DNA from: a virus
Taxonomy: Duplodnaviria; Caudoviricetes
Length of the DNA stretch: 64,000 nucleotides
Strand: one strand, 5' to 3'
Virus record (IMG/VR): IMGVR_UViG_3300025053_000003
Location: 10,716-74,715 of that record
This document shows, one piece after another, positions 1-64,000 of this stretch. The position numbers and the translations under genes are program-made. Each line of letters begins with the position of its first letter. Within the stretch, counting starts at the first letter, position 1. The notes under the pieces were generated by a model. It was given only the letters and a program-made list of their open reading frames with translations, had not been told where the DNA came from and made no database searches.

Positions 1-1311
1 TAGTGAATTTCTAAAGCCAGATAAATAATTACCTTTCATTGCGCTAGGGATAAAGAAATCAGTAACAAACATATTCTTGATTTTGCAATTCAGGAATTTA
101 CAGAAGACCTTTAGTTCAAAACCAGCAGGTTCAGTTCTTACTGAAGTAATATCAAATTCTTCTTCGCCATACTGTTTTGAGATAATTTTCTTATCTTCAT
201 CAGAAATATCTTTAATCTTGCAAGATTTCAGAATATTTGTTATTCTATCTACTTCTTCTTGAGTAACCTTTTCTACAGTCGCTACTGATTCAATACTCTC
301 TTCTTTTTGAACTTCTAAGATAATATCATTGATTTCTTTTTTAATGCTTTTAACTTCGTCTGTCGCTTTTTCTTCGACGACATCAATAGTTTCTGGTTCA
401 GCTACTTCTCCGATTTTCTCTATTTCATTAATAATTTCAAGGTCTAAACCTTTTTCTTCGGCGTCTTCAAGGACTTCCACATTTACTATTTTTTCAATTG
501 GTTCAGCATCTTCGACAGTCTCAGTCTCTACTACTGGTTTAGCATCGACAACTTCTTCAATCGTTTCTGATTTTTCTTCTACTGCACCTTCGTTTTCTAC
601 GGTTTCCTGAACCTCTTGTACCTCTTCGATTACTTCTTCTGGTTCATCAAGTGATTTTTCACTGAGGTTAATAAATCCGATTACTTTTGCTTTATCTTCC
701 ATTGGGAAATCCGGTAGAGAATCCGGCTGGGTGGAGAGGAGTTCGATATATTCTGGGGAGGATTTAGCGTCTTCTGCGAAATCCATTACACACTTAGTCT
801 TAATCATGCCAGAAGCAGATCGTTCCACCAGCGCATTCATGTGATCAGGGACAACTGCTGCGCTTACCTCAAACAATTCCACTTTCTTGTAAACCCGATT
901 AGGCAATTTTCCATTCCTATTATATTTAATAATATCTGCTTCTTTAAAATCTTCCCTTTCGAGATAGTCAAACGCACGGAAGCCCACAGAGAACGCATTG
1001 AGCACCCCATCCCGGTACAGCTCATAGAATTCTTGTCCTTCCAAAGTTGAAGCGAACTTAACCTTGAATTTTAAGCCTTGTCCCGGAATTACCCGTGCCC
1101 AAAGTGCTTTACCGATAGGAGGCCTGTCATATTGATGGAACGCGGGGATAACCGGATTTTTCAAAAAGTTCTCTAAATCCCAAGCTTCGTCTTCGATAAG
1201 GTCGCCTGACCTGTCAATGGAGTCTGACTTATTTGCCCATGCAACTACTGATTTCTCTTCGTCATTCACTTCCTTTTTAAAGCAAGTGGCGAACATTTTA
1301 TTTTCAATCAT
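1..1311 (-). CDS. HK97-family prohead protease with long acidic linker and extra C-terminal region (runs off window start)
   Basis: Not in the ORF track. Manual translation from ATG at 1311 (GAGG RBS upstream) gives MIENKMFATCFKKEV...DRSGDLIEDEAWDLENFLKNPVIPAFHQYDRPPIGK...LNAFSVGF...LFEVSAAVVP, the U35 protease pattern. No stop seen in the parts translated; downstream of portal. Confidence 0.85.
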   Translation of the reverse strand, partial: MIENKMFATCFKKEVNDEEKSVVAWANKSDSIDRSGDLIEDEAWDLENFLKNPVIPAFHQYDRPPIGKALWARVIPGQGLKFKVKFASTLEGQEFYELYRDGVLNAFSVGFRAFDYLEREDFKEADIIKYNRNGKLPNRVYKKVELFEVSAAVVPDHMNALVERSASGMIKTKCVMDFAEDAKSSPEYIELLSTQPDSLPDFPMEDKAKVIGFINLSEKSLDEPEEVIEEVQEVQETVENEGAVEEKSETIEEVVDAKPVVETETVEDAEPIEKIVNVEVLEDAEEKGLDLEIINEIEKIGEVAEPETIDVVEEKATDEVKSIKKEINDIILEVQKEESIESVATVEKVTQEEVDRITNILKSCKIKDISDEDKKIISKQYGEEEFDITSVRTEPAGFELKVFCKFLNCKIKNMFVTDFFIPSAMKGNYLSGFRNSL

Positions 1312-1315
1312 TATT

Positions 1316-1582
1316 TTATTCCTCCTTGTTCTCGTCTTTATCTTCTTTCTCTACTTTTCTTATTTCAACTTCTCCGTACAATTCTTCGGTTTCCAGTTCG
1401 TCATCTTTTATAATAAGTTTTCCATCTTTATCTTCTTTAAATTTAAGAATATATCCCAATTCTTCATCAGCAGTCCTACAATAATTTACTTTAATTCCAT
1501 TCAAAAATGCCGTATATTTGTAAGCCTTTGGTGTATAACCAATATCATCTTGATTTACTGATGCTCTCATTTTAAGCCTCAA
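1316..1582 (-). CDS. hypothetical protein
   Basis: 88-aa ORF, co-oriented and tightly packed in the head operon. Confidence 0.6.
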   Translation of the reverse strand: MRLKMRASVNQDDIGYTPKAYKYTAFLNGIKVNYCRTADEELGYILKFKEDKDGKLIIKDDELETEELYGEVEIRKVEKEDKDENKEE

Positions 1583-1749
1583 ATTGTCCTAATTTATAAT
1601 CCTTCTTCTCGTCCGTGTGCAGGCAAATACCTTTTATAATAATTGGTTTATATTCATAACTTTTATTAAAATCATATTTAATGTTATTCGAACAATTTTC
1701 ACATGCCTTTGGATTTGTATAAGGTAGAGTGCAATTACATGTTCTCATT

Positions 1750-2976
1750 TTATTCCTCCCAACTGACCCACTCTTTATTAGTTAATTCTTTATCTTCAAT
1801 TCTAATAGGCAGATTAAATGTAATACCATGAACAGGGTGTGTAATAAAGAAATTTTGGGTAGGTGGTTCAAATGGATAATTCCCCTTCGCTGCATATTCA
1901 CTAAATCCAACCAATGAACCGTTGCATATACACCGTTGAGCAAATGTCATAGATTGATGGAAGTGCCCAATCAATAATACATCGTAATCTGCATTCATTG
2001 ACCTAGCAGAAGAGCGTTTCTTCATGTCACCGCGCAAAATCGGTCCAAGCGCGCCGAGGATTCCGTTTCCACCGGAAAATTGCGAACCATGTGTGATTCT
2101 ATAAGTGTAATCGTACACCTTATATTGAGCATCTTCACCATCTGCAATTAAAAATTTAATTCTTTTGTCATTTTCAAAGAACTTAGCAAGGAGTTGATAT
2201 TGAAGCCAGTCCATTGAATCGTATGCGTACCCCTTCGCTCTCGGTTTAAGAGTCAATCGCCCATGATTCCCGGCTACACAGGGAACAAATACCTTCCCAA
2301 ATGAATCAGCTAATTTTTTAATTGCTTCAATCATTGCATCTAAAAGTTCAAGGCTCACTTGTAATACTTCTTTTTCACCTGTTATCTTCAATTCGTCATG
2401 AATGAGTCCAGTGCTGAGGTCACCAAGTAGAGGGACAATGATCCCTGGATACTTAGCATTAGCTATATGATTAAATGATAAATCAATAGCTTTATCAACC
2501 ACTACTTGCAATCTATGTTTAGCAATTTCAATATTGTATTTATTTACTCCGAATATCTGGTCAGGATCAACCACCTCTCCAAAATGCAGGTCGCTAATAC
2601 ATAAAGTAGGTACTCCAATCGTCCCATCATTAAAATTTGACTCTTTACTTAGCCATTCTGGGATGATATGATTGGAATCTTTTAAATTGAGAATAAATCT
2701 CTTTATATATTCAGCGGAAACGCTATTTTTATTTGCTTCCACTAATTCTTTTCTTAAGTCCTGGATTTGTGATTTAAGGATAAGTGTTTCGTTACCATTT
2801 TCTGATTGTACTTTAAAAATTTCTTTGTATCTTGTGTTGTTTTTAGCCCGCCTCAAGTGGTTGCGTACTGTTGTTCTGGGAAGGTTAAGCTCCCTGGCTG
2901 TTGCTCTGGCGTTTTTATCCAGTTTCAGGAATGTTTCAACAATCAATTCTTGGATCTCTTGTGATTCTGTAGTCAA
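1750..2976 (-). CDS. calcineurin-like metallophosphoesterase with N-terminal HTH/coiled coil
   Basis: Motifs ISDLHFGE, LLGDL, AGNHG, THG, GHFH; N-terminal ARATARELNLPRTTVRNHL HTH. Confidence 0.8.
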   Translation of the reverse strand: MTTESQEIQELIVETFLKLDKNARATARELNLPRTTVRNHLRRAKNNTRYKEIFKVQSENGNETLILKSQIQDLRKELVEANKNSVSAEYIKRFILNLKDSNHIIPEWLSKESNFNDGTIGVPTLCISDLHFGEVVDPDQIFGVNKYNIEIAKHRLQVVVDKAIDLSFNHIANAKYPGIIVPLLGDLSTGLIHDELKITGEKEVLQVSLELLDAMIEAIKKLADSFGKVFVPCVAGNHGRLTLKPRAKGYAYDSMDWLQYQLLAKFFENDKRIKFLIADGEDAQYKVYDYTYRITHGSQFSGGNGILGALGPILRGDMKKRSSARSMNADYDVLLIGHFHQSMTFAQRCICNGSLVGFSEYAAKGNYPFEPPTQNFFITHPVHGITFNLPIRIEDKELTNKEWVSWEE

Positions 2977-2992
2977 AATTTTTCTCCCTTAA

Positions 2993-3940
2993 TTATGACT
3001 TATTAAAGCAATCTTTATGGGTATGATGTGAGCGACAGACTAAAATCTGGTGGCTCATATTATCCGCTTCATTTAAATATAAAGAAACCATTAAATTATG
3101 ATGAATAAATAAGTCTTTCTGATCAAATTCTACACCGCAAACTTCACAAAAATTATACCCAAACTCATCTAATTGCAATTGGAGCAACATTTCTCTATTC
3201 AAATCCTGATTACACCTAGCTTGTATTATAAGATCTCTCTGCGATTTTGGCAGAAATTTTGCTTTAAAAACATCACACTCCTGCTTACATTTTTGTGAAT
3301 CATATAAGTGACATTCTTTCCCATCACTAGTATTAAGTGATGTTATCCTGTTACTTACTTCCCTTACTGTAGGATAAAAATATTTACCACATTTAAAACA
3401 TTTACATAACATGAAGCCATGCTCATTTTCAATTGGAGACTCCTCAACTGTTAACCTGTCAGCAAACGTTTTAAATAACGCCTTGCCATTAGCATATTTT
3501 TTCTTTTTTAAAACCAATTCGTCTTTATTTTCAATTCTATATTTCTTATTATATTCCGATTTTTTATCTTTATTGACCTCGTATAACTTACGCGCCGCCA
3601 ATAATTTCTTCTCTCTGTTTCTATAATACGAAAGTCTTTCCTTTTCCCTTATTCTGTCTCTATTTAATTCTCTCTTTTCCTTACTTTTCTTAGAAATATA
3701 TTCCTTATTCTTTTTAGTGTAATTCCTTTGTCTTTCTTTTATATATTCTGAATTTTCTAAATATACTTCTTTGCTTTTCTTCAAAAATATTTCTCTATTA
3801 TTTTCATAATATTTTCTTTTATTTTTAGAACAACATTCTTTGCAGTCAGTCCTCCTCCCATCACTAGAACCTTCTCTTCTGTAAAACTCTCTTAACTCCT
3901 TTTCTTCTCCACATTTTGTACAAACTTTCGTTTCTTCCAT
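2993..3940 (-). CDS. HNH-type homing endonuclease with Cys-rich N-terminus
   Basis: CTKCGEEK...CKEC N-terminus; C-terminal CEVCG...HHN...LVCRSHH. Confidence 0.7.
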   Translation of the reverse strand: MEETKVCTKCGEEKELREFYRREGSSDGRRTDCKECCSKNKRKYYENNREIFLKKSKEVYLENSEYIKERQRNYTKKNKEYISKKSKEKRELNRDRIREKERLSYYRNREKKLLAARKLYEVNKDKKSEYNKKYRIENKDELVLKKKKYANGKALFKTFADRLTVEESPIENEHGFMLCKCFKCGKYFYPTVREVSNRITSLNTSDGKECHLYDSQKCKQECDVFKAKFLPKSQRDLIIQARCNQDLNREMLLQLQLDEFGYNFCEVCGVEFDQKDLFIHHNLMVSLYLNEADNMSHQILVCRSHHTHKDCFNKS

Positions 3941-4039
3941 TTTAATACCTCCGATAGGTATCCCGAGTTAAATTATTAGCACAGAAATGAGACTCGGATT
4001 TTCTCACTTGTCGGGGATCAGCCTATCTGTGCTAAACTA

Positions 4040-5425
4040 TTATCTATTTAAAATTTCCTTCATCTTCTCAGGTGACGATACAACATTCCCTTCGCCTGTG
4101 CCTTCGGCAATACTAGCTAAAAGGCCAGATGGGGTTGTAAAGTTAACTGGGATAAAAGGCTGTTTAAACACGCCACCAAGTTCAGGTAATCCAAGTTTAT
4201 CTCTTTCTTCGTCTACTGAAGTGATTGAGGTTTGGATGTGTTTTACGCTTTGATTCAACTCGAACAATTTATCAGATGGTATACAATTATCATAAGCGAC
4301 GAAAAGCTTTTCGTCATAACGCCAAATCATCTTCTCATTTAGTTTTTCTTCAATCCTTCTAAGCCTTGGCTGAATAGTAAACTGCATAAATGTCGCAATG
4401 GCAGCATCAGCATTGTTCCTATTGGCCTCTGAGCTGTACATACCCAATGCTTGCCCAAACGCATTAAGCACAGCCTCTTTGATCCTGTCGCGCCCTCCTA
4501 GGTATGACATATCCTTTGGAGAATTGTTCGTGAAAGGTTTGTACTTCAACCCATGATCAAGGAGGGGCATAGAACCACCTTTTGACGCACCGCCTAACAT
4601 TTGTTTGATCTCAATTTTCAGACGTTCAAACTCATGGTCTCCTAACTCGGAATCAGTTTCAAAAACACCATTTAGATTATTTCCCCCATTCCTGAAAATC
4701 GCGGCCTCATATTCATTAATGGATTTAGCTAATCCATATTCTTCCGCGATACTAGTGACGGGGCTACTTCCATAATATTGATTCTTTGGGTTGGGCATTT
4801 TAAAATGGATAATTGAGCGTTCTGATAAATCAATCTCTTCTGTACTTTTTATATACTTGTACCCAGATATAAACTTCTTAGCATCTGGCATTATTTTACA
4901 ATTTTGAGGGGGGATCAACCAAATCTCCCTTGGGACCCCAAATTTATCCTCTAATATATGCCAGAAAGCGTTTCCTGTCAACTCCTGATACAGCTGAGTC
5001 ATTTCGAACAAATCAAAGGAATTTACAAATGGGTTTACATTTGTTTTCAGATCTAAAAACGGATGGTCAAGCACCTCTTCGAAGGATGATGCCTTTCTAA
5101 TAGCAGGAATATTGTTCAGGAATGGATTTTCTCTTATGAATCTTTCCTGTTTTATGTCAACTGCTTTCGTTTGTACTCGTTTTACCCTTTGGCTTTTGTT
5201 GTTCTTCGCAACATAAAGTCTCAATGGTGTATTCGCTACAGTCGAAGCATTCTTATTCGATGCTACATAAATCCACGACCTGTAGCTGTTTATCATTGCA
5301 TAAAAATCTTCATCACTATGCAACTCTCTCCCATATTGATAGGGATACAGGTAAGGAAGCAAAGCCCCCTTCCTCTTTCCCCCGGCAGCCTTTAACTGTA
5401 CTTCATATGAAAATGGATTAGCCAT
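4040..5425 (-). CDS. phage portal protein (HK97 family)
   Basis: LTGNAFW, IIHFK...YYGSSP, DHGLKYKP, TIQPRLRRIEEKLN; lies between terL and protease. Confidence 0.9.
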   Translation of the reverse strand: MANPFSYEVQLKAAGGKRKGALLPYLYPYQYGRELHSDEDFYAMINSYRSWIYVASNKNASTVANTPLRLYVAKNNKSQRVKRVQTKAVDIKQERFIRENPFLNNIPAIRKASSFEEVLDHPFLDLKTNVNPFVNSFDLFEMTQLYQELTGNAFWHILEDKFGVPREIWLIPPQNCKIMPDAKKFISGYKYIKSTEEIDLSERSIIHFKMPNPKNQYYGSSPVTSIAEEYGLAKSINEYEAAIFRNGGNNLNGVFETDSELGDHEFERLKIEIKQMLGGASKGGSMPLLDHGLKYKPFTNNSPKDMSYLGGRDRIKEAVLNAFGQALGMYSSEANRNNADAAIATFMQFTIQPRLRRIEEKLNEKMIWRYDEKLFVAYDNCIPSDKLFELNQSVKHIQTSITSVDEERDKLGLPELGGVFKQPFIPVNFTTPSGLLASIAEGTGEGNVVSSPEKMKEILNR

Positions 5426-5428
5426 ATG

Positions 5429-6208
5429 TTATCCTTCGATTGTATTTGGTATAATTTGAGTATTGTTGATTCTATCTTTAGCTATATTAAAATAGGTTAA
5501 ATCTTTTTCTATTCCTATAAATTTTCTACTTAAGTTTTTACATGCTACGCCTGTTGTGCCACTGCCCATTGTAAAATCTAATACGGTTTCTGATTCATTT
5601 GTATAAGTTTTAATTAAGTATTCCATTAATGCTACTGGTTTTTGGGTGGGGTGAATAGTCTTACCTTCGCTTTTTATTTCTATTACACAAGTGGGATAAT
5701 TTTCATTTTTACATGTATATCCAGAAGTATGGTTAGTTTGTGATTCTCTATGATATTTAAGATCGCTTGTGTTCTTGTTTTGTTTAACAATCGTAGTTCC
5801 TGGCCTTATTCCTTGAGGATTATAATTCATTCTCTTTTCCCCGGCTTGCAATAAGTGTCCAATAATTCCCTTAGAAAATACACAAATATTCTCGGTTATT
5901 TTTAATGGCATATTAGGAGCATGTGGAAAATTACTCCCTTTGCTTTTCTTCCACACCCAATCATATTTGTACATTTTTATATTACTCATCCGTAATGCAC
6001 TACTAAACGGTTCACTGCCGAACAATACAATAGCACCATTAGGTTTAATAACCCTCTTTAGCTGCTCCCACATAGCCTCAAACGGGATAACTGAATCCCA
6101 TTTACAAGCAGTAGTCCCGTAAGGAGGATCGGTGATAATAGCATCTACACTCCCATCAGGAATGCCTTTCATTACTTCTAAACAATCACCTTGATATAGA
6201 TTTATCAT
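5429..6208 (-). CDS. N4-cytosine/N6-adenine DNA methyltransferase (beta class)
   Basis: DAIITDPPYG, HPTQKPVALMEYLI, VLDFTMGSGTTG. Confidence 0.92.
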   Translation of the reverse strand: MINLYQGDCLEVMKGIPDGSVDAIITDPPYGTTACKWDSVIPFEAMWEQLKRVIKPNGAIVLFGSEPFSSALRMSNIKMYKYDWVWKKSKGSNFPHAPNMPLKITENICVFSKGIIGHLLQAGEKRMNYNPQGIRPGTTIVKQNKNTSDLKYHRESQTNHTSGYTCKNENYPTCVIEIKSEGKTIHPTQKPVALMEYLIKTYTNESETVLDFTMGSGTTGVACKNLSRKFIGIEKDLTYFNIAKDRINNTQIIPNTIEG

Positions 6209-6640
6209 TTACTGTTCCATGATTTTCTTAAATTGATTAAATCTATTACGGACAAAATCTTCGTGCATTATTTTCTCATTCCAAATTTTACTTTCAATAT
6301 CATAATATTCGCAAACAACCGATATTTTATCTTCGTTGTAATTTAAAGAGCATTCGCCGTATTCGTTCTGGCAGAAGTCTTTGATATAAAAATTTATTCC
6401 TTCATATACAAACATTAACCCTTTAGGGAATTCCATTTCAAGTCGTTTAGCGAAGAAATAAAAGTTATCTTCTTTGTTGTTCAGGAGGATAGTTAAATTA
6501 AAAGTTAAGTAGTTAAATACTTTAATTAACCTTTGTGTTATAAGTTGGAGTGGTTTTAATAACTTGTTTGTTATATTTGTTAAGTTTTTGGTTTTCAATC
6601 GATCATCCTTATGTGTGGAACGGCTGGGGAGTAGAAACAC
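6209..6640 (-). CDS. hypothetical protein (true start probably TTG at 6598, overlapping the real terL stop)
   Basis: ORF track; AGGA RBS before TTG at 6598. Confidence 0.5.
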   Translation of the reverse strand: MFLLPSRSTHKDDRLKTKNLTNITNKLLKPLQLITQRLIKVFNYLTFNLTILLNNKEDNFYFFAKRLEMEFPKGLMFVYEGINFYIKDFCQNEYGECSLNYNEDKISVVCEYYDIESKIWNEKIMHEDFVRNRFNQFKKIMEQ

Positions 6641-8343
6641 ATTCTTAAAGCGGCAAATTTATCATCACTTTTGCCGCTTAATTTCTTCTTAATCGTTTTT
6701 TTATCACTTACTTTGATTTTGCCAGAATTAGGATCTTCTTTATAGTCATAACATAACATCTGACAAAATCATTCTGCATCTTCAGGTAACATAGCTGCTG
6801 GTTCTTTTTTTAACCATTCAGCCACCGCCCATGCAAGTTCATCCCTTGTCAGGGCCAGCTTTCCAAATTCACACTTTTTATTACTTGGAGAACTGACATA
6901 TACCTTTCTAATGTTGAAATGAAGTCTCTTCATTTCTTTGTGACACATAGGACATTGAAATATTGTAGTATCAAGATAGGTTTTATTAACTCCTTCGCAA
7001 CTAATATTTTCACACTGCCAATAAAACATTGAGCTTACTTTCGGCGGAATAGCTGCACCGATACCATCTGCCTCAACCTGCGCCTGTAATGCATTAAGAT
7101 CACAATAAGTTTGAGCTAATCTATCCGCAGATCTATCAAGATTTATCCCAGACCACGGAATAAAACTAGAAACAAAATTTCCATATTTTATTGCAATACA
7201 CGAGTCATCTGCGCCTTCATCTGCGACATCCATCCCGAGTATGGGTCTAATTCCATTTGTTGCCTGATCGCCATATTGCGCTTTATACAATTTCCATCTT
7301 GTAAACGCATTATCAATGTCAACTTCATTAAATAGTGCATTTTGACTAGCGGCAGGGTATCGACCTAGTGTAATCGTTGCAAATTGAGAATCTTTTATTC
7401 TTCTCCATCCTCCCTCCAATGGTGGGTAAATTTTACCTGAGCTTGAAACACCTACAGCGCCTACTAGGCAAGATGGAACTTCAAAACAATTAATCTCATC
7501 GGGTTCTTCATCTTCTCTAACTGGAACAGTCCATTCCATAATACGTTGAATCGTTTTATCCCGGCTAACTGCCCCATGTATTACTTCTTCACCAGTGACA
7601 ACATTCGGGTGATTCAGTGCATTTAAATGAACTATATGTCCTAATTTATCTTTCCAAACCTTATAAGTATAACCAGATTTTTGGCGGGGGTTATATAACA
7701 TTAAAAGACGAACGTGACTACCGCTAAGGCAGCCGTCAATCGCTTCAAAAATTTCATCGGGACACCCGTCAGCCTCATCTACTATGTACAGTTGGTATTT
7801 GGCGTGCTTGCCGCTGAAGGACGCTTTTCTGCGTTCTGGGGTTCCAGATGTAGGTATTGCCTTCCCGATTAAAAAATGTTTTAAATTTATATCATCGTCA
7901 TCATCCTTTGCATTAACATCATCAGTTATTTTTAACGTAGTCAATACATGATTTTTAAATAATGATTTTTTATACCTATAAAAAACATTTGCTATTTCAC
8001 TAAACAACCCCTGTTTTAAATTTTCTTCTGGTGGAGCCGCAGCACAAATTACCTGAGAATCAGGGAAGCATAAATAAAACCAAGCTGCCAAATGAGAAGC
8101 GATAAATGTTTTGCCAGTCCCATTCGATGACATAGCCAAGGTAATTTTATTGTCCTTTACACTATTTGCCACCCGAATTAAATCATCATATAAATTTTTA
8201 ACACCTAATTCTTTTTCTAAAAATTCAATCGGATTTTCTTGGTATTTTTTTAAGTCTCCATGGAGTAAATTAGCTACTTGGTCTTCTCCAAATGCACTTA
8301 TTAAATAATCTAATGCTTGATCGTCTAAATTTGTCATTAACAA
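6595..8343 (-). CDS. terL: terminase large subunit interrupted by an in-frame TGA at 6769-6771
   Basis: Walker A SSNGTGKT, Walker B YIVDEAD, nuclease GMDVADEG. The same frame continues past the TGA as FCQMLCYDYKEDPNSGKIKVSDKKTIKKKLSGKSDDKFAALRM..., a typical TerL C-terminus, to a stop at 6595. Confidence 0.88.
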
Positions 8344-9192
8344 CCTTTATGTTCATGGCATTCATCACATACTATTATTTGATGGCTCATATCATCAGCC
8401 ATTGTATGGTCTTTGCCAACCATTATGTTGTGATGGATGATTAATTCTTCTCGCGGAAGAGGCCTGCCGCATTTTTCACAGTAGGTATAGCCAAATTCGT
8501 CTTCTTGGTTATCCAGTAATGCTTTGCGATTAATGGGCTGGTTGCAACGTGCTCTTTTTGTTATATTCCTCAATTCTCTTGGCGTTGTTCTTGCTCTGTA
8601 TACGCCACACGATAATTTATGCTCATCACAACAATATAAATGAATTTCTTTCCCATCGTTATTATTATTTAACGAATTAAGTCTATTTGATACCTGTCCG
8701 TTATTTGGGATAAAATACTCTTTGCAATGATAACATCTACACATAATAAATCCGTTTTCATCGCAAATTGGCTCCTCATCAATTGTTAATTTATTTTTAT
8801 ATGTTTCATAAAGAGCTGAGCTATTCCTATATTTTTTAGATCTCTATAGCACATATTCCTTGTTATTTTCGTAATATTTTTTACCTCTTTCTTGGAATAA
8901 ACTTTTATTCTCTTCTCTTCTCTTCTCTTCTAATTTTTTCATCACTTAATATCTTATCTCTATTTTTCTCGTACCACTTCTTACCGCCTATTTTATGCTT
9001 TTCTTTATTATTTTCGTAATATTTTTTACCGCTATCAGACTTATGAACATTTGGAGAACTTTTTAAATAAATTTGTCTACATTCTTTACATAAAGTGTCC
9101 TTTCCAAATTTACAGCCTTTATGATTGACAAAAGCATCTAATTCCTTTTCTTCACCACAAACTCTGCACTTCTTCGTTTTAATCTCTTCCAT
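8337..9192 (-). pseudogene. HNH homing endonuclease, paralog of 2993-3940, broken by a repeat frameshift and an in-frame TAG
   Basis: 5' part 8905-9192 and 3' part 8337-8744 both resemble the 2993 ORF; (AGAAG)4 slippage near 8910-8931; TAG at 8844-8846. Confidence 0.75.
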
Positions 9193-9472
9193 CTACGCCT
9201 CCTTCAAGCGTTCCTTATTACTAAAAGTGGAAATAGAGCAAGGATTTCTCTACTTGTCGGGTGCCCCCTATCCACTACACCATACACCTACCAAATCTAC
9301 CTATAATTCACAACTAAATGAATTCCATTCTTCACCGCAACTTGACACCACAACGCCTCATCAGCAGTCTTATGACCACCCTGGCACTCACACAATCGCT
9401 CAGTTCTATCTTCAGTACAGAAGAACGATCTAAAATAATCCCCAATCTTACAAGTGGAAATAATATAATCCA

Positions 9473-10126
9473 TCATTTCTTTTGACCTATTCTCTTCGCC
9501 ATCCCAACGCGAATATTTTCTTGAATTTCAGGAGGCAACAAAGCACAGAACTGCTTAAAATCAACAGGCAACGTCCTTTCTGAATCCTTATCAAACATCC
9601 CAAGCGTCTTAGACAAAGCATCTAATGCTACAGTCTTCCCGATAAGTTTATATCCCTTTATATTTCCTCTGCGGTCATAGACAATATCCTGAATTGCCGC
9701 TGCGTGTTCTCTGTCCAGTAGATGAATCGGGATTAGCTTCCCTTCTTCGTCATAATAATTTGCAAAATTGCTATATCCAACGTGCGCGTATTCAGCTAGG
9801 ACTCTTTCTTGGGTAATTTGTAATTTTTTAGTGATTTTCTTTTGGAGGCGTTCAATTTCTTTCTGAACGAGCCGATTGGCGAGGAGTCTAGCTCCAAATA
9901 CTTGAGCATTCCAAGGAGGATACCCTACTGCTCTTGCGGCTTTTTCACCGCTATATGAACTGACATACTCAGCGCAAAATCTTTGAACTCTAACTGGAAG
10001 ATCTTCGTCTTCTTTAATTGTCGATAGTTCTTTCAAGGCTGAATTGTACTCGTCAACGCTAAAATCAGTATTTTGCACTAATTCAAGCGAATCCTGCATA
10101 AATCGTTCTTTTTCTTCTGAGTTCAT
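9473..10126 (-). CDS. terS: terminase small subunit
   Basis: FCAEYVSSYSGEKAARAVGY...LLANRLVQKEIE...ALDALSKTLGMF; upstream of terL. Confidence 0.85.
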   Translation of the reverse strand: MNSEEKERFMQDSLELVQNTDFSVDEYNSALKELSTIKEDEDLPVRVQRFCAEYVSSYSGEKAARAVGYPPWNAQVFGARLLANRLVQKEIERLQKKITKKLQITQERVLAEYAHVGYSNFANYYDEEGKLIPIHLLDREHAAAIQDIVYDRRGNIKGYKLIGKTVALDALSKTLGMFDKDSERTLPVDFKQFCALLPPEIQENIRVGMAKRIGQKK

Positions 10127-10347
10127 AGTTATTTTAACTAAATTCTTCTATAATTTCGTCTAAATATTCAATAAACTCAGTAATTTGATCGTTTTTTATC
10201 GCAATTATCGCCTCTGATTCAGGGAAAAATTCAATAAAATCGTCGTTATTACTCAATTCATCTTGTAATGAATATTTAACTTCTTTTAGTCTTTCGATTA
10301 TTTCTTGCATTTTAGTTTATTTTGGACCTCTTTAGTCTTAAATTTCC

Positions 10348-10375
10348 TTATCGGCATAATTAAGTAAAAACTTTA
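10348..10375 (-). promoter_or_regulatory. sigma-28 (FliA)-like promoter TAAAGTTT-N12-GCCGATAA
   Basis: Match to TAAAGTTT-N11-GCCGATAA consensus with one extra spacer base; faces terS. Confidence 0.65.
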
Positions 10376-10381
10376 ATTATT

Positions 10382-10570
10382 TTATTCAATATCCTCTTTA
10401 CCTTTCCAATACTTGTCGATTTGCTCCAGCGCCTTGTTGTCTTCTTGTTTATATTTCTGTATTTTACTATATCTATCCCTCAATTCTTTTGTTTTCTTTC
10501 CATCTTTTTTGTGATTACGTTTTTTACCTTTACTGAATAAATCATCTTCATCAAATTTTGTTGCGTTCAT
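10382..10570 (-). CDS. small basic hypothetical protein, first gene of the packaging operon
   Basis: ORF with GGA RBS. Confidence 0.5.
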   Translation of the reverse strand: MNATKFDEDDLFSKGKKRNHKKDGKKTKELRDRYSKIQKYKQEDNKALEQIDKYWKGKEDIE

Positions 10571-10653
10571 TCCCTTTTCCTGAAATATTTAGTTTAATTG
10601 CGTTACAGCATAATATAATCACGTTTATTAATTTGTCAAGTGATTATATTTAC

Positions 10654-10681
10654 TTATCGGCGCGGAACCGAAATAACTTTA
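10654..10681 (-). promoter_or_regulatory. sigma-28-like promoter TAAAGTTA-N12-GCCGATAA
   Basis: Consensus match at the head of the leftward operon. Confidence 0.62.
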
Positions 10682-10746
10682 ACAATTTTAGTTGATACAA
10701 CAAGGAATGCGAATAGTTGAAACAAAATGATTGAAAATAGTAGCAC

Positions 10747-10786
10747 ACGACGCATAGCGTCGTCACTTGGTTGCGTTAGCAACCAA
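10747..10786. repeat. two adjacent perfect hairpins in the divergent intergenic region
   Basis: ACGACGC-ATA-GCGTCGT (10747-10763) and TTGGTTGC-GTTA-GCAACCAA (10767-10786). Confidence 0.8.
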
Positions 10787-11032
10787 CGCTATGGTTAAGG
10801 TGTGATATTATATTTGCGTTATGTATTTAGTTGTTGAATTATGCGTGTTACGATTTTAATTTTCGTGCTATTCGCTATATTCTTTTTAGAATAAAAAGAA
10901 GTAACAGTTATTCGTAATAATTACACCTTATATAGTATAACAGTTTGGTAGACACAAAAGTCGAGAGCTATAAAAACATACCTTTGTCTATAGTAAAAGA
11001 CGTAGATGTCTATTTATTTTCACCTAACACCT

Positions 11033-11061
11033 TGACATTTTCAGGCACATGTTTTATAGTA
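11033..11061 (+). promoter_or_regulatory. sigma-70-like promoter
   Basis: TTGACA-N17-TATAGT upstream of 11114. Confidence 0.6.
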
Positions 11062-11113
11062 TCGGCTTACAAAGTGATCTCAAATTTAACAAAGGATAAA
11101 CAGGATAAACAGG

Positions 11114-11524
11114 ATGAGCAGAAACAAAGTACCACAATTTTTATCGGTTCCGATTGAACTTCATTTTAACTTAAATTTAACATCTGGGGCAAAATCATTA
11201 TTTTCTATTTTTTATTTATTCCATAATTCCGATAAGGGTTGTTACGCTGCGAACCACTATTTATCTAGAATGACTGGGTTAGACGAGAGAAGTATTACGA
11301 GAAATATTAAGCTATTGGAAGAATTAAAATATATTATAGTAAAAAATAAAAAATCAACTTCTAAAAGAAGAATCTTTATGAACAATTATAAAGAAATTTA
11401 CTTTTCTGCTGCTGAAAAAATATATTCAAATAATCGCTCTCCAGAAAAATTTAATTCAGAGGAATATAAAATTCTTTTTACTGAAGCATTAAATAATTAT
11501 ATTAATAAAAATTTAGAGGTTTAA
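11114..11524 (+). CDS. helix-turn-helix DNA-binding protein (replication-organiser-like)
   Basis: GCYAANHYLSRMTGLDERSITRNIKLLEELKYI winged-HTH pattern. Confidence 0.65.
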   Translation: MSRNKVPQFLSVPIELHFNLNLTSGAKSLFSIFYLFHNSDKGCYAANHYLSRMTGLDERSITRNIKLLEELKYIIVKNKKSTSKRRIFMNNYKEIYFSAAEKIYSNNRSPEKFNSEEYKILFTEALNNYINKNLEV

Positions 11525-11609
11525 TTTTGGTCACGAAATCTACTTCATTACCAAATGCCTATATGTTATAATTTTAATAACTTAAATAACTTAAAAACAG
11601 AGGAAAATC

Positions 11610-12446
11610 ATGAGCAATAGAAATGCAGAAGGTACTCACTTTGGATATGAAACGTATTGTGCAGAACCGGATGAAGAATATGCCTACGACAATTATAGAT
11701 TTGTCGACACCAACGAATCAATCTATAATCACAACAGGAAGTGCCCTAAATGCCAGCAGAATGAAACAACAGAAGGTCACGACCCTTGTCTCCAAAATCT
11801 TCCCGGCGTCCGTTACGCCTGTTGTTCTCACGGTAAAGGGAAAGGGTACGTTATGTTCACCGATGGGACAGTCATCAGGGGGAAGTTTAAAGTCGAAAGA
11901 GGGCAGTACCCCAACTCAACAAATCCACTAAAGCAAGAATGGGATTTAAATTATAACAAAGCACTTAGGCATTGTGAATACCACCTTGATAAAGGAAGAA
12001 GAGTAGAAGAACCTTACGAAGAAGAATTTTATAAATTACTGGATGCTTTACTTGAGACAGATGAAAATCCTTGGTCGTTTATGCCACCTGGATATGAAGA
12101 ATCATTTTCTAACCCATTTGGTTCTGACGCATTTTTAGGCGAATTATACCATTCGATGATTGACGATGGAGAAATTTGTTTTATTTCGCACGAAAATTAT
12201 AATCCTAAAATTTTATTTTTGAATATGTACTGTGATAAGAAAAGGATTGAAGAGTTCATCAAGAAGGATTATTCTGCTCATTTCAGAGCAAATGAAATTA
12301 AGGCAAAAATAGTCGATAATTATAAAGTAAAGGATTTTGAAATTCATAGTAGCGTAGATCAGTTTATTCAGGAATTAAAAATTAGACCAGTTGAACATTT
12401 AAAATTGATCAAGGAGAACGAAGAATGGATAAAATCAGTGAAATAG
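11610..12446 (+). CDS. hypothetical protein with Cys/His-rich N-terminal domain
   Basis: CPKC...GHDPC...ACCSHG. Confidence 0.6.
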   Translation: MSNRNAEGTHFGYETYCAEPDEEYAYDNYRFVDTNESIYNHNRKCPKCQQNETTEGHDPCLQNLPGVRYACCSHGKGKGYVMFTDGTVIRGKFKVERGQYPNSTNPLKQEWDLNYNKALRHCEYHLDKGRRVEEPYEEEFYKLLDALLETDENPWSFMPPGYEESFSNPFGSDAFLGELYHSMIDDGEICFISHENYNPKILFLNMYCDKKRIEEFIKKDYSAHFRANEIKAKIVDNYKVKDFEIHSSVDQFIQELKIRPVEHLKLIKENEEWIKSVK

Positions 12447-12484
12447 CCAATATCCCAAACTTACCCGATATAATCGATTCTAAA

Positions 12485-12536
12485 CGACTTTCAACCTGAA
12501 CCATAGTCAGGTATGCCCGGCACCCTGAATCGCGCT
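12485..12536 (+). repeat. dispersed intergenic element, copy 1 (inverted copy at 58852-58903)
   Basis: Core TAGTCAGGTATRCCCGGCACC 20/21 identical, plus CGACTTTCA and AATCRCGCT blocks. Confidence 0.75.
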
Positions 12537-12772
12537 AATTTAGCCGCTATACACCCTAAAATTCTGAAATTAAGAAGGAGGACTAATTGAGATTTATACT
12601 TTTCGACGAACCAGATGAAAATGGAGATAATATCAGAGTAAAATTAACCGAAGAGGAAGCAATCAAGAGACAACACCAAAGAGGGCTATTTCATAATTAC
12701 GCTTATAAAAATGACGAAGATGCTTTATCTGATTTTATAATTAATAATTGGGCATGGATTGAAGGGGAGTAA

Positions 12773-13606
12773 ATGAATAAACAACTTTTAAAACATACGC
12801 AAGACACTATCGATTGCTGGGTTGAATCATGGGGAGTTGAAAATGTCTATGTGGCCTTTTCGGGGGGGGCAGATTCGACAGTCCTTCTGGATATCGCAAG
12901 AAGATTATACCCAGAGATTAAAGCTGTATTTAATAATACAGGGTTAGAATTGCCAGAAATTGTTAGATTCGTAAAAACATTTTATAATGTAGATACTCTT
13001 TATCCTAAAATCCCTTTTCATAAAGTAATCGAAAAGTATGGTTGGCCAGTTGTTTCTAAAGAACAATCACAGTTCTTATCTGAGATAAGAACGACTAAAT
13101 CTGAAAAACTTTTAAATATTAGATTAAACGGAAATAAATACAACAGAGGAAAAGTCAGTGATAAATGGAGATTCTTAATTGACGCTCCATTTAAAATCAG
13201 TCATCAATGTTGTAATAAACTTAAAAAAGAACCAGCTAAAAGATATGAGAAAGAAACGGGAAGGCATCCTATCCTTGGTATAATGGCAGAAGAGTCTGCC
13301 TTGAGGAAGCAAGCGCACTCATGCAATGTTTACGATTCAAAGAGACCCATTAGCAAGCCATTATTCCACTGGACGAAAAAAAAGATATTTGGAATTATAT
13401 AAGAGAAAACAATGTAAAATATTGTGAAGTTTATGATAAAGGGTGGGATCGGACAGGTTGTATATTTTGTCTTTATGAGATACACAGGCAATCTTTCTAA
13501 CCTGTTAGAAAGATTGCATGAATTACATCCTAAATTATATGATTTTGTCATTAATAAATTAGGCGCAAAAGAAATTCTGGAATATATAGGAGTTAAATAT
13601 GAATAA
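12773..13606 (+). pseudogene. PAPS reductase-family protein, two frameshifts
   Basis: VAFSGGADSTVL, CCNKLKKEP; shift at A8 (13376-13383) restores DIWNYI...DRTGCIFC; second shift gives ERLHELHPKLY. Confidence 0.78.
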
Positions 13607-13982
13607 GGAGACCAGAATGTTTAATTACTTATGCAGGAAATGTAATTTAATCTTTTTATCGTCACAAGGGACAGTAGCAAATATCTGTCCTGATTGTGGT
13701 GGTGATGCAGTGAGGTAGAATAATGGAAAAGAATTATAAAATAGAACCATTTATTATTAGAGAAATAACTATTTCAAAAAATTTGGTAAAAGCCACAGAA
13801 ATTATCTTTGGAATTGTAAAAAGTATAACTGATAAACCTGTACTTGTCGGAAATCAGCGCATCTCTGGACTTTGTGAAAATGTAGTTATGGTCATTGCTA
13901 AAGGAGGAGACATCAATGGGACAACTTTTGAAATTTTTAATATTGAATTTGACAAAATATAATTAATTAAAATTAATAAAAT

Positions 13983-13992
13983 GCCGATAAGG
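13983..13992 (+). promoter_or_regulatory. sigma-28-type -10 box (GCCGATAAGG), weak -35
   Basis: Same ATGCCGATAAGG 12-mer as at 10346 and 39371; upstream of phoH. Confidence 0.45.
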
Positions 13993-14027
13993 ACAGAAAC
14001 AGTTCCTTATTAACCCCTATAGCAGAG

Positions 14028-14771
14028 GTGAAAATGGCGAAGAAATTAGTAAAGCTAATTAAACAGATAGACGAAATACAAAAAGAAACGAAAAAATCCT
14101 TCTCCCCAAAACTGAGGCCACAGGATTTAAGAGAGTTTTACCCTTTAACAAAAACCCAAGAACACTTTTACAATATCTACATGGACTCTGAGTTTACAGC
14201 ATTACATGGTGTAGCAGGGACAGGCAAAACATTTATTGCTCTGTACAAAGCATTAGAAGACGTTCTATCTAAATCAATCTTTAAAAAGATTATAATCATC
14301 AGGTCATGTGTCCAATCAAGAGACATGGGATATCTTCCTGGTGACGAAAAAGATAAAATGGACAGGTACGCTTTACCGTATAAACAAATCTGCTCCCGTC
14401 TTTTCGAGAACAAAGAAGCTTGGAATCTTTTAGAAGAAAATAATTTAATTGAATTTATGTCAACTTCTTTTCTAAGAGGAACATCTTACAACAATTCAAT
14501 AATTCTCTTGGATGAATTTCAGAATTGCAATTATGAGGAATTAGCAACTGTTATTACTAGAGTAGGAGACAATTCCAAAATCATTTTCTGCGGCGATATT
14601 AGACAGACTGATTTAAGGAAAGCAAACGACCCTTCTGGATTACGCAAATTTTTCCAGATAGCTTCTTCAGTAAATGCCTTTAATAGAATTGAATTTGGAA
14701 TTGAGGATATTTGTAGATCAGATCTTGTTAAGGAATGGATTATAGCTGAATTAGACTGGAAGGAGAAATGA
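14028..14771 (+). CDS. phoH: PhoH-family ATPase
   Basis: GVAGTGKT, FLRGTSY, ILLDEFQN, CGDIRQTD, DICRSDLVK. Confidence 0.9.
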   Translation: MKMAKKLVKLIKQIDEIQKETKKSFSPKLRPQDLREFYPLTKTQEHFYNIYMDSEFTALHGVAGTGKTFIALYKALEDVLSKSIFKKIIIIRSCVQSRDMGYLPGDEKDKMDRYALPYKQICSRLFENKEAWNLLEENNLIEFMSTSFLRGTSYNNSIILLDEFQNCNYEELATVITRVGDNSKIIFCGDIRQTDLRKANDPSGLRKFFQIASSVNAFNRIEFGIEDICRSDLVKEWIIAELDWKEK

Positions 14772-15301
14772 TGGGAGGAGAAAGGATGGAAGGAGTTAAA
14801 CATATTAATAAAATTAGAGAATATTGTGATTACGTTGAAGAGCATTTACTTAATGTAGAAAGATCATGGTTTATTCTTCAATCCACTTGTAAAGATATGC
14901 CCATAATTTATGATGATTACTGCTATTGGTATATTGATGCAATGGTTAAAAATCATGATGTCAGTAAAATGTCAACTGAAGAATTTATTCCATATCAGCG
15001 TAATTTTTACCCGGTAGATGAGAAAGACAACGCTATTTTCGGTATAGCATGGCAGCACCATTTAATACATAATCCGCACCACTGGGAAAATTGGACTAAT
15101 ATAAAAGAGAAATTTCCCAATGAGCAAGCATGTCATTGTGTATGCATGGTGATCGACTGGATGGCTATGGGTATGAAATTTGGTGACACAGCAGAAGAAT
15201 ATTATAACGCTAATAAACACAAAATAAATATACCTGGATGGTCTGTTGAATTTATAAATGAAATTTTTAAAAAGTTGAGAGACTGGAAGGAGAACAAATG
15301 A
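14768..15301 (+). CDS. HD-like (DUF5662-like) protein; intact paralog of the split gene at 53689-56598
   Basis: HDVSK...AWQHHLIHNPHHWENW...CMVIDWMAM. Confidence 0.65.
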   Translation: MMGGERMEGVKHINKIREYCDYVEEHLLNVERSWFILQSTCKDMPIIYDDYCYWYIDAMVKNHDVSKMSTEEFIPYQRNFYPVDEKDNAIFGIAWQHHLIHNPHHWENWTNIKEKFPNEQACHCVCMVIDWMAMGMKFGDTAEEYYNANKHKINIPGWSVEFINEIFKKLRDWKENK

Positions 15302-15901
15302 AAATAGTAACAGAACTGGACTTTAGAATGCCTGAATTTAAGGACGCAGACCCTAATGATTATGAATTCAGAGACGACGGGAAAATAGTCAGGAAAGACA
15401 GATGGGAACAAGGTATAAGGAATATAGCTGGTATCCTTAAATTCGATATAAGAGAAGGATTTGAAGTTGAAGACGTTATTAATTGTGTTCAGTATTTAAA
15501 GGGAACTTCTAATCCAATGCTAAAAATCCTGAAAATTGTTTATAGTGATAAAGAAGGAGAGGGTTTACACCATAATTTTAAGATTACATCCCCGCTTTCA
15601 ACTTTTGATGATACTTTAATAGTCCATGTATCATTGGATTCAGTTAATGAATTACTAGAGGCGGATTAATGAACCAACTAGATCAACGGTGCAATTTCTG
15701 CGGAAGGAGGAAATCCCAAAATCTTAAACTAACTTTCATCCAAGGTAAAACTAAATCAACTATTTGTAGTATTTGTATTAATGAATTTAAAATTAGGTTA
15801 GATTACGAAGAAGAGTTAAATATTCATAAGGATTAGAATTCAGTCGCAATTAGCTTTATTTAATGTAGTGTTTAGGGAACAGAATATAATTAAGGAGAAA
15901 G

Positions 15902-16460
15902 ATGAAAGTTTTGATAGCGTGTGAATTTAGTGGAATTATAAGAGAGGCCTTTAAAAGAAAAGGCCATGATGCTTGGAGCTGCGATTTGTTAGATACTGAG
16001 ATTTCTGGGAACCATATAATCGGTGATATTTTCCCAGTGCTGTAACAGCACTGGGATTTAATGATCTGCCATCCACCATGTACTCATTTAGCTGTTAGCG
16101 GAGCAAGGTATTTTAAAGAGAAAATTGAAAGTGGAGTCCAACAAGAGGCATTAGATTTTGTTGAATTGTTACTCGAAGCGAATATAAATAAAATATGCCT
16201 TGAAAATCCTATTAGTATTATTTCAACTAAAATAAGAAAACCAGACCAAATAATTCAACCTTGGCAATTTGGACATGGAGAAACAAAAGCAACTTGTTTA
16301 TGGCTAAAGAATTTACCTAAATTAATTCCAACAAATATAGTCGAAGGAAGAGAAGACAGAAGACAGAATACATAAAATGGCACCAAATAAAGATAGATGG
16401 AAAAATAGGAGTAGAACATATCAAGGAATTGCTGATGCTATGGCAGAACAATGGGGATAA
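15902..16460 (+). pseudogene. DNA cytosine methyltransferase (phage short type), nonsense plus frameshift
   Basis: MKVLIACEFSG...; TAA at 16043; HPPCTHL; ENP; 7-bp duplication AAGACAG at 16353-16366; restored end RSRTYQGIADAMAEQWG. Confidence 0.85.
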
Positions 16461-16800
16461 TACAATTATTGTTCTGGAAATAAAAGTTAATAATTCAATA
16501 ATCCAAACGAAGGAGGACAAAATGACAAGTATCAATTTTAAAAACGAGTTCGGAAGTTATACCATTGAAATCAATAAAGACGGAATGACAATCGATGAAG
16601 TTTTTGAAGATTTAATTACTCCAGTATTGCTCGCAGCAGGTTACTAAAGTAAAAATATTGAAGATCGGATTTGTGATGGATGCGGTTGAAATAAGTTTTA
16701 ATATTTACTCTTAAAATTTAATATATAATATTTTTGAAATAAGGAGTTGAGTTCTGGATTAGATTCTATTAAATGACCCCTATCCCCTTAGTATTACTTA

Positions 16801-16839
16801 ATGCGCTTACTTGTTAAATCAGGTGGCGCATTTTTGTTT
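16801..16839 (+). terminator. rho-independent terminator
   Basis: ATGCGC...GCGCAT stem followed by a T-rich tail at the end of the 11-16.7 kb gene run. Confidence 0.6.
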
Positions 16840-16879
16840 GTGGAGTAGTAACGTAAAAGTTGCTTAGTAACAATTGAAA

Positions 16880-16928
16880 TGTTACTTGTGTAGGAGTTGT
16901 GTTACTTGTGTAGGAGTTGTGTTACTTG
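16880..16928. repeat. 20-bp tandem repeat (GTTACTTGTGTAGGAGTTGT) x about 2.4
   Basis: Read directly. Confidence 0.8.
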
Positions 16929-17138
16929 GGTTGGGATTAAGTGTTATGAATAAATTAGAATTAATAAATTTTGGGTCGAGTATAAGAGCTTGTATCAGGT
17001 GTAATTGTTGAGAAAGTGTAGAGGGAAAAGGAAGGGTGGATTGGTGTTAGGATTTAGTTGAAAATTTTAAAATCTTAAGCGTGATACTCGACCTGCCTAA
17101 CAGGGGTATGGGGTCGCCTAAAATCGTACCGGCTATCC

Positions 17139-17233
17139 CCACGCCACCACGTCACCACGTCACCACGCCACCACGTCACCACGCCACCACGTCACCACGC
17201 CACCACGCCACCACGTCACCACGTCACCACGCC
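17139..17233. repeat. 8-bp tandem array (CCACGYCA) x about 12
   Basis: 11 full units plus 7 nt, C/T variable at position 6. Confidence 0.95.
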
Positions 17234-17333
17234 TGATCTATTTCATTTATTTTTCACTTTTACTTCTACTTCATTATTTTAAACTATTTTTATTTGTCTT
17301 TTTAAATCAGATACTTACAATAGCATTATTTAT

Positions 17334-18383
17334 TTGACTTATTGTTTTAATAGTTGTATTTTAATTTATATGATTTATTTTATTAACTCACACAAGGAGA
17401 TTATGATAATGACACAGATCACGATCAGCTACACCACATCAGTTTTCACGCCAGCGGGTTGGCGTAATGAGACAGTAACCGCAACGGTGGAGGTAATCAG
17501 TCCAAAACGGGGGCGTGTGCTATGCGTCCAAGATATTGGCGGTAATGGCAACTCCGGTTATGGTAGCCGGACCGGGGCAAAGCGGCAAGCATATCACGTG
17601 GGAGGGATTGCTATGCGGGAGCAAGGCAAAATCAAAAACCTATCAGCTTGTTGTATACTCTAACACTAACGCATCATTGCCTATAATCCGGCAAAGGATT
17701 GTTATCTTTGCCGCACCGGAAAAACTCAAGAGGTGTTCTGGGCCGATGAATTGGCGGACTTCTACAATTAAACTACTACTACAATAAAGGAAAGGTGATG
17801 AACCTGAAAAATACACAATGGGGAATAGCTACGGAATATACAAAAGATATTTTACCCGGAGCTATTCTGGAAAAGATTATTCGTGGGCCTGTTTCCGGTG
17901 CCATTCACGAGTTTACAATCTGCTATGTTTGGGGCAGATATATCCCGGTTCATGGCATGGTAAAAATGGCCCCTTGTGATACAGAAAAACAGGCAAAGAG
18001 GGTGTTAAAAAACTATTGGGATAATTTGAAGGATAACGAAAAATGACAATCAAATTACTTGTATACCGGCTGTTATGCGCATTGGCAATAGTTGCCACCT
18101 TGAGTATAGATATATAAGAGGGGAAAGTATGAAAATAAAATCAGAGCATTACCAATACATGAAAAACGCGATAATTGAAAAGCATAAATTCATGCTTGAA
18201 AATCATAAAACTGATTATATAAAGTACAGGAATGCTGGCCACTCAAAGGAGCTGATCTTATGGGATCTACTACATGCTTCTGGTTTAACTCCTTGGGTAT
18301 GTTCAATGCTATACTTGGATAAAAAGGATTCGCATATTGAAACGGCTTTAAAGTCAATCTGGCAAGATATCCGCATGGATTGA
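17334..18383 (+). CDS. cluster of three small hypothetical genes (17334-17663, 17795-18046, 18075-18383; true starts probably internal)
   Basis: ORF track; AAGGAG/GAGG RBSs. Confidence 0.55.
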
Positions 18384-18969
18384 AAATAAGCACTACAGTC
18401 AATTTTAAGCCGTGTTCAGGCCTTGCCATAGAAAGGTATACCTTAAGCTCTAATCAGGGCAAGGTGACGCCATAGAACGCTAAATTTCAAGGGATAAAAC
18501 TATGCAAGCAATAGGATACTACAATCTCGGTTTGGGGGTGGGGATGGTCAAAAAGCTGGTGTGTTGGGTTGGGGGGGCGAAGAAAGAAAACTACGCGTTT
18601 TGTTTTTCTGGTGGAAAAATTCGGTTCTTATGTTTGGTTTGGTGTTGGGGGGGTGTTGTATTGAAATAGCTTAATATCGCCTTATACAATTTTATATCGC
18701 CCTATATCACTTCCCTTTAATACCAAGGGAATACGGGCAATCATGCATAAAAACAGGCAAGAAAAACTCACTTGTACATAAGATATTTCTCAAAAATAGT
18801 ATATTATAACTACTTGATAATATAAGGAAAGTGAGTAAATTCAAGAGAATAGGCGATATAAAGAGATAATTATAATTTACCTTCCACCAATAAAACCGTC
18901 TATATGCTCAGGGCAATGCTTTTCCAGATATAGCAATAAGACTTCCAGAATTGAGAAAGGGCAGGCGTA

Positions 18970-19049
18970 GGGTGCAAGGGTGCAAGGGTGCAAGGGTGCA
19001 AGGGTGCAAGGGTGCAAGGGTGCAAGGGTGCAAGGGTGCAAGGGTGCAA
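18970..19049. repeat. 8-bp tandem array (GGGTGCAA) x10
   Basis: 10 perfect units. Confidence 0.95.
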
Positions 19050-19532
19050 GGTTTGTTTCAATTAATTCTTTTAATTCTTTTAATTTGAGAAAAGGGGTTG
19101 AGTAAAACAGGAAACGCCATACGTATGGCCCAACCTATACAGTATACCCTATACAGCTTATTTGCTAAACAATTAAAAGTCTAATCCTAACAAAAGATAT
19201 TAACAACAACACGTACGCAATAACGTACTACTTTTTACACGTACGGAAAATCGTACGCATGAATTTACCTATTCCAGAAAAACAATTTTTAGGATTTTTC
19301 TAATTGTATAACTTTATCCTTTACATTAGTTCAAATTATTTGTATTATCTATTTAACAGTTGAGATCAAGAAGTTATTAACTCAAAACACAAGAGGCCAA
19401 AAAATGGGTATATAACAAAAGGTAATAAAATGTTTTAAATTATCAAAAATAAATCTTGTATAATTAGAAAATCATTTATATAAAGAATCATCGAAGTTAA
19501 GTTTTACAAAATATCAAAAAGGAGAAAAGATC

Positions 19533-20519
19533 ATGGCCGCAAATATGGATCTTCAGCTTTTTGCTTCAAAAAATGCCGCTGCATGGTGGTGGAATGATTC
19601 TATGGAAAACCATGTATTCCCCAACGCCACTAACCGGGAGCTGTTTGAGTTGAGCAAAGCAGACTTTCCGGTTGAAATTGTTCCGATTTTCAAAAAAGAC
19701 GGTTCCGAAATTCCCGGCTATTTTATCCTGGAAAATACCAGAACGGGGGCAGCGTTGAGGATGGCAAAGAGTCGTTTTCAGGCCTTGCAAAGTGAAACGC
19801 TTTTTGAGAAACTGGACCAGCTTGGAAACATTACCGATATCGGGGCCATCGGTCAAGGCGAAAAGGTGTTCTTCTCTCTTGATGCCGGTCAATTTGAGAT
19901 AGGGGAAGGTAATACCCATAAACAATTTATTAATGCAGTTCTTCCCCATGACGGAACAATGAAGATTACGCTAGGTTTAGGCGATTTCAGGATCGAGTGT
20001 CAAAACACCTTTAATCTTTGGAAACGGTCACTTGATAGTACTGAAATATTAGCTTGTAAGCAGACTGCCAACGCAGAGGCGAAAATTGACGGCTGGGTCA
20101 AGGCATTCCAGGAAATGCAAGCCGAAAATGAGACATTGAAAGAGAAATTCAAGCGACTGGCAAGCATGAAATTTTCCGCTGAAAGTCAAGCCGGGATCAT
20201 TGGCAAGTTGTTTGGCGGAGACAAAGACAAGCCGTCAACCAGGAGCATTAATACACAAAAGATGCTGGCGGAAATCATCGCCGATAATGCAAGTAATGTG
20301 AGCCAGGATGTCCGGGGCACTGGTTACGATCTTTTTAACGGCCTAACGTACTGGACTAGCCGGGGAATGGGACTCAAGGCAAACACCTCAGCACTGGAGT
20401 CCGTCATGTTTGGAAGTGGCCAGAAGTTGGCGGAAACGGCTCTAAATTTGATTCTGGAAAGTATCCCGGATGGTATCATACCGAACCGTGAAAACCTTGT
20501 CAGAACGATAACCGTGTAG
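19533..20519 (+). CDS. DUF932/DUF945-like phage/plasmid protein
   Basis: PHDG...RIECQNT, GTGYDLFNGLTYW, SVMFGSG. Confidence 0.7.
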   Translation: MAANMDLQLFASKNAAAWWWNDSMENHVFPNATNRELFELSKADFPVEIVPIFKKDGSEIPGYFILENTRTGAALRMAKSRFQALQSETLFEKLDQLGNITDIGAIGQGEKVFFSLDAGQFEIGEGNTHKQFINAVLPHDGTMKITLGLGDFRIECQNTFNLWKRSLDSTEILACKQTANAEAKIDGWVKAFQEMQAENETLKEKFKRLASMKFSAESQAGIIGKLFGGDKDKPSTRSINTQKMLAEIIADNASNVSQDVRGTGYDLFNGLTYWTSRGMGLKANTSALESVMFGSGQKLAETALNLILESIPDGIIPNRENLVRTITV

Positions 20520-20900
20520 GTTAATTTGTTGATTGCTTGAGCCGGTAAGGAATAAAGGAAACTTTACCGGCTTTCTGGAATTAATAAACATCAAAACACC
20601 AACTCAAGAGGCTAAAAAAATGGACGAAATCAAATGGATAAAAAGTCCCTTCTACCAGGCAAGAATTCGCTGTGAAGATATTTGGGTAAGGACAATAGGT
20701 TTTTGTCCTGCAAAAAATTGGTATTTGTGCCGGAGCGGGAAAGAGAAAGAAATCTTTTTCGCTGATGAATTGGTAGAATTTTGTGAATAGGTGAAAAGAT
20801 GCTAAAATATTGGTTGAAAAATTTTGGGATTGCTGGTTTAATTATTTCTGGTTTTTACGTTTTCTTTTTATTAATTTATGTTATTTTTTGAGGTGAAAAG

Positions 20901-21446
20901 ATGAATACTGCTGTTCCTCTTTACAAAGTTTTGACCCCTGAAAATACTGGAGGATATTCGGATTTTGTTTGGCCTTTACCTATTAATGGAAAACCTGGAA
21001 AATGGGTAAAGATAGAAAACGATCTTAAAATGTGTTCTAACGGGTTTCATCTAACTGCGAATCCAGAAAGGTGGTGGAAGCATGGTGCAAGGATTTTCCG
21101 GGCTGAGTACAAGGGCGAAATACTGGTTGAAAACTCAAATAAAATTTGTTGCCGGGAAGCAAGGTTAATTTGTGAAATTACAGAAAATGATCCTTGTTTT
21201 CTAATTAATTCCCTCATCCGTTGTTATGTTTTAATCGGGATGAAACAAAGAGGGGAAATTGAACAAATTGACCTGGAAGGCGCAGACCTGTATGGCGCAA
21301 ACCTGAGAAACGCAGACCTGAGAAACGCAAACCTGAGAAACGCAGACCTGAGAAACGCAAACCTGAGAGGCGCAAACCTGGAAGGCGCAGACCTGTATGG
21401 CGCAAACCTGAGAGGCGCAATAAATTATAAAGAGGCCAAAAAATGA
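20901..21446 (+). CDS. pentapeptide-repeat protein with N-terminal phage domain (CSNGFH)
   Basis: About 10 A(D/N)Lxx repeats, encoded by 15-bp DNA repeats near 21274-21420. Confidence 0.85.
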
Positions 21447-22825
21447 ACCTGACAAATTACTGCAAGGCCGGTTTTCCTTTACTCTCAATCCAGACAGAAG
21501 AGGTCAAGAGATGCGTTCAGTCTATCAGTACCGATGCTCCCTTTACCGTCAACAGGTGGAACGCTGTTGACGGTATCAGAGGAGAATACAAGAAAATTCC
21601 TGACCTGATAGAATACAGTACCACCTTAAGTCAATCCATTTTAATTCTTGAGAATTTCAACTGGTTTTTTGAAGACAAGGGAATTCTTCAGGTAATAAGC
21701 AATAATCTCGAATTGTATAAAAACAATCAAGTCACTTTGGTTATTGTTGGCAAAGATAAAATCAATCCCTTTTTCGACAAAGCGGCCTGTACAGTAGATT
21801 TCCGGTTGCCGGTTGCGAATGATTTTTTGCCGATGATCTTAAATTTTGCTGGCCAGATCGGGCAAAATATCGCGCTTGGTGAGCAAAGAAATATCGCTGA
21901 GAATTGTCTTGGTTTGAGCTATGATGAAGCGGAAAACGCTATTGCACTTGAGATTGTCAAGAGCGGCAAAATTACAGTAGAGGCGGTTTATCGGGCAAAA
22001 GAAGGGATAATTAATAATTCGGGGTTGATGCAGATTCAGAAACCCGAAAGTTTAGAAAACATCGGCGGTCTTGAGCCGTTAAAAAAGTATTTTGAAGCAC
22101 GATTACAAGCATACCAGATGGGCAATGAGCATATGCCAAAGCTGAAAGCAATTTTGCTTGTTGGAACACCTGGTTGTGGGAAAAGCCTCTTCAGCAAGGC
22201 ACTTGCAAGCGTTTTCAATCGGCTACTGATTTCCGCTAATATTAATAATTTGAAAGATAGCTTAGTGGGGAATACGGAAAAACGAACAAAGCAATTTACG
22301 GAAATAGTTGACAGTATAGGGGACTGTATCGTTCACCTTGACGAGATTGACCGGATGTTTAGCAATGGCCAAGGTGATTCAGGGACAAGTAAAGGCCAGC
22401 TCGGAGCGTTTCTTACATGGATGAACGACAGATCGAGTTCAGCAATTATCGTAGCTACCAGCAACAACCTTTCAGACCTTCCTGCTGAGTTCTTGCGTTC
22501 TGGCCGGTGGGATTGTATTTTTTTCGTTGACTATCCGAACCTTGAAGAGAGAAAAATCATCATCGAAATTATGAACCGGAAACACCACGCCAGTTTGCCG
22601 TTTAGCCTTGCAGAAAAGCTTGAGTCGTGGAGTGGAGCCGAAATCGAACAGCTTGCAAAAGATTCTCACTTCGATGATATCGATTACCTTGTCAAGAACC
22701 AACCCGTTTTGTGGAAAACGAACCGGGACAAAATCGAGAAAATAAAAGAGCTTGCAAAAAATTACAGAAGGGCCAATGGCAAGCCGGTTACTGATATCAC
22801 TCAAATTCGGAAAATTGGAGGTTGA
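21443..22825 (+). CDS. AAA+ ATPase (Ycf46-like)
   Basis: [28 protein letters not shown]. Confidence 0.85.
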
Positions 22826-23285
22826 AATATGAAACCTCTAACCGTCTACGCAAAGAAAGAACCAACAAAAAGGAATAAGAAAGTCACTATAAATTGTTTT
22901 AATTGGATTCTCAAGTGGAGGGATTAGAGATGGAACATACATCTGGACCATGGAAAATAAGGTTATGACCGAGATTAATAAAACAACAGGAGAATAAGAC
23001 AATGCAAAATAAATGGTACGCTGCAAAAACCGGAAACCACCAAGGACTTGTCATTGACGAAAAGACAGGCTATAATATAGCCGTAGCATATGACAAAAAG
23101 CACACTAGCTTACTCGCCGCTGCTCCTGACCTGCTGAAACTTGCTAAAGCTTTTGAACAGGTTGTCATGGAAAGCGGAAACAACTTACTTTCAACGGCGA
23201 CAAAAGAAGAGAAAAATAGATTTATATCAAGTATAGTTTTCGCATGGAATGATAACTGCCAGGCTCTTGACGGCTTTGAAAACGC

Positions 23286-23314
23286 TTGACAAAGACGAAA
23301 ATATTTAATAAAAT
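23286..23314 (+). promoter_or_regulatory. sigma-70-like early promoter; related copies at 25026-25054, 27716-27744, 28866-28894
   Basis: TTGnnn-N17-TAAnnT in all four, with a shared AWWWTTAR just before the -10. Confidence 0.65.
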
Positions 23315-24083
23315 TCACTTAAATCAAGAAAGGCATTGTGCAAAATTTTTCAGGAGGCCAAAACATGAACGTAAACCATCAAAGAAAAGTAGCGGAGCTT
23401 GTTGACTCTTTTTCCGCAATTCTCAAGATCGAGTGCGAAAAGCTTTACAGATCAAACATGGTCGAGGTGGAATCTTTTTCACCTGATGAGTATATCCTTG
23501 CCAAAATCCTTGTTTCAGCAGCGATTGAAAGGGAAGGAAAGGGCTACTACCCAAGAGACAAGAAACAGATCAAAGAAGTTAAAAATCTGGTTTTGAGATA
23601 GGTGCCAAAATGAAAAGAGGACAATGGAATTTAAATTTTGATGGTGTCGATGAATTGACGGATTCAGACCAAGAACATATCGCAAATTTAATTAAAGAAG
23701 GATATACAAGCGGCGAAATTCTCCAAGAGGAGGAACACGATTTAATTATTATTTCTCTCTTCGATGCAGAGGCAGAATGTTCTTGCGGAAATTGGCATTA
23801 TTGTTTTACCGGCTCAAGAACAAAAGAAGAAATTAACGAAGAATTCCAGAAACATCTTGAATGGTATAATTGAGGTAAAACTATGAAATGCAAAGCATGT
23901 AAATACGAATTTGTTGAAAAGCATAATAGAGAAGAAGGGAAAGGGTATGAAGAAGAAAAGTTTAGGAAAATTAATGGGAATTTTACAATTAAGGGGACAG
24001 GGTGGAATGAAGCGATTACAGAAGTTTGGATTTTTGCCTGCCCTAAATTCTGGACATTGAAGGCATTTATTTAAGGTGACAAA

Positions 24084-24791
24084 ATGTCCAGAATTTTTTT
24101 GACTGGCGATATTCACGGCGAAATATCCGTCAATCGTCTCTCTGGCAAAAACTGGCCGGAAGGCCGAAAACTATCTAAACAGGATTATTTAATTATCCTT
24201 GGCGATTTCGGCTTACTCTGGAAAATGCAACCTGACAGAAATGAGGTTTACTGGCTCAACTGGTTGCAAAGTAGAAGCTGGACTACTCTTTTTATTCCTG
24301 GAAACCACGAGAATTATTTTAGACTTAAACAATTAGAAAATGTCAAGATGTTTGGCTCAGAAGCTCAAAAAGTAAGCGATTCCGTTTTTATGCTGAAACG
24401 GGGTGAAGTTTATACAATCGAGAATAAGAAATTTTTCTGCATGGGTGGCGCAAGGAGCCACGACAAAGCATACAGAAGAGAATTTATTTCGTGGTGGCCG
24501 GAAGAAGAGCCTAGTCAAGCAGAATGCGAAAAGGGACTACAGAACCTTCAGGATCACAAAAACAAAGTAGACTACATATTAGGGCATACATCGTCAACGT
24601 CAGCAGTTAAGAGACTTGGCGAAATTTGTGGCCAGGATTTTAGCAGTAAATCAGAAAACCTTAACAAATATTTTGATGTAGTTTGCGAGATGGTAAAATT
24701 CAAGAAATTTTTCTTTGGGCACTTTCATGTGGATGAGAATATTGACGGGATTTTTCACTGTTTATATAAAGATATAATTGAAATCGGATAA
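24084..24791 (+). CDS. metallophosphoesterase (Ser/Thr phosphatase-like)
   Basis: GDIHG, GDFG, GNHEN, GHT, GHFH. Confidence 0.88.
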   Translation: MSRIFLTGDIHGEISVNRLSGKNWPEGRKLSKQDYLIILGDFGLLWKMQPDRNEVYWLNWLQSRSWTTLFIPGNHENYFRLKQLENVKMFGSEAQKVSDSVFMLKRGEVYTIENKKFFCMGGARSHDKAYRREFISWWPEEEPSQAECEKGLQNLQDHKNKVDYILGHTSSTSAVKRLGEICGQDFSSKSENLNKYFDVVCEMVKFKKFFFGHFHVDENIDGIFHCLYKDIIEIG

Positions 24792-25738
24792 GGGGAAAAT
24801 ATGAAAAGGACCATTTACCTTCCATCAATTTCCAGAAGTGTCACTCTAAGGGAATACAATCAAGCAATTAAACTAGCTAAGAAAAATCCTGATGTTGAGT
24901 TCAAGTATGGCCTTTCTTGTTGGTGGCCGTGTTCAGGAAGGGAGATTATGCGTCAATTCTTTGACGGACTTCAAGACCGGATCAATAGTAAAATTCCCTA
25001 TATACAGAGAGGGATAAAATAATTGTTGCAATTAGGTCAAATTATTAGTAAGATGTGTTTGCGATGAAGAAAAATCTTCCAGGAGGCGGGAAATGTGGCA
25101 GACAAAAGTTTTCAAGACCAAAAAAAAGATGCTTGCTTTCCTGGAGAAAAATCAGAATATCCAGCACCAGGAAATTTTCGTGAATAACGCTTACGGGATC
25201 GAGTACCGGAAACTCAACAAAGTATATTGAAAGGTCAAAACATGAACCAAATCGAAGCAGTGACCAAAGCTAAGGAGTCAGCCGAAACTCTTGTAAACGA
25301 TCTAAGAGAAGCGGTTAGGGGTGAGAATTTTCTCCTTTCTCATATGGTTTGAACTGAAACAAATCGAAAATCTAATTGAAACAAATTAAAGGGAGAAAAC
25401 AAAATGACGATTGACAAGATCATGGGTATGAAAAATCAGGAATTCGCAAAAACCGTCAAGAGCTTCCAGGATGCTTGTGAAAAGGCTGGAATTCCGCCTA
25501 CGAAGCGGCAGGCAAGCAAATGGCGGAATAAGAAGGGGATAGCTTTCTTGGGGAAGAAATAAATATGAAAACGCCACAAGATGTCGGGAGGTTCAGGATC
25601 GGGATTATCAAGAAAATGATGAAGGGAGACTTGCCACCAGAACAAGCCATCAATATTCAGAAAATGACAGACAGGGAATTGTTGCATTTAATTAGAAGTA
25701 ATCAAGAAACAAACTAAAACAAATTAAGAGGTAGCAAA

Positions 25739-26224
25739 ATGGAACTTACGGCAAAGCAGTTGGCAGAAAGATTTACGAATGCAGGGATTAGTATCAGTAT
25801 CGTTGAGGCAAGTGGTTTCCTTCGTATCGGGAAAGCAAATGGAGCCGTAACGGAATCAGGGCGAGTTCCAAAAGTTCCAGGGCAGCGGGGCAGGAAGGAA
25901 GTGATCTGGAGCATTCCTGATTCCTTCACAATCACAATGCCGGTTATTGCACAAGAAGCAAAACAGCCGGAAATCGTGAAGGTTAAGACAATCGAAGCCA
26001 TAGAAGTTAAACCCGAAATGCCGATTATTGAAAAGGCAATGGCCGAAGTAGAACCAGTAAAGAGAACGATGAAAATTGTTACAAGTACAAAGAGAGAAAC
26101 CCCTAAAACTGGCTTGAAGAAAGCACAAGAAGAGATCAAGGCTCAAGTGAAGAAAGGAACACCGAAGGCTGTAAAGAAACAAACTACTACAAAGAAGCCG
26201 GAAGGGAAACAGTTATCGGCTTAA
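25739..26224 (+). CDS. hypothetical protein with Lys/Thr/Pro-rich tail
   Basis: ORF with GAGG RBS. Confidence 0.55.
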   Translation: MELTAKQLAERFTNAGISISIVEASGFLRIGKANGAVTESGRVPKVPGQRGRKEVIWSIPDSFTITMPVIAQEAKQPEIVKVKTIEAIEVKPEMPIIEKAMAEVEPVKRTMKIVTSTKRETPKTGLKKAQEEIKAQVKKGTPKAVKKQTTTKKPEGKQLSA

Positions 26225-26412
26225 TTCTGGACAAATGCTCTGACATTTTGTATATTAAATCAAGAAATTGGGACCTGCTTAAATTTGCATGTTACAGCGT
26301 TCAAGGTGGCGTTTTTGGGAGTTGGTGTAGGGTGGCATGGCAAAGGATGTAAACGTGGCGTGGCGGTGTTACTGACAGCTTTCTCAGCGATATTAAACAA
26401 AAGGGTGGTAAA

Positions 26413-27273
26413 ATGAGTAAGACTCCGAAAATTAAAACTGAGAAAGGTGGTGTTGTGAGTCCAGTATCCTCAAATGCTGAATCCGTCAAAGAGGATACGG
26501 GAATAGTAAATGAGGGGTCTGGGGGTGGGAATCCAGGGGCTGCTAATGCTGAATCCGTCAAAGAGGATACGGGAAATTCAGTATCCGCCAATCAGAATGC
26601 GGGAGAAAACTCCGCCAATAAGGATGCGGGGTCTGGGGGTGGTGGAGGGGGACCTATTCTTAAGATGGTGTTTGGTGAAGGCGGTAACAGGGTTGCCGGA
26701 TTGGCTGGTATTGGCTCAAGTGGTAAGACTAATTCAATAATGTATCTGCTGAAAAATTTCCATGATCTTTGCCCAAGTGTCCAAATTTATACTTATGGAT
26801 TGACGGAGAGAACACAAGAATGGGCAACTAAAAATCTGAAAGCGATTGAAGTTTCTTGTATTTCTCATTTAAGTGATAAATCTAATTCTATTTTTTTTCT
26901 GGATGAAGTGCATTTGCTTGGATTATCGGACAGAACTAAGGTGTCTGAAGTAAAAGCGTTTGCCTCTTTTCTCAACCATAGTAACAATTATGTCATACTT
27001 TCGACATCTAATATAAAAGAGTATAATTCGACCCTCTGTTCAATAATTAATGTTTGGCTTTTGAAAACCGTAAAAATCAATATGACCACGAATGGGACGG
27101 ACTTAAAAAGATCCATAAGAGACTATAGGGGGAGATATAAGAGGCTTGACGATGTAATTTTACCAGTTAATAAACTTTTAGTTCTATCAGACCAGAGAGA
27201 ATTAGTAATTGATATTGAGTATATCCCAGAAATTGATGGGAAGGCGGAATTACCAGACTTATTCGCCTGCTAA
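26413..27273 (+). CDS. P-loop ATPase with Gly-rich repetitive N-terminal extension
   Basis: GIGSSGKT Walker A, FFLDE Walker B; 31-bp direct repeats at 26473-26503 and 26545-26575. Confidence 0.6.
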   Translation: MSKTPKIKTEKGGVVSPVSSNAESVKEDTGIVNEGSGGGNPGAANAESVKEDTGNSVSANQNAGENSANKDAGSGGGGGGPILKMVFGEGGNRVAGLAGIGSSGKTNSIMYLLKNFHDLCPSVQIYTYGLTERTQEWATKNLKAIEVSCISHLSDKSNSIFFLDEVHLLGLSDRTKVSEVKAFASFLNHSNNYVILSTSNIKEYNSTLCSIINVWLLKTVKINMTTNGTDLKRSIRDYRGRYKRLDDVILPVNKLLVLSDQRELVIDIEYIPEIDGKAELPDLFAC

Positions 27274-27306
27274 ATTGTTGAGGAAATTGTTGAGGAAATT
27301 GTTGAG
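27272..27306. repeat. 12-bp tandem repeat (AAATTGTTGAGG) x3
   Basis: Read directly; overlaps the ATPase stop. Confidence 0.9.
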
Positions 27307-27783
27307 AAATCTAAATTAGAAAATGGAAATTGGGAAGATGGCTTCATTGACCAGTTTGGGGATTTTTTAACAAGACAAGAAGCGATGAAAATTGCAATTG
27401 CGGCTGGGCAGAAGGCTGATATTAAACGGGGTTGTGGCGGGGATAAAGGAATTCTTTACAGTGAAGGTCTTTATTAAGGAGAACTAAAATGAAAACTCAA
27501 TCGCACCAGATAAACTACGACGATATTATTTGTACAGTATTTAAGCAAGAAATAGCCGGTTTTTTATGGCAATGATTCATATAAAACCCTTCAACTTTGT
27601 ACCGATATTGAAAAGATGGATACGTTCTTTGAGGTGGAAGACGGGAATAATGAAGTTTGCGCTTTCAATTCATTACCAGAGGCGATAGATAAATACAATT
27701 CTCTCAATTAATACCTTGCCAAATACCTAAATATTTAGTAATATATAATTGTCCTGAATAGTTCAGGGCTAAGAATCCGGTTC

Positions 27784-28854
27784 TTGGAGCCGGTAGGAAA
27801 TCTTGGATTTCTTAAATTCACAGGAGGTAGTAAAATGAAAGTTCAAATCGAAAGAAGCAAAGAATTTGTAGCAAAGTTGATGATCGAGACAGGTGCAAAT
27901 CATCCACAGCTTGTCATTATAGAGGTTGACCCGGCTCTTCTCTCAAAAGAGGTAAGGGCGGCAATTATCACTAACAGGGGAGGCTATCCAGATACAATAA
28001 CTTCTTTCTGGTATGATAAAATGGGTGATCTTTTATCGCCAGGAAAAATGAATGAAGGGAGTCAATTTTTCTATCTTGACGCAAGGGAAGAAGATATTAC
28101 GCAGGAAGATGTTAATATCGTTCTCCTGGAGGCTCTTGACAAGATCAAGAATGAAATCAAACCAAAACTAATTGAAAAAGAAAACAAAAAGAAACAGGAA
28201 TTCGAGCAGAGAATCACTGATTTTTTGAATAATAAGGATATTAGGGTAAATAATATCTGGGCAGAATATGTTGATCTCCCTTATGTCGGGAGAATTGATG
28301 CTAAAAATTGCACCAGATATAACGAAGTTCGAGAAGTAGCGGAGAATCACCTTGCTGGAATTAAAGCGATGAACGAAGAACGTAACCGGATTGAAGAAGA
28401 GAAGAACAAGAAAATTGCCCAGGAAAAGAGAGATACAATTAATGCTTGGGTAGAAAAATTCGGGAATGATAATCAAAGGGGCCGTTTGAAGTTGAACCTT
28501 CTCCCTGATGATGAAATTCTCGCCGAAATCAGAGGTACTGTATTTGAGGAACTGTCCAGTTTCCCGCGATACGAGAAGATCAGGAGCAATGAGATTAAAT
28601 GTTCATGTGAGTACGACGATCAAGAAATTGAATTTAATGTAACGGATTCTGATTCAGCGACTCCAGAAAATTTTGAATTGTTGAATAAGATTATGGGGAT
28701 TATGCCCAGTGCAAAGGTTGTTCTCCGTGACCATATCGGGTTTTGTGAACGGTGCCATAATAACGATTTAGAAGATGGTGAAATCCAGAGGAAGTCGATA
28801 CTGGCAACAGTTGAACATGGTGGTTTTACTTTTAGCAGGGAGTTTGCTGTTTAA
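27784..28854 (+). CDS. hypothetical coiled-coil protein (start probably ATG 27835)
   Basis: GGAGG RBS before MKVQIE. Confidence 0.6.
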   Translation: MEPVGNLGFLKFTGGSKMKVQIERSKEFVAKLMIETGANHPQLVIIEVDPALLSKEVRAAIITNRGGYPDTITSFWYDKMGDLLSPGKMNEGSQFFYLDAREEDITQEDVNIVLLEALDKIKNEIKPKLIEKENKKKQEFEQRITDFLNNKDIRVNNIWAEYVDLPYVGRIDAKNCTRYNEVREVAENHLAGIKAMNEERNRIEEEKNKKIAQEKRDTINAWVEKFGNDNQRGRLKLNLLPDDEILAEIRGTVFEELSSFPRYEKIRSNEIKCSCEYDDQEIEFNVTDSDSATPENFELLNKIMGIMPSAKVVLRDHIGFCERCHNNDLEDGEIQRKSILATVEHGGFTFSREFAV

Positions 28855-28897
28855 TCGCTTTAGTGTTGACTTGATTGTTAATAATTAGTAAAGTGAA

Positions 28898-29043
28898 TTT
28901 GTGAGATAGGTCATGGTTCAAGTCCCTACTATCTCACAAAGCCGGGACACAAAGCGGCTATAAATAAAAGCGTGCGTGTTTAGTCTGCTGACAGTAGGCT
29001 TTCGCGGCTGGGACGAAACGCCAGCGCCGGAGTCGTAACCGGT
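28898..29043 (+). ncRNA. candidate structured RNA/leader with five hairpins, the first carrying a T-loop-like GGTTCAAGTCC
   Basis: 12-bp perfect stem 28898-28909/28929-28940 starting at the predicted TSS; four further hairpins. Confidence 0.45.
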
Positions 29044-29072
29044 ATCTTCTAAATTAAACAAAGGAGAAAATA

Positions 29073-32000
29073 ATGAACGAAATCAAGAGGCCGGAAGGAT
29101 GTACTGATGAGCATTTGTGTTATCTTGACGATCTAAGGGAGTCAGGAGCGTGCAATATGTTTGGTGCTTCGGCTTTCCTTGTTGATGAATTCGGAATCAG
29201 TAAAAAATTAGCGATTGAAATAGTCGGGTATTGGATGAAAACTTTCGACCCGAATAAATAGAATTTGTTTAAAGGAGAAATGAAAATGCAAAAACTTAGC
29301 ACGGGTGATGATGCAACACTTGGCAACTACCGTAAACTGGCAACTGCATTTTTTGGTGAAGAAAGTAAGGCTGTTGAGTTTCTTAATGAGAAAATAGCAG
29401 AGATCCCAAACGGAGAAAATGAAGAAGTGATTGCAGCCGAATCCCAGATGGTATATTTACTCGGGACGATGGCTAACTAATAGAGGCAAACAATGCTTAA
29501 TCCAATCCTATATTGGTTAGACGGCATAAATAAGTACGGATGGCTGTTCATTTATGCTCATTTCTTTTCTGTATCGTTTAAACAGGATATTTATTTCCAA
29601 AACAAGGGATATGATATCCTCTCATTGAATAAACATCCAGGATATACAACTTGCCGATTCCAAGACAACCCTTATTATTTATAGGAGAACTAAAATGAAC
29701 AAGAAAGAAGTAACCTCATTAGTGGACACCGCCGCAGAACTTGACAACCAAATCAAAGAGCTTGAAACTAAAATCAAGCCACTAAAGGAAAAGATTAAAC
29801 AGCTTGCCGAAAAGGATTACACCGAATCGGAACTGAAGAGTGGCGTTACTATTCTCGGAAATAATGCTGTAGTTAAAATTACAGGTGCCGAAAAGAGGGA
29901 AGAGGCTGACCCGGAAACTGTATTTAATTTTCTGCTTAAACGGAAATTGGAGCATAGGTTTATCGACGTGGTAAAAATTGAAGTAAAATCCCTTTCTACG
30001 ATTATCGGGGATGAAGAATCAAAGAAACTCAGGCCCGTGGTTGGGTTGACGTTACGGCAATCTTTCAGTAAGAGGTAGGATATGAAATTCGATAAACCAA
30101 GGGGACAAAGGTTGCATAAGCAATTTATTTGGATTACGAATCACGACAATTTGTGGTATGTAGATTCTGAAAAGAGGTGGATGTGTCATGATGAAATTCC
30201 AGAATTAGTATGTTACTCGACGTGTTGTGATTGTAGATCGATCAAGGCTTTTAAGCGTCATTTAAGAAAACATCCTGAAATTAGGGGAAAGGCAATTCTG
30301 GTATCCAGGTTCAAAGGCTTTAATGTTTATGCTTAATTTGTACTAAAACTTCAAAACTGTCGGTGAAATTCCACAGAAATTGTTCCATAAATTGTCCAAA
30401 TTAAAATATAGGTATTTAAAATGGATGAAATAATCCTATATTGTGCTGGTTGTAACATCAAAGTTGCTACCGTTAAGAAAGGGGCGATGAAGATGAAATC
30501 AGGAGCGGTGCTTATTTGCGACTCCTGCGATTGGAAACGTAAAGCCTCTGATCTTTCAAATAAAACAAAACAATCTAAGCCAGCAGATATGCCGGATTTC
30601 TTTAAAGACATTTTCGGAGGCAAAATATGAATGCTTATAACTATCCTTCTCCTCTGTTTGAGACTCATACAGTCGAAGAAAATTGGGAAAATGGTAAAAG
30701 GACAGTTAAGGGCAAAACAAAACTCGTTAAATCTGAAACGATTAAAAAGAAAGCACAAAGGATCGTTAAAGAAATCGGGGCCAGTTCTAGTATCGTCCAA
30801 AACAAGAAATTGTTTATCCAGATAGAGAACACAGAGTATAACCTGGAATTGACATATTTTGGTATTCCTGAAGATACCCCAGAGGGAACAGGAATCAATT
30901 TAATCCCAGAAGAAACAGAAAAATGTCAATACCGGAATCTCAATTTTAGAAAACTTAATTTTGAGAAAATATTTTATTCTCCTGAGTGGTGGGGAAACGG
31001 ACAATTTATTCTGAAGGGAGAAAAGCCTAAAAATAACGAAGGGTACGATGAACAGGAAATAGACATGGATTTTCTTGTTAAGAATCTCCCGATGACAGAC
31101 CATCTTAGCTGGGATAATATTGTCCGATTGGGTGAAGAGGTAGGCGATGACTTACTTAAATTTGCAGAAAACATTTATCTCAGGACAAAATTTGTTCAAT
31201 TCATCGAAAAGAATACAACAGGGACACTGACTTTTAAAATTAAATATGATAAAATAGGGAATAACGATTGGCGTAGTCCTGTTTACGTTTATTCTGACGG
31301 TTCGATAGTTGCCCTGATTATGTGCTATCAGGCGAGTGATATAAAGATTGACAATATCGGGATTCTAAATTATAAACCATCAAGAAAGTTTTAAGGGGAG
31401 AGCAGTAAGTGAAGAAACCAGTTAGATTACAGACGGAAACGATGGAAGAATACGGTTATATTATTTGTCCAAATTGTGGGAATGATTTAATTTGGGCTGA
31501 AGACGATCTTTATGAAAATGAATTCGAGGTGGTCCAATGTTCATTTTGTGATTTTGTATTTGAAGTTAAAAAAGGAACAAGAACATTTTATACCATAAAA
31601 TAATTGAGTTAGAAATGAAAATTTCCAATAAAGTGATGAAAATCGGTGAGTGGGAGAATCCACCTACGGTCATGTATCGGCTGGGCTGTGACTGCAATTC
31701 CCCCATTGTGGGTTAGTTTGCGATTTTGAGGTCGATCATGATTATCTTACATTAAATTTTTACAAAACTTTAGTTTCTGTAAATTATTCCGATAGTAGAT
31801 TCAAGAATTTCTGCTGGAGGATTCGGTCAGCGTTGAAAATTCTATTTATTGGTCGGATCGAGGTAGAAGAATGTTTGATGCTCAGGGGCGAAGAACATAT
31901 CAATTCCTTTATCCAGGCATTGGAAGAAGCAAGGGCGTTTATTAAGGAGAATCAGAAATGAAAACCGCAAGATTCTATACAACCGATAGGAATAAACTAA

Positions 32001-34794
32001 AAGCACTATGGGTTCAGGTGGAAGGTCAAAGGCCCCTTAATATCTGGGATGTATCAGAGAAGGAATTGACAAAAGATGTAGAATTGGCTATAATTTCAGC
32101 ATTTCAGAGGGGTTGCGAAGCAAAAGAAGAGGAAGATATTCGAGCTGTTAGAAATAGTATTATTCCTGAATTATTCTTTTCGGTGGAGTAGATATGAGAA
32201 TGTGGATGCTTGATCCAAAACTGTTATGTCGCAATCATCTACTCGGGGAACATTCATAAACACCGTCATAACTTCGAGAAAAAGCATTCTATCGCTGGTA
32301 GGGTATCATCAGTTGTCCAGATTGAGCCTGAATCTATGCAAACTATGCATGATGAATTAGTGGCTGAAATGATTAGGCGTGGAGGGAATCATAAATCACC
32401 TTATACTCAACCTAATTTAGATTATTTGCCAAGTGAGCATCGTTATGCGGTTGTTGATCGCGAAGTGAGTACAAGGGATCTGAAGTCTAGGTGTTTGGGT
32501 TGTCTCCAAAACGAACTGGAATTAGATTAAAGGATATAGATTGATGATGAATAAATATAAAACTTTTTCGGCTGTCAAGGATCGTAAAAGGGATAAGAAG
32601 TGTTCGAATAAGCGACGATATGATACTGAACAAGACGCTTACCAAAATGGACAGCTTATCTATTATTGTAACATTTGCGGAGGATATCACAGGAGCGGGA
32701 GCCTAATTGCTACTGTTCGGGGATACTACAGGTAGATTATGAAACATAATGATATCTCAAAACTATACAGGGAAGAATTAGAGAAAAGAAAACTTGACCC
32801 GAAGAATTGGGATTCAGAAGGATATAAATTTGCAGACACTTATAACGGATCAGAAAAAGACGTTATATTTTATATTAATGAAAATATCGATTTTGAATTG
32901 AATAATTACAGAAGAAAATTCGATTTTAGAAAAGGGTTAGCTTTTTGCCCTCAATGTAATTATGCAATTTCTTTGACACAAATAGATTCTTGTGTTATAG
33001 ACTTTATATGCCCTAATTGCAAATTGAGCAGTATCAGTAATTTTTATTCTATCAATTCCACAAAGCATCATAAAATACTTGACGGGTCAGCCTTGCAATC
33101 GTCTCCAAATGGGACATTTATAACACCACCACAATTATAGGTGCTAAATGAAAACAATCGGTTATAGGAATTGGTCAAAGGGTTGCACTTTCTGGGTGGC
33201 TAATTTAAAGGGGAAAATAGGTGATTGGGGTTATACTACTGATTCTAAACAAGCGATCAACCTAATACCATACTGGCAGAAGCGATTTTCTGCTGATTGC
33301 AAACAGGCAGGAGTAGAAGCTATATTTGTTAATGTAAAGGAGAAATTATAATGAATGATAAAGATCTTTATGATGTTGATAATAAAGACAGAAACGAATC
33401 GGCTATAGGTGTTGAAATTTATGTAAAAGAAGATGGTAGTATAGCCAAGTCAACTTGGAATGAAGGAAGTTATGATAATGTAAAAATTATGATTATGGAA
33501 TTGCAAAATATTTTAAACGAATTCCTTATGGATTACGCAGAAGGATTGAGATTAACTAAAGAGTAAGCGTAAAGGAGGAAGAATGAAATATATCTTACTT
33601 ATTTTAGTTCTGCTATTGACTTGTTCCTGTGCTAAAACTATGACAAGACAAGAAGTTATTTCAGCATCAAAGGAATGTCAAGATGCAGGTATGGAGGCGG
33701 TCTTAATGATGGATAATATATTTTCAATGAGAATAACAAGAGTTGATTGCTGGCCAAAGGTGAAATAATGTATTTAATTGATGCCTTAAAATGTTACGGA
33801 ATATCAGAAGAGGACGTAAATAAACATATTCAATGCCCGTGGTGTAAGAGTATCGGGGCTATGCTTCGTGACGATTCTATCCCTTTCGCTATTAATTACC
33901 AATGTTCAGAATGTGGCGTTTCTTCACCTTATGGAGAAAATAGAAAAGTAGCATTTCAATTATTAAGTGATTTTTGCCGGATGTTTGACGATAGAGAAAT
34001 TAAATGAAAGACAAAGATATAATTAAAGGGACGAAGCCAATGAATTGTTCTTGTGGTGGAAAACCAGTAGGGAGAGGTCGTTCTGTTTCTTGTGGTATTT
34101 GTAATAGAGTTGTCCAAAAGAAAACCAGAAATGAGGCAATTGAACGATGGAATGAATCTATTAGAGATCTATACGATACGGAATAATTAAATGAAACAGA
34201 CCGTAACATTCTGGGAAACGGGCTACCAGCTATACTTAATCCCGTATAAAATGAAAGCACACTGTAGTCAATCGCCAAGAGACATTCTTCCTGAATTCAG
34301 ATCCGGCTGGTATCAGGTTCAGGATTTAATTAATTTAAATTTACATGCTGGTGAATGGTGTGAAGAAGAAATTGATATCTTGGATTATTTGAGCCAGTGA
34401 CAGGAGAAGGAATTACAGATTAAGAGAAACGAATTAAATAGGAATATTAAAGAAACAATCCAGGGAATTCAGTGGCTATATAGTGATCTTATCAAGAAGA
34501 TGGGGAATTAAAGTGATGAAAATTAAACCATTGAACGATTCCCAACTGCATCCAGATTGGGTTAGCTGGGAAAATTTTCTAACTCAATGTGAAGTTAGAG
34601 ATACTTATGAAGGAATAATTTATTACGGGATGACAAATTGTAATTACATTTTATTTCCTACTGGAGATTTAATTGAGAATTATGGGTATAATGGTCATGG
34701 ATTAATGTATAGGATTAGGGAAGAGGGTGCAGAGAAAGTTTTAAATAAGATGAAAGAAAATAGGGCTGAAATTAAAAGGATAATTGGTAATTAA
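29073..34794 (+). other. dense run of about 20 small hypothetical genes, including a frameshifted ORF at 31615-31961
   Basis: Co-oriented, overlapping start/stop, RBSs; no recognisable families. Confidence 0.7.
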
Positions 34795-36159
34795 ATGATT
34801 GAGATTAAGAATATTGATCCTACTGTAATCCAGCTTATGAATTTTGAGACGGTGGAATTGGGGAGGAAATTGACGACATATAAATGCGAATTCTGGAAAC
34901 CAGGCCCAAGAGGGAAAGTACGCAAGGAATATGACAAAGACTTTGTTTCTGGGAGCCAGAGAACAGGGTGGTTTTTGTACGCCGGTTTCAAGAATAGGAT
35001 TAAAGAATACTGTGAAGTTAAGGGTCTTGAGTTCCGGGAGACGGGGGAAGAGTTGAGGATAGAGCCGGTAAGGGAGCCGGGGTTGGCAGGGGTGGAGATT
35101 CGGGACTACCAATTAGAAGCCATTAAATCGATTATAGAAAAACAACGTGGCATCGTACATGCCGCTACACGCTCAGGAAAGTCGATCATAGCGATTGGAG
35201 CTGCGTCATGCTTCCCAAAACCAAAACTATTATATCTTGCGCCGTCCATTGATATAGTCAACGAGATCCATGGGAAATTTGTTGAATGCGGCTTTAAGGC
35301 ATGTAAACTAGGTGGAGGGCAAAAGGATATAACAGAAGATATTGTTGTTTCAACTCTCCAAACCTATGTTCGCTTAGATTTAATTAAACTGTCCAATAAA
35401 TTTGACATAATTTTCTGCGACGAAATTCATTTGTCCTCGGAACCAGGATCTGCTTTAGAGAAGATACTGTCAAAGAACCTATCAATAGTAAGAGTGGGCT
35501 TCACAGCTACTATCCCAACAGAGCCTAGCAAAAAATTAACACTTCAAGGATTATTTGGTGATAAAATTATGGAATTAAGCGTTAAGGATGGAATTGAAAA
35601 ACACGGGGTTCTTGCAAAACCGAGAATTGAATTACTTGCTGTCTCCGAATCAAAAGAAATAAATTTATGCAAAACCTATCATGAGATCTATGATTTGGCT
35701 ATTTGCAGAAATAAAATTAGGAACAGGCTTATTGCTAAATATGCAAAAACTGTTGCTGATGAAAATGGTACAGTTTTGATTTTTTGCGTGAACTTAATTC
35801 ATATTGAATTACTTTCTAAAGAATTAGATTTACTAAGTGTTGAGCATGAAATTGTAGAAGGAAAAGTTAGCGGTGATGATAGAACTATATCTAAAGAGAA
35901 AATGAAGAGTGGTAAATTAAATGTAATTATTAGCTCAAATTGCTGGGCCGAAGGGGTAACTTTGCCAGCCCTTTCTCACGTTATTAATGCCTCGGGAATG
36001 AAGTCAGAAAGCAGACTTTTGCAGAAAATGGGCAGGGGACTGGGCAAAGTAGAAGGTAAAGAAGAAATTGTCCTTGTCGATTTTCTGGACCCCTATAAAC
36101 ATCTTGCGCAACATTCGATCGCTCGGCTCTGTGTTTATAAAAATATGGGCTGGTTATAA
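34795..36159 (+). CDS. superfamily 2 DExH helicase (UvsW-like)
   Basis: ATRSGKS, CDEIH, GFTAT, QKMGRGL. Confidence 0.9.
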   Translation: MIEIKNIDPTVIQLMNFETVELGRKLTTYKCEFWKPGPRGKVRKEYDKDFVSGSQRTGWFLYAGFKNRIKEYCEVKGLEFRETGEELRIEPVREPGLAGVEIRDYQLEAIKSIIEKQRGIVHAATRSGKSIIAIGAASCFPKPKLLYLAPSIDIVNEIHGKFVECGFKACKLGGGQKDITEDIVVSTLQTYVRLDLIKLSNKFDIIFCDEIHLSSEPGSALEKILSKNLSIVRVGFTATIPTEPSKKLTLQGLFGDKIMELSVKDGIEKHGVLAKPRIELLAVSESKEINLCKTYHEIYDLAICRNKIRNRLIAKYAKTVADENGTVLIFCVNLIHIELLSKELDLLSVEHEIVEGKVSGDDRTISKEKMKSGKLNVIISSNCWAEGVTLPALSHVINASGMKSESRLLQKMGRGLGKVEGKEEIVLVDFLDPYKHLAQHSIARLCVYKNMGWL

Positions 36160-36333
36160 TTTTTATTGCCTGAGAAGGAATCAAAATGAAAACATGCCAG
36201 AACGACCACCAGATGATTGTTTTCGATTCAGAAAAATGTCCACTCTGCAAAGCTCTTGACGAAATCAGTAATCTTGAGGACATGTTAAAAGAAGCCGAAG
36301 ATCTAAATAAGAATTTAGGAACAGTTACGCCAG

Positions 36334-37010
36334 TTGAAAAATTCAACAAGGGGAACTAAAATGAAGAAAATTATTGTTATTTCAATGATGCTTTGTTTGC
36401 TTTCGACTCCAGTTATAGCAGATGAATATTGTGAATCAATCGGAAGACTCGCTGCTGCAATTATGGAAAGTAGGCAAGCAGGCGTTTCTGCTGATAAATC
36501 TGTAGAGGCAAGTAGAGGGAACCCAATAAGCCTTGAGATGATTATTGAAGCCCATGAAACGCCAAGATTTCATAGTTACCGTTATGAACGAGCGAGTGTT
36601 GAAGATTTCAAAAATAGATGGTATTTGAAGTGTATTAAGGCAAGAATGAATCAAGGAGAATAGATGTAATATAATTCCGCTTGTCGTAATTTAACGGAAG
36701 AGATAAAATGAAAAAAATTATTCTAACCGCAATGGTGCTTTGCCTGTTTTCAACTCCAGCAATAGCGGAAGATTTTTGTGAAATTTTAGGAAACACAGCA
36801 GGGACTATCATGAAGGCAAGACAGATGAGCTACCCTGCTTCAAAAGTAATAGGGGCATTTCATCATGACGAAGGGATAAAAGTAATAGTCCTTGATGCTT
36901 ACTCGGAACCAAGGTACGGGACTGAAAAGTTCATCCAAATGAGTATTTCTGACTTCAAGAATAAGTGGTACATTGAATGTGTTAAAGGTGGCTGGGGGAA
37001 GGGGAAATGA
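36334..37010 (+). CDS. two tandem paralogous signal-peptide proteins (36334-36663, 36708-37010)
   Basis: MKKII...CL(L/F)STP(V/A)IA signal; shared C...IM..RQ...PR...DFKN.WY..C. Confidence 0.7.
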
Positions 37011-39217
37011 ATTATATTATCAGTTGTTCAGAAAAACAATTTAAGACTATTTCGTTAGCTTGTGAAATTTTAGCAAGACTGCAATGTGGTCACTTGTCGG
37101 CTGTATTTGACCAGTGTAAAAACGAGAAAGGAGAATCGTTTTGTATTCCTTACGAATTGACTCGTGAAGTAGAAAAGATTATTAAACCCATTCTCGGGAT
37201 AGAATTGAATGCCCATTATGGAGTAGGTAAATTTGATTCTGCGGATATTTCTTGGGATATTTATCAGGTAATTAGGCACCAGATTTGGGATGACCGGACA
37301 GATGACAAATTGGATTATACAGTTGATGCTTCTCCAGCTCTAAAATTCGGATCAGAAGAATTGATTAAGGTTGAAAAAGTTTCGGATTAAGGTTACAATC
37401 TAATTTCAAAATTTTGGCGTGTGGTGAGACTGAATTAGCGTGATTTAGAAGTTTGACGTAGGGCAGGCTGGTAAGCGTCGAAGTCGGCTAATTTGATGCT
37501 ATGTAATTATAAATTTAAAGGATGTAAAATGGAAATTAAAATTCAGATTTTTGGTTCTACTTGTACTGGCAAAACAACAATAGGGGAATTAATTAAAAAT
37601 ACCCTTGAGTCTAAGGGGATCATATGTAAAATGATTGATGAACCAGATGGCCTTCGTGAATTTGATTTGGAGCGAACCGAAAGATGCCTGAAAAGAATCG
37701 TAGAAAAGAATATGAGTGTCTTAATTGAAACTATTCAGGTAGTTAAGAATAACGCATCTTGATTTAAAAGGAACAAAATGAAACTACTCCAGGACGAATT
37801 TAACAAAAGAGGATTTTGTTACAAACTAATCCAGAAGAGCGATTCCGCTTTTCTTTACTCAATTAGCGAAGGGAAAGAATTAAGAGGATTTGAAGTGTTC
37901 CGAAAAAGAATCTCTAAAGCATCTGTTTTAATTTATAATGGGGTAGAAGTAATCAGGGAAGAACAAGAAACATTCCCCGGAAATAGCGATTTTGGCACCT
38001 GGGCGTGGGCTTATATTACTTTGCCCTTCGCAATGAAGAAATTTGAATCGATTGGTGTGTAAAAATGGAAGTTTCTAATACGAATAACATAGAAGGGAAA
38101 CAAGTCCACGTAAGGGCTACCATAGCTTTGACTAAATTCGGGGATATTGGGGAGATAATCTATCGAATAAAGTATAATCTATCGCGTCAGATAGTTGATA
38201 AAATACTTGAAGACAAACAATTTTTCTGGTCTGGCACAGAGGATATTATGGGGGTCAAGACATTTCTAAATTATGGCGCAGATTGTGTTTTAATGACGAC
38301 AGAGGAAGTTGCAGCCCTAAAAAAGAAATCTTTCACAGAAGGTATGCAACATGCGAGTGGTTTCTTACCACCAAGATGGGATGCTAATGAGTAAGAAATT
38401 CTATGCAGTTAATCGTGAAACAGGAGAACGCTGGAAGCCTAAGTCAGATCCGGATTATAACAGTTACCTTGTCATGTATGATAGTGGTTATCTTGCAGTA
38501 GTTGAAGATTCAGGATGGAGAACTTATATTACTCCATTGAATCCTAAAATCTGGGAGAAAGAGTAATGAGTGATATTCTTAAAATGGATTATATAAATAG
38601 CCTTCCTCAACCATTTATTGCCCGTTTTATTGGAGGTAGTGAATATCCTATTTATGACATTGATGTTGAAACAGGATTAATGAGAGTTGACGTTATGGGA
38701 AAATTAGACGTTACTCATATAAGTGAAGTAAATTATTTCCTTGATATGGACGGTGTTAAGCATGATCCAGAAACTTTTTATTGTGAGGTTTAAATATGAA
38801 GATTGAAACGATTGAATCCCAGAGCAGAAGAGACTTTTATGCTGTTTATGTTTGTGAACACTGCGGGCATAAAAAGAAAGGGTCAGGTTATGATGATGAC
38901 AATTTTCACCGAAATGTAATTCCTTCAATGGAATGTCCTTCATGTGGGAAATGTGCTGATTCTGATTATAAGCCAAGAGATACGAAATACAAGGCATATG
39001 AGGTGGTGTGATGGGAAAGAATACAAGATCGTGTGATGAGTGTAAATATTTTTTACTCATTGATGAAGAAGGGGAAGAAGGTTGTTCTGAAGGAATGTGT
39101 AGACGTTTCCCTCCTGTATTAGCATTACCAGATATAAAAAACTATACTGATGGTTGGGATCAGCCAATGGTTAGAGGACATTGTTATTGTGGTGAATTTA
39201 GAAAAGTTTAAGAGTTG

Positions 39218-39303
39218 GCCGCCTTAGTTCAGTTGGTAGAACACCTGATAAATGACTTTATGTAATCAGGTTGTCGTGGGTTCGATTCCTACAGGCGGCT
39301 CCA
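39218..39303 (+). tRNA. tRNA-Thr(UGU)-like gene with a 17-nt anticodon loop (10-nt insertion), encoded CCA
   Basis: Acceptor GCCGCCT/AGGCGGC, D-stem GTTC/GAAC, anticodon stem CCTGA/TCAGG, T-loop TTCGATT; 86 nt. Confidence 0.8.
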
Positions 39304-39353
39304 GAAAAGATAGTTGTAAATATAAAAAAGTTTGTCTTAGAGTTAAATAACCT

Positions 39354-39380
39354 TAAAGTTTTCTGAAATTATGCCGATAA
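39354..39380 (+). promoter_or_regulatory. sigma-28 promoter, exact consensus TAAAGTTT-N11-GCCGATAA
   Basis: Read directly; 18 bp upstream of the XRE gene ATG. Confidence 0.75.
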
Positions 39381-39398
39381 GGTATAAGGAGGAAGTCA

Positions 39399-39578
39399 AT
39401 GACCGGCGAAGAAATGGATGTTATTAGAAAGAAGAAAGGTTGGAACAAAATAGAATTGTCAAAAAGATTAGGACTGAGCAATATCACAATTAGTAAATAT
39501 ATTAACAACAAATCTCAAATTCCTAAATTGGTTGAAATAGCTATGAATAATTATGAAAGGGAGTGTAAGGAGGAGTAG
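39399..39578 (+). CDS. XRE/Cro-like HTH regulator (59 aa)
   Basis: Not in ORF track; MTGEEMDVIRKKKGWNKIELSKRLGLSNITISKYINN; AGGAGG RBS. Confidence 0.75.
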   Translation: MTGEEMDVIRKKKGWNKIELSKRLGLSNITISKYINNKSQIPKLVEIAMNNYERECKEE

Positions 39579-41087
39579 ATGAACACAGATAACAAGAAAG
39601 CGAAGAATGTATTCCCAGATGCAAGAAATTGCTCTGTTAAAAATAATTATACACAAATATCTAACAATTTAATTAGGGATAAAAGGCTTTCTTATAAAGC
39701 AAGAGGAATCCTAATTCTTTTATTGAGCCACCAAGAAGGGTGGGTTTCTATTATGGAAACGCTATGCGATAATTTTAGCGAACCTGATGGGAGAACTTCT
39801 GTTGAAAGTGGAATGAAAGAATTAGAAAAATTTGGATACTTAGATAAAAAGATATTTAAGAAAAAAGGAAATCAAACCATAGTTGGGTCTTTCATAGCAT
39901 ACACAGATGTGCCATTTACTTTTAATTTTGAAGGGCATAAAAAATTTGCAGATGATAGCGGATGGGAAATAGGAGACCATCCGCAAAGGAAGAATATGAG
40001 TATTGGAAACCCTGCGATGGAAAAGCCATCGGCGGAAAACCCATCGGCGGAAAACCCTGCGATGGAAAATCAACAGCTAATAATACCAATAAATAATAAT
40101 ACCAATTATAATAACACTAATTTTAATAAATCTTTTTCTTACGAAAAAGAAGTTATAGATTCTGACGAATCTATTGAACCTCATTCACAACATGTTGAGT
40201 CAACTGTTTGTCCCGTCACTGAACAAGAACATAATACAGTTGCTCAAACAAGCGTAGCGCCAGACACTGTTGAACAAAATAATATTAATGTTCCGCCGCC
40301 CCGCCCGACAAGAACACTGAAGAACCCAATTTACGCGACCCCGAAACCTACCCCTAAAATAAAAAAGAATATTGTTTCGCTGATTGATTATTGGAACAGT
40401 CTTAAAATAGTCCAACACCGAGCAGGAACAAAAACTTATAATGAAATTGCGATTTGTTTAAATAAACTCATGGCGGGTAAATTCTTTGATAAAAATGGTC
40501 CTTTCAAAAAGTATGCTGATTATAAATTCACAGAACAAGAAATTACCAACACAATGAATAGGTTCTCCTTGGCCGCTACTGATTTTAATTATGAACCTAC
40601 GAATGGGTATAAGAAAACGCTCAAAGGAACGGGCATTGTGCATTTTCTGCATAATCCTTTCGGGGAGAAAGAAAAATCATTATTCCTGGAATACTTTGAA
40701 AATGAACCTGTTGCAGTAAAAGAAACAATGCGAATGATTGAAGACATTGATTCTAACATGACTGAAATCATTAAAGATGTCTGGGTAAAAAAAGTGATGA
40801 ATAAATATGTTCCAAAGAGTTATTCAAAAAATGATGAAAATAATTTCAGACGAGCGACAAAAGAATTTCATCGCTGGTTCAATGAAAATAACAAAAGAAT
40901 CCATCCTCAGTTCGGGACAAGGGGAGCAGATGCTCAATCAAAAAGGAAAAGAGTTGAACTATTTGTTGAAATGCTTTTAAAAACAACATTGACTACAAGT
41001 AAGATTCAGATCAGTTGGCTTTGTTCTTCTTATAATTGGGAACATGCGTTCCCGAAGTGGTGTAACGACCAGGGTATTATGAATTGA
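39579..41087 (+). CDS. phage replication initiator/replisome organiser
   Basis: IRDKRLSYKARGILILLLS HTH; internal PxxENP repeats. Confidence 0.75.
   Translation: MNTDNKKAKNVFPDARNCSVKNNYTQISNNLIRDKRLSYKARGILILLLSHQEGWVSIMETLCDNFSEPDGRTSVESGMKELEKFGYLDKKIFKKKGNQTIVGSFIAYTDVPFTFNFEGHKKFADDSGWEIGDHPQRKNMSIGNPAMEKPSAENPSAENPAMENQQLIIPINNNTNYNNTNFNKSFSYEKEVIDSDESIEPHSQHVESTVCPVTEQEHNTVAQTSVAPDTVEQNNINVPPPRPTRTLKNPIYATPKPTPKIKKNIVSLIDYWNSLKIVQHRAGTKTYNEIAICLNKLMAGKFFDKNGPFKKYADYKFTEQEITNTMNRFSLAATDFNYEPTNGYKKTLKGTGIVHFLHNPFGEKEKSLFLEYFENEPVAVKETMRMIEDIDSNMTEIIKDVWVKKVMNKYVPKSYSKNDENNFRRATKEFHRWFNENNKRIHPQFGTRGADAQSKRKRVELFVEMLLKTTLTTSKIQISWLCSSYNWEHAFPKWCNDQGIMN
40005..40135. repeat. candidate origin: four 14-15-bp iterons plus AT-rich tract
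   Basis: GGAAA(A)CCCTGCGAT / GGAAAASCCATCGGC units at 40005-40071, then an A/T-rich stretch. Confidence 0.6.
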
Positions 41088-42519
41088 TTATAAAATAAAT
41101 ATACTTGACACTTTAGTCGATAATTTGTATTATGAATCATAATGATTGTATGGTGAAATAAGTTAAGGAGGCGCATGCAAACATTCACACTTTCGACGCT
41201 AGGGATTGACAGAGAAAATAAAATGATGGAATTAATCAACAATCAGAAAGCTATTTGTTTTACTCATGCCGCCGAGATTGTTCTTTCTAAAGAGTTCAAT
41301 GTTCCATATTTCTGCTACGGCGGAACACCAGTGATGCCAATTGCAGAATTTAGGCCAATGATACAAAGTAAAGGAGAAATAAAATGAACCCAAACGTCGA
41401 GAAAATTCTAACAGTTATCGAAATCCTTGAAGAAATGCAGAAGGGAAAGAACAGCTTCAGGGTCAGGGGTATGCTAGTAAGGGCTATACCATTTTTATAC
41501 AACATAATTGACGTTATGGAAGAGGAGAGTTGAATGAAAATTTACGTAGAATTGGAAGTTCCTAGTGATTTTGCTAAAGGTCAGATGCGCCAAACAATCG
41601 AAAAAGAAATCGCCGCAGGTCGATGGACTTGGCGTCAGGCTGCCAAGAATGAGAATAAATTAAACCAAAATGACGATAAAGATCCGATTGTTGACATTAA
41701 GGTCATCGAGGAAGATCATAAAGATCGTGTTTTTGTCTTTAAAGAGTCAACTAAGGGAGAGTCTTCACGGCCTATCTTGTATGCAATCCCTGAGAGGGGT
41801 ATTGTCAGCGTAAAAAGCCAAACAGGGAGCGAAAATTACTATTTGAACGTCAACGGAATTAATGTCCAGGGTTCATTTGAAGAATTTATAAAATTGATCG
41901 GAGAGCGCGTTGATATTGAGTAAAGGAATAAGATGAATTACATCATTGCGAAAGCCCAAGATAACCCTGGATTCTATGTCATTCCTAGCGAGTTATATCA
42001 AGTGTTTAAGGATATAACAACCGGAGGCCAGTCGCGGCAGTTGAGGATTAAGGGTAGCACGCACAAAGAGGTTGAAGCGCAAATGGATAATCTTTTGAAA
42101 ACTACGCTTCTAATCGTCCGTGATGCTGCTTACATGAAGAGAGCTTGAAATGAAAATTACTCCTGGATCTGAATATTTTGACGAAGTGTCGTTTGCATGG
42201 ATTCCTATCCCTTTCCATTGGATTGGTGACGATACAAGGGCACATAGTCATAAAATCAGGGTTATGCCTGAGCCTAAAGTCAAAGACATTAAGGTGAAGA
42301 AATGAAAACAATCAAAGATCACCTAAGAGACGCCACCACTCTTGCAATGGACAAGCGGGAAATGGAGAAGCACTGCGGAAACGCATTATCTGAGATCATC
42401 AGGCTGGAAGGAATCCTTGATTGCGTCCTTGCTGAGTTTTGCTCATATAGGGATTATTATACAGGAGAGTTTGCAGATGATAGGTTAAGGAAATTAATGT
42501 TGAATAAGAGGAATAAACT

Positions 42520-42732
42520 ATGTTAAACTACAAGGGGTATACCGGCACTGGACGGGTAAATACTGAAACACTTCTCCTTCGAGGAGAAGTGGATGACGTT
42601 GATCTTTACACTCCTTATTCTGGTGTAACAGTATTTGAATTGACAACTAATTTCCGTTTAGCAGTTGATGAATTTATTACGGGGAGAACATTTGCTGGAG
42701 TTGCTAAACCTGAGGTGGGAAGATGTTCTTAA
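42520..42732 (+). CDS. HicB-like antitoxin domain (solo)
   Basis: MLNYKGYTG...GEV...GVTVFELTTNFRLAVDEFI resembles the HicB N-terminal pattern. Confidence 0.55.
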   Translation: MLNYKGYTGTGRVNTETLLLRGEVDDVDLYTPYSGVTVFELTTNFRLAVDEFITGRTFAGVAKPEVGRCS

Positions 42733-43310
42733 ATGTTTCAAATTGGATTATAATTGGGTACATAATTTTCGGAGCAATTATGGGATTCAGATTGATCCCA
42801 ATGGCAAAAACAAAAACAGAAAGGATACTAACCCTCATAGTTAGTGGTCCTGTTATTTGGGTTTTGTTTAGTTTTTATTATATTCGTGAAGTAGTAAAGA
42901 AAATAAAAGAGGTGTATTAAAATGAAATTGACTCAAGTTTGCAGATGTGGAGAAGAAATCTCATTTGAATTAGCTACTGACGAAATTCTGTCAAGTTTGG
43001 CTAAATGGTTCATAACAGAAAAATTAAAAGCATCTGGGTGGGAGGTCACTAAACGAGATATTCTTTGTCCTGATTGTTTACTTTCTATAAAAGAAGATGA
43101 AAAGTTTGACGAGAAATATGCAAGGCAGATTAAAGAAACTGATGATTATGACTATTTAAGATTCGCAACAGATCATATCAGAAAATTTGGTGCAGGGGCC
43201 ACGATTTAAGCTGTTTTCAGTCGTTACTGTATTGGGTATTTAAAAAGGTCTAATCGCGGCTTAGTGAGCGCAGGGAACGGTAAATTTAGGTATCTGGGAG
43301 AAGAGAGTAA

Positions 43311-44915
43311 ATGAAAATAGCAAAACTTGTCCGAAAATTAAAAGATAACGACCAGGATATGGAGTTCTACCCGACTTCTGACAAAATTATATCCATTATC
43401 AAAACAAAGTTAAATTCAGAACACGAATCAATCCTTGATTGTGGTGCTGGGAATGGAGCAACGCTATCTAAGCTAACACAAGGGAAGAAATATGCCATTG
43501 AGAAGAGCCAGATTCTCGTAAAAGAAATGCCATCTGATATCTTTATTATAGGGTGTGATTTTTACGAGAACGTCCTGATAGATAAGAAAGTTGATGTCGT
43601 ATTCTGTAATCCTCCTTATTCTGAATATAAGGAATGGGCAATAAAGATTATCAATGAAGCTAATGCAGCTAAGATTTTTCTTGTTATTCCTGATCGCTGG
43701 AAGAATCAACCAGAAATCTTAGCTACGATTAAAGACCGCGAAGCGAAATACAATATTATTGGGAACACCGATTTCCTTGATGCAGAGCGGGCAGCAAGGT
43801 GTAACGTAGACATCATCGAAATTCTATTAACCAGCTCAAGTTATCACAGCAGGAATTCAACTCCCGATGTTGACCCTTTCTTTTTGTGGGTTCAGAAGGA
43901 ATTTCCTATTAATACAAGGAAAGAAGATAAAGCAGAGTATAAGGATTTTTCTAAGAAGATCAATGAACTTGTCCCAGTTAGGGGCTTAATTCTCGCTTTG
44001 GTTGAATTGTACAACGATGACCTTTTTAAACTCCAGTTAAACTTCAAAGCAATCTCCGAATTAGATCAATCTATATTCAATGAACTCCAAATTGATTTTA
44101 AATCAGTCGTAAATTTACTGCAAAGGAGGATTATTGGCTTAAAGGAAAAGTATTGGCGGGAACTATTTAAAAATCTCAATACAATCACCGATAGGCTAAC
44201 AAAGAAAAGCAGAGAAAAATTGCTAAAAACACTAACGGATAATATAAGTGTTGACTTTCAGGAGTCAAATATTTATAGTGTTGTCATCTGGGCGATCAAA
44301 AATGCTAATAGCTATTTCGATTCTCAATTAATTGATGTTTTTATGGATTTGTCCGATAAGGCTAATTTGGTTCTGTATAAATCGAATCAGAGTACATGGG
44401 GAAAAGATAAGTGGCGGTTCAGGGAGGAGATGAGGGAAGGAAAGATAAAGAATTTTGGATTGGATTATAGATGTGTAATTTCTTGTCATAATACTTTTAA
44501 CCCATCCTCTTATGGGCGTTATGAATATGAAAATGGCATTCACAATAGTGTGAATTCAAGGCTGAATGATATTTTGACCATCGCCCACAATTTGTCCTTT
44601 CTCACAACCTCATCAGAAAAGTCAGATCAGAAACAATGGGAGCCGGGAAAAGAGCAAATTTTCTTGATGAATGATGGTGAAATACTAATGTCAGTTAGAG
44701 TATACATGAATGGCAATTTGCATATTAAGTTCAATCAGAAATTTCTGAGAAATCTTAACGTCGAATTCGGGCGATTAAAAGGCTGGCTCAGAAGTAGTTC
44801 CGAAGCTTCAGAAGAATTAAATATCCCGGAGGAAGAAGCTAAGATGTATTTTAAGACTAATTATGTTTTGGAAGGATCAAGTTTGCCAATGTTAGAATAC
44901 AGGGAGGCAATATGA
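43311..44915 (+). CDS. SAM-dependent N6-adenine methyltransferase with DUF4942-like C-terminus
   Basis: QDMEFYPT, ILDCGAGNG, FCNPPYS, YMNGNLHIKF. Confidence 0.8.
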   Translation: MKIAKLVRKLKDNDQDMEFYPTSDKIISIIKTKLNSEHESILDCGAGNGATLSKLTQGKKYAIEKSQILVKEMPSDIFIIGCDFYENVLIDKKVDVVFCNPPYSEYKEWAIKIINEANAAKIFLVIPDRWKNQPEILATIKDREAKYNIIGNTDFLDAERAARCNVDIIEILLTSSSYHSRNSTPDVDPFFLWVQKEFPINTRKEDKAEYKDFSKKINELVPVRGLILALVELYNDDLFKLQLNFKAISELDQSIFNELQIDFKSVVNLLQRRIIGLKEKYWRELFKNLNTITDRLTKKSREKLLKTLTDNISVDFQESNIYSVVIWAIKNANSYFDSQLIDVFMDLSDKANLVLYKSNQSTWGKDKWRFREEMREGKIKNFGLDYRCVISCHNTFNPSSYGRYEYENGIHNSVNSRLNDILTIAHNLSFLTTSSEKSDQKQWEPGKEQIFLMNDGEILMSVRVYMNGNLHIKFNQKFLRNLNVEFGRLKGWLRSSSEASEELNIPEEEAKMYFKTNYVLEGSSLPMLEYREAI

Positions 44916-46767
44916 GAATTATGTTGGGAAATTCGACGGGAAGAGATCTGAAGAAACTTTCATTTATTTAGATCGGGATGAAGCGTTAATGATTATTCAG
45001 AATCTTGCAGAAAAATCAAGATACATTAATTCTGGATCATTTGAGATTAATGATACAAATAGTGGCGAAACTTTTTCTGTATTTGTCCATGAAGAATGTG
45101 ACGGTCTATAAGGAGATAATATGAAAGGGTCATACATGGAAGAGAACGAAATGAAACAGCTCGAAGAATTGTTGAGTCATTCACTTAAGGATACTATGAG
45201 CTGTTGGGTAGCGACTAGAATTAATGGAGCAAGTGCATCTATGGCTTGCGATGGCAATGTTTGTATTCCTCTCATTAAAGCATTCGATACTATCTCAAAT
45301 AAAATTAAGGAGAACTAAAATGACCCAGAAAGACCGAGATTTCAATGATAGTGCTAACGTATTTGGAAGTAGTTTTTTTGATGTAATATTCGGAAGTCCT
45401 AATATGTCATATGCAGATCCACAAGATAAGACAATGAACAACATTATTATTAAATACATTCGCAAGAAGGACAATACACCAATCGCTTGCCTGATTGCGG
45501 TAAAGATCAATGATGAAGTAAAAATCGGGTGGAGTATGTTTCACTCAAAGGAGGAGGTCATTCCCTTCAGCAAAGAGAAAGCTAAGAAACTTGCCCTGAG
45601 TAGAGCGAGAAACTCTGATCTCTATACTGAGCACCTTGAGTATAATCAAAAGTGGAAGGAATACTCCAGCACGATTGTTCCTAATTTTCCTTCTTCCTTG
45701 AAAAGCGAAATGGAAATGTTTATGGAGCGGGCAAGGAGGTATTTTGATGTAGAACACATTCAGAACTATTCCTGTTGTAAAATGCATAATAAGAAGGATT
45801 GTTTGTATGGTGATAATGGTGGAATTCTTATCCCTAATAAATTTTTTACCGGCAAAGGATTGTTTGTTAAAGATAAATCCTCTTTAATTTGGGGTGGAAT
45901 AAATAATGATTAATTACATAACAATAAATAAGCCAATGCAGTATATCGAATCAGTTACTTGTGATATTTGCAAAACAGAATATAAACACACAGACTCATA
46001 TGATATGGAAATTCAAGAATTCCTCCATATTGATTTTATTGGTGGTTATAGTTCAATTTTCGGTGACGGTTCTTTCGTTAGAGGAAATATTTGCCAATAT
46101 TGCCTCCAGAAGAAACTCGGAGAATTTTTGAGAATCGGAGACCCAGAAGATGAATAACATCTATCCAGTTCTGGAAAATCTCGAAGAAGATCGCTATCAT
46201 GAATCAGATATTATTGCTTTTAGTCTAAAGTACTTAAAAAATTATCTCGATACTGGTCATGAATTGGTATCGAGAAATTATACAATTAATCAAATTAAAG
46301 AAATTTTCGAGAATTACGAACCTTACTTTGAAGAAGGAGAACAAAATGAAATCAAGAACAATGTGGTTGACCTTCATAGTAGCATTGTGGTTTGTGATTC
46401 TAATATCACTACTATGGCTCAGTAGAGATGTTAAGGCTTCAGAATTTCAAGCGGCTAAGTTGCTTGACTGTCAAGCTATAATCGTTGATGAATCATTTAT
46501 CCCTAAGGGAACCAAAACTCATGATGTTATTTGCTTTTGGAAGGTCGAAGTAAGCGGCAGAAATGTGATAATGTGGAAAAAAGTGGGGTCAAAAGAATGT
46601 GGTTTTTTATATGAATAAGAATAAAGAATTACTAATTTTCGGGATCATTTTTTATGTTATAATTACAATCGGATTTATCCAAGCAGAAAGAAAAGCCGAT
46701 AAACTTAAAGATCAAGTACAATCTCTTACCAATGAACTCGATAACCTTGACTTTTAATAGTCATAAA

Positions 46768-47952
46768 TCATTGATATGATTCACTTTGTTCGTTAAAGGA
46801 ACTATAAATGCCTCTATTGTGAATATTAATTGCGCCATTTGTATCGGCGTCAATTAACAACCCACAAGACGTACATTGATAAGTTTCACCACGACGGTTC
46901 GACTTATCAATGATGCCACAACCTGAACAGGTCTGGGATGTATATGCTGGATCGACGGATAGAAGAAAGAAACCTTCCTCTTCAGACCGTAAAGCCAGCT
47001 TCGCCAGAACCTGTTTGTAAGACCAATATTGAAGTTTATTATTGAATTTGGTTGAGAACTTTGACTTATGTTTTACGTTTTTGAGATCTTCTACCACGAC
47101 GAGACTGTATGGGTCAAGATTAATTGAATTTACTATTTGATTAGTGAGATTCTTTTTGTATTGTAATAATCGTTTATGGCTTTTTGAACCTCTCCGCTTG
47201 TTGGCTAATTTGATATAAACCTGTTTAAGCTCTTCCCCATAATGAACGCCATTAGAATCTGAAATTAATTTATTGTAACCACAATCAAGGCCAATGGATT
47301 TACCTTGTTGTTTAACTTGACATTTTTCTTTTTCATAAATTAACGTAATATAAAAGTTGCCATTAATTTTATTTAATTGGATTGTATTTTTGCGTGTCCA
47401 ATCTTTGAATTTTAAGCTGTGTTTATGTTGTTTGATAGGGACGTTGATATTGAGGTATTTTCTTTCAAACCCTTCAATTTTATAAGGAGTATATATTCTG
47501 ATAAACGAGTCGAATAAATTACTTTCTTTGATATTAAATAAGTGGGAGCTTAAATTTATTGAAACGGTTTTTATATCAATTTTAATACGTTTTAAGTAGT
47601 TGATACTTAATTCTGAATATTTCTTATTCAAGAATGGTTTATGAATATTCTGCTCTTTACATTTAGCATATAATTTCTGGTATCGTTTAAATGTTTTATT
47701 TTTAGTGTGTTTAAGATTTGACCGAACGATGCCAGAAGCTGTTCTGTAAGCTATCCCTTTCCAGTCAGCGTGGCATATAACATTGTTCGGGAGTAATTTA
47801 CAAGATACATTTGTCTTCAGAGGGAGATCACCCTTAAGAATTAAATCAATATACAAAATTACACAGCTCTTGAAATCCTCATAAATCCTTTCGAGGACAT
47901 CAAGCTTGTGTTTATTTGCGAATTTAAGGGTGTGTTTGGAAACTCTGATCAT
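46768..47952 (-). mobile_element. tnpB: solo TnpB (IS200/IS605/IS607-type RNA-guided nuclease), no tnpA
   Basis: RuvC motifs GLDCG, VVEDL, DADTNGAINI; zinc finger CSGCG...CTSCG. Confidence 0.88.
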
Positions 47953-47991
47953 ATTATTATTGACTTGTGTTGAATTAGTTGTTATAGTACC

Positions 47992-48018
47992 TTATCGGTA
48001 TAAATTCGTAAAACTTTA
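47992..48018 (-). promoter_or_regulatory. sigma-28-like promoter TAAAGTTT-N11-ACCGATAA driving tnpB
   Basis: One mismatch to consensus; about 40 bp upstream of the tnpB ATG. Confidence 0.65.
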
Positions 48019-48032
48019 ATAAATAATGACAA

Positions 48033-48449
48033 TTGATGAATAAAATGTTGGTTATTTTTTTGGTTTGTTTATATACTTTAATTCTGTCTTGTTTTATCAA
48101 AGTAAAGATGGATTATTTAAATGAGGAGATAGAAAATCTTAAAAACCAAAGTAAAATATCAGTATTAACAATGACAGTCACCGCGTTTACTTTATCAAGT
48201 AATGAATGTGGAGGGAATACCAAAAATACTTCTTTAATGACAAAGCCCAAATCAGGTTGGACTGTAGCTGTATCACCTGACAATATGCATATGCTTGGAA
48301 AAAAAGTGTATATTGAAGGTTATGGGATCAGAAAAGTAGAATCATTAACTTCTAAGGTCTGCGAAAATACGATTGATATTTTAGTATCGTCAGTGGAAGA
48401 AGCGAAAGAAATAGGGCGGAAAGAAACTAAAATAGTCCTGCTAAAGTAG
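48033..48449 (+). CDS. 3D-domain (MltA-like) protein with N-terminal membrane anchor
   Basis: TVTAFT, VAVSPD...LGKKVYIEGYG...IDILV; some 3D aspartates degenerate. Confidence 0.65.
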   Translation: MMNKMLVIFLVCLYTLILSCFIKVKMDYLNEEIENLKNQSKISVLTMTVTAFTLSSNECGGNTKNTSLMTKPKSGWTVAVSPDNMHMLGKKVYIEGYGIRKVESLTSKVCENTIDILVSSVEEAKEIGRKETKIVLLK

Positions 48450-49021
48450 GTTTAAGAAGAAAAGAGTTGGGCTAAATACGGTGATCCGATTATTAAGATT
48501 GGGAAGCATATTTTCTATAAGAGTTAAAGGAGAATTTATGGCACAAAATATTATAACGGCAATAGGTTTGTTCATTGGAATTTGGTTCACTTTTGTGAAT
48601 GTTTCTAGGATTTTCCTTAAAGTAAAAGTCCCTTCGATTAACTTCATTATTATGGCGTTAGGGTGGACGGTTTTCATTGCGATGATGTGGGTGTTTTAGA
48701 ATATGGAACGTGGTGAAATAGGAATGAAATTAGAAGCAGGCGAAATAGTCTATACTTCAACAGGGAGAGAAACTACTCCCTTCCCTAAAATTGACTGCGC
48801 CTCAAACAGAAAAGCTATTAACACCTTAAAGAGAATCGACAACTGGCTTATATTGAATGCGATCCAAGAAGCAGAATCAAGGTGTGACAATTTTAACCTT
48901 AGCCAATTTTTAGCAAATACAATTCAGCCGAATCAGGCAGACAAAGATTCGGCTGAATTGTATTTGTTCGGGGATTTTATCCCTCCTGTTGTATTGAAGC
49001 CTATATTGAAAAAGTTAATTT

Positions 49022-49465
49022 AAATGGGGCGATAAATGGCTTAAGCCTTCACCACCCAAATTAAAATCAAGGATTAATGCATTAGAAAAACCGAATAGGT
49101 TTGAACAACATTATTTGTATTGTTTTGATGAATGTAAGCATAGCTGCCCATTATTTAATTTGCGTTCTGACCCATTTAAAAGTGTAATTCAGAATTTTAC
49201 ATCTGGAGAACTTAAAGTTTTTGCTGATGAGGTAAAACATCGTCAATTTTTAGAATACGGTCACAACTTCTGTGAACTAGGCGATTGTGAAGATGATAAA
49301 GAAGGGCCGTACCACGCACATCATGTAATCCCGAAATCAGTAGAATGGATATTTGGGCTTGACCCTGACAATGGGATTGTTGTATGCCAGAAATGCCACG
49401 ACAAGTTGCATAAGGGCGAGTGTAGTACAGGTGCACTAGCTCATAGAAATAAATGCAAGGAATAG
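49022..49465 (+). pseudogene. 5'-truncated HNH endonuclease, third paralog of the 2993/8337 family
   Basis: Open frame from 49022 (...SRINAL...HYLYCFDECKHSC), then AHHVIPK...DNGIVVCQKCH. Confidence 0.6.
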
Positions 49466-49472
49466 GAGATTT

Positions 49473-51017
49473 ATGTCAAGTATTAGAATAAAAAAAAGTG
49501 AAATAGAAAAGTCAATAGAAAAAAACATAATCACTCAGATGATTATAGATGATAGTGTATGTAGTGCTATTGTTGGGATAGCAAAGCCAGAGCATTTTGA
49601 AATATCTCATCTAAAAATTTTGCTGGTATGGATAAAAAACTACCATGAATCTTTTGGCCAAGCCCCGAACGACCAGATTCAGGACGTTTTTAGAGTAAAT
49701 TCAAGGAATATTTCATCTGAAGATGCAGAAATAATCCAAGATTTATTGATTGAATTATCTGACCAATACGTTAGTAAAAAAGAAAATAAAAATTCTCAAT
49801 TTTATATCAACGAGGCACTTGCTTATATCAAGAAACAATCATACCTTCGATTAAGTGAAAGAATTTCAAGTTTTGTGAAATTGGATCAAGTTCAAGAAGC
49901 AGAGCAGGAATTAATTAAGCATAAGAATATCAGTGTTAAAACATCCGGTTGTATTAATCCAGATGACGAAGATTTTGTTATTCAAACAATGTCTAATAGA
50001 AAAACTGATTTTCTTTTCACAATTCCTGGGCCATTAGGGGAATTGGTGCGCCCGGAGCGGGGGAGACTCTTTTCAGTTTTAGCGCCGCCAAAAACGGGCA
50101 AGACATTTTTTTTGAACAACCTCGGATTTTTAGCTCGAATGGAAAGATTAAAAGTTTTTGAATGTAATTGTGAAATGTCGGCAACTAAATTGCATTATCG
50201 AACTCTAAAAAGAATGACAGGATGTTCTGAAGAAGCAGGTAAGTATACTATTCCAATTTCAGACTGTAAGGCAAATCAGATCGGAGTTTGTCAGAAAAGA
50301 GAGCGTGTTAATAAAATTAAAGTAATTAATAATGTTGGCGATATCGTACCATTTTCTGACGCTCCAATTGGTTATACCACTTGTACGGCATGTAAAGACA
50401 CTAAAAACAATAAAGATTTTAAATTGGCTATTTGGTATGAAGAAATAGAAAGACCAGCACTAACTTTAGATAGGGCAGTAAAAGCGACCAAATCATTAAA
50501 TTTAATGTATGGAAGAGATACTTACCGGTTGAAAAGCTACCCGAAATTTTCCGCGACGGTACAGGATATTATCAATGATCTCGACTTCTTAGCTTATTCT
50601 GAGGGGTTCTACCCAGACGTTCTTATAGTAGACTATGCAGATATTCTAAAACCTATTGATTCAAGAAGCGAAAATCGTTTTGCCTTGGATGAAATATGGA
50701 AAAACCTGGGGCGTATCGCTACAGAGAGAAATATCTTTGTAGCTACTGCAAGCCAAACAAATAGAACTGGTTCACAACAAAAGAATATTGATGGGAGTGT
50801 CATAGCCGAGGCATTTTCAAAGGCCGCCCACGTAGATTCCTTCTGTGCTCTCGTTTCGACACCAATAGAAAAAACGAATGGATTGCTTAGAGTATCAAAC
50901 ATTTATAACCGCGATGGAGAGGCTGACCCGCATAAACAAGTTCTCCTCTTCCAAAACCTGGCACTCGGCCAACCGTTCCTCAATTCCGAATGGGTCGGAG
51001 AATATGATTCAGATTAA
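49473..51017 (+). CDS. dnaB: DnaB-like replicative helicase
   Basis: APPKTGKT, LIVDYAD, TASQTNR. Confidence 0.85.
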   Translation: MSSIRIKKSEIEKSIEKNIITQMIIDDSVCSAIVGIAKPEHFEISHLKILLVWIKNYHESFGQAPNDQIQDVFRVNSRNISSEDAEIIQDLLIELSDQYVSKKENKNSQFYINEALAYIKKQSYLRLSERISSFVKLDQVQEAEQELIKHKNISVKTSGCINPDDEDFVIQTMSNRKTDFLFTIPGPLGELVRPERGRLFSVLAPPKTGKTFFLNNLGFLARMERLKVFECNCEMSATKLHYRTLKRMTGCSEEAGKYTIPISDCKANQIGVCQKRERVNKIKVINNVGDIVPFSDAPIGYTTCTACKDTKNNKDFKLAIWYEEIERPALTLDRAVKATKSLNLMYGRDTYRLKSYPKFSATVQDIINDLDFLAYSEGFYPDVLIVDYADILKPIDSRSENRFALDEIWKNLGRIATERNIFVATASQTNRTGSQQKNIDGSVIAEAFSKAAHVDSFCALVSTPIEKTNGLLRVSNIYNRDGEADPHKQVLLFQNLALGQPFLNSEWVGEYDSD

Positions 51018-52840
51018 CCCTTGACCCCAACTAATATATTTGATATATTAACTGAAAGAAGTTGATTAAACAAAACTAAGGAGAGCAAAATGTGGATGAT
51101 TCTTGTAGCAATTATTGTAGCGACTGTTATTTCTGGGTTTTTAATGTTTAAAGGGGATGATGAATTTTCAACGCTCTTTCTGCTTTCCGGCCTTTTGCTT
51201 GCTTGCGGTGCTGGCCTTGCGGCTGTTGTATTCGCCATTCAGGGTTGGGGTTATATCGGTGCTATGCACAAAGCTAATATTATCAATCGTGAGTATAACA
51301 CCAATTATACTCAAGCGGAAGTATTTTACGCCAGTGGCGTAATCGATACCATTAGACAGCTTAACCGCCAGAGAATTGAACTTCAACGGGAACATCATGT
51401 AGAATAAGGAGAAGTAATGTTTGAATGGATAGAAAAGATTATTCAAAATAGAAAAGAAATTAAGAAATTGATTATAGAAGAAAAAGAAAAGCTAAGGGAA
51501 TTAGAATTAGATAACAAAAATAAGCGACTCGAAGATTTAACTATTTCAATGACTTCTAAACCTTGCGCAGTTCGTCAAAATGAATGGAATTGTTATACTC
51601 AGTGTGTTCATTTTAAGAAAGGGTATGTAGGTTGTTCAGAATGGGATGGAAAGAATACCTACTATATAGAAGGGCCAACATGTAAGCTATGGAAGAGCTG
51701 AAATGAAAATCTCAAACGGATTTGAAATCGTAACTACACCATCAGCAGACGGTAAAATTTATCAAGAAACATTCAGCATTGAGAACGACATCAGAAGAGT
51801 TTTAGTTAAACAAGTATCGGACACTAAAGAACAACAATTCCGAGAAGCACTGATTAAACTTGGTTGGACACCACCAGAAAACGAAATCTGGAATGATGTA
51901 AAGAAATACTATATAGAGGATAGATAATGAAAATTACCACATTATATTTATTAAATTTTCTAACTTTTATAGCAATTTGGATATTTGGTTGTTTCCTTGT
52001 AGAAAATGTATTGAAAATTAAATCAACCTCTTGGATTATGTTCTGGGGTTATTGTTTTGGATTCTTTGGAATGAATATTGCTGATTATTGCTTTTAGCTA
52101 CCTGTAGAGATAGCATGAAAAAGTTGAATAGTCATAAATCATATCAATGCCCATTTCACTATGATAGGAAGCCAGAATGAAGAAGATTAAGAAAGAAGAC
52201 CATTTAACTATTTCACTGATTACAATTGCTTGCACCGTAGGTGTCTTTTGTGCATTGAACGGTAATTATACTGCTGCAATTTTGACAATTACGATTTTAA
52301 TCCAAATTCACACTATTATTGAAGATAAAAGTATTATTAAAACGATAGCAACTTCAATAAATTTAATAAATTTAATAAATAGACTCAAAGAGGACAAGTC
52401 CGAATTGAAGAAGGTAGTTAGAGAACATAAAGATAGACTTAACTTAATAAAATCTTAATCTAATAGATTTAACACTAAAGGAACAAAATGCCGATTGGAC
52501 TTTGTTACTCAACCCGTTATAGTAATTTCTGGTGGAAGTGTATGGACTCAAAAAATGAATATGACCGGAAACCACTAAAGGACTGGATGGTCGAGGTGCA
52601 GATGTATTATATAATGGATGTTGGATTAGAATAATAAATAGGTGATTTATGAAAACGGAAGACATAAGAATAGAAACCTACACAAGTTCGTCTCCTAAAA
52701 TCACAATAAGGATGTTTCATATCCCAACTGGCGTCCATGTCGAAGAGACAGGAATAAGTAGCTATGTAATTAAAAATGAATTAATTAAAAAGTTAGAAAT
52801 GAAAATCAAAAAACTTTGGCTGGCATAATCAGGCAATATA

Positions 52841-53272
52841 ATGAACGAAAGTTGGGATGATATCGAAAATTGGGGATTAACTATGGAAGATTTTACTGAT
52901 TTAAATAAGAAAACATCTTTTCGAAGGCAAGAAAGAATTTCATCTTACAACCTTGTTTCGGTTTTGTTTGCGAAAGAAAAGATTGTCTGTGTTGGTATAC
53001 ATAATTTAATTACAGGAAAAGAATGTAATGGAGAAATACAGAATATTTCCCCTACGGGCATAAAGATTTTGATTAAAGATGCTTGTTTTGTTATTTCTGA
53101 TATATTAAGAATTTCTCTTGTTATAGGGACAAGGAAGATTTTTTGCAAAGCAAAAGTTGTGTGGATGGAAGAAGTTGACCATATATCTTCTGTTGGGATA
53201 AAATTTACATCTATTTCAGAACCTGACGCAGATTTTATTAATAGCTTGCATTTAGCAATCCATTTGAAATAA
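52841..53272 (+). CDS. PilZ-domain (c-di-GMP-binding) protein
   Basis: RRQER (RxxxR), NISPTG ((D/N)xSxxG), CKAKVVW, VGIKF. Confidence 0.8.
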   Translation: MNESWDDIENWGLTMEDFTDLNKKTSFRRQERISSYNLVSVLFAKEKIVCVGIHNLITGKECNGEIQNISPTGIKILIKDACFVISDILRISLVIGTRKIFCKAKVVWMEEVDHISSVGIKFTSISEPDADFINSLHLAIHLK

Positions 53273-53275
53273 CCA

Positions 53276-53689
53276 TTGACATGTCTTGAGACATTTAGCA
53301 ACATGAAAAAAATCCAGTCCCAAATCCAAGCCGCAATTTCCATTGCCAGAGATAACCCAAACAAGTTCAGGCTTGCGGCGGTAGGGCTGGATAAGAAGGG
53401 GCGGATTATTTCAACTGGGATTAATCAAAAATTCCAAACGCATCCAGTTCAGAAGAAAATCGCACAGCGGAATGGGAAGCCGCATAGCGAATATCTTCAT
53501 GCGGAGATGAGCTGCATCCTAAGATCGCGGCAGAAAATTCATACACTGATAGTTGTTAGATTGTATGCTGATGGGGAATTAGCGATGGCTAAACCGTGTA
53601 AAATCTGTTCGTGGATGATTGATAAGTACAAAATCCCTAATTTGGTTTATAGCAATCAATATAGTAAAATGACATGGGAGAAACGGTGA
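53276..53689 (+). CDS. CMP/dCMP deaminase-family zinc protein
   Basis: HAE and PCKIC motifs. Confidence 0.82.
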   Translation: MTCLETFSNMKKIQSQIQAAISIARDNPNKFRLAAVGLDKKGRIISTGINQKFQTHPVQKKIAQRNGKPHSEYLHAEMSCILRSRQKIHTLIVVRLYADGELAMAKPCKICSWMIDKYKIPNLVYSNQYSKMTWEKR

Positions 53690-54010
53690 TGGAAGGGATA
53701 AAACATATTGATAAAATCCGTAAATACTGTGATTATGTAGAAGAACATTTGTTGAATGTTAAAAGGTCATGGGGAATTATTAAAGAATCATGCGAAGATA
53801 TGAATTTTATCTGGGACGACCAACATGCAGATACAGCGGCATAACGCCAGAAATAACGGGCGGCGGTAGCCGTCCGAGTTGATTGATTTGTTACCCTGGC
53901 CAGCCTTAAAAAAAGATTAACCAATATTGTTTTTCTGTTTACACCCGGTTGATAAAGTGATATGATTAAATCAATAAAAGGGCAAGAGCCCACAACCGAG
54001 GAGAAACAAA

Positions 54011-54268
54011 ATGAACACAATCACCACCACCCAGGCAATTGAACTCAATGCAAAATTGGCAGTGATCATTAACCGTAGCAACCCCCTTGGGCTGACCGAA
54101 AGTGGTTTACCGCAAGGCGGGGTTGAGCTGACCGCCAGCGTCACCGGAACACTCCGCCGCCTGCAAAGCATGGCCGAAAAGGCCAAGGCGGAAGGCCGGG
54201 CCACGCAACAGGCTCTTGATATGTTGGCAAAGGTCGAGGAAGCTTTTGCCGGGTATGGGGTGGCGTAA
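54011..54268 (+). CDS. cassette 1 gene A, hypothetical
   Basis: GAGGAG RBS; TTTACA-N17-TATGAT promoter at 53938-53966. Confidence 0.7.
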   Translation: MNTITTTQAIELNAKLAVIINRSNPLGLTESGLPQGGVELTASVTGTLRRLQSMAEKAKAEGRATQQALDMLAKVEEAFAGYGVA

Positions 54269-54621
54269 TGATGACCCCAGAAAAAGCAAAGAACATCTAC
54301 TGGGGAGCCTCACCGCTCCCCATTGGGGCCAAGTCGCTTGGTGAGTATGTTGGTGATGACGGCCTGTTTAAGGGCTGCCTGATCGAGTTGGCCAGCGGAA
54401 TACGGGTGGTCGGTAACGCCGGGTCAATAAAAAATATCCCCCAGCGCGGTGGCCCCAATGGGGCGGGTCGGCCAGAATTGCCAGAAGAAAAGAAAAAGGT
54501 GGGCGTGTCTGTTTTGCTGCCGCCGGATCTTTTGACCTGGATGGATAGCCGCCCGGAAAGCAGGGCGACGCTGATTGAGGAAGCCTGCCGGGCTTACTAC
54601 AAGATTCCCCTGGCAAGGTAA
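54268..54621 (+). CDS. cassette 1 gene B with C-terminal ribbon-helix-helix-like domain
   Basis: VGVSVLLPPDLLTWMD...SRATLIEEAC; stop inside the R'' box AGGTAAC. Confidence 0.65.
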   Translation: MMTPEKAKNIYWGASPLPIGAKSLGEYVGDDGLFKGCLIELASGIRVVGNAGSIKNIPQRGGPNGAGRPELPEEKKKVGVSVLLPPDLLTWMDSRPESRATLIEEACRAYYKIPLAR

Positions 54622-54684
54622 CGCAAAGTTCAGCGGAGCCGCCGCTGAAACGTATTGTTAAGCATTTTAAACAGGAGAATTGAG

Positions 54685-54972
54685 ATGGAAACGCCATTGA
54701 TCTGCACGATTGAAGACGGATGTTTGGTGGTGAAAATTGGGATCAGTACTCTTGCTTTTGCCGCCGCAAACTGCGAAGAGTTTTGGGATGGAGAGAGCGG
54801 CACCGATGTGCCAACCGTTAAAGTTACTGACGAAGCCCTGTTTGCCAAAGAAGTGCGCCGGATGCTGCTTGATGAAGCAGAAGACGGCTCAACGCTACTG
54901 ACTGGCATGATTGACCAAGCAATAATCAACGCTGTGGAAGATGGCTGTGAAGGCGTCGATCACGATGCTTAA
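54685..54972 (+). CDS. cassette 2 gene, small acidic hypothetical
   Basis: AGGAG RBS; stop inside the R'' box GCTTAAC. Confidence 0.7.
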   Translation: METPLICTIEDGCLVVKIGISTLAFAAANCEEFWDGESGTDVPTVKVTDEALFAKEVRRMLLDEAEDGSTLLTGMIDQAIINAVEDGCEGVDHDA

Positions 54973-55067
54973 CGCTAAACTCAGCCGACCGCGCCAGTGA
55001 GCTTGAATTTAACCCGGTGCTTCTCGCGGTCGGCTGTAGCATTTTGTTGGACTGTCTGCGTATATTG

Positions 55068-55724
55068 CTATTGTATTTTGCAAAGTTCTTTAACTACTTT
55101 TGAAATGTATTTCTGCTTAGTTTCGTCGTCATAATTTTCTATTTTTGATAGTTCTGAACTATGGATAATAACAATTTTATCCGTAGATAGCTGTTTAGCA
55201 ATTGAAGGATGGTTAATCCACTTCTCAGAGTTCAAGTCGATTAATTTGTATGATCCTTTATCTTTTGGGTAAAAGATTGCATCTTTCTTGGTTGGGTTTT
55301 CTCTAAATGCAGATAGAAATATATTAAAAATTATATCCCATGACCAATCTGGGTGAAGTGTCATAGGCAATCTGTTTATTTTAGAATTGTAAAATATGAA
55401 TATCTCTAATTTAACTTCTTTTGGGTTTAGTATCACCAGATGCCTTTTCCTGGAAAACATAGTGAGGACAAGCAATGCAATTAACGATAATAGAGAGAGG
55501 ATTTCAGATAGGAGTACCCGTATTTTGTATTTTGATGCAGGGTCTATGGCTCCTGTTGCTACAAAGTTTGAGGGATCAAATGCCGTCCAAATGCCTATTC
55601 CCAATCCTGCTAACGGCAGGAATGAATATCCCATTATTTTATGAAATGCTTTGTCGTGGAATACAAGGAACTTTAGGAATTGCACCGTTTGATTATCCTT
55701 TCCCATTTTGGATATATTACACAT
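55068..55724 (-). CDS. cassette 3 gene, two-TM membrane protein in reverse orientation
   Basis: Two hydrophobic segments then a soluble domain; AT-rich compared with neighbouring cassettes. Confidence 0.7.
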   Translation of the reverse strand: MCNISKMGKDNQTVQFLKFLVFHDKAFHKIMGYSFLPLAGLGIGIWTAFDPSNFVATGAIDPASKYKIRVLLSEILSLLSLIALLVLTMFSRKRHLVILNPKEVKLEIFIFYNSKINRLPMTLHPDWSWDIIFNIFLSAFRENPTKKDAIFYPKDKGSYKLIDLNSEKWINHPSIAKQLSTDKIVIIHSSELSKIENYDDETKQKYISKVVKELCKIQ

Positions 55725-56624
55725 TGGTTGTTTGGTCAGTTATAGCCCAACGCCAAGGGTAACTTGCCGCTTGCCCTGGAAAGACGCGGCACGAAGAAAG
55801 GAGAAATTAGCCATGAATGAACTTGATAACGCCACAGGGCAAGCGGTCAATGTTGACCCGCTTGTTATGCCAAGTCCTGATTCAATACGAGCAGTCATAG
55901 ACGGGATTTTCACCAATTCCCAAACTGAATTTCTCGCTTTGGACGAGGCTGGGCTTGACAAGTTCTGGCACTTTCGCTGGTCTGACAACTGCGATTTTGC
56001 CATGAACCTCTATCGTTTTCATAAGGCACTATCCCTGTACGGGAATTTCTGCCGCCGATGGGAAGAGCTACACAATGGGACGTGCTGTGTGGTGGAGAGA
56101 GTTAGGGATAAATATTTGCTCCCGAAATTCCAGATGCTGATCGAGATGGCCAACTTTAACCCCGAAGAGCATTTACGTAAATTAGGACAGATTGACGGTG
56201 ACGACCATTTGTATTGGACTATTGATGCAATGGTGCAACGGCATGATATAAGTAAATTGTCATTTAAGGAATTTATTCCTTACCAACAGAATTTTTATCC
56301 GGTAGGCGAAAAGGAAACATCTAATTTTAAGAATGCTTGGGCGCACCATTTAACTCATAACCCTCACCATTGGGAAAGTTGGATAGGGATAAAAGAAAAA
56401 TTTCCCAATGAGCAAGCCTGTCATTGTGTCTGTATGGTAATTGATTGGATGGCCATGGGAATGAAATTCGGCGATACAGCAGAAGAGTATTATGAGTTGA
56501 ATAAGCATAAAATTTATATCCCAGGGTGGGCTAAGACTTTTATCCAAGAAATATTCAGTAGGATTAAATTGTATACAGAGAAGATCAACACTAAGTAACA
56601 CAATCCGTAACTTTAGGCGTACCG

Positions 56625-57944
56625 ATGCACAACAAAATAATCAAAACACTTTGCAATGCCAATTATTCTGTCCATATTGTCGGTGGAGCAGTACGTGACC
56701 TTCTTTCTGGTGAAACGCCCAACGATTTTGACATAGTGACGGAGGCTGGAGTTAATCAAATCATCCCTTTATTCCCTGACTATAAGGTAGATTTAGTTGG
56801 GGAATCGTTCAACGTCTTGATAATTGAGGGAATTGAAGTCTCCAGCTACAGGACGGACTGTTATCACAACGGAGAATTAATCGGCTGTACCCCTGCGTTA
56901 ACTATTGAAGAAGACCTTTCCCGCCGTGACCTTACTATCAATAGCATTGCCCTTTGCCCAGTTAGCGGCGATATTATTGATCCATTTGATGGCCTTTCTG
57001 ATTTAAAAAATAAAATAATTAAATTTACAGGGAATCCAGAAAACCGGATTAAGGAAGACCCTTGCCGGATACTAAGAGCCTGTCGTTTCCTTGCTAAAAT
57101 TGGTGGAACATTTGATGACGAAACAAGTTATGCTTTAGATACAAATGGACGGTTAGCTAAGACGATAGCCCCTGAAAGAATCAGAACCGAAATTATGAAA
57201 GCAATGAATACAAAGAAGGCGTCATTATTCTTTGGTTCAATGGCTTATATTGGGATTTTAGAATTTGTCTTAAAGGATCTTGATTCCTGTTATGGTTTGG
57301 ATGGTGGACAATATCATAATGAATCAGTCTTTGCCCACAGTATGATTGCTGGTGATGCAATTCATCCTAAATTTCCGCTACTTAAGCTGGCCGCTTATCT
57401 CCACGACATTGGAAAATATCAGTCTTCTGAATATGACGAGTACGATGAGATTACTTTTCATGCTCACGAGAAAATAGGATCTGATATTGTAAAGGAAGAA
57501 TTAAAAAGACTCAAATTTAGTAATGAAGAAATTAAATATATTTCTAACCTAATAGAATTTCACATGAGGAGCTTAAGGGATATTTCGCCTAAAGCAATGA
57601 GGCGATTGATTTCTAAATTTTATGAAAACGATATCAACTACAAGGATTATTTGAGGTTAAAAATTGCTGACCGTAAAGCGAATCTAAAGAAAAATCCCTT
57701 TACAATCCAAGAAATAAAGGTTATGATACGTCTGTTCCAAGCTGAGATTAATTGTGAAAAGCCTACTTTTTCAGTGAAGGATCTGGCGATCAATGGGGCT
57801 GATGTGATGCAGGTTCTTGGAATTCCACCGGGTAAGCGGGTAGGGGTGATTCTGAAGGGGTTGTTCGAAGCCGTATTGAACAACCCTGAATTGAATAACA
57901 GAGAAATATTATTGGAATTGGTGAAAGGAAATGTCATATCTTAA
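56625..57944 (+). CDS. cca: CCA tRNA nucleotidyltransferase with HD domain
   Basis: VGGAVRD...DFD, DLSRRDLTIN, EDPCRILRACRF, LHDIGK. Confidence 0.92.
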   Translation: MHNKIIKTLCNANYSVHIVGGAVRDLLSGETPNDFDIVTEAGVNQIIPLFPDYKVDLVGESFNVLIIEGIEVSSYRTDCYHNGELIGCTPALTIEEDLSRRDLTINSIALCPVSGDIIDPFDGLSDLKNKIIKFTGNPENRIKEDPCRILRACRFLAKIGGTFDDETSYALDTNGRLAKTIAPERIRTEIMKAMNTKKASLFFGSMAYIGILEFVLKDLDSCYGLDGGQYHNESVFAHSMIAGDAIHPKFPLLKLAAYLHDIGKYQSSEYDEYDEITFHAHEKIGSDIVKEELKRLKFSNEEIKYISNLIEFHMRSLRDISPKAMRRLISKFYENDINYKDYLRLKIADRKANLKKNPFTIQEIKVMIRLFQAEINCEKPTFSVKDLAINGADVMQVLGIPPGKRVGVILKGLFEAVLNNPELNNREILLELVKGNVIS

Positions 57945-58827
57945 GAAGGTAAAAGATAAAGGGCTTATTACTATCAACCAGAAATTTGTGGTTGATCAAT
58001 TACAATATGAATGTATTATGGGGTCTGCTGCTTATGGAGTAGCCAACACTGATTCCGATCTAGATATTTATGGATTTTGTATCCCGAACAAAGATATGAT
58101 TTTCCCACATCTTAAAGGTGAAATTTTAGGGTTTGGAGATCAAATTCAAAGGTTTGAGCAATTTCAATGCCACCACGTCATAGATAAAGAGACAGGCAAA
58201 GAGTATGACTTTTCAATCTTTTCTATTGTAAAATTCTTTCAACTGTGTATGGAAAATAATCCGAATTTTCTCGAAATGATTCATACCCCCAGAAATCTGA
58301 TTACTCATTCTACTAAAGTGGGAGAGATGGTTAGAGAGAATAGGAATCAATTTCTAAGCAAACGGTGCTGGAATAAGATGAAATCTTACGCTTTTTCGCA
58401 AATGCATAAGATGAAGAATAAAAATCCATTACCGGGAAGTAAAAGGTACAAAGATGTTCAAGCGAATGGGATGGACACAAAATATCTGTACCACTTAGTC
58501 CGGCTCTTATCTCAAGCGGAACAAATATTAATTGAGCATGATTTAGATCTTCAGAGATCTAAAGAAAAATTGAAAGCTATTAGACGGGGAGAATGGGAAC
58601 CTGATGATATAGAAAAATATTTTATGTCAAGAGAACAGGAACTCGAAAAGGTCTATCTAAATAGCACATTGCGAGTCAAACCAGATGAGAAAGTAATTAA
58701 GCAACTGCTAATCGATTGTTTAGAGGAGCATTTTGGGTCATTAGGTGATTGCGTTGTAATCCAGAATCAAACCGAACTAATCATCAACGAATTGGAAGAG
58801 ATAGTGAATAAATACAGAACATGTTAA
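57931..58827 (+). CDS. Pol-beta-superfamily nucleotidyltransferase (RlaP/Nuc-transf-like)
   Basis: GSAAYG...DSDLD, NNPNFLE, YHLVRLL. Confidence 0.85.
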   Translation: MSYLKKVKDKGLITINQKFVVDQLQYECIMGSAAYGVANTDSDLDIYGFCIPNKDMIFPHLKGEILGFGDQIQRFEQFQCHHVIDKETGKEYDFSIFSIVKFFQLCMENNPNFLEMIHTPRNLITHSTKVGEMVRENRNQFLSKRCWNKMKSYAFSQMHKMKNKNPLPGSKRYKDVQANGMDTKYLYHLVRLLSQAEQILIEHDLDLQRSKEKLKAIRRGEWEPDDIEKYFMSREQELEKVYLNSTLRVKPDEKVIKQLLIDCLEEHFGSLGDCVVIQNQTELIINELEEIVNKYRTC

Positions 58828-58851
58828 ATTCACTAAGCGTAGCCGTTTCTA

Positions 58852-58903
58852 AGCGTGATTTAAGGTGCCGGGTATACCTGACTACCATAGAGCGTGAAAG
58901 TCG
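58852..58903 (-). repeat. dispersed intergenic element, copy 2
   Basis: Inverted match to 12485-12536. Confidence 0.75.
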
Positions 58904-58939
58904 CTTAAATCTTCAACTGTATAGTTAAATTGACACAGT

Positions 58940-59248
58940 GTGAATTATATGATAAAAGATATAGATGTTGCTTACAAGTTTATCGCCTTAAAACAATCTG
59001 CCAAAAGTAGAAATATCGAATTCAATTTATCTTTAACCTCAGTCAAAAATTTAATGAAAGCAAAACGTTGCCATTATACCAGAAAAGAATTAAGCAACAA
59101 CAATCGCTCAATCGACAGGATCGATAATTCTAAAGGTTACGTCAAAGGCAATGTCTGTGCCTGCACTGTGGATATTAATGGAAGAAAAGGCAATCTTAGT
59201 ATTAAAGAAATTGAATGTCTTTATAAGCGGTGTAAGGAGATTAGATGA
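58940..59248 (+). CDS. HNH-like small endonuclease
   Basis: CHYT...SIDRIDNSKGYVKGNVCAC. Confidence 0.6.
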   Translation: MNYMIKDIDVAYKFIALKQSAKSRNIEFNLSLTSVKNLMKAKRCHYTRKELSNNNRSIDRIDNSKGYVKGNVCACTVDINGRKGNLSIKEIECLYKRCKEIR

Positions 59249-59429
59249 TGGGAACGGAAGATGATGTGGTGGAGCAAGAAGAGGATGGCGGCAGTTGCCC
59301 AGAATGTGGAGGGATATTGACTACCTTATGGAGTGGCGTAAAGTGTAATAATTGTGGATATTGGTTTTGCATTTAAACGAATCAACCTTAAATAGTAACT
59401 AATTTCATTACTTAACTGGAGTAGAACAA

Positions 59430-60734
59430 ATGAGTAATTACGCAGCAACTGTATTTCAAATTGATAATCTCAGACACCACATGGATGCCCAAAAATTAAT
59501 TTGTAGTACGATTTTCGGGAACAATGTAATAGTCTCCATTAATACCCAGATTGGTGATGTTGGCCTTTATTTCGTCCCGGAGTGCCAACTATCGGAAGAT
59601 TTCTGTACCGCCAACGACCTTATCCGGCGTAAAGACAGTGAGGGCAAATCAGCAGGAGGGATGCTGGATGTGAATAGAAGAATCAGAACGCTCAAATTAA
59701 GAGGTGAAAAGAGTATGGGATTTTGGATTCCTATTTCTTCTCTTAATAAAACATTCGAATCACTTAACAAACTAATTCCAGAAGTGCAAGTTGGTGATGA
59801 ATTTGAAGAGTTAAATGGTGTTCCTATTTGCTGCAAATATATTGTTCCAGTTAAATGGAAGCCGGCTAATCCTTCAGCAAAGAAAGGGAAGAAACCTGTA
59901 GAGTCTAGGCTCATTGATGGGCAATTTACGCATCATTTTGATACGGCTCAATTAGCCAAGAATATATTCAAGATTAAGAAAGATTCTTTAATTTCAGTAA
60001 CTTGGAAGATGCACGGAAGTAGTGGCATTACAGGGCGAGTTCTGGTTAAGAAACCTCTTAAATTATATGAAAAAATTCTAAAGAAAATTGGGGTCAATAT
60101 CATCGATTCAGAGTATGATTACATTTACTCAAGTCGTAGGGTAATTAAAAATGGTAAAATGATAACAGGGCCGGGATTTTATGGGGAAGACCTCTGGACG
60201 CATTCAGGAGAGCAGTTCAAGGGTAAACTGCATAAGGGCGAAAATATTTTTTACGAAATTTGCGGATTTACCCCAGGTGGAAGGCCAATTCAAAAGAATT
60301 TCGATTACAGTTGTAAGCAATGTGAGTACAAGATTTATATTTACAGGATTACGCAGATTAACATTGATGGGGTCGTAACAGAGTTACCTTGGCACCAAGT
60401 TAAGCATAGAGCATTGGAATTAGGGCAGGAAACAGTCCCCGAAATTTATTATGGGAAAGCGAATGATTGGTTCGATGAAATTTGCGCTTGGTCTGAAGAC
60501 AGATGGAAGGATGAATTTTTTAACAAATTAAGAGAAACTTATGTTTGCGATCAGGACTCTCAATTTTGCCGGTCGATTGTCCCAGAAGAGGGTGTTGTCG
60601 TTCGGCTTGAATTAGGTGACGGAATTGAGAATCTAAAATTGAAAAGTTTTCGCTTTTTATTGGCCGAATCAAATCAACTTGACAGTGGCGAATGTGATAT
60701 GGAAAGTGAAGAATCTTTTGAGGAGGCAACATAA
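59430..60734 (+). CDS. ATP-dependent RNA ligase (Rnl2/DRB0094-like) with N-terminal tRNA-binding-like domain
   Basis: Motif I TWKMHG, III FYEICG, IV EEGVVVR, V LKLKS. Confidence 0.82.
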   Translation: MSNYAATVFQIDNLRHHMDAQKLICSTIFGNNVIVSINTQIGDVGLYFVPECQLSEDFCTANDLIRRKDSEGKSAGGMLDVNRRIRTLKLRGEKSMGFWIPISSLNKTFESLNKLIPEVQVGDEFEELNGVPICCKYIVPVKWKPANPSAKKGKKPVESRLIDGQFTHHFDTAQLAKNIFKIKKDSLISVTWKMHGSSGITGRVLVKKPLKLYEKILKKIGVNIIDSEYDYIYSSRRVIKNGKMITGPGFYGEDLWTHSGEQFKGKLHKGENIFYEICGFTPGGRPIQKNFDYSCKQCEYKIYIYRITQINIDGVVTELPWHQVKHRALELGQETVPEIYYGKANDWFDEICAWSEDRWKDEFFNKLRETYVCDQDSQFCRSIVPEEGVVVRLELGDGIENLKLKSFRFLLAESNQLDSGECDMESEESFEEAT

Positions 60735-61335
60735 AATGAAAGAACTAAACCAAGTTAAAGAAATAGTTAAAAATGCCGAATTGATGAACCTAAAAGAGAC
60801 TCTACAGAAAGCCGAAGAAAACCTTCCGATGTTAATTGAGCATTATAATTATATGGCGAAACTTTGGATGGCGAAATACAATGCCCTAATTAGTGTTGGG
60901 TTCACTGAAGAACAAAGCATTAGGATGTGTATGGTTCCTGAACATTATCAGAGGAGGGAAGAATAGTGTTTAACATCGGTGATAAAGTCGAAATTTTAAG
61001 GAAAGATATATTCCATTTGAAAAATGTTAAACGCCCAATTTATGGGTTTGTCCAAAATGTAGATGGTGATTATATTGATGTAATGCCAGAAGGCGTTGAC
61101 TGGATTATAGAACTATATCCTAATGAAATTAAAGAGGCAGAATAATGGCATACGCTGATTATAGATTATGTGATATTTGTGGTGGGAAAGCATTTTATGA
61201 TGCTAATTTGAATTATGAATTTAGTACCCAGAAAGAACCGATCCCGGTAGAAGAACTTATAACAGGTAAAAGTTATGGACTTGACAGATTAGGTGATTGG
61301 GTAGTGATTTGCCTTGATTGTGCTAAAACTCATAA

Positions 61336-62271
61336 ATGTATTATTGTCGAGAAATGAATAATGACTTCGATGTACTGGCTTATTTGAACGATCATCCAGA
61401 TATAGAATGGAATAAATCTGGAAAGAATATCGGAAAGTTAGTTGGGTTGAAAAGTTGTTTTTGGTGCGGGGATGATGCTTATCATTTAGGGATTTCGATA
61501 AGCCCTACTCAATTCCTTTCATGTTGGAAGTGTGGCTATCACAGTATAACAGATTTTTTAGTCAAAACAGAAGGCTCATATCATAAAGCTAAAGAAATCC
61601 TCAATAGATATAAATTAAATCCATCTGATATTCTGGAAGAAATTCAAGAATTAGAAAATGAAGAAGAACACCAGAACACTAAATTAATTTTACCTAAATC
61701 ATTTACTTCTGTTCTTCCGCAAATAGCGAAGGATTATTTAAAGAAGCGCAGGTACTCATATCTCGAAATTCAGAAAAAATATGACGTGATGTGGAGCGGG
61801 GAATTTGGCCGCGCCTCTTGGAGAGTCATCTTTCCTGTTTACATGGATAACAAGTTAGTAAATTGGATAGGGCGAGACGTAAGTGAAAGCCCAAGAGCAC
61901 TACCTTATATTTTCGCCTTAGACAGCGAAGCCGTGGTGAAACGTGCTGGCTTAATTTTTAACTACGACAGCATCAAGGAGGGTGGATCAGTAATAATCAC
62001 CGAAGGCGTAATGGATGCTTGTAGAGTTGATGGGGTGGCACTCTTGTCGGTGAATTTTACCAAAATGCAGCTCATTGCCTTGAAGCAAAAGAAATTAAAA
62101 ACCGCCTATTTGGCCATGGACAACGATGAACCAGGCAGAAGGGCACAGAAAAAACTTGAAGGTTCAATGAGTTCTTTTGTTGCAAATGTTTTTAATGTTG
62201 AGTATAATACGCATGATTTAGATGGGCTGGGTGACGATGAAGTTAGAGAGCTAAAACGAATGATAGCATAG
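61336..62271 (+). CDS. DNA primase (zinc finger plus Toprim)
   Basis: CFWC...CWKC, ITEGVMD, MDNDEPG. Confidence 0.85.
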   Translation: MYYCREMNNDFDVLAYLNDHPDIEWNKSGKNIGKLVGLKSCFWCGDDAYHLGISISPTQFLSCWKCGYHSITDFLVKTEGSYHKAKEILNRYKLNPSDILEEIQELENEEEHQNTKLILPKSFTSVLPQIAKDYLKKRRYSYLEIQKKYDVMWSGEFGRASWRVIFPVYMDNKLVNWIGRDVSESPRALPYIFALDSEAVVKRAGLIFNYDSIKEGGSVIITEGVMDACRVDGVALLSVNFTKMQLIALKQKKLKTAYLAMDNDEPGRRAQKKLEGSMSSFVANVFNVEYNTHDLDGLGDDEVRELKRMIA

Positions 62272-63487
62272 GAGGACGATATGTGGCATATTTATTACGA
62301 TGTGTACCAATCCTATAGAGACAACGACAATTACGCGTCATCTAGTATAATTTATTCAAGCTACGTGACTGGAGACACCGTTAGTAAAGCAAAAGATAAC
62401 CTGATCAAAAAGCTTGGAGAGAACAGTTATCTTGAATCAGTCGTCTCTACATATGCAGAGGGATTAGGCAGTTACGATAATTGTTATAATGTTGAGATTA
62501 ATGACGTAATTTTTGTCAAAGACCGCATTGATTTATCGTTTTCTGATATTGAGCAGTTTAAAAAATGGTAGAAAGCAGGCAACTCGAAATTGGAAAGCCT
62601 TAATAAAAAGAAAGTAGAGATAGATAGGGAAAAGAAAGAGGCGGAAGAGAAGTTACAATTAGCGATTCTAAAAGAAAAATACGAGAATTAAAAGAACGAT
62701 CGCATAGGTGACGATATGTTTATGTCAATGTTCATGCCCGAAAAAGACAATAGGAGGGTAGTCTTGGGGCGGCTTAGGGGTGGCAATCTAAATCTTGCGG
62801 GTGTTTTCTCAGGAATTAGCTAAACAGAGAACAAAACATCACCGGCAAGTGTTATCCAATTATCAGTTACGAAGAAATAAATAATGAAATGGGGGATTAG
62901 GGGACAAAATGTACAATAAACTAAAAGAATTAGGCGAAAGGTACAAAATGAGGGGCGTAGTGAAGACGCCGTTATTGTGTTTTCTGCTATGGTAAAATTT
63001 TGTGAATCTCCTAAACCAAAATATGAAAAATTGGCTACTGTTGATGGGGTTTTAGTTCACCAACAATGGTATAGTTAACTATGACTAAATTAAAACGGCT
63101 GATTAGATATATTCGACGGGCTTACGTTAAAATTAGATATGGGGAATTGACAGAGCATGTTATGGCGACCGCTGGTGATAATGTTCCAGCAGAGATTGAA
63201 TACAGAGATAAGAAAGGTAGAGCAATTGGATTTTGGGCTTATGGATATTTCCATCCAGATCTCCCGTATCAAGGATAAATCATGAAGCTTAAAATTGTTT
63301 ATTATAATGGGCATGTTAATATAGATTCTGACGACTTTGCTTATTCACTGATTTCCAATATGTATAAAACGGGTCACGGAGTTGGATTACAATTAAACGA
63401 CGAGGAAGATAGGCAGTGGGTTGGTAGAATGTGTTATGAACTTTCAGAAGTAATTTTAAAATACAGCGGAGATGAGAAGGAGATTAA

Positions 63488-64000
63488 ATGCGCGTAAAAA
63501 TAGGTGGGCACAAGTCATGGGTAGGTTGCTATCAAATAGCGGAAATGTTATGTTTCTGGGCTAAAAAAGACAAGGATGGAGAAAAGCCCGATTATGTTCA
63601 CGATTTTGGAACATGGTTATCGGAAACTAAAACAGGTGAAGATTCGCGGCTTACGAAATTCTGTGAATGGATATACTCCAAACGCAAACGCAATATTAAA
63701 ATTCACGATTACGACATTTGGAATTTTGACAGCACCCTTGCTATTTTAATACTTCCCGGTCTTAAAATGATTAAGGAAGATAAGCACGGTGCTCCATTTG
63801 TTGATGACGAAGATGTACCAGATGAATTAAAATCAACCAATGCCCCTCTGAAAGAAAATGAACATGATACTGATTCGTTATGGTTCCAGAGATGGGATTG
63901 GGTATTAGATGAAATGATTTGGAGTTTTACCAATTTGCAACCAGATTCTGACTGGGAGAGTCAATTCCATTCAGGGGTGAGTGATTTTAAATTTGAAAAA
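63488..64000 (+). CDS. conserved large-phage hypothetical protein (runs off window end)
   Basis: Not in ORF track; MRVKIG...KIHDYDIWNFDSTLAILILP...KHGAPFVDDEDVP...RWDWVLDEMIW. Confidence 0.65.
   Translation, partial: MRVKIGGHKSWVGCYQIAEMLCFWAKKDKDGEKPDYVHDFGTWLSETKTGEDSRLTKFCEWIYSKRKRNIKIHDYDIWNFDSTLAILILPGLKMIKEDKHGAPFVDDEDVPDELKSTNAPLKENEHDTDSLWFQRWDWVLDEMIWSFTNLQPDSDWESQFHSGVSDFKFEK

Follow-up and report, generated by a model that had tools for sequence, protein, structure and literature searches.

The original prediction that a set of promoters of the flagellar sigma-28 type stands ahead of packaging, replication and tnpB genes in this phage raises two questions: whether the boxes behave as promoters, and which sigma factor would read them. 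The window analysed here, meaning the whole stretch of 64,000 nucleotides, belongs to a 74.7-kb contig (G000) that is about 58% complete; the phage is uncultured and its source is groundwater.

Sequence and statistics of the boxes

A scan of the window returned exactly four matches to TAAAGTTW-N11/12-RCCGATAA, at 10348-10375(-), 10654-10681(-), 39354-39380(+) and 47992-48018(-), the coordinates originally given for them, compared with a mean of 0.01 in dinucleotide shuffles, none of which (0 of 100) reached four. All four lie between genes and in the orientation of the start codon that follows, as had been claimed, at distances of 37, 83, 18 and 39 nt, respectively. The position-weight-matrix scan that had been suggested as a check was run over the 74.7-kb contig, where only five sites exceed chance. 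Four of these score 41-45 bits and the site at 10654, which has a GC-rich spacer and TAAAGTTA, scores 22 bits; beyond the five none rises above chance, the next best reaching 13 bits and the shuffle maximum being 11.4. The fifth site is a further exact copy outside the window, and a sixth exact copy lies further right, on an extension of the genome provided by a 99.5%-identical contig; all spacers are 11 or 12 nt long. The five contig sites are without exception co-oriented with the downstream gene, and they differ from each other in spacers and flanks while having the two boxes in common.

The sigma-28 family includes FliA of E. coli, Salmonella and Pseudomonas, SigD of B. subtilis and WhiG of Streptomyces, and its consensus is conserved across phyla. 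The assignment of the boxes to the FliA/SigD type holds on two grounds, the published FliA consensus TAAAGTTT-N11-GCCGATAA (PMC7286023), with which all 16 canonical positions agree at the canonical spacing of 11-12 nt, and a control on bacterial genomes. In this control, the first ORFs downstream of 112 sites with the same 18-base pattern most often encode FlgM (9), flagellin (4) and FliD (4), with MCP (2) and EAL (2) proteins also among them, and since the bacterial copies mostly precede flgM, flagellin and fliD genes, the pattern can be taken as a genuine sigma-28 signature. The flagellin promoters of candidate hosts, TAAACTTT-N11-TACGATAA (G006) and approximately TAAG-N15-ACGATAT (G412), depart further from the ideal consensus than the phage boxes do. 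Compared with class 3 flagellar promoters, both boxes (TAAAGTTT and GCCGATAA) and the 11-12 nt spacing are identical (PMC7286023), whereas the phage copies precede packaging, capsid, replication-initiator, XRE and TnpB genes and extend the conservation beyond the canonical boxes by a T ahead of TAAAG and GG(T) behind GATAA.

Genes behind the boxes

The leftward part of the window carries the following features, the identities originally proposed (terS, terL, portal, phoH, XRE gene, initiator and tnpB) being borne out, here and in the rightward part, by PHROG and Pfam matches:

11032..11060, plus strand: sigma-70-like promoter candidate, TTGACA-17-TATAGT, 11/12 positions, consensus match only
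10654..10681, minus strand: promoter B, sigma-28-type, TAAAGTTA-N12-GCCGATAA, exact motif match, 22 bits
10612..10639, minus strand: sigma-70-like promoter candidate just downstream of promoter B, TTGACA-16-TATATT, 11/12 positions, consensus match only
10382..10570, minus strand: 62-aa ORF of unknown function from the ORF list, first ORF past promoter B, no PHROG or Pfam match
10348..10375, minus strand: promoter A, sigma-28-type, TAAAGTTT-N12-GCCGATAA then GG, exact motif match, 42.7 bits
10134..10310, minus strand: 58-aa ORF, first gene past promoter A, clade-conserved (core family 32; G001 homologue 39% identical)
9473..10078, minus strand: terminase small subunit, terS (phrog_51, E 3e-20)
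6769..8337, minus strand: terminase large subunit, terL (phrog_2, E 7e-20)
4040..5425, minus strand: portal protein (phrog_12, E 4e-48)
1..1311, minus strand: N-terminal part of a prohead protease-AAA+ fusion gene (844 aa), the 3' part lying outside the window

Promoter B would be the distal promoter of a leftward late operon and is located inside a 544-nt divergent intergenic region, while promoter A, separated by 37 nt from the ATG at 10310, would serve the terS-terL-portal operon as its proximal promoter. On the other side of the divergent region, the sigma-70-like candidate at 11032..11060 precedes the early/replication block running rightward from 11114. Promoter E, the fifth exact copy, is found at contig positions 9883-9910(-), 805-832 nt left of the window, within the coding sequence of the 3' part of the protease-AAA+ gene and 550 nt before the major capsid gene.

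The remaining features lie further right:

13982..13992, plus strand: extended -10 box TGCCGATAAGG without a recognisable -35 box, before phoH (from sequence)
14034..14771, plus strand: PhoH-like ATPase gene (phrog_170, E 3e-76)
39354..39380, plus strand: promoter C, sigma-28-type, TAAAGTTT-N11-GCCGATAA then GG, exact motif match, 43.2 bits
39399..39578, plus strand: XRE/Cro-type HTH protein, 59 aa (PF01381, E 2e-7)
39579..41087, plus strand: replication initiation protein, 502 aa (phrog_4707, E 3e-22)
47992..48018, minus strand: promoter D, sigma-28-type, TAAAGTTT-N11-ACCGATAA then GG, exact motif match, 41.3 bits
46768..47952, minus strand: TnpB with a Cas12f1-like TNB domain (PF07282, E 3e-18)

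The sites thus cover the late operon and also the XRE-initiator pair and tnpB, and rightward genes are mostly without them. Promoter C stands 18 nt ahead of the XRE gene and about 50 nt past a tRNA-like gene; promoter D, 39 nt before tnpB, points leftward within a rightward gene block. The -10-only copy reported before phoH is real as a sequence: the 11-mer TGCCGATAAGG, which occurs four times in the contig compared with 0.01 expected, lies 42 nt ahead of the start codon. This site fails the two-box matrix because its -35 position reads TAATTAAA, and it is possibly a weak sigma-28-type promoter.

Conservation in diverged relatives

The clade relatives of the phage (144.5, 81 and 113 kb) are rated 81-86% complete, and nucleotide identity between the clade lineages is limited to about 68-70% across a few kb. 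A relaxed form of the motif occurs 5, 15, 7 and 6 times in the four clade lineages compared with 0.1-0.2 in shuffles. Of 53 sites in seven phage genomes, 50 run in the same direction as the gene that follows (p = 5.5e-12) and 42 are intergenic; the orientation is strict and the distance to start codons 13-40 nt. In 251 clade upstream regions, CCGATA, CGATAA and GATAAG are the hexamers whose enrichment is second only to that of the Shine-Dalgarno sequence. The positions are kept as well, with a tandem before terS, one site before the capsid gene, and sites before XRE genes and before tnpB: the distal site ahead of terS recurs in G001 (23864), G003 (35133) and G007 (94537), and that of promoter A at 25284, 34275 and 93808 in the same genomes. 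By position, orientation and conservation in diverged relatives, the analysis supports the view that the sites behave as promoters, from which transcription would be expected to start about 7 nt past the -10 box.

A close comparison is offered by G001 (IMG/VR 3300014205_000181, JBAYVI010000001.1), the 144.5-kb relative, which is a member of the same clade (terL 53% identical; the range for the terL proteins of G001 and G003 is 53-57%) and likewise shows the same consensus at the same positions and no detected sigma factor. It differs in being a separate lineage that carries 15 sites, against 5 or 6 here, and that matches the present phage at about 70% nucleotide identity along no more than about 10 kb.

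It is conceivable that the motif is an operator or other cis element for a phage DNA-binding protein such as the small XRE protein, its sigma-28 likeness being a coincidence. Small XRE HTH genes do lie directly behind the motif, at 39399 in the present phage and at 3404, 18184 and 80751 in G001, where the homologues are likewise preceded by promoters, and the conserved bases exceed the canonical boxes. XRE dimers, however, usually target dyad-symmetric sequences and the motif is asymmetric. Agreement with FliA at 16 of 16 canonical positions with canonical spacing, the strict orientation close to start codons, the same consensus in an unrelated phage group and the marking of flgM, fliC and fliD by the pattern in bacteria further make such an operator quite improbable.

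A still smaller chance is given to the sites being copies of a short mobile or recombining promoter cassette that was spread by duplication and is mostly functionless. In its favour, G001 carries XRE copies with a near-identical promoter-plus-leader (3404, 80751, 141110) and promoter D is located at the very edge of the tnpB unit: the block of homology between G000 and G003, whose TnpB proteins are 72% identical, starts 5 nt upstream of the -35 box of promoter D and its flanks are unrelated. Against a cassette, the five sites share boxes but not spacers, show neither common extended flanking homology nor target-site duplications, and hold the same positions in different lineages; the embedded site also shows constraint on synonymous codons. 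At this site, promoter E, four lineages retain the codons TTA AAG TTT ... GCC GAT AAG, with varying residues encoded between the boxes, the chance of these six codons by codon usage being 2-3e-3 per lineage; at the capsid-upstream site of G003 the protein context is non-homologous.

Which sigma factor would read the boxes

Our preferred reading, to which we assign a probability of roughly 55%, is that the boxes work as promoters of the sigma-28 (FliA/SigD/WhiG) class and are read by the FliA holoenzyme of the host. They would then form a small regulon conserved within a clade of large uncultured phages, in which the leftward late operon would be driven by three promoters, B and A ahead of terS, terL and portal and E ahead of the major capsid gene, while promoter C would drive the XRE-initiator pair and promoter D tnpB. 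Early genes would be read by host sigma-70 RNA polymerase and the sigma-28 sites by host RNA polymerase carrying the host's own FliA, a division that appears most likely because no phage sigma factor was found and because two sigma-70-like promoters head the divergent early region. Virion production would in this way be tied to motility, FliA being released from its anti-sigma factor in motile cells. Two points count against this reading: late-gene timing would require some further control should host FliA already be there when infection begins, and a terminator-like hairpin separates the embedded promoter E from the capsid gene.

Textbook phages keep the host housekeeping sigma factor or bring their own, as in the switches of B. 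subtilis phage SPO1 (gp28 and gp33/34) and of T4 (gp55). A FliA/WhiG-like factor encoded by the phage itself, either in unsequenced DNA or too divergent to be recognised, would give a classical middle/late switch. The phage may resemble such systems in having a uniform, information-rich promoter class on the late-gene blocks of a large phage, here also ahead of the XRE-initiator pair and tnpB, and its boxes show the unusual uniformity typical of promoter classes specific to phages; it differs in that the sigma gene was sought and not found in it or in three other clade lineages. Specifically, the sigma-28-like factor that had been proposed to lie outside the window was not detected in the remaining 10.7 kb of the contig, in the 10-kb extension or in the three relatives. 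This search covered 10 kb of the at least 43 kb by which the genome continues and leaves room for such a gene in about 33 kb of the 99.5%-identical contig of 47.3 kb and in the missing parts of the relatives.

The Pfam models Sigma70_r2, r4 and r4_2 and the NCBIfam model TIGR02937 gave no match in G000, G001, G003 and G007-G009, nor did TIGR02937, the sole model applied there, in G010 and G011. Seven sigma queries in phmmer --max against all six-frame ORFs were equally without a match, so that HMM, phmmer and profile-profile searches over four clade lineages (>410 kb) are all negative. An essential late sigma factor would be expected among the core genes, but hhalign against a sigma profile revealed no such family among the 48 core families, the best match (23%) being the XRE HTH family. 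The same searches do detect a very divergent sigma factor in the unrelated phage G002 (TIGR02937, E 3e-9), which indicates a reasonable sensitivity. That G002 combines the same boxes with a sigma-70-family protein might speak for a phage factor, but this protein does not resemble FliA, which it matches in the PDB with E 0.13, the best matches there being RpoD, and it has no homologue in the clade. Since the unrelated group of G002, G004 and G005 uses the same consensus, a shared and universally conserved host factor is a simpler explanation than convergent phage sigma factors. A phage-encoded sigma, the main alternative, is considered less likely, and between the two possibilities of the original prediction we infer from the sequence comparisons that phage development tied to the host motility regulon is the better reading.

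With regard to the host, clade contigs were binned with two MAGs, both of which encode flagellin and a FliA-type sigma factor; as the two bins belong to different phyla (RpoD 46% identical), at least one binning must be wrong. No CRISPR or other host link was found for the phage.

A more far-reaching version of host FliA control, put forward tentatively and with slightly less than even odds, is that a large lytic clade (~80 to 145 kb or more) that lacks any sigma gene has placed packaging and capsid genes under the host flagellar sigma and makes virions only in motile, FlgM-free cells. This could match flagellum-dependent adsorption and a phage PilZ protein acting on the motor, and would include the edge promoter of the resident TnpB element.

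A report on S. aureus describes a partial parallel, in that sigma-H drives prophage int genes (PMC2869324), a host alternative, non-housekeeping sigma factor likewise being proposed to read phage genes. That case concerns the integrase gene of temperate prophages, whereas here a virion and packaging operon and sigma-28 are involved and no integrase was seen. A literature search found no paper describing sigma-28-type wiring of such phage genes. If true, a clade with its virion genes on the host motility sigma would link phage productivity to the swimming versus sessile state, with a bearing on the interplay of phages with biofilm or motility decisions in aquifers. As near-perfect sigma-28 promoters, the sites may also be portable and offer a sequence signature for finding such phages.

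Sigma-28-type sites on the study phage

The study contig (G000, 74,715 bp in IMG/VR; the window covers its bases 10716-74715) derives from a tailed phage, has a G+C content of 37% and is 58% complete by CheckV. It is organized into a leftward block of terS, terL, portal, a prohead protease-AAA+ fusion and the major capsid gene, and a long rightward block for replication and nucleotide metabolism (DnaD-like protein, PhoH, helicases, replication initiator, DnaB, primase and others). No nucleotide match to G000 was found among 50,697 phage records and the best TerL identity to a cultured phage is only 31% (Salinibacter phages); judged by sequence, it has no close cultured relative. A metagenome contig (Ga0209518_1000564, 47.3 kb) that matches the right end of the window at 99.5% identity carries the genome ~43 kb further.

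The original prediction placed four intergenic, correctly oriented promoters of the FliA/SigD (sigma-28, the motility sigma factor) type in the window. The pattern TAAAGTTW-N11/12-RCCGATAA indeed matches exactly there and nowhere else in the window (sites A-D; 0.01 expected), and all four matches fall between genes and face the start codon that follows. To the left of the window, the contig has a fifth, exact copy (site E), and a sixth full site precedes a small gene in the 10 kb of the extension that were read.

Probable promoter sites and other features of the study phage (window coordinates unless stated)
10348-10375, minus: site A, 37 nt before a conserved 58-aa ORF heading terS-terL-portal
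10654-10681, minus: site B, within a 544-nt divergent region
39354-39380, plus: site C, 18 nt before an XRE gene abutting the 502-aa replication initiator
47992-48018, minus: site D, 39 nt before tnpB, a gene that runs opposite to its neighbours
Contig 9883-9910, outside the window, minus: site E, in the part of the protease-AAA gene that codes for the AAA lid, with the major capsid gene 550 nt further downstream
39218-39303: tRNA-like gene, 86 nt, ending ~50 nt before promoter C (ARAGORN: tRNA-His, anticodon atg at position 35)
52841-53272: stand-alone PilZ-domain protein (PF07238, E 2e-10)
L276:5903-9268, genome extension: DNA polymerase III alpha fused to a uracil-DNA glycosylase domain (UDG), 1121 aa

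A two-block matrix derived from 37 sites was run over the whole contig and gave 41-45 bits for A, C, D and E and 22 bits for B; nothing besides these five exceeded the shuffle maximum, and a weak intragenic site at 44333-44359 (13 bits) was dismissed as chance level. The -10-only copy predicted ahead of phoH is present as an exact TGCCGATAAGG, 42 nt upstream of the start codon, an 11-mer that occurs four times in the contig (0.01 expected), but with no -35 box it can be no more than a weak site. Outside the window, on the minus strand at contig 8038-8045, an intergenic CCCGATAAG comes directly after the capsid gene, 64 nt before an HNH endonuclease gene; it may be another -10-only site.

The assignment to FliA/SigD holds as well, as the boxes match the published FliA consensus TAAAGTTT-N11-GCCGATAA (PMC7286023). 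In a specificity control, the 18-base pattern was scanned in one genome per bacterial species, which gave at least 120 loci, and the first ORF downstream was taken for each of 112 sites among the matches listed. The commonest families among these 112 ORFs were FlgM (9), the flagellin N-terminal domain (4) and FliD (4), and MCP and EAL domains were also seen. These are classic members of the FliA regulon and the class assignment is hence sound; we put the probability that the phage sites are sigma-28-class promoters at about 0.85. A site in genome G363 resembling promoter A was dropped, as its downstream ORF has no Pfam match.

Recurrence of the sites in related and unrelated phages

Relatives were identified by scanning IMG/VR for TAAAGTTT-N11/12-GCCGATAAGG, which returned 47 loci, several contigs being matched repeatedly. 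Besides several shorter fragments, the clade of the study phage (Group I) includes the following genomes, and the relatives align to G000 over only ~3-10 kb at ~68-72% nucleotide identity.

Group I relatives of the study phage
G001: 144.5 kb, terL 53% identical
G003: 81 kb, terL 57% identical
G007: 113 kb; G008 and G009 are apparently variants of the same phage

These genomes carry 15 (G001), 7 (G003) and 6 (G007) sites, compared with 0.1-0.2 in shuffles, and their positions are kept: in tandem before terS, before the capsid gene, before small XRE genes and before tnpB. Of 53 sites in seven phage genomes, 50 point the same way as the gene that follows (p = 5.5e-12) and 42 fall between genes; that the boxes are operators is a weak alternative to promoter function. 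Furthermore, when 251 upstream regions from Group I were examined for enriched hexamers, those ranking first after Shine-Dalgarno sequences came from the -10 box.

The tnpB loci of G000 (window 46500-48100) and G003 (55700-58100) share 74% identity over 1130 nt, followed by 83 nt at 88%, in a homology block whose start lies 5 nt ahead of the -35 box; the flanks upstream are unrelated. The promoter apparently moves together with the TnpB unit, forming its left edge. A spread of the boxes as repeats is a weak explanation.

We regard the embedded site ahead of the capsid gene as the strongest single argument for promoter function. The coding sequence around it is homologous in G000, G001 and G007: the boxes are spelled Leu-Lys-Phe (TTA AAG TTT) and Ala-Asp-Lys (GCC GAT AAG), with four differing residues in between (FVDY, FTEN and FIKD, respectively); given each genome's codon usage, the six box codons would occur by chance with a probability of 2-3e-3. 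In G003 the boxes recur (25323-25350, L063), likewise some hundreds of nt ahead of the capsid gene, in a coding sequence non-homologous to the AAA lid region, which argues that the promoter goes with the capsid gene and not with the protein in which it is embedded.

The same boxes are used by Group II (42% G+C), which is unrelated to Group I, with 10 (G002), 3 (G004) and 7 (G005) sites. G002 encodes a very divergent sigma-70-family ORF (TIGR02937, E 3e-9; L051:1021-2016, G002 115710-116705) that is nearer RpoD than FliA and has no homologue in Group I. The match to the sigma model runs in frame past a TAA stop into region 4. An alternative genetic code was rejected as an explanation of this stop, as code 11 already gives 93% ORF coverage, and the gene may therefore be split or truncated. 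A second recurrent motif, TTAATCTTA, is ~19-fold enriched upstream of G002 genes and found in about nine intergenic places (e.g., 61500, 68835, 79445 and 126917); it could be the target of G002's own sigma factor.

Search for a phage-encoded sigma factor

The phage sigma-28-like factor that had been proposed, as one of two options, to lie outside the window was found neither in the rest of the contig, nor in 10 kb of the ~43-kb extension, nor in clade relatives. Models for Sigma70_r2, r4 and r4_2 detected no sigma factor on G000, only a generic helix-turn-helix (HTH) with which an exonuclease-like protein (408 aa, phrog_284, window 1750-2976) begins. This N-terminal HTH matches sigma-70 region 4 and PucR HTH models weakly, and the protein is not a sigma factor. 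The r2 model and TIGR02937 found none in G001, G003, G007-G009 and others, nor did TIGR02937 alone in G010 and G011. No six-frame ORF of at least 60 aa was matched by phmmer --max with seven queries (host FliA, RpoD, four further sigma-family proteins of the candidate host G006 and the G002 sigma). In hhalign comparisons of 48 families present in at least three of the four lineages with a sigma profile, the best hit (23%) was the XRE HTH aligned to region 4.2, and PHROG and Pfam annotation of the core proteins yielded no transcription factor except XRE. A homologue of FlgM, the anti-sigma factor of sigma-28, was likewise not found in the phages. As the divergent G002 sigma was detected, these searches were not blind. 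A phage sigma factor that resides in unsequenced DNA or is too divergent for detection is a serious rival to reading by the host's FliA, though the less probable of the two. The part of the extension that was read encodes the Pol III alpha-UDG fusion and, downstream of it, a Dam methylase and an ATP-dependent DNA ligase.

Candidate hosts and the reader of the sites

Two metagenome-assembled genomes (MAGs) have clade contigs in their bins. Contig JBAYVI010000001.1 of a Melioribacteraceae MAG (G006) has the same sequence as G001. This MAG encodes a 210-aa FliA/WhiG-type sigma factor adjoining a MinD/FlhG-like ATPase, and also a flagellin with TAAACTTT-N11-TACGATAA ~100 nt upstream. A 7-kb clade fragment (L089) was binned with an 'Erysipelotrichaceae UBA6182' MAG (G412), in which a flagellin and a FliA-like gene are also present. 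The RpoD proteins of the two are only 46% identical, which places them in different phyla. When window 1-20000 was compared, in search of CRISPR links, with 401 genomes from the class to which the Melioribacteraceae MAG belongs, only the phage contig itself and short low-complexity matches with no flanking repeat arrays came up, and TnpB was matched in just 1 of 301 genomes of that class, at 32% identity. Given the conflicting binnings and the lack of a CRISPR or TnpB link, the only statement on the host is that both candidates are flagellated and possess fliA. Strict boxes in G006 were rejected as a host signal, as 16 of 43 matches lie on the phage contig and the rest are near control level and precede housekeeping genes.

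The simplest reader of the sites would be the host FliA holoenzyme, an assignment from sequence that we somewhat favour. It has to contend with the late timing, with a hairpin between site E and the capsid gene, and with phage boxes that are more ideal than the flagellin promoters of the candidate hosts. The GC-rich hairpin (GGGAGG ... CCTCCC; L003:9445-9485, contig minus strand) is located just past the protease-AAA stop codon and could be a site of termination, attenuation or processing. Candidate sigma-70-like TTGACA/TATAAT elements and strong Shine-Dalgarno sites are also present and suggest a host with canonical signals.

A full-text literature search found no description of sigma-28-type promoters in a lytic phage, and such wiring of phage genes is apparently unpublished. 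The nearest precedent found for the use of a host alternative sigma factor is sigma-H, which is reported to drive prophage int genes in S. aureus (PMC2869324). In addition, the PilZ-domain protein hints at a connection with motility, as a c-di-GMP receptor in a phage using flagellar promoters.

What the first reader, a model, noticed from the sequence alone, without database searches (positions are those of the whole stretch)
53815..56207. A closed circle of four integron-like cassettes captured by the phage through 8-bp microhomology
Seen: four attC-like hairpins, each with a TAAC/CAAC R'' box, an internal inverted repeat and a GTT R' box. Each cassette's end box is complementary to its own start box: GTTACCC(53890)/AGGTAAC(54616) 6/7, GTTAAGC(54657)/GCTTAAC(54967) 7/7, GTTGGAC(55046)/GCCCAAC(55745) 6/7. 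The last R' GTTATGC(55864) pairs 7/7 with the FIRST R'' GCATAAC(53839). Joining the GACGACCA repeats (53815-22, 56200-07) rebuilds both the phage gene (...FIWDDHLYW...) and a fourth cassette gene (...QIDGDDQHADTAA*, stop in GCATAAC). Cassette sizes 767+389+818+411 sum to the 2385-bp insert. Established: integron cassettes excise as circles and often stop in R''. Inferred: a multi-cassette circle integrated by single crossover at a non-att site, with no integrase nearby, giving a route for cassettes to move into phages.
Basis: partly seen in the sequence, partly recalled or inferred. Interest (0 to 1): 0.93.

Follow-up and report, generated by a model that had tools for sequence, protein, structure and literature searches.

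The report
Permuted integron cassette circle in phage
A groundwater phage carries four genuine integron gene cassettes that entered one of its genes as a closed four-cassette circle, joined at an 8-base chance match and not at a recombination site; cassettes in phages were already reported, but this entry footprint and the back-to-front build of the cassettes appear not to have been.

Summary
A 2385-bp GC-richer insert (53823-56207), flanked by GACGACCA repeats, splits a phage DUF5662 gene. An intact paralog in the same phage and six homologues in other phages show that gene uninterrupted at this point.

A covariance model built only from sites in other viral contigs recognises every known class 1 integron attC in control plasmids. 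Box complementarity between successive sites, including the closing pair, is 14/16, the best of 24 pairings. Only the circle join ends ORF E in frame at TAA inside GCATAAC, as in a homologue elsewhere.

Independent assemblies carry both junctions. Three contigs end exactly one k-mer outside each junction, so an empty allele probably coexists.

One correction: the + strand is the attC bottom strand. R' and R'' are therefore swapped, borders lie at AA|C of the left boxes (777+351+778+479 bp), and each attC sits upstream of its gene.

Cassette clusters in phages are published (Qi et al. 2023), and this scan noted phage arrays, some 'built backwards', on other DNA. The new points are the permuted-circle, non-integrase capture and the reversed, phage-type cassettes. 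No integrase is on the contig.

The parts
53674..53822 (+). N-terminal fragment of the disrupted phage DUF5662 gene (...MNFIWDD). As it stands, it reads on into the insert and stops at 53844.
   Evidence: it is contiguous with the C-part in the in-genome paralog and in L053-L058.
53815..53822 (.). Left copy of the 8-bp repeat GACGACCA (microhomology at the crossover).
53823..56207 (+). The 2385-bp insert: four integron cassettes, circularly permuted.
53823..53844 (+). Last 22 nt of cassette 4: the 3' end of ORF E (...QHADTAA, stop TAA inside GCATAA|C).
   Evidence: Homologue P0024 in L014 also stops inside GCATAAC.
53839..53896 (+). attC 1 (58 bp), bottom strand on +. R' is GCATAA|C and R'' is GTTACCC. 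An extra G lies 8 nt before GTT.
   Evidence: 32.1 bits, E 6e-6.
53845..54621 (+). Cassette 1 (777 bp): attC 1, a promoter-bearing leader, ORF A and ORF B.
   Evidence: Homologous cassettes occur in L061 and L064; nucleotide similarity ends at 54622.
53938..53966 (+). Sigma-70-like promoter TTTACA-17-(TG)TATGAT in the cassette 1 leader.
   Evidence: 10/12 matches. The leader is 81% and 76% identical in L061 and L064.
54011..54268 (+). ORF A (85 aa), no known family.
54268..54621 (+). ORF B (117 aa). Its stop TAA is the last three bases of cassette 1 (AGGTAA|C). Homologues always follow an A-like ORF in phage contigs.
54616..54663 (+). attC 2 (48 bp), bottom strand on +.
   Evidence: 27.1 bits, E 1e-4; minus strand 11.3 bits.
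54622..54972 (+). Cassette 2 (351 bp): attC 2 and ORF C (54685-54972, 95 aa, stop inside GCTTAA|C).
   Evidence: (PHROGs 21508, 31817, 15438).
54967..55052 (+). attC 3 (86 bp), bottom strand on +, with an 11-12-bp perfect stem.
   Evidence: 17.0 bits, E 0.042; minus strand 8.3 bits.
54973..55750 (+). Cassette 3 (778 bp, 32% GC): attC 3 and ORF D.
55068..55724 (-). ORF D (218 aa). It is an orphan, and the only ORF lying in the classical orientation relative to its attC. One assembly's gene caller did not call it as a single gene.
55745..55870 (+). attC 4 (126 bp), bottom strand on +. Its loop carries AAGGAG and the ATG (55813) of ORF E. It recurs in other contigs, bounded at AAC...GTTATGC.
   Evidence: 22.7 bits, E 1.4e-3.
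55751..56207 (+). First 457 nt of cassette 4 (479 bp in all, together with 53823-53844): attC 4 and the 5' part of ORF E.
55813..56598 (+). In-frame fusion ORF as it stands: ORF E residues 1-131 joined to the DUF5662 C-part.
56200..56207 (.). Right copy of the 8-bp repeat GACGACCA.
56200..56598 (+). C-terminal part of the disrupted DUF5662 gene (DDHLYWTIDAM...).
   Evidence: PF18907, profile positions 31-153, E 9e-18.
14768..15301 (+). Intact paralog (177 aa) of the disrupted DUF5662 gene. It serves as an in-genome picture of the empty site.
   Evidence: 126/177 identical, no gap at the junction.

Best explanation
The insert is a cluster of four true integron cassettes with no integrase (a CALIN) inside a tailed-phage genome.

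Most likely a host integron integrase excised four neighbouring cassettes as one 2385-bp circle. The circle then joined the phage chromosome once. The join was not at an attC site. It fell inside the coding sequence of cassette gene E and inside the phage DUF5662 gene, where both happen to read GACGACCA. The mechanism would be microhomology-mediated illegitimate recombination, or the equivalent template switch of a replisome once round the circle.

The result:
- The 8 bp are duplicated at both ends of the insert.
- The phage gene is split.
- Gene E is split and permuted: its last 22 nt lie at the left end and the rest at the right end, now fused in frame to the DUF5662 C-part.

An intact DUF5662 paralog elsewhere in the genome probably made the hit tolerable. 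The insertion appears to be polymorphic in the aquifer population.

The cassettes are built the reverse way from classical ones. The gene-coding strand is the attC bottom strand, so each cassette reads attC, then leader, then gene, ending in TAA|C. Cassette 1 carries its own promoter, and attC 4 carries the translation start of E.

Shown: the attC identity, the strand, the box chain, the split gene, the repeats, the frame closure and the independent assemblies. Inferred: the circle, the integrase excision, the joining mechanism and the coexistence of an empty allele.
For: 1. attC identity.
- R1 was built from sites in L023, L018 and L031, with covariation exceeding 500/500 shuffles.
- R1 hits all six known class 1 attCs in four control plasmids at 27.9-49.5 bits and nothing else above 11.3 bits.
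- In the window R1 hits only the four sites. In the whole 74.7-kb record it hits only the insert.

2. Strand.
- Control attCs are hit on the strand opposite their genes. Window sites are hit on the strand of ORFs A, B, C and E.
- Extra bases lie on the 3' arm. A G lies 8 nt before GTT in sites 1 and 4, where the controls show C9/A16 on the 5' arm of the coding strand.
- This matches the definition of the bottom strand in Nivina 2016, PMC5027507.

3. Circle.
- The cyclic box chain scores 14/16, the best of 24 pairings.
- The join gives a 138-aa ORF E ending at TAA inside GCATAA|C, just as B and C end at TAA|C.
- Homologue P0024 runs from GTTATGC to a stop inside GCATAAC.
- Counting the 8 bp as a target duplication breaks this frame.

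4. Split phage gene.
- Pfam DUF5662 covers the C-part only.
- The paralog at 14768-15301 and L053-L058 are contiguous across ...W-DD-(H/Y)L....

5. The insertion is real.
- 15 runs hold the whole stretch.
- Contigs of 33 kb and 5.3 kb span it with 0 differences. Two other studies bridge the left junction, and one of them also the right.
- A 63-kb scaffold from another sample is identical across it.

6. Polymorphism. Contigs L068, L067 and L065 end at 53793/56229, 53768/56254 and 53746/56276. These are exactly the ends expected for assembly-graph branches at both junctions with k = 31, 55 and 77.

7. The DNA is a phage and carries no integrase.
- Terminase, portal, DnaB, RNA ligase and exonuclease are present.
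- There is no PF00589 tyrosine recombinase.
Against: - No read or contig showing the free circle or the empty junction was retrieved. The contig ends give no sign of circle k-mers in those samples.
- The donor integron and integrase are unknown.
- IntegronFinder's own model could not be run; R1 is a home-made proxy.
- Sites 2 and 3 lack the canonical extra G, and site 3 reaches only E 0.042.
- Homologous A-B cassettes in L061 and L064 carry different attC cores upstream. L064 has a site-1-like core downstream of B. So which core travels with which cargo is not settled by comparison.
- One array (L020) carries an E homologue in the classical orientation.
Confidence: 0.75

Rival explanations
1. 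The block came from a linear donor and not from a circle. The donor would be a chromosomal or phage-borne array, or a tandem or rolling-circle concatemer, in which cassette 4 lies on both sides of cassettes 1-3. It would have been copied in by two template switches or two illegitimate joins.
For: Arrays with related attCs and E-family cassettes exist in other viral contigs. Another contig in the same sample carries a site-4-like attC in a different context.
Against: Both joins would have to use the same 8-bp word at the same position of two copies of gene E. A single crossover with a circle needs only one event. No duplicated cassette 4 was seen in any retrieved contig.
Confidence: 0.1
2. An integron integrase inserted the cassettes at a non-classical genomic site (attC x attG or secondary site), as shown for bacterial genomes by Loot et al.
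For: IntI can insert cassettes outside att sites (preprint 10.1101/2022.09.11.507474). In L061 a homologous cassette array ends exactly at GGGTAA|C against AT-rich phage DNA, as expected for such an event.
Against: In the window neither junction lies at an attC crossover. The left junction is 22 nt before AA|C of attC 1, and the right one is 456 nt after AA|C of attC 4, inside ORF E. The phage target GACGACCATTTG has no AAC or GTT at the join.
Confidence: 0.04
3. A transposon-like element without a transposase inserted here and made an 8-bp target-site duplication.
For: An 8-bp direct repeat flanks the insert.
Against: The insert has no terminal inverted repeats and no transposase. If the 8 bp were target-derived only, ORF E would not close in frame on the TAA of GCATAAC, whereas ORFs B and C and homologue P0024 all end in that way. 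The internal structure is four attC cassettes.
Confidence: 0.03
4. The insert is an assembly chimera, or the hairpins are ordinary terminators or repeats whose box pattern is coincidence.
For: The record is a metagenome contig. Sites 1 and 2 score at background level on stem strength alone.
Against: At least five assemblers or samples give the same junctions. The attC model hits only these four sites in 64 kb, and the same model finds all class 1 attCs in the controls. The box chain is the best of 24 pairings.
Confidence: 0.02

Closest known systems
CALINs (clusters of attC sites lacking an integron integrase) in temperate and virulent phages: Qi, Rajabal, Ghaly, Tetu, Gillings 2023, Front Microbiol (PMC9892861)
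   Same: Several attC-bounded cassettes lie in a phage genome with no integrase. That paper showed 5 of 6 tested phage attCs recombine with attI1 under IntI1, noted orphan DNA methyltransferases as cargo (also seen here in L023), and suggested illegitimate recombination as the route of entry.
   Different: Here the entry event can be read from the sequence. The four-cassette unit is circularly permuted, and the join lies inside a cassette gene and a phage gene at an 8-bp microhomology. An uninterrupted paralog is present and an empty allele probably coexists. The sections of the paper I read do not mention the reversed attC-to-gene orientation or translation starts inside attC loops.
Classical integron cassettes and multi-cassette circles (class 1 integrons, sedentary chromosomal integrons)
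   Same: The sites have RYYYAAC/GTTRRRY boxes, an unpaired central spacer, and extra bases on one arm. The end box of each cassette is complementary to its start box. Stop codons lie in the box. Excision of neighbouring cassettes as one circle by attC x attC recombination is established knowledge.
   Different: Genes A, B, C and E lie on the attC bottom strand, so attC is upstream of the gene; class 1 controls show the opposite. There is no attI, Pc promoter or IntI. Integration was not site-specific.
IntI-mediated cassette insertion at attG or secondary genomic sites: Loot et al. preprint 10.1101/2022.09.11.507474
   Same: Cassettes end up outside an integron, inside ordinary genes.
   Different: Those events cross over at the attC R' box. 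Here both junctions are inside ORF E, so the integrase did not make the join.
Cassette-borne promoters and reverse-oriented cassettes such as cmlA and toxin-antitoxin cassettes (review PMC8876359; Nivina 2016, PMC5027507)
   Same: Cassette 1 has its own promoter-like leader. Reverse orientation relative to the array is known as an exception.
   Different: Here three of the four cassettes are reversed, as are whole arrays in other phage contigs (L023, L053, L061). Their cargo belongs to phage-type gene families.

Membership tests
attC site (integron cassette recombination site) | Inverted core boxes RYYYAAC ... GTTRRRY flanking an imperfect palindrome | tested here: met
   All four sites have AAC...GTT with paired arms. 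Six of the eight boxes depart from the strict R/Y consensus at one or two positions.
attC site (integron cassette recombination site) | Recognised by an attC covariance model | tested here: met
   IntegronFinder's model was not available. Proxy model R1 finds 6/6 known class 1 attCs at 27.9-49.5 bits and the four window sites at 17.0-32.1 bits, E 6e-6 to 0.042, with nothing else in 64 kb.
attC site (integron cassette recombination site) | Extra (extrahelical) bases on the arm opposite the cleaved AAC, with an unpaired central spacer of about 5 nt | tested here: met
   All extra bases near the boxes lie on the 3' arm of the + strand. A G lies 8 nt before GTT in sites 1 and 4, and a T in site 3. 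Site 2 has only an asymmetric spacer. Controls show the mirror image on the coding strand.
attC site (integron cassette recombination site) | The box at a cassette's end is complementary to the box at its own start (circularisable unit) | tested here: met
   3, 4, 3 and 4 of 4 variable positions, cyclic, the best of 24 pairings. The same chain is mostly 7/7 in L023, L053 and L061.
attC site (integron cassette recombination site) | Recombined by an integron integrase | not testable with these tools
   This needs a suicide-conjugation attC x attI assay.
CALIN (cluster of attC sites lacking integrase) | Two or more attC sites close together with no intI nearby | tested here: met
   Four sites lie within 2.1 kb. 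There is no PF00589 match in the 74.7-kb record. The record is about 58% complete.
Complete integron | intI gene with attI and a Pc promoter next to the array | tested here: not met
   no tyrosine recombinase is present. The flanks of the insert are the two halves of a phage gene.
IntI-mediated attC x attG or secondary-site insertion | The junction lies at the AA|C (G|TT) crossover of an attC | tested here: not met
   both junctions lie inside ORF E, 22 nt and 456 nt from the nearest crossover points.
Insertion sequence or transposon with target-site duplication | Terminal inverted repeats, a transposase, and a duplication derived from the target only | tested here: not met
   there are no such repeats and no transposase, and the 8 bp are needed once for ORF E to close in frame.

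The most novel reading that the evidence does not exclude
Environmental tailed phages trade their own accessory genes as reverse-built integron cassettes: attC first, often carrying the promoter or translation start, then the gene, ending in TAA|C. They would use host integrases they do not encode.

The window would record two layers of this traffic. The first is the capture of a free four-cassette circle by illegitimate recombination. The second is a target gene family (DUF5662) that is itself a cassette in a related phage genome with direct terminal repeats and no recombinase (L053).

If so, integron recombination is a general phage gene-shuffling system, and phage genes may be one source of cassettes.
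Probability: 0.35. Interest if true: 0.8.

Novelty: new variant of a known kind. Interest (0 to 1): 0.62.

Why it matters
Free cassette circles are the assumed currency of integrons, but they are rarely caught in nature. Here the order of four cassettes, a split and permuted cassette gene and an 8-bp repeat together record such a circle being captured without the integrase. The host is a phage with no integrase on the 58% of its genome that was recovered. That gives one concrete, testable origin for orphan attC clusters in phages, and a way for cassettes to travel between hosts.

The cargo families (A-B, C, E) occur mainly in phage contigs. The cassettes are built with attC upstream of the gene. 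The target gene family is itself a cassette in another phage. Together these point to two-way gene flow between phage accessory genomes and integrons, which bears on the open question of where cassettes come from.

Tried and rejected
- **Rfam:** nothing relevant in the region. It seems to hold no attC family.
- **Phage collection, blastn:** no match.
- **Pattern scans for site 4:** viral, metagenome and genome collections gave only chance matches plus L011, a 1.9-kb copy of part of the same insert.
- **Exact empty-junction 29-mer in viral contigs:** no match.
- **Look-up of the neighbouring dCMP deaminase,** meant to find an empty allele: only two insertion-allele contigs.
- **Read laying:** no joint across 53822 to 56208 and no circle joint in the four runs laid. 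An empty-allele unitig would be only about 52 nt at k=31, so this says little.
- **Intact 179-aa DUF5662 protein and 138-aa ORF E:** these could not be handed to the exact-match look-ups, because joined sequences have no reference.
- **Integron integrase TIGR02249 and PF00589:** absent from the records of L023, L020, L018, L031, L026 and L053. Most of these are fragments.
- **PADLOC and NCBIfam:** no hit for any cassette ORF.
- **Pfam:** nothing for A-D.
- **Protein atlas:** only weak leads.
- **AlphaFold model of E:** confident helical bundle (pLDDT 88), but no Foldseek match in the PDB.
- **ORF D:** no homologue besides itself.
- **Which attC core travels with the A-B cargo:** comparison across L061, L064 and the window did not settle this.
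- **T4-type promoter-stem-loop cassettes:** considered from memory as an alternative family and dropped once the attC model matched.
Full report
**What is there.**
- The window is part of a 74.7-kb IMG/VR viral contig from groundwater metagenomes.
- It is a real tailed-phage genome: terminase large subunit, portal, DnaB helicase, replication initiator, RNA ligase and exonuclease are present.
- It has no tyrosine recombinase.
- Between a dCMP deaminase gene and a CCA-adding enzyme gene lies a DUF5662 gene split in two. An N-terminal fragment ends ...MNFIWDD at 53822. A C-terminal part starts DDHLYW... at 56200 and matches Pfam profile positions 31-153.
- The 2385 bp in between are flanked by GACGACCA on both sides.
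- The insert differs in composition from the 33%-GC flanks: 55%, then 32%, then 47% GC.

**The phage gene is normally continuous.**
- The same phage holds an intact paralog at 14768-15301. The rebuilt 179-aa protein aligns to it without a gap across the junction, with 126 of 177 residues identical.
- Six homologues in other viral contigs (L053-L058) read ...W-DD-(H/Y)L... without interruption.

**The insertion is not an artefact.**
- Fifteen runs hold the whole stretch.
- A 33-kb contig and a 5.3-kb contig span it with no differences. Short contigs from two further studies bridge the left junction, and one of those studies also bridges the right.
- A 63-kb scaffold from another sample is identical through the insert.
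- Three contigs from three assemblies end at 53793/56229, 53768/56254 and 53746/56276. These are exactly the ends a de Bruijn graph gives if it branches at both junctions with k = 31, 55 and 77.
- The simplest second path in that graph is the uninterrupted gene, so the insertion is probably polymorphic. This is inference: I could not retrieve an empty-allele contig.
- The same logic predicts breaks at 53815 and 56207 if circle junction k-mers were present. No such breaks are seen.

**The hairpins are attC sites.**
- Rfam gave nothing, and IntegronFinder is not available here, so I built a model from independent material.
- Homologues of ORF E led to viral contigs with rows of similar sites.
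- Fourteen sites from L023, L018 and L031 were aligned and given a hand-set structure. That structure shows covariation beyond all 500 shuffles. They were then turned into covariance model R1.
- As a control I fetched four plasmids with class 1 integrons. R1 finds every known attC there (blaOXA-732, aadA2, qacG2, arr-2, the aac(6')-Ia/DUF3788 cassette, cmlA5) at 27.9-49.5 bits and nothing else above 11.3 bits.
- On the whole record it finds nothing outside the insert.

**The strand.**
- In the controls R1 matches the strand opposite the cassette genes. In the window it matches the + strand, which encodes ORFs A, B, C and E.
- My arm-by-arm alignment shows why. Class 1 attCs have extra bases C9 and A16 on the 5' arm of the coding strand. 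The window sites have their extra bases on the 3' arm of the + strand, with a G 8 nt before GTT in sites 1 and 4. L023, L018 and L031 sites have G9 with T16 or T17.
- Nivina et al. 2016 define the bottom strand as the one cleaved in the 5'-AAC-3' of R', with the extrahelical bases on the opposite arm.
- So the + strand is the bottom strand, the left boxes are R', and the crossover is AA|C.
- Cassette borders are therefore 53844|45, 54621|22, 54972|73 and 55750|51, giving sizes 777, 351, 778 and 479 bp.
- Each cassette reads attC, then leader, then gene. ORFs B, C and the rebuilt E all end with TAA as the last three bases of their cassette. This explains why attC 4 holds the ribosome-binding site and ATG of ORF E: they belong to the same cassette.
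- Three observations support this:
  - In L014, L015 and L031 the E homologue likewise starts inside the upstream attC.
  - In L020 the sites lie the other way round, and there the E homologue's 3' end overlaps the downstream attC.
  - In L061 an array ends exactly at GGGTAA|C against AT-rich phage DNA.
- A caveat: homologous A-B cassettes carry different attC cores.

**The circle.**
- The right box of each site is complementary to the left box of the next: 3, 4 and 3 of 4 variable positions.
- The last right box, GTTATGC, pairs 4/4 with the first left box, GCATAAC. This cyclic pairing is the best of all 24.
- Joining the two GACGACCA copies gives a 138-aa ORF E ending ...GDDQHADTAA, with its stop inside GCATAA|C.
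- Homologue P0024 in L014 runs from GTTATGC to a stop inside GCATAAC.
- If the 8 bp were only a target duplication, the frame would not close.
- A gene whose tail lies at the left end of the insert and whose head lies at the right end needs a circular or repeated donor. One crossover with a circle is the simplest account.
- Neither junction is at an attC crossover, so the integrase did not make the join. That excludes the attC x attG route of Loot et al.. An 8-bp identity is what illegitimate recombination or template switching typically uses.

**The cargo.**
- The A-B pair recurs in phage contigs: next to primase-helicase, SNF2 helicase, methylase and MazG genes in L061, and next to a portal gene in L062. 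Its leader carries TTTACA-17-TATGAT and is conserved in L061 and L064.
- ORF C hits three PHROG families of unknown function.
- ORF E belongs to a family of about 105-aa proteins with the motif CRRWEExHNGxCCVVERVRDKY. The family occurs in prophage and phage early regions and in cassette arrays. Its model is a confident helical bundle with no match in the PDB, and the attC-encoded first 20 residues are poorly ordered.
- ORF D is an AT-rich orphan.
- No function can be assigned to any of them. There were no defence-system hits.

**The wider picture.**
- attC arrays are common in the related viral contigs. There are 17 R1 hits in the record of L023, whose cargo includes three N6_N4 methyltransferases on the bottom-strand side and which lies next to Erf and YqaJ genes. 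There are nine hits in the record of L031.
- In L053 the DUF5662 gene is itself a reverse-built cassette: GTTAGAC...GTCTAA|C is 7/7, and the next cassette, GTTAGCA...TGCTAA|C, is also 7/7. L053's record has direct terminal repeats and no recombinase.

**Comparison with what is known.**
- Qi et al. 2023 already reported integrons and 17 CALINs in 21 phages. They showed that phage attCs work with IntI1 and proposed illegitimate recombination as the route of entry.
- Earlier notes of this scan also describe many phage-borne arrays. Two are described as built backwards, and one describes a permuted cassette copy captured inside an insertion sequence. These are unchecked notes, but they agree with what I found independently.
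- The kind is therefore known. What this locus adds is a legible entry event (permuted multi-cassette circle, microhomology join, likely polymorphism) and clear evidence for the reversed cassette layout.

Noticed in passing
window 14768-15301 (+): An intact second DUF5662 gene (177 aa, 71% identical to the rebuilt disrupted copy) lies in the same phage. This redundancy may explain why the insertion is tolerated.
   Followed up: yes
L053:3796-4746: In a related viral genome with direct terminal repeats and no tyrosine recombinase, the DUF5662 gene is itself bracketed as a reverse-built cassette (GTTAGAC...GTCTAA|C, 7/7). At least one more cassette follows it.
   Followed up: partly
L023:5883-12184 (record G001): A viral contig with Erf, YqaJ and DUF1376 genes carries 17 model hits in all. 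About 13 of them form one array with mostly 7/7 box chains. Cargo includes three N6_N4 DNA methyltransferases on the attC bottom-strand side and a trypsin-like peptidase on the other strand.
   Followed up: partly
L061:2528-4450: A phage contig has three attCs and a homologue of cassette 1 (84% identical in ORF B). The array ends exactly at GGGTAA|C against AT-rich phage DNA, as expected for integrase-mediated insertion at a non-att site.
   Followed up: partly
window 55749-55871, other contigs of runs X1 and X17: attC 4 recurs in unrelated contexts. One 1801-bp contig has the same arms with a different 76-nt loop and the left box GCATAAC. One 251-bp contig has 7 differences, one of which (55836 A>G) keeps a G-T pair on the + strand.
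   Followed up: partly
window 55813-56598 (+): The insertion created an in-frame fusion of ORF E (residues 1-131) to the C-terminal 130 residues of DUF5662, behind a good ribosome-binding site. Whether it is made or has any effect is unknown.
   Followed up: no
L015:71-1182: A 1.2-kb metagenome contig holds at least three attCs. Two share an identical 44-nt 3' arm, so two consecutive unrelated ORFs start with the same attC-encoded peptide (...KSTASAGQLEQPVM).
   Followed up: partly
window 55068-55724 (-): ORF D (218 aa, 32% GC, two predicted membrane helices by eye) has no homologue in 5.8 billion proteins other than itself. One assembly's gene caller split the region into two shorter ORFs on opposite strands.
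   Followed up: partly
window 52841-53272 and 46768-47952: A stand-alone PilZ-domain gene (Pfam E 1.6e-10) lies just upstream. A 394-aa ORF on the minus strand was read as TnpB by another first-stage note. Neither has a visible link to the insert.
   Followed up: no
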